Shown here: positions 1-34,682 of the stretch, piece by piece
Layout of the letters: every line of letters begins with the position of its first letter
Numbering within the stretch: position 1 is the stretch's first letter
Program-made: the position numbers and the translations under genes
Virus record (IMG/VR): IMGVR_UViG_3300016484_000737
Location: 1-34,682 of that record
DNA length: 34,682 nucleotides
Source of the DNA: a virus
Lineage: Duplodnaviria; Caudoviricetes
Strand: one strand, 5' to 3'
Notes under the pieces: generated by a model
What the model was told of the DNA's origin: nothing
Seen by the model: the letters and a program-made list of their open reading frames with translations, nothing else
Databases searched by the model: none

Positions 1-71
1 ACTTTGACCTTGGCCTTGGTGGTGTGATTCCAAACTTCACCTTTGAGGTCGTGAAGGGAGCTGAACTGTGA
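1..71 (+). CDS. 3' end of the tail-tip protein N-terminal half (continues from 34163 across the circular junction)
   Basis: A34682 + AC(1-2) = AAC, then TTT GAC CTT... gives ...PAYRGLAWISLT-N-FDLGLGGVIPNFTFEVVKGAEL*, with TGA at 69-71. This matches the PAYRG...IPN.TFEV signature of GTA g15/gpJ-like tail-tip proteins. Confidence 0.88.
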   Translation, partial: FDLGLGGVIPNFTFEVVKGAEL

Positions 72-1726
72 GCTTCAACATTGAACACGTTTACACCACT
101 GATGGTTCTGATATTTCAACAACGCAGTTGAGCACTAGTGTGGCATCTGTCAACAGCATGCTATTTGATGGCAAGTATCTGTGGGTGATGGGCATCAACG
201 GGATTGCAATTTTTAGCTACTTTGGCTCATACTGCTATGATGAACCATCTTGGGCAGAGCTTGATGATGCCATCTATCAAAATCTCGGGTATGGGCTTAG
301 CAAAAAACTGCGTCTTGTCACGTACATCAAAGTGACATCAGCGGTTGTTGTGCGCACGACAGTTGACCCTGCACTTTCCCTTTTCCCAACGCTCAGCTCT
401 TCTGATGCTGACGGCACATATGTGATTGGTGGTGTGAACGTTGTTGTGAAGACTCTTGAAAATGGTGAGCGAGCAATTACGACAAGCATCACGCGCACAG
501 GATCGGATCTAAACACACTGAATGCGTTCTATGGTGCAATTGACGGAACAAAGCTCTATGCGACAAATGGCAACGTGTTCTCAGAGGTGTTTCGTTTCAA
601 TGTGACAACGCAAGATTTCGAGACTGCTTTTCGCATTACTCCGATGACTGGGTCTGGCGCATACCCAACAATGACGTCAAACATGATTGCCGCTGATGGG
701 AAGCTCTGGACAGTCACGACCATGACTAGCCCAGATTTGCCACAGACGCTGCAGTCATACAATTTGTCTACTGGTGTCACAGTCCAAACGACAATCCCTG
801 TTCGCCCGGGCACTGCTCGAAGCTGGATTGCCGATGGATACAATAGCCACGTCTATGTGACTAACTACAACAATCTCTCTGTGACGCGGTTCACCTATTC
901 AAATGTGCTTGGTGCAGTAATTCGGGTAAATTCTAGCCCTTCGCGCATTTTCTCATTTCCTGACAAGAAGATCTATGTTTCTAGCTATGCTGGAATGCTG
1001 AGCTTGATTGATTGGGATGATGATGGTGTTCATAACGATTGGGGCACTGAAAGCACGTGTCTAGCGCTGTACCAAGATCCAACTGATAGCTCAAAGGTTT
1101 GGTTCTTGAATGATGGCGGTACAATTGCAAACCATGACTTGAATACGCATGACCAAACAGAGTTTGCAGCACTAACTGAAACCGATGATTGGATTTCAAA
1201 TAGCGCAAGTTTTGCTGCGCGTCCTGCTTCAGTTTCATGGGTAAGTGGCATCTATGTTGGATACCAATTCACGGCCACACTGAATGCAACGGTCACTTTG
1301 CCAAATCAAAAGCTCATCTCTCGTGAAGCTTGGAATGGTACACAAACATACAATCCTGACATCGTCATTCGCAATACCTCAAATGTGCGTCTTGTTGAAT
1401 ATCTCGATTACACACTTGACAAAACCGCTGGAACAATCACTTTCCTACCAACCTCTACAGTTGTGACAAGCGGAACTCCAGTGACACTTCGTGTTGTATA
1501 CACCTACCAAGACAACAATTTCCTGCCTACACAAATGCTTGTCACGCCTTCAACTACGTACACATCTGGTGGAACAATCAACGTCGATCCTTACATCTTC
1601 TTTTTCTCTGGATACATCCTGCATGCTGCGCGTCTTGACACATACTTCTTGAATCGCCCAGCTAAGACTGGTGTCACTGGACAAGGTGCTGTAGTGGCTG
1701 GTAGCAACCAATACTTCGGGGACTGA
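68..1726 (+). CDS. Tail-associated beta-propeller protein (YVTN-like blades), putative adhesin
   Basis: 552 aa. GTG start overlaps the upstream TGA (GTGA). Repeated blade motifs FDGKYLWV, IDGTKLYAT, ADGKLWTV, HVYVTNY and KKIYVSS. S/T-rich and located in the tail-tip module. Confidence 0.6.
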   Translation: MSFNIEHVYTTDGSDISTTQLSTSVASVNSMLFDGKYLWVMGINGIAIFSYFGSYCYDEPSWAELDDAIYQNLGYGLSKKLRLVTYIKVTSAVVVRTTVDPALSLFPTLSSSDADGTYVIGGVNVVVKTLENGERAITTSITRTGSDLNTLNAFYGAIDGTKLYATNGNVFSEVFRFNVTTQDFETAFRITPMTGSGAYPTMTSNMIAADGKLWTVTTMTSPDLPQTLQSYNLSTGVTVQTTIPVRPGTARSWIADGYNSHVYVTNYNNLSVTRFTYSNVLGAVIRVNSSPSRIFSFPDKKIYVSSYAGMLSLIDWDDDGVHNDWGTESTCLALYQDPTDSSKVWFLNDGGTIANHDLNTHDQTEFAALTETDDWISNSASFAARPASVSWVSGIYVGYQFTATLNATVTLPNQKLISREAWNGTQTYNPDIVIRNTSNVRLVEYLDYTLDKTAGTITFLPTSTVVTSGTPVTLRVVYTYQDNNFLPTQMLVTPSTTYTSGGTINVDPYIFFFSGYILHAARLDTYFLNRPAKTGVTGQGAVVAGSNQYFGD

Positions 1727-1727
1727 T

Positions 1728-4034
1728 ATGTACTGCCCACGTCCTGGCTCAACATCTAAAACTCAGAACAACGCAACTCCTGGCAAGAAGCGCGTTTATG
1801 CACCACCACCACGCGATGAGGGGTGCAATGCGTCATCTTCAACTGTTGTCACTGATCCAAACTCTGGTGGAAGCACTAGCAATACTGTCTATGTCCCAGG
1901 TCCTGCAGGTCCTGCAGGTGCAAATGGCACTGACGGTAAGGACGGTCTGAGTTTCTTCTGGCGCGGTGATTGGGGTACTGGAGCTAGCTATGAAACTGCT
2001 ACGCTCTCTGATGCAACTGACCGCATCTATGACGTGGTGTACAAGAATGGCAGTTCATACATCTGCATCCAAGACCACATTGCTGATGGGATGAACGAGC
2101 CACAAGATGATGATTTTGTCGGCCCAACAACTTGGACTGAGTACTGGCACCTGCTTGCAAAGCGTGGTGAGGGGACTCTTGCACCTGCCGATAAGGACTT
2201 CTTCGACACTCTGAAAGATGACATCTTTGACTGGGTGAAGAACGCATCTGTTGGTGACTTGATTGCTGCGGGTCTTGCTGTTGCTGGTGTGATTTGGGCT
2301 GGCTCGCAAATTGTCAGCATGTTCACCGACGATGGCTCTGGTGATGGTGAAGCCGACCAGCGCTATGATGGTTCTGACGGATATGTCACAACTGCCTACG
2401 ATGCACCTGACATCAAGGAAGTTCTGACAAGTCTATGTGAATACACTGGTGTTCCATATGATGTTTCAGCGTTGCCAGATGCTCCTTGTGAGTTCACCAT
2501 TGGCAATGCTACTGGAACTCGTTCCATTCTTGGCAGTCTTGCTCTCGCATACCAATTCGACATGGTCGACACTGGTGGGGTGCTGAAGTTTGTTCCGCGC
2601 TCTGTTACTTCTGTCAAGACTATTGACGATGATGATCTTGCTTTCGCATCTGATGCAAGCAAGCTTGCTCCGCCGTACTCAACACAGCGCTTCCAAGGAA
2701 CTGACCTTCCAAAGCGTGTTGTGCTCCAGTACTACGACTCAAGTCTTGACTATGATGTGTTCACGCAGGAATCTGACCTTTTCGTCTATGAAGAAGGTCA
2801 GGAGGTTTCACTGCAAGTCCCAGTGACTTTGACTGCTGCCCGCGCAAAGGAAATTACCGACCTCACGCTTATCAACTCACACCTTGATCGTTCGCAGTAC
2901 ACTTTCTCGACTAGCTACAAGCATATCGACTTGGAGCCGGCTGATGTCATCAGTTCGCCTTCTATGGGCTTGCTGCGTATCAAGCAAATCTCTGAGACAG
3001 AAGAAGGTATTCTGGAAATCATTGCGACTGATGCAGGTGGAGAGCTTGCTGTTGAAGGCTCTGGCAATTCACCATCTCTGCCTCCAGCAAGCACTAACAT
3101 CCCAATCAGCATTGGCTATTCACAAGGCTTGTTCATCGACCCACCTGCCCTTGATGACCAAGACACTGGAGTGCGCATGTATGCCGCTGTTCATGGCTAC
3201 GATCGTGCTGGTTGGCCAGGTGCTGCTATCTTTGTCTCGACAAATGGTGGAGCTTCATACGACCAAATTGCTTCAACAACACGTGAAGCAACTGTAGGTC
3301 TTGTTGAAACAGCAATCCCATCTGCAGATTACCACGTGTGGGACAACACCACTGTTATCACCGTCAAGGTGAAGACTAACACACTTGGTTCCGTCTCTGA
3401 ACTTGATGTGCTAAATGGCAAGAACCTCTGCATGGTTGGACAGGAAGTCATTGGCTTCAAGAATGCCGTGCTCACTGCCCCAAAGACCTACCAGCTATCT
3501 GGTCTGCTTCGTGGTCGTCGTGGCTCTGAGCAGTTTGTCGGGACGCACGTTGCAAATGAGCTCTTTGTTCTTCTTGATGATGCTGTTGTGCGTCTTGATT
3601 ACTCAGACTCTGATCGTGGCACCACAAAGATGTACAAAGTCGTGACCATTGGTTCTAGCATCGACAAGGTGACTGGCCAAGACGTGTTCATGTACTCGAA
3701 CAACACACAGATGTGGCCTGTTCTTGGCGCCAAGGTTGTGAAAACCGGCGCTGACTACACCTTGTCGTGGAAGGAATCTGTGCGCTTCAACAACCAGCTC
3801 AAGGATTTCACAACTGCAACTCACGATTCAGACTGGGGTGGATACGGCATTGTTGTGTATGACACTGATGGGACAACCGTCAAGAAGACTTACACAACAC
3901 AATCCGAATCATGGACGTATTCTGCGTCCATGCAAGTAAATGACTTTGGCTCGACACAATCGTCGATCAAAACCAAGGTTGTTGAGTTGTCGACTAAGTT
4001 CGGCGCTGGTTATTCTGTCACTGTAAATAGCTGA
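1728..4034 (+). CDS. Tail-tip/central fibre protein, C-terminal half of a GTA g15/gpJ-like protein with an added N-terminal region
   Basis: 768 aa. From about aa 224 it carries typical motifs (RSILGSLALAYQFDMVDTGGVLKFVPR, LPKRVVLQYYD..LDY, LEPADVI, GWPGAAIFVS, VLNGKNLCMVGQEVIGF, YQLSGLLRGRRGSE). The N-terminal part has a collagen-like GPAGPAGANG stretch and a WRGDW...YDVVYKNGSSYICIQDH module. Confidence 0.8.
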   Translation: MYCPRPGSTSKTQNNATPGKKRVYAPPPRDEGCNASSSTVVTDPNSGGSTSNTVYVPGPAGPAGANGTDGKDGLSFFWRGDWGTGASYETATLSDATDRIYDVVYKNGSSYICIQDHIADGMNEPQDDDFVGPTTWTEYWHLLAKRGEGTLAPADKDFFDTLKDDIFDWVKNASVGDLIAAGLAVAGVIWAGSQIVSMFTDDGSGDGEADQRYDGSDGYVTTAYDAPDIKEVLTSLCEYTGVPYDVSALPDAPCEFTIGNATGTRSILGSLALAYQFDMVDTGGVLKFVPRSVTSVKTIDDDDLAFASDASKLAPPYSTQRFQGTDLPKRVVLQYYDSSLDYDVFTQESDLFVYEEGQEVSLQVPVTLTAARAKEITDLTLINSHLDRSQYTFSTSYKHIDLEPADVISSPSMGLLRIKQISETEEGILEIIATDAGGELAVEGSGNSPSLPPASTNIPISIGYSQGLFIDPPALDDQDTGVRMYAAVHGYDRAGWPGAAIFVSTNGGASYDQIASTTREATVGLVETAIPSADYHVWDNTTVITVKVKTNTLGSVSELDVLNGKNLCMVGQEVIGFKNAVLTAPKTYQLSGLLRGRRGSEQFVGTHVANELFVLLDDAVVRLDYSDSDRGTTKMYKVVTIGSSIDKVTGQDVFMYSNNTQMWPVLGAKVVKTGADYTLSWKESVRFNNQLKDFTTATHDSDWGGYGIVVYDTDGTTVKKTYTTQSESWTYSASMQVNDFGSTQSSIKTKVVELSTKFGAGYSVTVNS
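4021..4030 (+). promoter_or_regulatory. Putative gp55-type late promoter (CTGTAAATAG)
   Basis: TAAATAG at 4024-4030, followed by RBS TAAGGAG and ATG 4054. Confidence 0.6.
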
Positions 4035-4053
4035 CCGTAAGGAGATATGTCAA

Positions 4054-4287
4054 ATGGCTACTACACCCAACCTGGGCCTGACTCAAATTGAAGTTGGCCA
4101 GAAAGAAAAAGAAGTCACCATCAACACCAACAACTCTCTGTTGGATTCGAAGGTGCCTCGCGCCCTAGCAGACGCAGCTTCTGCTCCAGCCACCACAGGC
4201 TTGGCACCGGGGTCAACATACTTCAACACCACTGACAACAAGGTCTATTGGCTCCGTCCTAACTTGACTTGGGTGGCATTGGTATGA
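4054..4287 (+). CDS. Short tail-fibre anchor protein (DUF2793-like N-terminus)
   Basis: 77 aa. TTPNLGL..I..GQ..KEVTIN.....LD resembles the N-terminus of the fibre proteins that follow g15 in GTA-like tails. Strong RBS. Confidence 0.65.
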   Translation: MATTPNLGLTQIEVGQKEKEVTINTNNSLLDSKVPRALADAASAPATTGLAPGSTYFNTTDNKVYWLRPNLTWVALV

Positions 4288-5285
4288 CTCTTCCTGCAAA
4301 GGCAACTAGCTCTACAGCTGGCCAGATCATGCTGAATGGCGATCTGGTTGGGTCTGCTGATGTGCCTGAGCTTCGTAAGTCAGGTGTTGTCGCAGACACA
4401 TATTCCTTGGTAATCAAGTCGTCCATTGATTCTAAGGGGCGTTTCACGTCAGCTGGTGCAGCATCGCAAACTGGCTCCACGTTTGATACGCATTTTGCGC
4501 CGCTCATTGGCACTGCTACATCTTCTACTAAAGGTGTTTTCAGTGTTGACCCAAATGGCGGGCTTGCAATTTCAAGCGGTGTTCTTAGCATTCCAAGTGC
4601 AACATCCAGCGTAAAGGGCATTGTCCAGATTGGCACAAGCGGATTGGCAATCAGCTCAGGCCAACTTACTCTGGACCCAACAACTATTCAGCAGGCTGGA
4701 ACATCACAGCGTGGTGTATTTCAGCTTGGCACAAATTTTACAAAAGTTGGAACAGCGCTGACGTTTGTGGCTAACCCAACCGGAAGTGTTCTTGGCACCT
4801 ATTTCGTCGGTTCTGGGCTATCGAAATTTGGAAATTTCCTCACGCGGACACTTGCTGAAAGTGCTGTTCTTGGTATTGCATTCCCTGAGCTAACCGGTAT
4901 CAATATCACCGTCAGCGCTGGTGCACTGAACGTTGGTAGTAATGTGTCTAAGCTTGCAACTGCTCAAACATTCACAAAATCCCAGGTGACACAGAAGTAT
5001 GCAGCTTCTGCATCATCGTCATTTACGCCAGACTTTTCTTTGTCGGACTGTATTGAGGTAACTCTCACTGGAAACATTACATTGAATGCCCCGACAAACA
5101 CGGTGGATGGTGGTGTTTACACACTCATCTTGATTCAAGATGGGACAGGGGGCAGAACAGTTTCACGCAGCGGCAGCTATCGTGGTCCAGCTTTCACAGC
5201 ATCAACAGCCGCCAATGCAATCGACGTCATCACGATCATCGCGACTGACGGCAATTATCTTTTCATCCTAAGCGATAGGTTCTAA
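4284..5285 (+). CDS. Tail fibre protein with ATxSxKG repeats
   Basis: 333 aa from ATG 4284 (ATGA overlap). Repeats ATSSTKGVF and ATSSVKGIVQIG. C-terminal domain is paralogous to those of 5287-6273 and 20147-20620. Confidence 0.7.
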   Translation: MTLPAKATSSTAGQIMLNGDLVGSADVPELRKSGVVADTYSLVIKSSIDSKGRFTSAGAASQTGSTFDTHFAPLIGTATSSTKGVFSVDPNGGLAISSGVLSIPSATSSVKGIVQIGTSGLAISSGQLTLDPTTIQQAGTSQRGVFQLGTNFTKVGTALTFVANPTGSVLGTYFVGSGLSKFGNFLTRTLAESAVLGIAFPELTGINITVSAGALNVGSNVSKLATAQTFTKSQVTQKYAASASSSFTPDFSLSDCIEVTLTGNITLNAPTNTVDGGVYTLILIQDGTGGRTVSRSGSYRGPAFTASTAANAIDVITIIATDGNYLFILSDRF

Positions 5286-5286
5286 A

Positions 5287-6273
5287 ATGTCACTTGCAAC
5301 AAACACAGCTTATGGGGAAATCAAGCTCGCAGGCGATCTTGCTGGTGGCAATGATGCAAACTCCCCCACCCTCACCAATACTGCTGTCACTCCAGGCACT
5401 TATACACTGCCAACACTGACTATCAACAGTAAAGGACAAGTAACTGCGGCCTCTAATGGGACATCAGCATCGGTGTTGGCCCTCATTCCAGATGCCACAA
5501 CGTCAACAAAGGGCATTGCCTCAATTGGCACCGGTCTAGTTGTGACAAGTGGAGCTGTTTCTGTTCCAGATGCCACAACGTCAACAAAGGGCATTCTGAA
5601 ATACGGCTCTGGATTGACTCTTTCTGGTGGCGCACTAATCGTTGATGTGACCGCACTGCCTGATGCTACCACATCTGTTCGTGGTGTTGCGACTGTCGGT
5701 GAAGGACTGCAGGCGACTGCTGGCGTGATTTCTATTGCTCCTGCAACGACGTCACTTCGCGGTGGTTTGGCAATTGGATCCGGGCTGAGTGTTGATGGTT
5801 CTGGTGTTGTATCTGTTGCGGCAAGTCTCCCAGCTGCAACAAGCTCTGTTCCAGGTGCTGTGACTTCTGCTGATACAAACAACATCGTTATCACAGCAGG
5901 AGCCATTGATGTTGGACCAAACGTTGCAAAGCTGAATACATTCAACACTTTCACAAAGTCACAAGTTGTAGCAAAATACAACGCGACTTATGCCGCTAGC
6001 ATGACTCTGGATTTTTCACTTGGCAACGTTCAGCAGTTCACTGCAACTGGCAACTTCACAATGAATACACCAACAAACGCTGTTGCTGGTGGCACATACA
6101 TTATCATCGTGCTGACTGGTGCAACAAATGTGACTCCAACCTGGGGCTCAGCATTCAAGTGGGCGCCAAATGCCACTAAGATCTGCTCGGCTCTATCTGG
6201 TAAGTACGACATTTTCACTATGGTTGCAATTGCCTCAAATAGTTTTCTTGTGACTTCACAGATTGGGTTCTAA
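5287..6273 (+). CDS. Tail fibre protein, paralogue of the upstream gene
   Basis: 328 aa. About five PDATTSTKGI-type repeats. Shares the G.I.L.GDL.G N-terminus and the TFTKSQV..KY.A...DFS...TGN.T.N.PTN.V.GG.Y C-terminus with 4284-5285. Confidence 0.7.
   Translation: MSLATNTAYGEIKLAGDLAGGNDANSPTLTNTAVTPGTYTLPTLTINSKGQVTAASNGTSASVLALIPDATTSTKGIASIGTGLVVTSGAVSVPDATTSTKGILKYGSGLTLSGGALIVDVTALPDATTSVRGVATVGEGLQATAGVISIAPATTSLRGGLAIGSGLSVDGSGVVSVAASLPAATSSVPGAVTSADTNNIVITAGAIDVGPNVAKLNTFNTFTKSQVVAKYNATYAASMTLDFSLGNVQQFTATGNFTMNTPTNAVAGGTYIIIVLTGATNVTPTWGSAFKWAPNATKICSALSGKYDIFTMVAIASNSFLVTSQIGF
5486..5595 (+). repeat. 32-bp exact direct repeat within the fibre gene
   Basis: TTCCAGATGCCACAACGTCAACAAAGGGCATT at 5486-5517 and 5564-5595 (78-bp offset, 26 codons). 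Confidence 0.9.
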
Positions 6274-6274
6274 T

Positions 6275-7189
6275 ATGTTCACTTTTCGCAATCTGCAAAA
6301 ATCTATCGACGACTATAAGGGAACATTTTTCATTACCCCAGGTACTGGGAACCCTACATTGCTTCTGAATGACGCGAATGTGTTGTCTACTGTGACAACG
6401 GCAACAAACTGTCGTTCGTATGGGTCTATTGGGCATATTGGTGGATCAATGTTCATCCTAGGTGGTGATGCAGCGAGCTACAGCAGCGGTAGCTGGAACT
6501 CAAATGCTATTTGGCAATTTGACGGCTATGTGTACACCGCTAGTGCATATACGATGGCTCCATCAAATGCCATTTTTGAAAGTGGTACTGGCAACACAAG
6601 CTCAGCAATCTACATGTTTGGCGGCACACAGCGTACAACAAGTGGAAACCCTAACACGCGGACATATGTGAGCAATACATATGCGTTCTCCAACTTTTCA
6701 AACACGACTGCAACAACAGCGTTCCCAGTTGCTTGGTCGCGTTCTGCCTGTGTAAACTTCAGTGATACCCAAATCAATATCATTGGTGGCAACAACGGCA
6801 CTGCATATCAAAGCGCCTTCAGAAATTTTACTGGAGCCGGTGGCGCATTCAGCACTCTAGGGGCCACGTTGACGTCTATCATGGCTGATCTGCCTGTTGG
6901 CATGACTAGCAGTACGCAGTCTTGGTTGCTTGGTGGCGGAACAACGTTTTCTAACATTGTCTCTTGGACGTCAAGCGGGGTGAAGACAAACACTTCCACA
7001 TCGCTGCCTTCTGTAGTCTACAAGCTTCAAGGTGCGGCTGGTAGGAACGGCATTGTGCGCCTTGCAGATTCAACTTCCATTCGAGAGTGGGATGGCACAA
7101 CTCTGTCTGTGAATTCCAACGCTATTGGATCAGGCACGGGCTACGTCTACTCTTTCAACACACCACCTGCTATCTCTACACCAACATGA
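6275..7189 (+). CDS. Kelch-like beta-propeller, putative receptor-binding protein
   Basis: 304 aa from ATG 6275. Repeated hydrophobic-GG motifs (MFILGG, IYMFGG, INIIGG, SWLLGG). S/T/G/N-rich. Confidence 0.65.
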   Translation: MFTFRNLQKSIDDYKGTFFITPGTGNPTLLLNDANVLSTVTTATNCRSYGSIGHIGGSMFILGGDAASYSSGSWNSNAIWQFDGYVYTASAYTMAPSNAIFESGTGNTSSAIYMFGGTQRTTSGNPNTRTYVSNTYAFSNFSNTTATTAFPVAWSRSACVNFSDTQINIIGGNNGTAYQSAFRNFTGAGGAFSTLGATLTSIMADLPVGMTSSTQSWLLGGGTTFSNIVSWTSSGVKTNTSTSLPSVVYKLQGAAGRNGIVRLADSTSIREWDGTTLSVNSNAIGSGTGYVYSFNTPPAISTPT

Positions 7190-7776
7190 CAGATCCAAAA
7201 ACTAAACTCGGTCAATCTCTTTTTCAAGACACGTTCTTTGTTGCATGTGCACAAGAGACACCATATCGGCGTCTTCGCCAACTTGACCTCGAAATCAAGT
7301 CATTGCAAGACAGCATCGTCCAATACCACTTCACGTTTAGGCGTGATGATGTGAAGCGTCGGCGCCTTGAGGCAGAGCTTGAAGGTGCAGATGAATTCCG
7401 CAAGGAAGAAATCGCAATTGATCTCGACCAGATGAATTGGGAACATTTGAATGCTCGCCGCCTACTTGCAGACGCTGAAGAACGTCTTGCAAATTTTGAT
7501 GAGATGCGTGCACAGCTTATTTCTCAAGTCCCTAAGGAGTATTGGGACATTGGGTTCGAGGGTGCTGAACAGGCGCATTGGGAGACACGCCTCATCAAGC
7601 AAATTTCTCTCTCACAGGCGATTGGTATTCCAGACAAGGGCGCAATTGACATGTTGATGTTGATGCCACCTGAGTCACGTGCTAATGTCCTCATCGGTGT
7701 GGAGCATCAGAAGCTCCAACTTGTCAATGAACAAAAAGCAGCACTCGCGCTTGCAGATGAATCTAACAAAGAATGA
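7186..7776 (+). CDS. Coiled-coil hypothetical protein, possibly a fibre chaperone
   Basis: 196 aa from ATG 7186 (ATGA overlap with the kelch gene). E/R/L-rich heptad character. Confidence 0.6.
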   Translation: MTDPKTKLGQSLFQDTFFVACAQETPYRRLRQLDLEIKSLQDSIVQYHFTFRRDDVKRRRLEAELEGADEFRKEEIAIDLDQMNWEHLNARRLLADAEERLANFDEMRAQLISQVPKEYWDIGFEGAEQAHWETRLIKQISLSQAIGIPDKGAIDMLMLMPPESRANVLIGVEHQKLQLVNEQKAALALADESNKE

Positions 7777-7954
7777 TCTTGAGACAATCGAGCTCCACGC
7801 AAGAATGAACAACATTCTGGTGGAGTTCGAGGCTCAGATTCGCGCAGCAGGTGTGAAGGCAATTCCACCAGATCACCCTCTCCCGTGTCTCAAGATCCTG
7901 CTTCATGATCTTGTCAACCTACACAAAGCGCGCCTGAAACCACAACAAAACTGA
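7757..7954 (+). CDS. Hypothetical protein
   Basis: 65 aa, MNLTKNDLETIEL..., filling the gap before the intergenic region. Start uncertain. Confidence 0.5.
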   Translation: MNLTKNDLETIELHARMNNILVEFEAQIRAAGVKAIPPDHPLPCLKILLHDLVNLHKARLKPQQN

Positions 7955-7960
7955 CAGGCA

Positions 7961-7970
7961 TCGTAAATAG
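7961..7970 (+). promoter_or_regulatory. Putative late promoter (TCGTAAATAG) inside a 7-bp inverted repeat
   Basis: TAAATAG at 7964-7970. Inverted repeat ATCGTAA (7960-7966) / TTACGAT (7973-7979). Confidence 0.55.
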
Positions 7971-8082
7971 TGTTACGATAGGAATATGACAGAGCGGTTC
8001 TGTCATTGACGGCTGCGGAACAGGTTCGGACAAGGATTCTCCCACAGTCGTGCTTTTCAACCCCGACTGAAGAGGAGAAACC

Positions 8083-8754
8083 ATGAAGTCGAACAAGCGC
8101 AACCACTACGCCATCCCTTTCTACCTTCGTTCTGAAGGTGAGAAACTCCAAGACCACCTCATTGACACAGAGTTCGGCCCAGTACAGGCCGATATGATGA
8201 TGCGCATTGATCGCAAGCACCAAGATGGTGAACTGCGGTACAAGGCAGCAGCCGAAGAACTTCGAGCAACTGCTGCCTACATCGAGAGTCTTGCACCCAC
8301 CAAGAAGAACCTCCTGAAGGAACTTGACACGCCTAAGGCCGAGAAGCCAAAGGAAATCCGCATCCCTATTGCGGATGTTATCGCCAAGACTCAGCCAGCA
8401 CCACGCAAGGAAGTGTTCGCGCCTGAGGTCCTTGAATACCTTGCAACTGGCAATCCGACTGTTCTCACAAAGACAGGAACCTTCACACCACAGCAGCGCA
8501 CTGCCTACAAGTCATACTGCTTCGTGAAGATCGATGGGCTTGGTATGAACGGCCACCTGCTGAATTCGACGAAGATGTCGAATGGCAAGCCGCACACCAT
8601 CAAGATTCTCGGTCAAGATGTTGACAAGACCACCATCAAGACAGGGCCTGCAGTCGTGCTTGACGATGGCAACATCATCATTGGGGTAGTCATGCTGGAC
8701 CCTCTGATGGCAGACGACCTCTCGAGGACCTTCAACGGATTCTACCGCGGGTGA
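8083..8754 (+). CDS. Hypothetical protein (non-structural region)
   Basis: 223 aa with strong RBS GAGGAG. No family recognised. Confidence 0.75.
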   Translation: MKSNKRNHYAIPFYLRSEGEKLQDHLIDTEFGPVQADMMMRIDRKHQDGELRYKAAAEELRATAAYIESLAPTKKNLLKELDTPKAEKPKEIRIPIADVIAKTQPAPRKEVFAPEVLEYLATGNPTVLTKTGTFTPQQRTAYKSYCFVKIDGLGMNGHLLNSTKMSNGKPHTIKILGQDVDKTTIKTGPAVVLDDGNIIIGVVMLDPLMADDLSRTFNGFYRG

Positions 8755-8761
8755 TAAATAG
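8751..8761 (+). promoter_or_regulatory. Putative late promoter (GTGATAAATAG)
   Basis: TAAATAG at 8755-8761, immediately after the stop codon and upstream of the structured region and endonuclease. Confidence 0.6.
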
Positions 8762-8925
8762 TCACTGCATAGGATGGAAGCTCGTGTGGCTTCTGTGTGC
8801 AGTGACTCCGCTGATGCAGTGCATGTGGGTTGGAGTGCTGTGACCACGTTGATCCGGCGTGGCTCTCCTTTCAAATACGATGAATGCACACCGCCAGGCT
8901 ACATCGTCCTGGCTCCTACCCATAT
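8760..8925 (+). ncRNA. Candidate structured RNA/leader upstream of endonuclease VII
   Basis: Hairpin AGTCACTGCA 8760-8769 / TGCAGTGACT 8798-8807. Stem 8823-8835 / 8913-8925 encloses hairpins 8844-8862 and 8893-8913. Loop sequence CATCGT (8902-8907) is complementary to ACGATG (8877-8882). Confidence 0.4.
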
Positions 8926-8929
8926 TCAC

Positions 8930-9316
8930 ATGAAGAACCGAATCCTACCCAAGCAAATCAAAGATGAACGAGAAGCACGTATTGAAGCACAAGGTGGCTG
9001 TTGCGCACTTTGTGGTGCGCCTATCCTCGATGGTGATCGAGTCCATTTGGACCACTGCCATGACACTGGCGTTCTTCGCGGCTCCCTCCATGGTTCCTGC
9101 AACCTGCTACTTGGTAAGCTTGAGCGTGGGCTGAAGTTCGGCATCAGAGACCCTCAGGGATTCCTCGAAAACCTAGCCACGTATGTGATTTCACATCGTG
9201 AAAATCCTGGAGTTCTGCTCCACCCTACCTTCCTTTCACCTGATGAAAAGAAGCTTCGCCAGAAGAAAAGGGCAGCACGCAGGAAGAAGAAAAGTGTAAC
9301 GAACACCAAATTGTAA
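8930..9316 (+). CDS. Recombination endonuclease VII family (His-Me finger) nuclease
   Basis: CALC...VHLDHCHDTGVLRGSLHGSCNLLLGKLE is the EndoVII signature, with a basic C-terminal tail. Start could also be the in-frame ATG 8774. Confidence 0.85.
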   Translation: MKNRILPKQIKDEREARIEAQGGCCALCGAPILDGDRVHLDHCHDTGVLRGSLHGSCNLLLGKLERGLKFGIRDPQGFLENLATYVISHRENPGVLLHPTFLSPDEKKLRQKKRAARRKKKSVTNTKL

Positions 9317-9372
9317 CCGCTCATTCGAGAAAAAGGTCACACTGATGGCCTCGGTTGGTTACAATGATACAT
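9310..9372 (+). promoter_or_regulatory. Putative sigma70-type early promoter of the polymerase gene, with inverted boxes
   Basis: -10-like TACAAT at 9360-9365. ATTGTAACC (9310-9318) is the exact reverse complement of GGTTACAAT (9357-9365). The -35 match is poor. Confidence 0.5.
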
Positions 9373-9373
9373 G

Positions 9374-9466
9374 ATCGTTTAGATCGTGCCTCCTGAAGTC
9401 GGGGGACTGGTTCGAATTTTGAGTGCAATGCTCAAGCTTAGAAGCAGGAGGCACGATCTAAACGAT
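9374..9466 (+). ncRNA. Leader/ncRNA closed by a 22-bp perfect inverted repeat
   Basis: ATCGTTTAGATCGTGCCTCCTG (9374-9395) and CAGGAGGCACGATCTAAACGAT (9445-9466), separated by 49 nt. It starts about 8 nt after the TACAAT box. The repeat is certain; the RNA function is inferred. Confidence 0.5.
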
Positions 9467-9505
9467 TGACTGGGCTCCCCCGCCCCAACTTCTAAGGAGA
9501 ACCGA

Positions 9506-10582
9506 ATGGCAGACACTGCTAGTATCAACATTGAATACGAACCCAACTGGGAAAACCTGCACACGCGCAAGCGTCTTGAAAAAGTCCTGGCGTGGGCACC
9601 ACAGTTCTGCGTGGGCAATCGAGGCACTGTCCTCCCTGTCCGTCTCTCAAGCAAGATCCTCAACGAAGTGTTTGGCCCTAAGGGCAACCAGATGGGCGAC
9701 TACTTCCGCTCAAAACTTCTGGTCGAGGTGAGCAAGAGCTACTCAACGAAGCACAAGTACTGCAAGGAATACCACGTCAAACTTGCCGGCTTCAATGAAC
9801 TTAGTGAGAGACTATTCAACAACTACACACAAACAGCTGATGTTGATACTAGCCGTGCCATTGACCGCCTGAAGGAAAACCACAAGGACGAACTGGCATC
9901 TGGAAAGTTCGTGATGAAGGACGCGAGCTCTCGCTTGTGGCACCCACTGCAGAATCTAAGGCGTGCTGACAAAGCAGTTTTCTGGCAGAACTACCTCCCA
10001 CACAACTACGACATCTCGGCTTGCGCCCCAAGCATTCTCTACCAACTTGCACTCAAGAGTGGCATGCCAGAAATTTTGGCAGAAGCGATTCGACTCTATG
10101 TTGATACTAAGGGCGAGTTCAGACAGCACGTAGCAGACATCTCTGGGCTCTCTGTTGATGATGCAAAGAAGCTCATCAACAGCTTGTTCAATGGTGCTCG
10201 TCTTGCCAAGAACACCCGCTGCACTGCTTTCCAGATGCTTGACTTTGACACCGCCAGAATGGATGCTCTGCAGAAAGATGAGCGCATTCAAGCTCTTCGA
10301 AAGGCAATCCGAAATGCGTGGAAGACTATTGAGATGGCAATGAATTCACACGCTCCAAAAGGTGCAAAGGTTTCGCTCAAGACATCCAAGGTCAAGTGGG
10401 GCATCTACTTCAGCATGGAGCGCAAGGTGCTGAACGCCATCACGCGAGAGCTTGACAACCAAGATCTGCACTACTTCACTGAACACGACGGTTTCCGCAC
10501 CAACAAAGTTCCCAACATTCCTGCCATCGAGCAGGCTATTTTCACAGCAACCAAGCTTCGGCTTACCATCCTAGGAGATTGA
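9506..10582 (+). CDS. Minimal family-A DNA polymerase-like protein (TV-Pol-like putative primase/polymerase, replication initiator)
   Basis: 358 aa with RBS TAAGGAG. Ordered motifs SSRLWHPLQNL (cf. PolA TGRLSS..PNLQNI), NYDISACAPSIL (motif A, D169), AKKLINSLFNG (motif B, K221) and YFTEHDGF (motif C, H327-D328). No exonuclease domain. Confidence 0.72.
   Translation: MADTASINIEYEPNWENLHTRKRLEKVLAWAPQFCVGNRGTVLPVRLSSKILNEVFGPKGNQMGDYFRSKLLVEVSKSYSTKHKYCKEYHVKLAGFNELSERLFNNYTQTADVDTSRAIDRLKENHKDELASGKFVMKDASSRLWHPLQNLRRADKAVFWQNYLPHNYDISACAPSILYQLALKSGMPEILAEAIRLYVDTKGEFRQHVADISGLSVDDAKKLINSLFNGARLAKNTRCTAFQMLDFDTARMDALQKDERIQALRKAIRNAWKTIEMAMNSHAPKGAKVSLKTSKVKWGIYFSMERKVLNAITRELDNQDLHYFTEHDGFRTNKVPNIPAIEQAIFTATKLRLTILGD
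9806..9855 (+). repeat. Dispersed 50-bp element, copy 1 (inside polymerase gene, codons 101-117)
   Basis: GAGAGACTATTCAACAACTACACACAAACAGCTGATGTTGATACTAGCCG. Extra core copies at 9518-9531 (minus strand) and 10098-10109 (plus strand). Confidence 0.95.
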
Positions 10583-10583
10583 A

Positions 10584-11042
10584 ATGGACCAACTCATGTT
10601 TACCGAACACCTGAAGGACCTCAAGCGCGGCGATCTGCTGACGCCAGAACTGCTCTCAGAGCTCCTCAGTGCCTCCCAGATCACACAGGCTCAGGCCGAT
10701 GAAGTGGCATCTTACACGCCATCTGAGGAGTTCAAGCGCCTCAAGACGAAGCTCGAAGCTGCTGATGCAGAGACTGCTGAGGACATCAACCTCCTCGAAG
10801 CAAGTCTGAATCTTGCCAAGGAGTTCAGCCTGATCACTGAGGGCGAGTACGATGATCTGTTCGAGCTGTTTGATGGCACCTATGGGCTACGCATTGTGGA
10901 GCACGAAGGTCTACAGATGGTTGCCTGTGCAGTCCCTTTCTACAACGGCAAGGAAAGCCTGCGAGGTGATGGCTGTGTCTACATGTACGACGGAATGTGG
11001 ATCAACATCTTTGATGGCACCATGAAAGACGAACGAGCCTAA
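10584..11042 (+). CDS. Acidic hypothetical protein co-transcribed with the polymerase
   Basis: 152 aa, RBS AGGAG, starting 1 nt after the polymerase stop. D/E-rich. Confidence 0.75.
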   Translation: MDQLMFTEHLKDLKRGDLLTPELLSELLSASQITQAQADEVASYTPSEEFKRLKTKLEAADAETAEDINLLEASLNLAKEFSLITEGEYDDLFELFDGTYGLRIVEHEGLQMVACAVPFYNGKESLRGDGCVYMYDGMWINIFDGTMKDERA

Positions 11043-11055
11043 TAGGCCAATCTTC

Positions 11056-11090
11056 CGACAAAAGGACCCGAAGGTCCTTTTGTCGTTTCT
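11056..11090 (+). terminator. Intrinsic terminator, probably bidirectional
   Basis: CGACAAAAGGACC-CGAA-GGTCCTTTTGTCG forms a 13-bp perfect stem, followed by TTTCT. Confidence 0.85.
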
Positions 11091-11117
11091 GGGCCAGGTT
11101 GAGTTCCCTCCTGAGAA

Positions 11118-11167
11118 TTTCTGATACATATCTTATGACTCGGTTACAATGTAACTTGTATCAGAAA
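11118..11167 (+). promoter_or_regulatory. Putative sigma70-type promoter of the sigma factor gene with nested operator-like inverted repeats
   Basis: CTGATA (11121-11126), 18 bp, then TACAAT (11145-11150). Palindrome GTTACA-A-TGTAAC at 11143-11155. Outer inverted repeat TTTCTGATACA 11118-11128 / TGTATCAGAAA 11157-11167. Confidence 0.55.
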
Positions 11168-11177
11168 AGGACCTCCA

Positions 11178-11597
11178 GTGCCCCAAAATGAACGCAAACA
11201 CTACCTCTCCAACAAAGATTTGTTGGCTGCTATCGAAGAAGCCAAGCAAGTTGGTTTCCTCACGAACAAGCTCGCAAAGATGCTCACCCTCCTTGCTGAG
11301 CGCTATTCCTACCACCCATGGTTCTGCAACTACAGCTTCCGTGAGGACATGGTCTCAGAGGCAGTCACAAACCTCGTAAAGAACTGGCACAAGTTCGATG
11401 CCACCAAATCGAACAATCCCTTCGCCTTCTACACAACTGCTATTCGACGCAGCTACCTAGGCTACCTTGAAAGAGAGCGTGAACAAAGCTCCATCAAAGA
11501 TGCCCTCCTCGTGGAAGAAGGATTCACCCCAAGCTGGAACTACCAAGCACGCATGGCCGGATCAGACATGGCGTTCATGACAGTGGAGGCAGAATGA
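11178..11597 (+). CDS. gp55: T4 gp55-like sigma factor for late transcription
   Basis: 139 aa, GTG start with AAGGA RBS. HYLSNKDLL...LAERYSYHPWFCNYSFREDMVSEA...KFDATKSNNPFAFYT follows the gp55 pattern HYVNNK...F.NY..REDMI......FD..KS.NPFAY.T. Confidence 0.82.
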   Translation: MPQNERKHYLSNKDLLAAIEEAKQVGFLTNKLAKMLTLLAERYSYHPWFCNYSFREDMVSEAVTNLVKNWHKFDATKSNNPFAFYTTAIRRSYLGYLEREREQSSIKDALLVEEGFTPSWNYQARMAGSDMAFMTVEAE

Positions 11598-11827
11598 GCT
11601 TTCGCAAAGTCAATTGGGACGGTTTCAAACTTGGTGGCCACTATCAGAAAGCAAGAGTCAGCTTCGCACCACCCAAGAAGCAAGATCGAAGGGACAATGC
11701 GCAGGAGGTCAGAATCTCCAACGCCATCTCAAAGTCTCTCAAATCCAAGCGCAAGAACGAAGAGCTGTTTGCCAGCCTCTCAGAAGAACGTCAACAAGCG
11801 ATCCTCAAGGCGCTAGTATCAACATAA
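11594..11827 (+). CDS. Small basic hypothetical protein
   Basis: 77 aa with ATGA overlap on the sigma gene. K/R-rich. Its last codons contain a core repeat (11812-11826). Confidence 0.6.
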   Translation: MSFRKVNWDGFKLGGHYQKARVSFAPPKKQDRRDNAQEVRISNAISKSLKSKRKNEELFASLSEERQQAILKALVST

Positions 11828-11855
11828 TAAGAAACTCACCTGGCGATTGAACCTT

Positions 11856-11906
11856 CGGCTAGTATCAACATCAGCTGTTGTGTGTAATTTGTTGAATAGT
11901 CCTCTC
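11856..11906 (-). repeat. Dispersed element, copy 2 (inverted, intergenic)
   Basis: Reverse complement reads GAGAGGACTATTCAACAAATTACACACAACAGCTGATGTTGATACTAGCCG. Satellite core at 11812-11826, offset 46 bp. Confidence 0.95.
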
Positions 11907-11908
11907 CT

Positions 11909-11919
11909 ACGATAAATAG
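11909..11919 (+). promoter_or_regulatory. Putative late promoter (ACGATAAATAG) for the packaging operon
   Basis: Identical 11-mer at 15555, 17294 and 27602. Confidence 0.75.
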
Positions 11920-11997
11920 AAGGTCAGCTTGGCAGATTACATCACCTGTCAGGTCGAACTATACCCATACAAGACCTCCAAGGAAAAGGAATCAGCT

Positions 11998-12459
11998 ATG
12001 AGCATCAGCTCCCGTCCTGATCTGTCTACTTCACTGAAAGTATCAGGAAATCGAACAAACTACAAGCCCGTCGAAATGACAGATGAGTCTGTCTTTGACC
12101 TGGCCCGCCACTACTACACCCTCGACGAGATTGCAGCTCGTTTTGGCGTGTCCAATCACACTGTCCTAGAGCACCATGGTGATGCCTTCCGTGAGGGAAA
12201 GCACAATGCTATGCAGAAGCCGCGGATGCTGTTGAACAAGATCTTTGACGACTTCATGGGCTCTGATGGAGACACCGTGAACTTTGCTCGTCCAGACGTC
12301 CCAGTCCACAACCTTTTGAAGGCCATTGAGCTCCACGCCAAGAAGTACGAAGGTATGGGCTCCAAGCAGACCATTGAGCACAAGGGTCTGAACTACGACT
12401 CTGTGGAATCCCAAGTCGAAGTCATTGAGCGCCCAGTGGAGGAATCTGATGAGGACTGA
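11998..12459 (+). CDS. terS: Terminase small subunit
   Basis: 153 aa from ATG 11998 (RBS AAGGA). HTH-like YTLDEIAARFGVSNHTV. Overlaps the start of terL. Confidence 0.7.
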   Translation: MSISSRPDLSTSLKVSGNRTNYKPVEMTDESVFDLARHYYTLDEIAARFGVSNHTVLEHHGDAFREGKHNAMQKPRMLLNKIFDDFMGSDGDTVNFARPDVPVHNLLKAIELHAKKYEGMGSKQTIEHKGLNYDSVESQVEVIERPVEESDED

Positions 12460-13816
12460 GCGTGTATTGAAGTTGAAGCCGCGCTTGATGCCTCACCAGG
12501 TCGACTTTGTGATGGACGACTTCACCCCTATTCAAGGGTTTGTGGGTGGCTATCGAGCTGGTAAGTCTGAAGCCCTGACTTGGAAGTCATTGCGTTGTGC
12601 TACTGAGCTTTTCCCAGGCGAACATGGGGTCATCATTAGCCCAATCGCTGGTATGAATCAGCGGAACATTGTTCCTATTCTTCGTCGCATCATGCCTACT
12701 ACTGGCCTTGAGTACGACGTTGAGGGTCTCGCAAACAAGCGTGTTGACCACCTCGACATCAAGGTTGGTAATCGCATGAGCCGTATTTGGCTTGGTGTCT
12801 CTGCTGAAAACTACACCCGCATGAACGGTATGTCTCTTGCTTGGGGTGGCTTCGATGAGGCTGACCTTTGCCGCAATGCTGAGACTGCCTATGACGCCTT
12901 TGTGGAGCTTGGCAACCGTTTGTCTGAGGCTGAGAACGCCCTCCAATTTGCTGTGTCCACGCCTGAAGGCTTCAACAACTTCATGTACCGTCGCTTTGTT
13001 GAAGAGCGCAATGTGGAGTGGTTGATGAAGGAGCGCACCATGACCAAGGAGGAAGCAGAAGCTGCTGCGGCCAAGGTCAAGATCTGGCACGTGAAGATGA
13101 CTGACAACTTCTTGCTGCCAAAGGGCTATCTTGCTTCTCGCCTGGCCAACATTCCAGCCAACAAGCAATCTGCCTACGTGAATGGTGAGTTCGCAAACAT
13201 CTTCACTAAGACGGTGTATGAGTGCTTTGACCGCGTAGAGAACCACACCGACATGACGGACATGACTAATCCTCATGCCCCAATCCACATTGGTATGGAC
13301 TTCAACGTGGAACACTGCGCTGCTATTGCCCATGTGATTGACCAGAATGGCGACCCACACGCAGTCTACGAGTTCATTGACCTCTTCAACACCGAGAAGA
13401 TGTGTCAAGCGATCAAGGCGAAGTATGGCACTCGTCGTGTCATTGTCTATCCTGATGCGTCAGGCAAGAACCGCAATGCTGCTGGTCTGAGCACATCTCA
13501 CGCCATCATTCGGCAATATGGCTTCGAGATCAAAGTGCCTAATCAGAACCCAGGCGTTTGGAAAGATCGCCCAAATGATGAAGGCAACCGCGTCAACACC
13601 ATGAACGCTATGTTCAAGGCTGCGAATGGGAAGCGCAGATACAAGGTAAATACAAGGCTCTGCCCCACTTATACACGGTGCTTGGAGCGCCAAGGGTGGA
13701 AAGATGGTGAGCCTGACAAGTCCAACAACGTCGACCACCCGCTTGATGCAGGCGGCTACTTCATTCACTTCAACTACAACCTACAGGGCCGTCCATCGGT
13801 AAGACAACATGGCTAA
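12449..13816 (+). CDS. terL: Terminase large subunit
   Basis: 455 aa from ATG 12449. PHQ motif, Walker A GGYRAGKS, Walker B GGFDEAD, STPEG, and RNase H-like nuclease motifs GMDFN, PDASG and DHPLDA. Confidence 0.95.
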   Translation: MRTERVLKLKPRLMPHQVDFVMDDFTPIQGFVGGYRAGKSEALTWKSLRCATELFPGEHGVIISPIAGMNQRNIVPILRRIMPTTGLEYDVEGLANKRVDHLDIKVGNRMSRIWLGVSAENYTRMNGMSLAWGGFDEADLCRNAETAYDAFVELGNRLSEAENALQFAVSTPEGFNNFMYRRFVEERNVEWLMKERTMTKEEAEAAAAKVKIWHVKMTDNFLLPKGYLASRLANIPANKQSAYVNGEFANIFTKTVYECFDRVENHTDMTDMTNPHAPIHIGMDFNVEHCAAIAHVIDQNGDPHAVYEFIDLFNTEKMCQAIKAKYGTRRVIVYPDASGKNRNAAGLSTSHAIIRQYGFEIKVPNQNPGVWKDRPNDEGNRVNTMNAMFKAANGKRRYKVNTRLCPTYTRCLERQGWKDGEPDKSNNVDHPLDAGGYFIHFNYNLQGRPSVRQHG

Positions 13817-15260
13817 GATCACAGACCTCTTTGACGGAACCAACAAGGACTCCGCTCAAGCATTCCTTGACTACTACGACGGTAAGCAAAAGCCTTACCT
13901 CATGAAGAAGCTGCGTAAGCTTCGCAAGAACGCCATTACTAAAGGCCTGCAGCCACGCCATCGCAACATTGTGAAGATGGTTGTTGACAAGTCTGGTCTA
14001 CTGTTCAATGGCAAACCGCCTACTCTCAACATCTATGTTGGTGAGGACCAGACGCAGATTGATGAAAATCAGTCAGCTGAGCTGATGGTGTGGCTTGATT
14101 CTTGCGACTGGGTTGAGTTCTTCACCAACTTCGACGCTGTGGTGCGTATGCTTCGCACAGGTGTTGTCCTGTGGCAGTACATCCCTCCGTCTGATGGTGA
14201 AGCTCCTGCGCTGTACCCAATCATCCTCGGTCAGCACAATTCTGCTGTTCACGTTGACAACATCACTCGCAAGATTGACACCGTTGTGTACTGCACCGGC
14301 AAGACCAAGGACGGTGAAACCTTCCGTGTGTGGACGCCTGAGGTGATTCAAGACCTGTTTGTTGACAAGCACGGTCAAGAGTCCATCATCAATGCTGAGC
14401 CAAATCCGTATGGTGCTGTTCCAGCTTCTGCTTTCCACGACACCAACACCCCACGTGATGGATTCTGGAATGAGATTCCTGAGGACCTCATCGAAATCAA
14501 CGACATCTACAACATTGCGCTGAGTGACTCTGAATACTCGTCGATGTGGGCAAAGTATCAGACTGCTGTCACGAACTCTCGTGTGGCTGCTTCTGATAAC
14601 CAAGCCGGCCTGATGGTCCCTGTGAACATCCCAGGCACTCCATATGACCGTATGGTTGAAACTACACCAGCTGCTTTGGGTGGCCCAGACACCATTCTGG
14701 AGCTCGACACCAACGGTGTGCAAGCACCTTTCTTCGAGTACAAGGGCCCTAAGCCAGACTTGATGCCACTTGACTCCATTGTGAAGCAGTGGGTCATCGA
14801 CTTTGCTGGCGACTGGAGTGTGAATGCTGCTGTTGAAACAAATGCATCTGACTCTGGCTTCAAGCTGATTGTGCGCGAAATGCCAAACCTGGAGCTGCGC
14901 AAGAAGCGCCAGCGCATGTTTGAGGCAGGCTTCCACCGCATGTTCAAGGTCATCAAGCTTGTCGTGAACACCTTCCACCCTGGAACATTCACTGACGATG
15001 CTGAGCTGTTTGTCAAGTTCGCCAACCCAGACCTTCCAATCGATGAGAAGACCACTGAAGAAGTGTGGAGCCGCCGTATCAAGGAAGGTCGTGCTTCTCG
15101 TCTCATGTACTTCATGCAAGTCCACGGCATGACTGAGAAGGAAGCTCAGGCCACGATTGATGAGATTGATGCTGAAGCTGCTGCACCAGCCCCAGCTACG
15201 CCTCAAGTCACTGGCGTGACAGCAGACCAGAACATGGTCACAACTAACGTCACCATCTGA
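13809..15260 (+). CDS. Portal protein (SPP1 gp6-like)
   Basis: 483 aa directly after terL. DYYDGKQ, NIVKMVVD, NPYGAVP and LIEINDIYN motifs. Confidence 0.85.
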   Translation: MAKITDLFDGTNKDSAQAFLDYYDGKQKPYLMKKLRKLRKNAITKGLQPRHRNIVKMVVDKSGLLFNGKPPTLNIYVGEDQTQIDENQSAELMVWLDSCDWVEFFTNFDAVVRMLRTGVVLWQYIPPSDGEAPALYPIILGQHNSAVHVDNITRKIDTVVYCTGKTKDGETFRVWTPEVIQDLFVDKHGQESIINAEPNPYGAVPASAFHDTNTPRDGFWNEIPEDLIEINDIYNIALSDSEYSSMWAKYQTAVTNSRVAASDNQAGLMVPVNIPGTPYDRMVETTPAALGGPDTILELDTNGVQAPFFEYKGPKPDLMPLDSIVKQWVIDFAGDWSVNAAVETNASDSGFKLIVREMPNLELRKKRQRMFEAGFHRMFKVIKLVVNTFHPGTFTDDAELFVKFANPDLPIDEKTTEEVWSRRIKEGRASRLMYFMQVHGMTEKEAQATIDEIDAEAAAPAPATPQVTGVTADQNMVTTNVTI

Positions 15261-15544
15261 TGCCAGCAATCTCGGTCAGGATCAGGAACTCAAGTCTTGA
15301 TGGCTTCGCTTGGGAAGCTGTCAAGGATGAGTTCTTTCAGCTCCTCATTGACCTAACCCCGGTTGACACTGGGCTATGCAGAGATAGTTGGGAACGTGAG
15401 GACAATGGGGATGTGTTCATCGCATTCAACCCAACGGAATACGCTAGTTATCTTGACGAAGGTTGGTCAAAACAGGCTCCTAGGGGCATGATTCGACCTG
15501 CGTTGGATGAGCTCGAAAATATTGTGGCTGGTTATCGCAATTGA
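15260..15544 (+). CDS. HK97 gp10-like morphogenesis protein
   Basis: 94 aa. TPVDTGLCRDSW...NPTEYASYLDEGWSKQAPRGMIRPA. Confidence 0.75.
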   Translation: MPAISVRIRNSSLDGFAWEAVKDEFFQLLIDLTPVDTGLCRDSWEREDNGDVFIAFNPTEYASYLDEGWSKQAPRGMIRPALDELENIVAGYRN

Positions 15545-15548
15545 CCGC

Positions 15549-15567
15549 CAAAACACGATAAATAGAA
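15549..15567 (+). promoter_or_regulatory. Putative late promoter for scaffold and capsid
   Basis: CAAAACACGATAAATAGAA, 19 bp identical to 27596-27614. Confidence 0.8.
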
Positions 15568-15634
15568 AGCGCGGTAGACCACTACTGCCACCTAATCTTC
15601 ATATCATACTTCCTGGACAGGAGAAGTCATCACC

Positions 15635-16252
15635 ATGACAACAGAGAACCAAGGCGAGGGCACGCCTCAAAACAATGCCAACGGCGCCGACGACAATGCA
15701 GCAACTGAAGCAGAAACCCTTCGAGGTGAACTGCTGAAGGTCACGCAAGAACGTGATGCAGCAAAGAAGAAAGCAAGGGACTACGAACAAGCTGCTAAGC
15801 AGGCAGATCAATGGAAGAGCCAAGTTGAGGCTCTGACTGTTGAGAAGAGCAATCTTCACAGCCAGCTGACTGCCATTCAGAACACTGTCCGAGACAAGGA
15901 CGTGAGCCAGCATCTTACCACCGCCTTGGAAGCTGCAGGAGCACGAAATGTCGAAGGTGCAATGAAGCTGATTGACCGCAGTAAGGTCGAGTTTGGTGAA
16001 GACGGAAACGTCAAGATCGAGAGTGTTTCTGCTCTTGTCAATGCAACGAAGGCATCTGACCCGTGGGCTTTCAAGGAGCCAGAGGATCCCCAAGGAAAAA
16101 AGGGGAACTCTTCCAGTACTACTGGATCACAACAGCCGCCTACCGTCAAGGGTGCTGCCCAACTTGATGCAAAGGGCGCATTTGAGACAGAACTTCGTGC
16201 TGCAAAGACACCACAAGAGCTTCAAGCAGTCTTGAAGAAGTATGGTAAGTAA
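15635..16252 (+). CDS. Capsid scaffolding protein
   Basis: 205 aa with acidic N-terminus, coiled coil, ALEAAGARN, PWAF and a G/S/P-rich tail. Directly upstream of the capsid gene. Confidence 0.85.
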   Translation: MTTENQGEGTPQNNANGADDNAATEAETLRGELLKVTQERDAAKKKARDYEQAAKQADQWKSQVEALTVEKSNLHSQLTAIQNTVRDKDVSQHLTTALEAAGARNVEGAMKLIDRSKVEFGEDGNVKIESVSALVNATKASDPWAFKEPEDPQGKKGNSSSTTGSQQPPTVKGAAQLDAKGAFETELRAAKTPQELQAVLKKYGK

Positions 16253-16277
16253 CTCAATCTCATAAGGAGTCATTCAA

Positions 16278-17207
16278 ATGGCTGATTTCGCAACTAACAT
16301 GTCTGGTACCGCTGAGCTTGATGACAGCGAAGTCCTGGCATTCGACCAAGGCGTCCTGATTGGCGTCGGTCAAAACAACGTGATGGACCAGTTTGTCACG
16401 TATGCAGAAGATATCGGTGCCAAGAGCATCGCTATCACCAAGTATCCGCGCATTGCCGCTGATGAATCCACTCTCCTGGAACGTGAAGCAATGCAAGCTT
16501 CGGCAATGTCCGACGCTGAAGTGCTGTTCACCCCAGCTGAAATCGGCTTCCACGTCACTCTGACGAATCTTGCTATGGCTCAGTCCGGCGGCAAGGTCCT
16601 TCGCGGTGCTGTTGAAGTTGTGGGTCGTCATGCTGGTGAAAAGCTGGACCGCCTGGCTATCGCAGCTCTCAATGCTTCTACCAACGTGATCTTCAATGGC
16701 ACGGCTGGTACTGAAGCTGGTGTTGCTGTTGGCGACGTCTGCAATGGCGCGTTCCTCAACAAGATGTACAACAAGCTGGATCGCAACAGCGTTCCTAAGC
16801 TGGCTGGTGGCTACTACGTCGCTGTCCTGCACGCTGACCAGATCAGCGACATCCAACAGGATGCTGCATGGATTGATGTTGCCAAGTACGCTGGTGCAAT
16901 GGCTGTCCTGGCCAACGAAGTTGGTATCTTCAAGGGCTTCCGTGTTGTGCGCGACAACTTCGTCAAGGTCGCTGACCAAACTGGCGCAGGTACTGTGGAT
17001 GTCTACCGCGGCCTGTTCTTCGGTGCCAATGCCCTGGGCAAGGTATCCAGCCAGCCTCTGACCACCTTCGTCCAGCCAGCCAATGACCCAGGTCAACGCT
17101 TCTGGTACGCAGGCTACAAGGCTATGGTCAAGTACGGCATCGTTGATGCTGATGCTGTGTTCATCGGTGGCACTTCGTCATCCTTCAGCACGACCAACGC
17201 TAGCTAA
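16278..17207 (+). CDS. Major capsid protein (HK97 fold, N4-gp56-like)
   Basis: 309 aa with strong RBS TAAGGAG. YYVAVLH..Q..DI..D..W...KY, NEVGIFKGFRVV and LFFGANALG motifs. Confidence 0.9.
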   Translation: MADFATNMSGTAELDDSEVLAFDQGVLIGVGQNNVMDQFVTYAEDIGAKSIAITKYPRIAADESTLLEREAMQASAMSDAEVLFTPAEIGFHVTLTNLAMAQSGGKVLRGAVEVVGRHAGEKLDRLAIAALNASTNVIFNGTAGTEAGVAVGDVCNGAFLNKMYNKLDRNSVPKLAGGYYVAVLHADQISDIQQDAAWIDVAKYAGAMAVLANEVGIFKGFRVVRDNFVKVADQTGAGTVDVYRGLFFGANALGKVSSQPLTTFVQPANDPGQRFWYAGYKAMVKYGIVDADAVFIGGTSSSFSTTNAS

Positions 17208-17213
17208 TGAGTA

Positions 17214-17280
17214 GAGCGTCGGGAGACGCTCCTCTAGCATCCTAGGGGCAAGATCGCAAGGTCTTGCCCCTTCTTTGTTT
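17214..17280 (+). terminator. GNRA hairpin plus intrinsic terminator after the capsid gene
   Basis: GAGCGTC-GGGA-GACGCTC (17214-17231), then AGGGGCAAGATC-GCAA-GGTCTTGCCCCT (17244-17271) followed by TCTTTGTTT. Confidence 0.85.
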
Positions 17281-17293
17281 GTATCGCCCAATT

Positions 17294-17304
17294 ACGATAA
17301 ATAG
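17294..17304 (+). promoter_or_regulatory. Putative late promoter (ACGATAAATAG) re-initiating after the terminator
   Basis: The motif lies just after the terminator and overlaps the RBS AGGAG. Confidence 0.75.
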
Positions 17305-17313
17305 GAGTACACG

Positions 17314-17511
17314 ATGAGGAAGAAGTCTGAGCAAAAGGCTCAAGCCCTTCCAGTGGTCGAGGTTCAAGAGGTGCAACGCCGATTGTTCATCGTCACTGAC
17401 CGGATACAAGGTTTCGTTGGAAAGAGGCACATTAGCCACGTTCGTGGAGACAAAGTGTACCTCTCTGACGACGAGGCAAACGTATTCAAAGACAGCATCT
17501 TGGAGATCTGA
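17314..17511 (+). CDS. Small head-associated hypothetical protein
   Basis: 65 aa with RBS AGGAG, in the typical post-capsid position. Confidence 0.6.
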   Translation: MRKKSEQKAQALPVVEVQEVQRRLFIVTDRIQGFVGKRHISHVRGDKVYLSDDEANVFKDSILEI

Positions 17512-17512
17512 C

Positions 17513-18058
17513 ATGGCATTTGAACTTGACGCGGACCCAACTTCCGCAACAATGAACAGCTACGCAACTATTGCTGAAGCTGATGATTACTTCGCAGGAC
17601 GTTTTGACCCTCTTGACGACGAAGATGATGGCAACACCAAGTGGGCCGGATTCTCAGATTCCAAGAAGGCTGCTCTCCTCGTCACTGCATCACGCGAGCT
17701 TGACACCTTCAACTATGGTGGTCTTCAAGTTGCGCCTGACCAACCAATGCAATGGCCTCGCACCAACATCTATGGTCGCGACTCCAGCTACATCTACCCT
17801 TCTGACGAACTTCCAGCTCTCTTGAAGCAAGCCTGCTTTGAGCTCGCTTATTGGAAGTGGACTGAGTCAGATCGCGCTTTCAGCGACACAGACATTGAAC
17901 AGCTTGAGAGCTACAAGGCAGGCCCAGTCGACTACAAGGCAAAGGCTGGCGCAAAGAACTTCCCGCGCATTGTGCTTGACCTGATCAACAGCATTGGTCC
18001 TGGCACACTGATTTCTACTGGCAGCGCATCTGCTTCAGCCAAGAGGATTCAGCTGTGA
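17513..18058 (+). CDS. Head-tail adaptor (DnaT-like family)
   Basis: 181 aa from ATG 17513. NSYATIAEADDYF, KAALLVTASRELD, QPMQWPR and LKQACFELA motifs. Confidence 0.8.
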   Translation: MAFELDADPTSATMNSYATIAEADDYFAGRFDPLDDEDDGNTKWAGFSDSKKAALLVTASRELDTFNYGGLQVAPDQPMQWPRTNIYGRDSSYIYPSDELPALLKQACFELAYWKWTESDRAFSDTDIEQLESYKAGPVDYKAKAGAKNFPRIVLDLINSIGPGTLISTGSASASAKRIQL

Positions 18059-18621
18059 GCATCAACATCGACCTCTACGAAGATTCTGGTGCTGTGACAT
18101 CAGGCCGTGGGGCGACTCAGGCAATCATCACTGACTGGAATCTGAAGTACTCAGCACTTTCTTCTACTGTGTACTACCCAACTGCGGTCTTGGCAAGTGC
18201 CCCACTTGTTCGCCCAACAAATCCTGGTGAAGAGTTCCTCAGCTACAAGAAGTACCTTAGCTTCAAAGTTGATGGGACTTACACCAGGGTCAAAAATCTC
18301 CGAATCAAAGTCACTGGAACTGGATCGCAAGCAAGCACACCACGCCTTTTCTACAAGTTCACGAACACCTACGCTGTTCCTGATGCTGCATATGACGGCG
18401 ACATGATGTTGCTGTCAAGCGATGGGACTGTTCATTCGCCGGTCTTGTACCCATACTTTAGCACCACAGGCCCACAGAACGCAACTTCACGCTCTGTAGT
18501 CTATGGCCCTAACCAAACCCTGTACACCAACTGGATTGTCGTTCAAATGCGCATTCCTTATGGCTGCACAGCAGGCAACTCAGCCGAGTTCAAGCTCGAG
18601 TTGGTTTGCGACGAATACTGA
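18055..18621 (+). CDS. Putative virion structural protein
   Basis: 188 aa, GTGA overlap, beta-rich with T/Y/S bias. Confidence 0.6.
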   Translation: MSINIDLYEDSGAVTSGRGATQAIITDWNLKYSALSSTVYYPTAVLASAPLVRPTNPGEEFLSYKKYLSFKVDGTYTRVKNLRIKVTGTGSQASTPRLFYKFTNTYAVPDAAYDGDMMLLSSDGTVHSPVLYPYFSTTGPQNATSRSVVYGPNQTLYTNWIVVQMRIPYGCTAGNSAEFKLELVCDEY

Positions 18622-18629
18622 GGTGAATC

Positions 18630-18986
18630 ATGGCAGCAGGAAAGTTCAACGACATCATCGAAAAGAAGGCTGACTACACCCGTCAGATTCAACTCTTTGC
18701 CACCTACATCGCTAAGGACGATGTTGGCAATGTGCCTATCAATCTGACAGCAGCTACTATCACGGCAAAGCTTCGCAAGAAGCTCACTGATCCATCTCCG
18801 CTTATCAGCTTCACCACTTCAATTGTGGATGCTGCAAATGGTCTGTTGGAAATCAGTCTCACCTCAGCACAGACGAGTTCTTTGAACTTTGATGTTGCTG
18901 CATGGGACTTGTTTGTGACTTTCCCATCAGGAAAGGTGGAGAAGTTCCTTGAAGGCAATATGGTCCTTCAGAAGGCAGCATCATGA
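18630..18986 (+). CDS. Ig-like beta-sandwich fibre-base protein (BppU N-terminal-like)
   Basis: 118 aa. PINLT..TITAKLRK...DAANGLLEISLTSAQTSSL...WDL....G.V...LEG. Confidence 0.65.
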   Translation: MAAGKFNDIIEKKADYTRQIQLFATYIAKDDVGNVPINLTAATITAKLRKKLTDPSPLISFTTSIVDAANGLLEISLTSAQTSSLNFDVAAWDLFVTFPSGKVEKFLEGNMVLQKAAS

Positions 18987-19246
18987 CAACTGTAGTCCCA
19001 ATTGAGCAACGCAACACAGTAGTCGTAGAAGACATTGAGCACGTTGTCGTCGTTGAGGACACAGAGAAAGTCGTGGTCGTCACAAACTCTGTTATCAACG
19101 TGGGCACACCACAAGATCTGAGCAACTACTACACCAAGAGCGAAACGGATGGACTCTTGGCTGGAAAGGCAAACTCCGTCCACAACCACGTGGTGAGTGA
19201 CATCACCGATTTCACAAGCACGCTCATCAACGGCGGCTCATTCTAA
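18983..19246 (+). CDS. Short fibre connector protein
   Basis: 87 aa with V-rich N-terminus and DLSNYYTKSETDGLLAGKA..HNH..SDITD. Ends INGGSF. Confidence 0.65.
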   Translation: MTTVVPIEQRNTVVVEDIEHVVVVEDTEKVVVVTNSVINVGTPQDLSNYYTKSETDGLLAGKANSVHNHVVSDITDFTSTLINGGSF

Positions 19247-19255
19247 GGAAGAAAC

Positions 19256-20137
19256 ATGGCAAACGTAATCAAGACCAAGTTCTCCGCTGTGACCAGCACT
19301 CCAACGTCGCTGGCTGTGGGCGAACTCGCATATTCAGATGTCTCTGACACCCTCTTCATTGGTGACAACACTGGCACCCCAGTCGCAATTGGCGGTGCTG
19401 CTGCTTTCACCAAGCTCGCTGGCATTGAGGCAGGAGCTGAAGTCAATGATGTGAACTCTGTTGCTGGCAAGACTGGTACAGTCACGCTGGTGATGGCCGA
19501 CATCACTGACTATTCGACTGTTCTGGCTGCCTACCTGCCGCTCTCTGGTGGCACGCTCTCTGGCTTCCTGACGCTGCATGCTGATCCAACCTCTGGTATG
19601 CACGCTGCAACCAAGCAGTATGTGGACAACTACGCGCTTGGTCTGGACTTCAAACAGTCTGTTCGCGTGGCTTCTACTGCCAACGTGGACATCAGCACTG
19701 CACTTGAGAATGGCGATTCTCTCGATGGTGTGACTCTGGCAACTGGCGATCGTGTTCTGCTCAAGAACCAATCGACTGCTTCACAAAACGGCATCTATGT
19801 GGTTGCTGCTTCTGGTGCTGCTTCACGCGCAACTGATGCTGACACTTCGGCAGAGCTCACCAAGGGTGCTTTCGTCTATGTTGAGTCTGGCACCGCAAAT
19901 GCTGGCTCTGCATATGTCGTGTCCTCTGCAAACGTTCTTGGTACTGACCCAGTGACTTGGACTCAGTTTGGTGGTGGTGCAACTTACTCTGCTGGTACTG
20001 GCTTGACGCTGACCGGCAATGTGTTTGCACTTGACAACCACTCTGCTGCCCTGATCACTTCTGGCACCCTTGACGTGGCCCGTCTGCCTTCTACGGTCCT
20101 GCTTGACACAGAGACCATTGACGGCGGCTCTTTCTAA
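19256..20137 (+). CDS. Fibre protein (head/collar fibre-like)
   Basis: 293 aa. N-terminal PTSLAVGELAY..LFIG module, ADPTSGMHAATKQYVD, and KQSVRVAST...DGVTLATGDRVLLKNQ...QNGIYVV. Ends IDGGSF. Confidence 0.75.
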   Translation: MANVIKTKFSAVTSTPTSLAVGELAYSDVSDTLFIGDNTGTPVAIGGAAAFTKLAGIEAGAEVNDVNSVAGKTGTVTLVMADITDYSTVLAAYLPLSGGTLSGFLTLHADPTSGMHAATKQYVDNYALGLDFKQSVRVASTANVDISTALENGDSLDGVTLATGDRVLLKNQSTASQNGIYVVAASGAASRATDADTSAELTKGAFVYVESGTANAGSAYVVSSANVLGTDPVTWTQFGGGATYSAGTGLTLTGNVFALDNHSAALITSGTLDVARLPSTVLLDTETIDGGSF

Positions 20138-20146
20138 GGATTGAGC

Positions 20147-20620
20147 ATGGCCAACACTATCGTCCACAAGCGCAGTTCAACAGGTGGTGCTGTACCAGCT
20201 GGTGGCTCGCTGACACCAGGCGAGTTGGCCGTCAACACTGCAAATGGTCGAGTCTTCACAAAGCGTGATGATGGCACCGTTGTTGATGTTGGTTGGACAC
20301 CTCGCATTGGGTCTACCACTGCAACATCCTCCTCTGCTTCTATTAGCTGGGATTTGTACGACATCATTCGTCTGACACTCCAAGCTAACGTAACCACTTT
20401 TTCAATCTCTGGTGCTGCTGATGGGCAGCGCTGCATGTTGGAAGTGATTCAAGACAGCACTGGAGGCCGAACAATCAATTGGCCAAGCAACATTCGATTT
20501 GGCACTGACATCACAAGCATCACGCTCACCTCAACTGCAAACAAGAAGGACCGTATTGGTCTAATCTACGATTCAGCTGCTGGTAAATATGACGTGGTTG
20601 CAATCGTAAAGGGATTCTGA
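20147..20620 (+). CDS. Fibre subunit with Mtd-N-like N-terminus
   Basis: 157 aa. KRSSTGGAVP...LTPGELAVNTANGRVF. C-terminal IQDSTGGRTI.W domain is paralogous to that of 4284-5285. Confidence 0.7.
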   Translation: MANTIVHKRSSTGGAVPAGGSLTPGELAVNTANGRVFTKRDDGTVVDVGWTPRIGSTTATSSSASISWDLYDIIRLTLQANVTTFSISGAADGQRCMLEVIQDSTGGRTINWPSNIRFGTDITSITLTSTANKKDRIGLIYDSAAGKYDVVAIVKGF

Positions 20621-20621
20621 A

Positions 20622-22871
20622 ATGGCTATCTACTACATCGACCTTGTCAATGGTAACGACTCCAATGCTGGTACCTCTTGGGGTGCAGCATGGAAGACGT
20701 TCACTTCTGGCGCAACTGCTGCACGCCTCACGCCAGGTGATGAGATTCGTGTTGCTGAAACCACTGCACCAAGCTCTGTTGGAACTGCAACTTGGACTTC
20801 GGGCAAGATTGGCAACTCGATCACTTTCTCTTCGGCTCCAACGAAGTCCATCGACCCATGCAAGAGCGGTTGGGTGACTATGGGTTCTGGCTCGACTGTG
20901 ACAAACGGTCAGACCACTGCCTACATGACGCCAACCACTTTTGGCGGCACCACAATGGGTGCACTGCAATGGACCACGTCTGCTTCTGCCAACGGCGCCT
21001 ACAAGGTCCTTGGAAGCACGATTGACTACTCTGCTCACCAACAGATCAGCTTCTGGTTCCGAACTGGCACGGCATTTGATTGCTCGAGCACCCAAAACCT
21101 GCTCATCGATCTGTGCTCTGATGCTGGCGCAACCACTGTGGTGTCTGCTCTGACTGCCCCAAAGTGGTCCTACGCTGCCAACATGTGGTACCCAATCGTC
21201 ATTGACCTGGGCTCTGCACTGTCAAGCACTGTGCGTTCTGTTCGCATTCGTACTACCAACACCACAACTCAGACTTTCTACATCGATGAGATGTTTGCAT
21301 CTCCAGCAGGTGGCCTGACTCTGTGGTCGCTGATTGGTTTGAATGATGGCGACTGGCACGCAATCCGTAGCATTCGTGATGCTGATGTTCAACTGCTCGC
21401 CGGTGCTAACCTTGCAACTGCAACTGGCGGCACTCTGTACAGCACGGCAATTGATGCTGCGTGGATGGGAACAACAACTACTGCCACCACATACAAGCTT
21501 GAGCCATCTCGTGCTCTGCTGCCATCTACTGGCCCAGCAGCTACTTTTGGTGTGAACGCCACAGAGGCTGGCACTACTACCGCACCATATGTCTATCGTG
21601 GTGGTTGGAACACTGGGACTGGCCTTCAAACTGGTGTGACGTTCCTTGACAACGTGACTCATACCACCTCTTCTGTTGGCTTGAACACGGTTTCTACACC
21701 ATACGTTTTCTTCGAGAACTTTGGCCTTGTCCGTTTTGCTTCTTCAAATAGCAACCAAGCAAACCTTTTCACGAAGGACATTTCTGTTGTGGCATCAGTT
21801 GGTGTCAACGGCAACTCTGCCTCGAATATCACGTTTGCAACTTCAATTGCAAACCTTGGATACACGACACTTGGCTGGAAGAGCTTCTCTGGTGTGTACA
21901 ACCCACCTTCGTATTACATTGGTGGCTTCCATCAACCATTCAACTATGTGATTGGCAATTCTTGGGGCATCGTTTCAAACGCCAACGGTATCACGCTGAA
22001 CAGCATTGACCGCTGCAATATCACGATTGGTAATGTCTATGCGGCTCTCTGCAACAACACTGTTCTGAACCTCGGCACTAACCAGTCAAACGTGACAATT
22101 GGTGACTTCAAGACGTGCCCAACGGCTCAGACGTCTTCAACTGGCGTTCAGTTGACGTTTGGTTCTGGTGTGAACAGCAACTTCCGTTTTGGTACTGTTG
22201 ATTACGCGGCATATGCTACGTCTTCAGCTATTGGTTCAAACAACGTAGTCACATTCAACAGCCTTGCAACATCATCCACCGGTGTTGTATTTGGTTCTTG
22301 GGGTGCCCAGAACACCATCTACATCAAGGTGTTGAACTCAGCTTCTCTAGTTGTTGGTACCGCACAGCAACACAACAACAAGCTGTACTTCCACAACCTC
22401 AATGGCGTGACTGACTACTTCCGTGCCTACCCAATTGATGGAAACACCAACCCTGGGTACTTTGAACTGCAAGGCACTGATGTGTACACCGCTGGATCAA
22501 AGGCTGTTCGCTTCTACAACTCGTCTGGCTACACTCAAGGCACCTCGCCTGGTTGGGGTGTGACGTACGACCTGAAGTTGGCAAGTGCCGCGGCAGAAGC
22601 AAACAAGCTTGTGACTATCACTGCTCGTGTCAAGCGCAACAGCACCAACGTGACTGCAGGCATCTATGTTCCAGGCTTCAATCATCTGGTTCCTGGCTAC
22701 ACTGCTGACATCACGCAGGCTTGCTCTAGCACTGGCACATATGAGCTGCTGACGATCACCTTTACACCAACAGACAGCTGTGTCTTTGATGTGTATGCCT
22801 ATTTCAAGGCAACTGGAACTGTGTCGCCTGACATCGTCTGGGATGCTCTGACAATCTCGCAGGCAGCATAA
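20622..22871 (+). CDS. Large adhesin/spike protein, probable beta-helix and carbohydrate-binding domains
   Basis: 749 aa. YYIDLVNGNDSNAGTSWGAAWKT is typical of pectin-lyase-like N-termini. N/S/T-rich central region. Confidence 0.65.
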   Translation: MAIYYIDLVNGNDSNAGTSWGAAWKTFTSGATAARLTPGDEIRVAETTAPSSVGTATWTSGKIGNSITFSSAPTKSIDPCKSGWVTMGSGSTVTNGQTTAYMTPTTFGGTTMGALQWTTSASANGAYKVLGSTIDYSAHQQISFWFRTGTAFDCSSTQNLLIDLCSDAGATTVVSALTAPKWSYAANMWYPIVIDLGSALSSTVRSVRIRTTNTTTQTFYIDEMFASPAGGLTLWSLIGLNDGDWHAIRSIRDADVQLLAGANLATATGGTLYSTAIDAAWMGTTTTATTYKLEPSRALLPSTGPAATFGVNATEAGTTTAPYVYRGGWNTGTGLQTGVTFLDNVTHTTSSVGLNTVSTPYVFFENFGLVRFASSNSNQANLFTKDISVVASVGVNGNSASNITFATSIANLGYTTLGWKSFSGVYNPPSYYIGGFHQPFNYVIGNSWGIVSNANGITLNSIDRCNITIGNVYAALCNNTVLNLGTNQSNVTIGDFKTCPTAQTSSTGVQLTFGSGVNSNFRFGTVDYAAYATSSAIGSNNVVTFNSLATSSTGVVFGSWGAQNTIYIKVLNSASLVVGTAQQHNNKLYFHNLNGVTDYFRAYPIDGNTNPGYFELQGTDVYTAGSKAVRFYNSSGYTQGTSPGWGVTYDLKLASAAAEANKLVTITARVKRNSTNVTAGIYVPGFNHLVPGYTADITQACSSTGTYELLTITFTPTDSCVFDVYAYFKATGTVSPDIVWDALTISQAA

Positions 22872-23356
22872 TGACGATCGCAAGCAAGACTGTTCTTGTC
22901 AACTTCCGCAAAGTCCGTGGTGGCATGGTCTTTGCGGATGTTTGCGCAAAGAGCACGATTGACACGACTGGCATCAGCAGCTTTGTGCACCTTGGTAATA
23001 CTTTCTTTGGTGTTGGAAATACGACAACAGAAACGTATACGTCAACTACAAAGAAAGTTCGACTTGGATTGTCATACACTGAAGTGACAACCAAGTCAAC
23101 AGTCGATTCAAGTTATGGGCAGGGTAGGACACGTCTTGCTCAGCCTTACGTGGTGAAGTTTGCTGGTACATCGTCTTATCCAACGATGGAGGCATACAAG
23201 GTACGACTTGGCAATTCGTTCAATGACATCACTGCGAAGTCAACGATCAATGCAAGTGAGTTTGACGTAGTTCGTCTAGGTGCTCCTTTCTGGGTGCGTT
23301 ACACTGGATCTACCCCACCACCATTCAACGCATCTCAATTCTTCGCAATGTTCTAA
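22871..23356 (+). CDS. Protein with three internal repeats of about 50 aa
   Basis: 161 aa. KVRGGMVFADVCAKSTID / KVRLGLSYTEVTTKSTVD / KVRLGNSFNDITAKSTIN. Confidence 0.7.
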   Translation: MTIASKTVLVNFRKVRGGMVFADVCAKSTIDTTGISSFVHLGNTFFGVGNTTTETYTSTTKKVRLGLSYTEVTTKSTVDSSYGQGRTRLAQPYVVKFAGTSSYPTMEAYKVRLGNSFNDITAKSTINASEFDVVRLGAPFWVRYTGSTPPPFNASQFFAMF

Positions 23357-23364
23357 GGAAAAAT

Positions 23365-23766
23365 ATGTCAGATGAAGCAAACAAGCTCAAAGCAGTGGGG
23401 GATTTTATCGGCGGGCTTACTCCTCGTAGCCTTCTTCTTGGGGTTCTCGCTGGGTTCTTTGGTATCGGTCTGTGGACCCTGTTTGACAACAGGGCTGCAG
23501 TGTTTACATACATTGTGGGGTCGCCTTACCTTTTGGTTGGCATTGGCGTTGGTCTTGTTCTCATTGCCTTCGGATGGGTGGTGAGCATTCTGCTTCGTAG
23601 AGTTGAAGAATTCATGCAGAAGCAGATTGACAAGCTAACTGATGATTCTTCTGCTCTCAAGCAAGAACTAGTAGATGTCAGAGCGCAGCTTCACGAGTGT
23701 CAGGAGGAATGTCGAGCAGGAACCCAGCACAAGCTCGACAGGATTTTGGAGAAGCTAAATGCCTAA
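23365..23766 (+). CDS. Holin-like membrane protein (2 TM plus coiled coil)
   Basis: 133 aa with two hydrophobic segments. First gene of the lysis cluster. Confidence 0.55.
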   Translation: MSDEANKLKAVGDFIGGLTPRSLLLGVLAGFFGIGLWTLFDNRAAVFTYIVGSPYLLVGIGVGLVLIAFGWVVSILLRRVEEFMQKQIDKLTDDSSALKQELVDVRAQLHECQEECRAGTQHKLDRILEKLNA

Positions 23767-24247
23767 TAGTACCCACCGCGTAGTGAAACAACTTCACAAC
23801 CTCATCAACTCAGTGATCTGGGTTGGTGGTGGGATCCTAACACTTGTGATGATTTTCACGCTTGGACCTATTCTAGAAGGGAAGTACTTCCCTGTGACTA
23901 AGGACATTCAAGCAACATTCATCAAGAACGACGGCGACAAGATGCTTTTCAGTGTCTATGGGAACAAGGTCCGTGATTGTGTTCTACTTGATGCACGAGT
24001 CCTAGTTGACATCAATAAACACGACAACAAACCTCCAGTGAAGGGCATCATCTGGCCTATTGACGATGGTCAGGGTCCATCTCGTCGAGCCCTGGGTTTC
24101 CAGGACCTTGGCATTTGGGCAGTAGTTCCAATCGGAGACACAGCAACAATTTCAGCAGCGTATTCTTGTCACCCACTTTGGGACACGCGCGTGAACTTGG
24201 GCACCCTGTTTATCGCGAAAGACAACCATGTTGAAAAAGATAAGTGA
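23759..24247 (+). CDS. Single-pass membrane protein with soluble domain
   Basis: 162 aa. TM segment VIWVGGGILTLVMIFTLG, and two Cys in the C-terminal domain. Confidence 0.6.
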   Translation: MPNSTHRVVKQLHNLINSVIWVGGGILTLVMIFTLGPILEGKYFPVTKDIQATFIKNDGDKMLFSVYGNKVRDCVLLDARVLVDINKHDNKPPVKGIIWPIDDGQGPSRRALGFQDLGIWAVVPIGDTATISAAYSCHPLWDTRVNLGTLFIAKDNHVEKDK

Positions 24248-24503
24248 AGGTTGGAGCTCAATGCTCCGAGATGGTGGACCTAGTTCAAACCGGTTCATCA
24301 ACATTGGTGTGTTCATCGTTCTCAGCATCTCGATGCTGAAGCTAACCTGGATCACTGGGTCAGAAGTTGACATGTGGTACTGGGCGTGCTTTACAACGCT
24401 GGCTGTTTATGGAATGGGCACTGCTTCGTTCAACAAGTGGCTCGACATTCTGAAGGCCAAGGTTGGAGGTCGAAATGAGCAAGACACGCCGTCAGGTAAA
24501 TGA
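24228..24503 (+). CDS. Holin-like membrane protein (2 TM)
   Basis: 91 aa. GGPSSNRF followed by two TM segments and a basic C-terminus. Confidence 0.6.
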   Translation: MLKKISEGWSSMLRDGGPSSNRFINIGVFIVLSISMLKLTWITGSEVDMWYWACFTTLAVYGMGTASFNKWLDILKAKVGGRNEQDTPSGK

Positions 24504-24693
24504 GGAGCTGCGCCGTTGCAAGAATGGCGCACACCGAGAACACTTCACACGGTCAAAGGGCGCATTTGTCCAAGATGATTGGCGCGTAGAGCGAGACCTT
24601 GAAATTGAAGAGCATGAATGGGGAAATCACCTTGACCTGCTCGAAAGCTACCAGCACTGGGACGAATACATTCAAAAGGGGATGCTGTCGTGA
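24475..24693 (+). CDS. Hypothetical protein
   Basis: 72 aa from ATG 24475 with RBS GGAGGT. Basic N-half and acidic C-half. Confidence 0.55.
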   Translation: MSKTRRQVNEELRRCKNGAHREHFTRSKGAFVQDDWRVERDLEIEEHEWGNHLDLLESYQHWDEYIQKGMLS

Positions 24694-25253
24694 CACCATT
24701 TGAACAGGCAATGAACTTCACAATGAAGTACGAAGTGGGTCCCTGGTGGAATCCTGATGACCCTGAAGTGATTGCTGGGCTCTGTTCTACCAAGGACCAG
24801 AAGCGAAAGACAGGATACGTGAATGACCCATTGGACAGGGGTGGCGAAACTAAATACGGTATCGCAAAGAACTCTAACGCCAATGTGGATATCGTGAAGC
24901 TGAATCTTGACGAAGCAAAGAAGATCTACGAAGCCAAGTACTGGCAAGTAGGCAAGTGCAACGAGCTGCCTGGGAAGGTCGCCGTTGCACACTTCGATGC
25001 TTGCGTCAATCATGGCCCAAAGAAAGCAATCCAGTTCCTGCAACGAGCACTTGGTGTTTCAGATGATGGTGACTTTGGACCAGCCACGAAAACAGCACTT
25101 GGCGCAGCACTTGCGCGTGAGAACGTCCTAAACAAAATGATTGCTGAGCGCCGTAGGTTCTTCTCTGCCGTCGTTCAGAACAACCCATCACAACAACGGT
25201 TCCTCACTGGGTGGATGAATCGCTGTGACGACCTTCAAAGGAGTCTAGCTTGA
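24690..25253 (+). CDS. Endolysin, glycoside hydrolase family 108 with C-terminal peptidoglycan-binding domain
   Basis: 187 aa. GYVNDPLDRGGETKYGI, FDACVNHG, LQRALGVSDDGDFGPAT and FLTGWMNR motifs. Confidence 0.92.
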   Translation: MTPFEQAMNFTMKYEVGPWWNPDDPEVIAGLCSTKDQKRKTGYVNDPLDRGGETKYGIAKNSNANVDIVKLNLDEAKKIYEAKYWQVGKCNELPGKVAVAHFDACVNHGPKKAIQFLQRALGVSDDGDFGPATKTALGAALARENVLNKMIAERRRFFSAVVQNNPSQQRFLTGWMNRCDDLQRSLA

Positions 25254-25489
25254 TCATTATCTACTCTAAACCAAATTGCCCAAACTGCGACATTGCCAAG
25301 ATGCAGGCCATGTTGCGAGGTGTCCCATTTGAAGAGCACTGCCTTGACACGCAGGAAAAGATCGCATCCTTTCTTGAACTCTACCCTGGTGTTCGAGCAG
25401 TGCCCTTCGTTACTACGAAGGATGGTCAACGAATTGGTGGCCTATCCTCGTTCAAAAGCTTCTTGCACAACTTGAAAGACACATCATGA
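25250..25489 (+). CDS. Glutaredoxin
   Basis: 79 aa. IIYSKPNCPNC, RAVP and IGG motifs. TTG start overlaps the endolysin stop. Confidence 0.88.
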   Translation: MIIIYSKPNCPNCDIAKMQAMLRGVPFEEHCLDTQEKIASFLELYPGVRAVPFVTTKDGQRIGGLSSFKSFLHNLKDTS

Positions 25490-25971
25490 ACGACAGTGTG
25501 ACAGAGACCAAGGAATCAAATCAACCATACACACGCGAACTAGATCTACCACCATTCCCTGTCTCTGTTGCACTAGCCATCGGCGAAGATGAGTGGATTC
25601 AGATCTGCGAGAAAAACGAGTTCAAAGACCGCACCTGGATGGCTGACAATAGCCTTGGTGAAGTCAGTGGTATGGGGTCAGTTGTAGTGGTCCGCTTTGC
25701 TGACCTTTCCTCATACGACATCATCAAACGCGCTGGTGTTTGTGCGCATGAAGCAGTTCATGTCTTCCAAGCACTTTGCCAGTACATCAACGAAACTGAG
25801 CCATCGACTGAATTCGCTGCATACTACGTGCAGGCAATCACACAATGGCTCCTCAAGGAGTTGGAATGTTCCCTATCCCAAGTCTCTACCTCAAGCTCGC
25901 AGGAGCAGCAATCGTCGCAGGAGTCATTGGACTCCACCTCTTCGGAGACTGGCGAACAAGCAGCAAGCTGA
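25486..25971 (+). CDS. HExxH-motif hypothetical protein (zincin-like)
   Basis: 161 aa. CAHEAVHVF...EFAAY. The S/Q-rich tail overlaps the next gene by 106 nt. Confidence 0.65.
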   Translation: MNDSVTETKESNQPYTRELDLPPFPVSVALAIGEDEWIQICEKNEFKDRTWMADNSLGEVSGMGSVVVVRFADLSSYDIIKRAGVCAHEAVHVFQALCQYINETEPSTEFAAYYVQAITQWLLKELECSLSQVSTSSSQEQQSSQESLDSTSSETGEQAAS

Positions 25972-26228
25972 ACGAGGTACAAGCAGAGCTCATCGCAACA
26001 AAGCAGGCCCTAAAGGTGGCAGAGGACAACTTCGTCCAGGCCACTAAAGACAGGGACGCATATCTCAAGGCGGGTCAAGAAGCTGAGCAGGCACGTGCTA
26101 AGGTTCAATCTGACCTCGCCGTCACTTTGAAAAAGCTGCGTCAACAAAAACCCCCAACCGAGTGCAAAGCGGCAATTGACTGGGCCGTACAGAACAAAGA
26201 CGACCTCAAGTGGGGAGACGAAAAATGA
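25866..26228 (+). CDS. Inner-membrane spanin (Rz-like)
   Basis: 120 aa from ATG 25866 (RBS AAGGAG). N-terminal TM, coiled coil and a C-terminal Cys. Confidence 0.75.
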   Translation: MFPIPSLYLKLAGAAIVAGVIGLHLFGDWRTSSKLNEVQAELIATKQALKVAEDNFVQATKDRDAYLKAGQEAEQARAKVQSDLAVTLKKLRQQKPPTECKAAIDWAVQNKDDLKWGDEK

Positions 26229-26539
26229 GAGCTCTATTCAACAACAACACACAAACAGCTGATGTTGATACTAGCCGAAAAGCAAAGCTCGCAGGTGTGT
26301 TTCTCTCTATGTTGATACTAGCCGGTTGCTGCACAGCACCACGGGTTGAGTACAGGGTTGCTGACATTCCTGAGCCACCAAAGGTGGAACGTCCTGTCCT
26401 TGAGAGTGTAAATATCAACAGCGGAATGGACGCTGGCTCGATCATTCAGACTTTCAGAGCTGACATCAAGCGCCTCCAGGCAACAATTTTGGAGTACGAG
26501 AAGATTCTCGATTCCTACAGGAAGAAGGATACGAAATGA
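26225..26539 (+). CDS. Outer-membrane spanin lipoprotein (Rz1-like)
   Basis: 104 aa from ATG 26225 (ATGA overlap). Lipobox LILAGC, Pro-rich segment and C-terminal helix. Confidence 0.75.
   Translation: MRALFNNNTQTADVDTSRKAKLAGVFLSMLILAGCCTAPRVEYRVADIPEPPKVERPVLESVNINSGMDAGSIIQTFRADIKRLQATILEYEKILDSYRKKDTK
26227..26277 (+). repeat. Dispersed element, copy 3 (inside the o-spanin 5' end)
   Basis: GAGAGCTCTATTCAACAACAACACACAAACAGCTGATGTTGATACTAGCCG. Satellite core ATGTTGATACTAGCCG at 26309-26324, offset 47 bp. Confidence 0.95.
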
Positions 26540-27174
26540 GTGGAGCAAGCATCAACAAAAAGGTGGCAAAGGGTCTAGCCAAGGCTGGCAAGGTCCTGGG
26601 CTGGAAGTTCAATGTCTATCGCCCAGACAGCTACCTCACGCCTTTCTCAGATGAGAATCGTCTTTTCTCAACTCAGGCCTCCTGGTCTGAGGACAAGGGG
26701 TTCTCCAAGAATCCAGAGGCGACTCTCACGCACTACAACATCTACGCTGACCACCGCAAGCTGCAGCCAGGAGACATTATGAATTCGCCTGACCTTGATC
26801 GAACATTCGTCATCACTGAGACGAATGAGCTTCGTGGAGCTGTTGCAGTTCAAGCAAATGGCCGTATGACAGTTCGCCGTGTCATCTACACCCCAACAGA
26901 GGACATCAAGACACAATCCCAAGAGGTTGCTACTGAGGTTCCTTGTGCTGTCGAATTCAAGACGAACTATGGGGAGCAGGGTGTTCTCACTGGAACTGGT
27001 AGTGCTGCCACTGGCCATCGCTCCCAAGTCGAAATCTGGACTTGGATGCCTGTTGGTTCACTTCGTTTGAATGACACCCTTGAGCTCAGCATCGGAACTT
27101 TCACCCTTACTTCTGTCCAGCAGGACGAAGGTGGAACAACCATTCAGGCTCGCTCAACTAAGGTAGGTGTCTGA
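26536..27174 (+). CDS. Putative head-closure / head-tail joining protein
   Basis: 212 aa, located before the tail completion gene. KVAKGLAKAGKVLG..FNVYRP and LQPGDI beta-barrel-like motifs. Confidence 0.55.
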   Translation: MSGASINKKVAKGLAKAGKVLGWKFNVYRPDSYLTPFSDENRLFSTQASWSEDKGFSKNPEATLTHYNIYADHRKLQPGDIMNSPDLDRTFVITETNELRGAVAVQANGRMTVRRVIYTPTEDIKTQSQEVATEVPCAVEFKTNYGEQGVLTGTGSAATGHRSQVEIWTWMPVGSLRLNDTLELSIGTFTLTSVQQDEGGTTIQARSTKVGV

Positions 27175-27608
27175 TGTCACTTCCAAAGCTGCGCTTGAAG
27201 AATGGTAGGTTTGCTTCTCTTCAGCAAATCATCAACAGCCTCCAGAATCCAGCACCTCTGCTGGATCAGGTTGGGCAGTATCTGAAGAAGTCCACTCAGG
27301 AACGAATTAGCACCACTAAGAAGTCGCCATCTGACCAGCCATGGGCTCCTTGGGCTGATGTGACAGCAATGGCACGTGAGAAGAAAGGGACTGCCGGCAG
27401 AGGCCTGCTTTTCGATTCTGGGGCTCTCTACGACTCAATCGACTATCAGGTTCAGGCAAAGTCAGTGATTGTGGGTGCTGGTGTTTCTTATGCCAGGTTC
27501 CTTCAGGCGGGAACTTTCAATATGCCTGCGCGACCATTCATTGGGTTCTCGCAACAGGACAAGACAAACATTCACAATATGGTTGTCGAATACCTCAAAA
27601 CACGATAA
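27174..27608 (+). CDS. Tail completion / virion morphogenesis protein (Mu gpG, P2 gpS-like)
   Basis: 144 aa. P.LDQVG..L..ST.ERI....SP...PWAP, LFDSGALYDSI, YARFLQ.G and MPARPFIG motifs. Confidence 0.85.
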   Translation: MSLPKLRLKNGRFASLQQIINSLQNPAPLLDQVGQYLKKSTQERISTTKKSPSDQPWAPWADVTAMAREKKGTAGRGLLFDSGALYDSIDYQVQAKSVIVGAGVSYARFLQAGTFNMPARPFIGFSQQDKTNIHNMVVEYLKTR

Positions 27609-27614
27609 ATAGAA
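27596..27614 (+). promoter_or_regulatory. Putative late promoter for the tail operon
   Basis: CAAAACACGATAAATAGAA, identical to 15549-15567. Confidence 0.8.
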
Positions 27615-27628
27615 GGCTAACAGACATC

Positions 27629-27832
27629 ATGAAAGCTATCAAACTTCTCCGCGATCATCACACCCCAGAAGGCATCTTCAAAGCTGGTGAGACGATCAAG
27701 GTTTCTGACGAACACTACAAGTGGTTGACTGAGTACTACGCCAAGCTCCGCCGTGAAGAGGTGGGACAGGCAGAAGAAGCTCGTCAGCTGCTCAAGAAAG
27801 CAGGAGTCCTGAATGACGCCACAAGCGACTAA
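27629..27832 (+). CDS. Small tail-associated hypothetical protein
   Basis: 67 aa. IKLLRDHH..G.FKAGETIKV. Confidence 0.65.
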   Translation: MKAIKLLRDHHTPEGIFKAGETIKVSDEHYKWLTEYYAKLRREEVGQAEEARQLLKKAGVLNDATSD

Positions 27833-28244
27833 GGATTTGGTTGAACGAATTTCGACAGTGCTGACACCTCTAGGCGGAGTGTGTGCAGCAACGTTGGGCG
27901 GTACTGAGAATGATCCCGCCCTGGAGAACTGCCCGCTGCCAAGTGCATGGGTGCGCTTTGAAGGTTCACAAAGTGCAGGCCCTAATGAACAACGCAGTCA
28001 AGCAATGCTCCTAAACTTCAGTGCAGTACTTGTGGTCGAGTATGGCAAGGGAGAGACCGATTTCACTGATACCCAACTCAAACTCATTGACGATGTCTCT
28101 CAGGCGGTGAGAGGTACGCAAGCAGACCCAGCTGGGAACCTGTGGACATTTCTCGGAGCAAACTTGCTGACGATCAATCCAGATCGCTGCATGTATCTGC
28201 TTCAGTTCCAAGTTCGCGGCTACTACGCAAAACAACTCACGTAA
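27813..28244 (+). CDS. Tail terminator protein
   Basis: 143 aa directly before the tail tube gene. LPSAWVRFEG and LIDDVSQAVRG motifs. Confidence 0.7.
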   Translation: MTPQATKDLVERISTVLTPLGGVCAATLGGTENDPALENCPLPSAWVRFEGSQSAGPNEQRSQAMLLNFSAVLVVEYGKGETDFTDTQLKLIDDVSQAVRGTQADPAGNLWTFLGANLLTINPDRCMYLLQFQVRGYYAKQLT

Positions 28245-28256
28245 GGAGTCATTTTC

Positions 28257-29015
28257 ATGGCTGATACCTACTTCTCCGGCCAAGGCAAGGTTTACTTCCA
28301 AGAGCTGGACAGCGCTGGCGCTACTACTGGTGCCATGCTTTGGATTGGTGATGCTGACGTTCTTCAGACGGCAGGCACTGAACAAACTGTCTCGTTCCAG
28401 GAATCCTGGTCTGGCACTCGCGCAACTGTTGTGGACGTTCTTCAGACAACTGATCTGTCCGCCACCATTGGTATGCGCAATCTCTCTGGCAAGAATCTTG
28501 CCACGGCGCTCTATGGCACTGCAGCTGCTGGAGCTGGTGGTTCTGTGACTGGCGAAGCTCACTTCGCGCTCAAGGTCGCTGACAACATCATCTTCCTGGC
28601 ATATCCAAATGTGTCCTCTGTCACTGTGAAGAAGGGTGCTACTACCCTCGTCGCTGACACTGACTACACGCTAAACGCAGTGGATGGAACCATCAGCATC
28701 AAGCTGACCTCGTCCGTCATCACCTCTACCTCTGGTGCTGGCGATGCAATCACTGTGGACTACACCTACGCGGCTTACACCACGAAGGTGCAAGTTCTGA
28801 CCTCGACGCAGAAGGAATTCAACGTCATCTTTGAGGGCAAGGACATGGCCAACGGTGGTTCGAAGGTTCGTGTTGTGCTGAAGCGTTGGAAGCCAGGTAT
28901 TCTGGCTAACTTTGATTGGATTGGCACCGATATTGCTCAGATGAGCATCACCGGCAAGCTGCTTCCTTCGAAGACCGACACAGCTTCCCCATACATGGAC
29001 GTCATTGTTGTCTAA
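28257..29015 (+). CDS. Major tail tube protein
   Basis: 252 aa with RBS TAAGGAG. YFSGQGKVY...WIGD, ESWSG.R, NLATALYG and DYTL....GTI motifs. Confidence 0.88.
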   Translation: MADTYFSGQGKVYFQELDSAGATTGAMLWIGDADVLQTAGTEQTVSFQESWSGTRATVVDVLQTTDLSATIGMRNLSGKNLATALYGTAAAGAGGSVTGEAHFALKVADNIIFLAYPNVSSVTVKKGATTLVADTDYTLNAVDGTISIKLTSSVITSTSGAGDAITVDYTYAAYTTKVQVLTSTQKEFNVIFEGKDMANGGSKVRVVLKRWKPGILANFDWIGTDIAQMSITGKLLPSKTDTASPYMDVIVV

Positions 29016-29022
29016 TGACACT

Positions 29023-29046
29023 GAGGGCTTCGGCCCTCTTTCTGTT
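29023..29046 (+). terminator. Intrinsic terminator after the tail tube gene
   Basis: GAGGGC-TTCG-GCCCTC followed by TTTCTGTT. Confidence 0.8.
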
Positions 29047-29100
29047 CATCTGGCGCCTCAGCAGTTCTGAGGCACCTTATACCTCACACAAGGATTCAAA

Positions 29101-29511
29101 ATGTCAGAACTCAAGACCCTCCAGCCTGCTAACGAAATCAAGCTTAGCACCGGCGAAATCCTCATTCTGAAGCCACTCCCATTCGGGAAGCTTGCAAAGG
29201 CCCTAAGCCTCGTTTCCAGTATCTTTGGCAGCGCAAGCATTGGCTACGATGCTCTGTCCCTAGAAGACCAAAGCTCCGCTGGTGCGGTGATTGCTCAGGT
29301 CCTTGCACAGGGTGGCGAAGACATCTACGAACTTCTCGGCCTTGGCCTCAACAAACCGCGTGAATGGTTTGACGACCTCTCAATGGAGGATGGCATCAAT
29401 GCTGCAACGGCGTTCTTTGAACTCAACTCCGATTTTTTTCTCCGCCAGGTACTCCCAGCCCTGAAAGGAAGCCTGGGCAAGATCAAGGCCCTGAAGGGTA
29501 TGGTAGGCTGA
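29101..29511 (+). CDS. Tail assembly chaperone (gpG-like)
   Basis: 136 aa between tube and TMP genes. The ELNSDFF motif contains a T7 run. Confidence 0.85.
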   Translation: MSELKTLQPANEIKLSTGEILILKPLPFGKLAKALSLVSSIFGSASIGYDALSLEDQSSAGAVIAQVLAQGGEDIYELLGLGLNKPREWFDDLSMEDGINAATAFFELNSDFFLRQVLPALKGSLGKIKALKGMVG

Positions 29512-29702
29512 TTGTCAAGCTCGTAAGCTCTGGATTCAGCCTTGATGAAGTAAATAGTATGACGCTTGCGCAGATCAGGCTTTTCTCAGAGAGCATTGAC
29601 CACATGCGCAAGCAAACACTAAGCGACTCAGTCCTAGCAGCTCTGGCTGGTAGTCGCTATGACGAGAAGAATCTCAAGAAGCTGTTCAAGGACCTCAAAT
29701 GA
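29433..29702 (+). CDS. -1 frameshift extension of the tail assembly chaperone (gpGT-like); slippery site T TTT TTT at 29433-29439
   Basis: The -1 frame from 29439 is open for 87 codons (SPPGTPSPERK...SSGFSLDEVNSMTLAQIRLF...LKKLFKDLK) to TGA 29700-29702, which overlaps the TMP ATG. Not listed in the ORF track. Confidence 0.85.
   Translation, partial: FFSPPGTPSPERKPGQDQGPEGYGRLIVKLVSSGFSLDEVNSMTLAQIRLFSESIDHMRKQTLSDSVLAALAGSRYDEKNLKKLFKDLK
29548..29557 (+). promoter_or_regulatory. Putative late promoter upstream of TMP
   Basis: AAGTAAATAG within the gpGT extension, about 140 bp before ATG 29699. Confidence 0.45.
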
Positions 29703-32041
29703 CCGATTCAGTCAAGATTAGCGCAGAACTAGATGACAATGCAAGCCCTGCGCTGACGCGGCTGTTGGGTTTGATTGGTGAGTTCGTAAAAGGCGTGCAG
29801 GAAGGTGCACGCGCGGAGCTTGAAGCAGCAAAGGCTTCAGGACAGTTCAACAAGACAAAAGAAGAATCTGGTAACGTAGTTGATGAGCTTACCAAGAAAG
29901 TCGGTAAGCTTGCATCAGCGTATTTCTCTGTCAAGTTTGTCATTGACCAGTTCGTGGCTTCCGTCAAAGAGGCAGATCGTCTTGATGACCTTTCTGACAA
30001 GACAGGCATTGCTGCAAACGAGCTCAAGGACCTTGGCTACGCTGCCAAGATTGGCGGTTCTTCCCTTGATGGTCTGATTGGTGCGTTCAACAAGCTTGGA
30101 CGTTCTGCTGCTGCGACTGAAGAAGACCTCAAGCGACAAGAAGAAGCATTCAATGCAATTGGTGTGTCTGCAACGGACACAAACGGCAATCTCAAGTCGT
30201 CTGAGCAGCTCTTTGGCGAGATTGCTGATCGCTTCAAGAATCTAGAAGATGGGCCAGAAAAGTCTGCCATCGCATTCCGCCTGTTTGGTTCTGAGGCCAA
30301 GAATCTCATTCCGCTCCTGAACAAGGGCAGTGAGGGGATTGCTGCGCTCAAGAAAGAAAGCGCAGAGCTTGGTGGTGTTTCACCTGAAGCCTTCAACGCT
30401 TTTGCCAAGGCATCTGGAGACTTGTTTGACGGCATTGACCGCGTGAAGACCATCTTCGAAGGCTTCTTCACCACAATGGCTGCCGATGTTGTGCCAGTCA
30501 TCAACGTGATGATTCAGCAGTTCGTTGACTCTGCACGTGAAGGTGGTTTGCTGCGCGATGTTCTGAATGGCATCACCTACGTCTTCAAGAACGTCCTTGT
30601 TCCTTCTGTCAAGGTGGCTGCTGTCATCTTTGATGCATTCACTTCAACCGTGAAGATTGCTGGCAAGGGTATTGGTGCCCTGTTCGCAATCATCGGCGCA
30701 ATTGCAAGTGGCGGCGGTCTCAGTGAAGTCAAGTCGATCATCAAGTCATATGGTGAGGATGTTGACAAGGTTGCTCAAGACCACGATGAGTTTGCCACTA
30801 AGATGGCTCTCGCCGGGCATGAAGCAGTCAAGCTTGCTGACAATGTCGAAAAGCCAAAAGAGAAGATTCGCCTGGTAGGAAAGGCGGCCAAGGAAGTCAA
30901 GTCTGACCTACAGGAAATGGTCAATCAACTCAAGATTGCCAACGCCTCGTTTGGTCTTGATGATTCTGCAAAGCAACAACTCGAAGCCCAACTAAAGTAC
31001 GCCAAGGACATCAAGGCTGGTCTCGGCAAGGCTGTTGCCGACTCTCTGCTGAATCAGGCGAATGCCCTCATTGAAGTCAATCGTCAGCTCCGTGAAGCGG
31101 CAAAGGCCCAAGAGGAATTCGACAAGGCTCGTGGCACCATTCAAGACTACAAGGACCAAACTGATCTTCTCGCCTATGAAGCAACGCTGATTGGCAAGAC
31201 TGCTGAAGAGCGTGCTCGTCTGATTGAGAAGTTCAAGGAAGAACAGCAACTTCGCAAGCAGATCAACGACCTCTCTGACCAAGATGTCCAAAACATCGCT
31301 AATCAAACTCGTGCTGCTCAGGCTGCTCGCGATGAAGTTCTGAAGACCCTTCAACAAACCAAGATCACGAATGAGATTCTTGACCAGTCGAAGGCAGCTA
31401 TTCAAGCTGACGTCACACAGCGCATTCAGGCTGCTGCTAAGCTCCTCGAAGCAGGCAAGATCACAGTTGACGACTACAACACGTACCAACTGGCGCAGCT
31501 TGACCGCCTGAAGGACAAGACGAAGGAAACCCTCACAGAGATGCAAGAGTTCTACAAGGCTGCCGCTCAAGGCATCCAAGGCGACCTCAGCACCTTCATC
31601 TTCGACTTTGCTCAGGGCAAACTTGGAAACCTTGTTGATGCTGTGAAGACTACGCTTGACCGCATTGTGGCCCAGGTGCTCGCCGCAAAACTGGCGACTG
31701 CTCTTTTCGGCGCAGACTTTGCAAAGGGTAATGTTGGTGGTTTGGTTGGACAAGGTGCTGCCTTCCTCGGTAGCCTGTTTGGTGGTGCCCGCGCTGAAGG
31801 TGGTCCAGTCAAGGCTGGCGTTCCTTACATCGTTGGTGAGCGTCGTGCTGAAGTGTTCGTGCCAGACACGAATGGACAAATTCTGCCTGACACGTCTGCT
31901 CTGCAGTCTGCCAACAACTTGACCATCTCAATCACTGCAATGGACAGCCAGTCTGTGATTCAGGCACTTGACAAGGTCAAGAAGAAGGGAGCCCAAATGT
32001 TTGGTCGCTCAAACCGCTACTACAACTTGCAAGGTGCATAA
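29699..32041 (+). CDS. Tape measure protein
   Basis: 780 aa, helical and A/K/E-rich. LDDLSDKTGI motif, and lambda-H-like C-terminus RAEGGPV..G.PYIVGER.AEVFVP. Confidence 0.93.
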   Translation: MTDSVKISAELDDNASPALTRLLGLIGEFVKGVQEGARAELEAAKASGQFNKTKEESGNVVDELTKKVGKLASAYFSVKFVIDQFVASVKEADRLDDLSDKTGIAANELKDLGYAAKIGGSSLDGLIGAFNKLGRSAAATEEDLKRQEEAFNAIGVSATDTNGNLKSSEQLFGEIADRFKNLEDGPEKSAIAFRLFGSEAKNLIPLLNKGSEGIAALKKESAELGGVSPEAFNAFAKASGDLFDGIDRVKTIFEGFFTTMAADVVPVINVMIQQFVDSAREGGLLRDVLNGITYVFKNVLVPSVKVAAVIFDAFTSTVKIAGKGIGALFAIIGAIASGGGLSEVKSIIKSYGEDVDKVAQDHDEFATKMALAGHEAVKLADNVEKPKEKIRLVGKAAKEVKSDLQEMVNQLKIANASFGLDDSAKQQLEAQLKYAKDIKAGLGKAVADSLLNQANALIEVNRQLREAAKAQEEFDKARGTIQDYKDQTDLLAYEATLIGKTAEERARLIEKFKEEQQLRKQINDLSDQDVQNIANQTRAAQAARDEVLKTLQQTKITNEILDQSKAAIQADVTQRIQAAAKLLEAGKITVDDYNTYQLAQLDRLKDKTKETLTEMQEFYKAAAQGIQGDLSTFIFDFAQGKLGNLVDAVKTTLDRIVAQVLAAKLATALFGADFAKGNVGGLVGQGAAFLGSLFGGARAEGGPVKAGVPYIVGERRAEVFVPDTNGQILPDTSALQSANNLTISITAMDSQSVIQALDKVKKKGAQMFGRSNRYYNLQGA

Positions 32042-32637
32042 TGGCTTTCGTCAATGAACTCTTCCCAAATCTGAAGCTTATCCACGGGCTTCAAAAGTCC
32101 GTGGTTCTTCCTACATCGATTGTTGGCAACAGCTCGAAGGAATATCGCATTCGTAAGCTCACTAACTATCGCTCTCAGTGGGTTTGGCCATCGCGCTCTA
32201 TGCTTGCTGAGGATCGTGAAGCATTGCTGCAGTTCTACTCTGAAGTAGCAAGCTTCAGTTTGAACTCCTTCAAGTTCAAGTGCCCAGTTGACAACCAGTG
32301 GAACCTGACTCCGCTTCTCTACACTGGAAGCGCGAACCAGTTCTACCTCACTACACGTGGCACTGGTGGCACCCACCCTGTTTATCACCTTGGAGGTGAT
32401 ATTGTTGTTCGCAATGGGGCTACGCCAGTGAGCTATACGCAAACAGTTGTGAACGGCAATCCAGTCATCACAGTTCCAGGCTACACGTCGAACATCAACA
32501 TTTCTGGCACGTACTACCATGCTGCCCGTTTTGACCAATCGACACTTGGCTGGACTATGGAGGCACTTGCCTCTGACAACTCATCGCTCATTGATTCGCT
32601 CGGAGACATCAGCCTTATCGAAGTCTTCGAGTACTAA
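32041..32637 (+). CDS. Distal tail protein (DUF2460 / GTA g12-like)
   Basis: 198 aa after TMP. F.NELFP, TSIV...S.EYR, SFKFKCPVD, ARFD and ISLIEV motifs. Confidence 0.75.
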   Translation: MAFVNELFPNLKLIHGLQKSVVLPTSIVGNSSKEYRIRKLTNYRSQWVWPSRSMLAEDREALLQFYSEVASFSLNSFKFKCPVDNQWNLTPLLYTGSANQFYLTTRGTGGTHPVYHLGGDIVVRNGATPVSYTQTVVNGNPVITVPGYTSNINISGTYYHAARFDQSTLGWTMEALASDNSSLIDSLGDISLIEVFEY

Positions 32638-32655
32638 ACCAAAGGTCATATTCAG

Positions 32656-33489
32656 ATGCGTACAATCTCAACAGCACTGCGCAATGCTATCGATAGTGGT
32701 AACATCGCAAAGCTAGTCAAAATCACCCGCAAGGACACAGTTGTTCATGGCTTTACTGACCATGATAAGCCGCTGACCATTGACGGTACTCTCTATGAGC
32801 CAGCCGCTGGCCTCCAGTCCGTTGTTTACACCACCAACGCAAACGTCGAGGTCTCAAACCAAGAAGTTGCTGCATCAGCAATTGACCTTCCAGATGAGGA
32901 CATCAAAGCGGGTTTGTACGATGATGCTGAAATTGAGGCGGCTTGGGGGAGCTGGGAAGATCCATCTGCAGGTCGTTTGATTACATTCGTGGGCAATGTT
33001 GGATCAATCATCTGGACAAACGAGGGCTTCAAGGCCGACGTTGTGAACTTCATGAAGCGCATGGAGCTCAACATCGGAACTCAATTCACTGCTGGTTGCC
33101 GTCATGAGCTTTATGGCACCGCAGAAGTTGGCAAAATTGGCTTCTGCGGTGTGTCAGCTACTTCATTCACATTCTCTGGAACTGTGGCAACGCAGGTGAT
33201 TCCGAAGTGGAAGTTCACTGCGGCTCTTGGTCAGCCCGATGGGTACTTCAGCAATGGCGTGATTACCTTCACCTCCGGCATCAACAATGGACTAAGTTAC
33301 GTGATCAAGAAGCAAGTAGGTGACACCTTCGAGTTGTTTCTCCCTGCACTTGGTCAGTTTCCAGCAGGAACAACCTTCACCATCAAAGCTGGTTGCGACA
33401 AGTCCCTCGAAACCTGCAAGACAAAATTCAACAACGTTGTCAACTTTGGTGGGTTCCCGCACATCAACAATGGAGTGACAATGCGATGA
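32656..33489 (+). CDS. Tail hub protein (DUF2163 / GTA g13, lambda gpL-like)
   Basis: 277 aa. KITRKD....GFTDHD, CRHELY...C and GCDKSLETCKTKFNNVVNFGGFPH (four-Cys cluster). Confidence 0.9.
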   Translation: MRTISTALRNAIDSGNIAKLVKITRKDTVVHGFTDHDKPLTIDGTLYEPAAGLQSVVYTTNANVEVSNQEVAASAIDLPDEDIKAGLYDDAEIEAAWGSWEDPSAGRLITFVGNVGSIIWTNEGFKADVVNFMKRMELNIGTQFTAGCRHELYGTAEVGKIGFCGVSATSFTFSGTVATQVIPKWKFTAALGQPDGYFSNGVITFTSGINNGLSYVIKKQVGDTFELFLPALGQFPAGTTFTIKAGCDKSLETCKTKFNNVVNFGGFPHINNGVTMR

Positions 33490-33932
33490 GAGACAAGATC
33501 GTAGAAGCTGCACTTAGCTGGGCAGGAACACCATATCATCACCAAGCCCGTGTCAAGGGCACTGGTGTTGACTGCGCCCAGTTCATTGCTGCGGTGGCAG
33601 AAGAAGTTGGAATCGTGCCAGACGGAACAGAGATTCCATTCAACTACTCACCAGAATGGCACCTGCACAACGAAGAAGAGAAGCTTGTAGGGTACCTCAA
33701 GTTTTTCGGCTGTGTGCAACAGGAAGGCCCTGGTGAGCCGGGGGACATCATCGGATTCAAAATCGGACACTGCATTGGCCATCTTGGCATTCTTCTGCCT
33801 GACAACCAATTCATTCACGCCCAAAACCACAGCGACCCTAAGCAAGTTACTGTAAATAGTCTGTCCGGCAAGTGGCTTCGTCGCCATGCTGTGACCTTCT
33901 CATTCCCAGGAGTATACCCAAATGTCAAATGA
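33486..33932 (+). CDS. NlpC/P60 tail-tip peptidase (GTA g14, lambda gpK-like)
   Basis: 148 aa from ATG 33486. WAGTPYHHQ...GVDC, PGDI, HLGI and FIHA motifs. Confidence 0.92.
   Translation: MRDKIVEAALSWAGTPYHHQARVKGTGVDCAQFIAAVAEEVGIVPDGTEIPFNYSPEWHLHNEEEKLVGYLKFFGCVQQEGPGEPGDIIGFKIGHCIGHLGILLPDNQFIHAQNHSDPKQVTVNSLSGKWLRRHAVTFSFPGVYPNVK
33850..33859 (+). promoter_or_regulatory. Putative late promoter inside the NlpC/P60 gene
   Basis: ACTGTAAATAG at 33849-33859 is the same 11-mer as 4020-4030. It lies about 60 bp before ATG 33922. Confidence 0.55.
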
Positions 33933-34170
33933 AACTCGGCGTGAATACGCCACTACAGACATCCTCGAGGCTGCTGTCCTCAAACTTGACCTGATTGCTC
34001 TTGACCGCATTGAGGTCAATGATCGTCAGGGGATGTTCTTCTTCAAAGAAGTCCCACAAGAACTGCTTGACCGCTTCAACACAGGCAAGTGTCTGGTTGA
34101 GCCATGCGCGTTCAACGCAGAGATTCGCAATCTGAACAACTCAATCAAGCGGATCCGCGGCAATGTCTAA
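33922..34170 (+). CDS. Small DUF5659-like protein
   Basis: 82 aa with RBS AGGAG. YATTDILEAAVL...FFF.......F..G...VEP..F...IRNL pattern, recognised from memory of the family. Confidence 0.55.
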   Translation: MSNETRREYATTDILEAAVLKLDLIALDRIEVNDRQGMFFFKEVPQELLDRFNTGKCLVEPCAFNAEIRNLNNSIKRIRGNV

Positions 34171-34682
34171 CGTACTTATTCCAGCTGTTGGTGCTGCTGT
34201 CGGCTATGTGATCGGCGGGCCTACTGGCGCTCAGTTGGGGTGGGTGGCTGGCTCTGCCTACGTGACAAGCCAACAAGAAATTGTTCAGGGTCAAGTTGGT
34301 GACCTTCGCGTTCAGACTGCTTCATATGGCGGCAATATCCCAATCGTGTTTGGCAAGCAACGAGTTGCTGGCAATGTGATCTGGGCAGATGAAAAGAAGA
34401 CCTACGAGATCAAGAATCGTCAAGGTAAGGGCGGTCCAAAGACTGTCAACTACGGCTACACCATCTCAATGGGCATCGCGATCTGCAAGGGCCCAATCCT
34501 CGGTGTGTCTCGTATTTGGGCAAACAACGATCTCATTGTTGACTCTCGTGATGAGATGAAGCCTCTGATTGGTGAACTATATCTTGGCACTGATACTCAG
34601 GTGGCAGACCCAACTTATCAGACTCTTGTTGGCGCAGCAAATGCTCCTGCATATCGTGGTTTGGCCTGGATTTCATTGACAA
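34163..34682 (+). CDS. Tail-tip protein N-terminal half (GTA g15/gpJ-like); 196 aa including bases 1-71
   Basis: MSNVLIPAVGAAVGYVIGGPTGAQLGWVAGS...DLRVQTASYG..IPIVFGKQRVAGNVIWA...ICKGPILGVSRIWAN...YLGTDTQVADP...APAYRGLAW. No stop before the window end. Not listed in the ORF track. Confidence 0.9.
   Translation, partial: MSNVLIPAVGAAVGYVIGGPTGAQLGWVAGSAYVTSQQEIVQGQVGDLRVQTASYGGNIPIVFGKQRVAGNVIWADEKKTYEIKNRQGKGGPKTVNYGYTISMGIAICKGPILGVSRIWANNDLIVDSRDEMKPLIGELYLGTDTQVADPTYQTLVGAANAPAYRGLAWISLT

Follow-up and report, generated by a model that had tools for sequence, protein, structure and literature searches.

In phages lambda and SPP1 the replication origin lies within the linker of the initiator gene (coding for O and G38P, respectively), with a second, distant site in SPP1; these initiators lack a polymerase domain and depend on a helicase loader. 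In plasmid ColE2 the origin adjoins the rep gene. ColE2-P9 Rep is a single initiator-primase, and Rep, Pol I and SSB suffice in vitro (PMC4980987). Primase-polymerase activity has been predicted for the TV-Pol family of viruses and integrase-linked elements (Iyer, Abhiman and Aravind 2008, PMC2579912), for which the accessible part of that paper describes no cognate site. The only TV-Pol-type enzyme tested as of 2020 is the partner-dependent CCPol (PMC7581432); CCPol-MP of SCCmec, which acts with Cch2, has an A-family fold, primes de novo and prefers the origin of the element, located immediately 3' of the operon (Bebel et al. 2020, PMC7581432; Rice 2022/23), and PMC7581432 names E710 and F762 as the rNTP gates. 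Finally, divPolA2 combines an active palm with an N-terminal domain of unknown role and, in phages of 80 kb, plays an accessory part beside PolB (Yutin et al. 2024, PMC11348598). Here we analyze a related arrangement in the window (the whole 34,682-nt stretch of viral DNA under study), where the gene of the protein P0001 contains one copy of an element repeated elsewhere in the genome (Table 1).

Table 1. Positions of the P0001 gene, the repeated element and neighboring features in the window
Feature	Position	Strand	Remarks
P0001, stand-alone, 358 aa	9506-10582	+	N-terminal domain, linker and minimal family-A polymerase domain
N-terminal α/β domain, aa 8-104	9527-9817	+	Winged-helix-like (weak support); predicted site-binding domain; pLDDT 87.8
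Palm+fingers domain, aa 119-358	9860-10579	+	Thumb reduced; no exonuclease
Element copy 1	9806-9855	+	Within the linker (aa ~101-117, poorly conserved); core 9840-9851; family-registered 24-nt site 9831-9854
Element copy 2	11856-11906	-	Intergenic; orientation opposite to copy 1; core 11860-11871
Satellite core of copy 2	11812-11825	-	46 bp from main core; equal spacing in locus L085
Element copy 3	26227-26277	+	Start of spanin-like lipoprotein ORF (26225-26539); core 26262-26273
Satellite core of copy 3	26309-26322	+	47 bp from main core; doubles as code for the LAGC lipobox
Isolated core, start of polymerase gene	9518-9531	-	Candidate autoregulatory site; peptide ASINI kept in P0002 (70% identical)
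Isolated core, fingers-coding region	10098-10109	+	YVDTK/YVDKK in the 3 closest proteins; [YF]L[DE]DR in the other 6
5' leader hairpin	9374-9466	+	22-bp perfect inverted repeat, 49-nt interior; z -5.1; candidate control element for the gene
T4 gp55-like late sigma	11178-11597	+	phrog_234, E 1.7e-29; outside the system, accounts for late transcription
Late-promoter-like ACGATAAATA	11909-11918	+	Also at 15555, 17294 and 27602; GATAAATA at 8753; distinct from the element

The protein P0001 and its repeated element

Searches of Pfam, PHROGs and PDB sequences with P0001 identified no family, and its own family (1,094 clusters at 50% identity) is without a Pfam or PHROG model. The best Foldseek matches are all Pol I, and the VIA comparison over aa 119-358 gave family-A polymerases at Z 11-12 (for one of them Z 11.8, rmsd 4.0, 205 aligned), T7 RNAP at Z 9.6 and, ranking lower, the HHV1 primase of the AEP type (Z 7.2, 143 aligned); viral structural neighbors include virophage primase/polymerase proteins and virophage/PLV helicase fusions. 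The catalytic domain, as modeled, is a family-A polymerase fold, in line with the earlier note, in which a family-A-like polymerase had been recognized. Its thumb region comprises only two short helices (116-125 and 127-132). The invariant residues of the palm and fingers are R143 (in the β-hairpin E138-145), D169 (10010-10012), R206, K221, G230, H327 and D328 (10487-10489), of which R143, D169, K221, H327 and D328 are unchanged in 83/83 family proteins; since the catalytic Asp, Arg and Lys are invariant across 28-70% identity, they argue for nucleotide addition. The Pol I sugar-gate positions E710/F762 correspond, by motif register, to A174/N225 (Ala in 82/83 proteins, Asn in 79/83). Catalysis in the family may nonetheless be atypical, because the motif-B Arg of RxxxK is out of place (K221 is invariant, position 217 is variable and an invariant Arg occurs at 206 instead) and the Y766-equivalent position is mostly Asn. 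The N-terminal domain, which gave many wHTH matches, among them MarR, PadR and TubR at E>0.2 and CRP, PadR and RTP at Z 3.3-4.4 (below significance), may adopt a winged-helix fold.

The earlier note had reported three element copies of 50-51 bp, which were recovered at the same positions and on the same strands (pairwise matches in 48/52, 48/51 and 46/52 columns), and seven cores, which are exact matches to the 12-mer ATGTTGATACTA (9520-, 9840+, 10098+, 11814-, 11860-, 26262+ and 26309+); its minus-strand numbers were 2 nt lower because two flanking bases had been counted in, and its satellite spacings of 46 and 47 bp are correct. The unrelated 12-mers next in frequency occur 3 times each in the window, while ATGTTGATACTA with up to 2 mismatches has 11 matches, compared with a shuffle mean of 1.77 and maximum of 5. 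The core had been read as ASINI, DVDTSR, YVDTK, LVST* and MLILAG, all five correctly, and the view that the constraint acts on DNA and not on protein is supported, with the correction that copies 1 and 3 encode, in an identical frame, one peptide (TADVDTSR). The 19-bp spacer between inverted TCAACA and TGTTGA half-sites holds for all three copies in the window, but not as a general rule: among 56 family sites this inverted hexamer occurs in the window only. As a recognition principle the half-sites were rejected, with TCAACA found 52 times in the window genome, the pair missing from L085 and the interval in copy 2 of the related strain X3 (run X3) one base shorter. The flanks differ in strains X2 and X3, and among the differences listed none falls inside the cores; copy 2 of X2 matches copy 1 of the window across the stretch shown. 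The Rfam search of the window gave no match and its GC skew was uninformative.

The site and the gene neighborhood across the family

Among 84 non-redundant loci surveyed for the site (83 proteins in the case of residue conservation), 35 repeat a linker stretch of 14-77 nt just 3' of the stop codon, as opposed to 0/84 in the control, which bears out the expectation that relatives would carry their own intragenic element repeated elsewhere; in 33/35 the best match to the linker site is the same genome's own copy. Post-stop tandem repeats of 28-116 bp were found in 18/84 loci, and a leave-one-out matrix detects the site in 40/83 (controls 0/84 and 1/72). The linker/post-stop arrangement is scattered across the family tree (FastTree), with no detectable site in 28/84 loci. 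L085 (47% identical) retains the window core, the post-stop copy and the 46-bp satellite. In 34/35 pairs the stretch of identity continues on the 5' side of the core (median 16 nt) and stops almost at once on its 3' side (median 1 nt). By comparison of the loci, the site is asymmetric and homologous across the family, located in the linker and usually just past the stop codon, in copies that match within each genome. Minor-groove reading would, in our own interpretation, be allowed for three core columns, because they vary only A/T, A/T and G/C (86, 92 and 85 of 92).

Site distance correlates more closely with the N-terminal domain (rho 0.67, partial 0.53) than with the catalytic one (rho 0.50, partial 0.13; 15/56 registers were set by hand), but at the 41 matrix-found loci alone the partial r is 0.13 (p=0.054), and the co-variation is largely a between-clade signal. 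Origins on both strands, as proposed for the window, were rejected as the family rule because 31/35 copy pairs are direct repeats (4/35 are inverted); 10/30 whole records have at least 2 strong copies, all in one orientation.

The window search revealed no other polymerase or recognizable replication gene, 27 records at least 90% complete gave no match to DnaB, Prim-Pol or D5-type proteins, and 234 representatives from 26 near-complete records gave none to a helicase, primase, polymerase, SSB or initiator (the scan took clusters of 140-900 aa, and many representatives are familyless). Hence the claim that this is the only recognizable replication gene holds for the window and these 26 relatives. 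A P-loop protein of unknown role, phrog_1250, occurs in at least 3 records. DUF5906 (D5-like helicase) is present in 0/33 records and absent from the neighbors, among which there is no conserved partner gene (terminase, portal, putative nucleases and methylases are the commonest) and no universal OB-fold/SSB-like protein; the next ORF has no usable Atlas match. The gp55-like sigma was ruled out as a fixed partner of the polymerase gene (1/33 records). Hairpins resembling that of the 5' leader occur in the near clade. Since some large-phage fragments (L009, L010, L038, L058 and L072) pair the gene with helicase or SbcCD genes, without the site, the gene can be accessory in some large phages. 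Long bacterial loci (L129-L135) have an integrase, recombinase or transposase nearby in 7/7 cases, the window itself having none, and most phage records are without a recombinase.

With tblastn no relative was found in cultured-phage or plasmid collections, and three queries had no match in 50,697 phage records; longer, fused forms did not turn up either, although this result carries little weight. Scanning viral contigs by 17-mer yielded 10 single matches, treated as probably due to chance. A literature search, in which subscription journals were largely uncovered, revealed no paper on the family or its site.

Candidate function and competing explanations

We regard it as fairly probable that P0001 is a ColE2-Rep-like, origin-specific initiator-primase built on a PolA fold. 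With replacements at both sugar-gate positions, it probably makes RNA primers, and its cognate origin is likely to be the repeated element. There P0001 would bind and synthesize a primer with no helicase from the phage: the N-terminal domain would recognize the conserved core in duplex DNA, the palm (D169/D328) would prime de novo beside the core, on the 5' tail that is poor in G, probably from ribonucleotides given the Ala/Asn gates, and extension of the primer would fall to the Pol I, SSB and replisome of the host, as for ColE2 Rep. Second copies and the 41-47-bp satellites could act in the manner of iterons, in looping or titration or as back-up sites. Initiation probably proceeds in one direction, and the inverted copy 2 of the window may provide second-strand priming as a lineage-specific variant. 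Our more tentative proposal, for which we would claim slightly less than even confidence, is a widespread class of one-gene replicons, in which a winged-helix and PolA-fold protein recognizes, opens and RNA-primes its own origin without a helicase or SSB partner; many tailed phages of 26-40 kb, and integrative islands, would have it as their sole replication gene, and its synthesis would keep the intragenic and post-stop copies identical.

Or perhaps P0001 could be a minimal single-subunit RNA polymerase, the elements being promoters for short regulatory RNAs or mRNAs rather than sites of primer synthesis? The replaced sugar gates, the T7 RNAP match and the asymmetric sites with their sharp 3' edge would fit, and a similar proposal was made for divPolA2 (PMC11348598). 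However, the gp55-like sigma of the window and its own, strand-specific GATAAATA late promoters weaken this explanation, already considered in the earlier note, and it appears unlikely also in view of the reduced thumb, the clustering of sites at the gene rather than in front of late operons across 30 whole records, the intragenic copy, the orientation of copy 2 of the window against all genes and the inverted pairs. The sites could alternatively mark the ends of a self-copying cassette, whose enzyme copies or converts DNA between the sites, duplicating and homogenizing them and aiding gene spread while phage replication starts elsewhere; this agrees with the bracketing of the polymerase domain by sites, the one-sided identity of the copies, the post-stop tandem repeats, the X2 copy that matches copy 1 of the window and the recombination genes near the long bacterial loci. 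An asymmetric origin would give one-sided identity too, the N-terminal domain lies outside the bracket and yet always accompanies the gene, 26 genomes yielded no other initiator and no joints between copies are listed in four contig sets (contigs drop rare forms), so that we give the cassette only a small chance.

P0001 might also bind the sites as an initiator and load the machinery of the host, as lambda O does, its polymerase domain having no task beyond unwinding, repair or gap filling. Winged-helix proteins make up most plasmid initiators, the position of the origin is that of lambda O and some large phages have the gene as an accessory, but the invariant catalytic residues and the lack of a DnaB/DnaC loader partner in our searches make such a role very doubtful. 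The loci with no detected site and the integrases near bacterial loci could be taken to mean that a host factor or recombinase binds the sites, which adjoin the gene for unrelated reasons; with a linker/post-stop position fixed across phages and islands, site sequences that diverge along with the protein, asymmetric sites and most phage records free of a recombinase, this is highly improbable. In this family the enzyme comes with its candidate substrate, as natural protein-site pairs that number in the dozens, and therefore binding, priming, nucleotide choice and specificity are directly testable.

Comparison with known systems

According to the accessible part of PMC2579912, TV-Pol shares with P0001 a minimal family-A core, the hairpin Arg, two Asp and the lack of a nuclease, whereas its RxxxK motif is absent as such from the P0001 family, its D5 helicase link is missing there, its N-terminal domain is all-helical rather than α/β and the hosts of P0001 are tailed phages; the TV-Pol thumb consists of two helices, and that region of P0001 has two short ones; the TV-Pol subset without D5 has integrase, resolvase or transposase neighbors, likewise the long bacterial loci, but not the window. 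CCPol-MP requires an OB-fold/SSB-like partner to prime and has an origin-binding helicase, while no such partner recurs near the P0001 family and no adjacent origin-binding helicase was found; CCPol-MP also retains E710/F762 and uses dNTPs, unlike the family with its replaced gates. divPolA2 resembles P0001 in having a palm without thumb or exonuclease and an N-terminal globular domain, with a weak shared motif near the hairpin Arg and motif A (AUR84708 against the family: hhalign probability 0.8%, E 0.071, 45 columns), but it keeps the motif A Glu, replaced by Ala in the P0001 family, has no described origin and is accessory to a regular DNA polymerase, for which there is no match in the window or 26 records of the P0001 family. 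ColE2 Rep is an AEP-family plasmid protein, whereas P0001 would join a PolA fold to an N-terminal predicted binding domain, with a site copy inside the gene; the AEP primase and PriCT of ColE2-type proteins were not found in P0001, whose best matches are family A and which has no Pfam match. With lambda O and SPP1 G38P it has the origin-in-linker layout in common, the polymerase domain being present only in P0001. If true, the one-gene replicon class would be undescribed, would explain the replication of many small phages without an annotated replication gene and might find use in compact orthogonal replicons or as a site-specific primase; functionally, P0001 would stand between Pol I and T7 RNA polymerase, and origin-specific priming would have a third structural solution next to DnaG and the AEP initiator-primases.

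Occurrence of the site inside and behind the polymerase gene

The window (34,682 bp, rated 98% complete) represents a siphovirus-like phage whose recognised genes all lie on the + strand; a related strain from sequencing run X3, ~95% identical to it, yields a self-closing contig of 34,823 bp. The three element copies, seven 12-mer cores, both satellite cores, 19-bp spacers and five translations of the core described in the earlier note were all found as claimed, and 12-mers unrelated to the core occur at most three times each in the window. Copy 1 lies in the linker of P0001, the 358-aa product of ORF 9506-10582, between its N-terminal domain and its minimal family-A polymerase domain; copy 3 falls at the beginning of a gene for a spanin-like lipoprotein and encodes the identical peptide in the same frame. 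For the strains of runs X2 and X3, the listed differences spare both the 24-nt core of copy 2 and its satellite core; around copy 2, 29 of ~343 positions differ between X3 and the window, the 'half-sites' of the X3 copy stand one base closer together, and the X2 copy agrees with copy 1 of the window in its 5' tail.

The comparison used 103 related loci plus the window (16 near-duplicate or fragmentary loci were excluded), of which 98 had an ORF of at least 250 aa; filtering to <80% identity reduced these to 85, and removal of L070 for a frame break to 84. An exact stretch of 14–77 nt common to the linker zone and the stop-codon zone was identified, free of any model, in 35/84 loci (control, a polymerase-domain zone of the same size: 0/84), which bears out the suggestion that relatives carry their own intragenic element repeated elsewhere. 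The best match is the genome's own copy in 33 of the 35 pairs, and tandem repeats follow the stop codon in 18/84 loci. The window is not among these 35, as its copies sit further off. A leave-one-out matrix (consensus ~ATACCCTAtTGTAttACAagTC) found the site in 31/84 linkers and 35/83 post-stop zones, with 0/84 and 1/72 in the controls. The matrix does not reach the window's variant, which diverges too far and, like 14 others, was registered by hand. Two things anchor its register: L085 (47% identical, G+C-rich, with no recognised phage genes) repeats the window's core in its linker, behind the stop codon and once more 46 bp further on, and the family members P0002–P0005 share the peptide TA(D/Y)VDTS. 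Altogether 56/84 loci have some site and 28/84 none, and the paired loci are spread over several supported branches of the tree. The site is real and family-wide, and directly testable. It was not seen in 5 larger-phage fragments that themselves encode helicase, SbcCD or gp55-like genes. Each of the 7 long bacterial loci, from Pseudomonadota and mostly Burkholderiales, has an integrase, recombinase or transposase in its vicinity. In L070 and L032 the gene is frame-broken, yet both site copies are intact.

Anatomy and orientation of the site

Beyond the conserved block, the copies of one genome remain identical over a median of 16 nt on the 5' side and 1 nt on the 3' side, the 5' stretch being longer in 34/35 pairs; partners were chosen on columns 0–17, so that the flanks played no part. 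An extended unwinding region may account for this asymmetry, as may conversion tracts begun at the core. The G content is 10% in the 5' tail and 19% on the 3' side. Columns 19–21 are limited to A/T, A/T and G/C in 86, 92 and 85 of 92 sites, a pattern of variation that would fit minor-groove reading of duplex DNA. Paired copies in nine loci (L016, L019, L026, L043, L044, L060, L096, L117 and L125) differ chiefly in the last seven bases, by swaps among a few words common across genomes.

Two features proposed earlier do not extend to the family. Of 56 sites, 14 have an inverted hexamer on the 5' side of the core, at scattered spacings, and the half-site model was dropped, since the 19-bp arrangement is unique to the window. 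Origins on both strands likewise do not hold as a general rule, for 31 of the 35 linker/stop pairs are direct and 4 inverted, and in whole-record scans 10/30 records have at least two strong copies, all in the same orientation. Extra copies that are inverted stand out most clearly in L014, L034 and L054, and the Roseateles locus L129 has one linker copy, three post-stop copies and one inverted ~2.1 kb on, comparable to copy 2 of the window; the two-strand model describes no more than a lineage variant. L133 and L087 carry the linker copy in reverse, and L116 has three in mixed orientation, so orientation inside the gene is not fixed.

The polymerase and its genomic setting

The first search with P0001 gave 93 matches, itself included, and the family comprises 1,094 representatives at E≤1e-10; sequence searches of Pfam, PHROG and PDB returned no match. 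The AlphaFold model (pLDDT 93) resembles family-A polymerases over aa 119–358 (VIA: Z 11.8, rmsd 4.0, 205 aligned; T7 RNAP: 9.6), and the best Foldseek matches are Pol I fragments. Predicted viral neighbours include the replication proteins of Zamilon and Qinghai Lake virophage as well as D5-helicase fusions. The thumb is reduced to two short helices and the exonuclease is absent, while R143, D169, R206, K221, G230, H327, D328 and G329 are invariant in 83/83 sequences. The motif register of the gate positions follows the D705/K758 numbering of Pol I. In this register the family has Ala (82/83) and Asn (79/83) at the positions of E710 and F762, the ribonucleotide gates of Pol I according to PMC7581432. 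The N-terminal domain folded by itself (pLDDT 87.8) has many winged-helix matches, every one weak, and the block that holds copy 1, aa 101–120, is one of the least conserved.

Distances between sites follow those between N-terminal domains (rho 0.67) more closely than those between polymerase domains (0.50); the partial correlations are 0.53 (p=0.002) and 0.13, respectively, and for the 43 post-stop copies alone 0.42 and 0.10. Inside the 41 matrix-found loci, however, the co-variation with the N-terminal domain is weak (0.13, p=0.054); it lies mostly between clades and is only suggestive.

Features of the window and related loci
Feature	Location	Remark
Leader hairpin	window 9374-9466	long; upstream of polymerase gene; z -5.1
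152-aa ORF	window 10584-11042	starts 2 nt past polymerase gene stop
T4 gp55-like sigma	window 11178-11597	
T4-late-like promoters	window 8753, 11909, 15555, 17294, 27602	
Spanin-like lipoprotein ORF	window 26225-26539	N-terminus and lipobox coded together by copy 3 and its satellite
P-loop NTPase phrog_1250	L162:6014-6886, L173:12312-13190, L183:3-782	

ORF 9506-10582 stands as the sole recognisable replication gene. The window's 49 ORFs gave no helicase, primase, SSB or initiator match, and their only other DNA-metabolism matches are endonuclease VII and glutaredoxin. Clustering of the ORFs from 26 near-complete relatives gave 469 clusters; among 234 proteins of 140–900 aa, mostly cluster representatives, no match to a family of helicases, primases, polymerases, SSBs or initiators reached E≤1e-8, and many had no family. 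DnaB_C matched 0/27 records at least 90% complete and 1/40 overall, a 101-kb fragment; Prim-Pol and DUF5906 matched 0/33. The P-loop protein phrog_1250, present in at least three records among the scanned relatives, is a possible accessory replication factor. The 152-aa ORF, with no family and no usable Atlas match, is a possible partner.

The leader hairpin is a candidate copy-number control RNA. Such hairpins also precede the gene in L008, L012, L013, L085, L086 and L129; inverted repeats of at least 12 bp ahead of the gene occur in 8/80 loci versus 2/68 controls, concentrated in the window's clade. In a rough 5-sequence alignment 11/20 pairs show compensatory changes, and Rfam gave no match.

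Proposed mechanism and known systems

The elements might be promoters rather than origins, a reading we consider weak. The window encodes its own gp55-like sigma, and ACGATAAATA occurs four times, on the sense strand only (0 in shuffles), ahead of the terminase small subunit, scaffold, adaptor and tail genes; with this sigma and these late promoters present, late transcription has no need for the element. No sliding clamp or gp33 was recognised in the window, despite the sigma and the T4-late-like promoters. Among 26 related records (L137–L188), many relatives show a strand bias of the motif [TG]ATAAATA (for example 21:2 in L047, 7:0 in L045 and L069), although a match to phrog_234, the gp55-like family, is confined to the window. 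L049 has a separate 15-mer, six times in the locus and upstream of several genes, which is probably a promoter or operator.

We rather favour P0001 as a one-protein initiator-primase. The N-terminal domain would bind the core and the palm would lay a primer, probably RNA, beside it, which host enzymes would then extend in the manner of ColE2 Rep, a protein that acts with Pol I and SSB (PMC4980987). Literature searches returned no account of the P0001 family or the site. P0001 is similar to TV-Pols (PMC2579912), yet tests for RxxxK and D5 were negative; compared with CCPol-MP (PMC7581432), its family lacks the sugar gates and showed neither the helicase nor a recurrent partner, and any kinship with divPolA2 (PMC11348598) would be distant. 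P0001 would work like ColE2 Rep (PMC4980987) in the proposed mechanism, but is a different protein.
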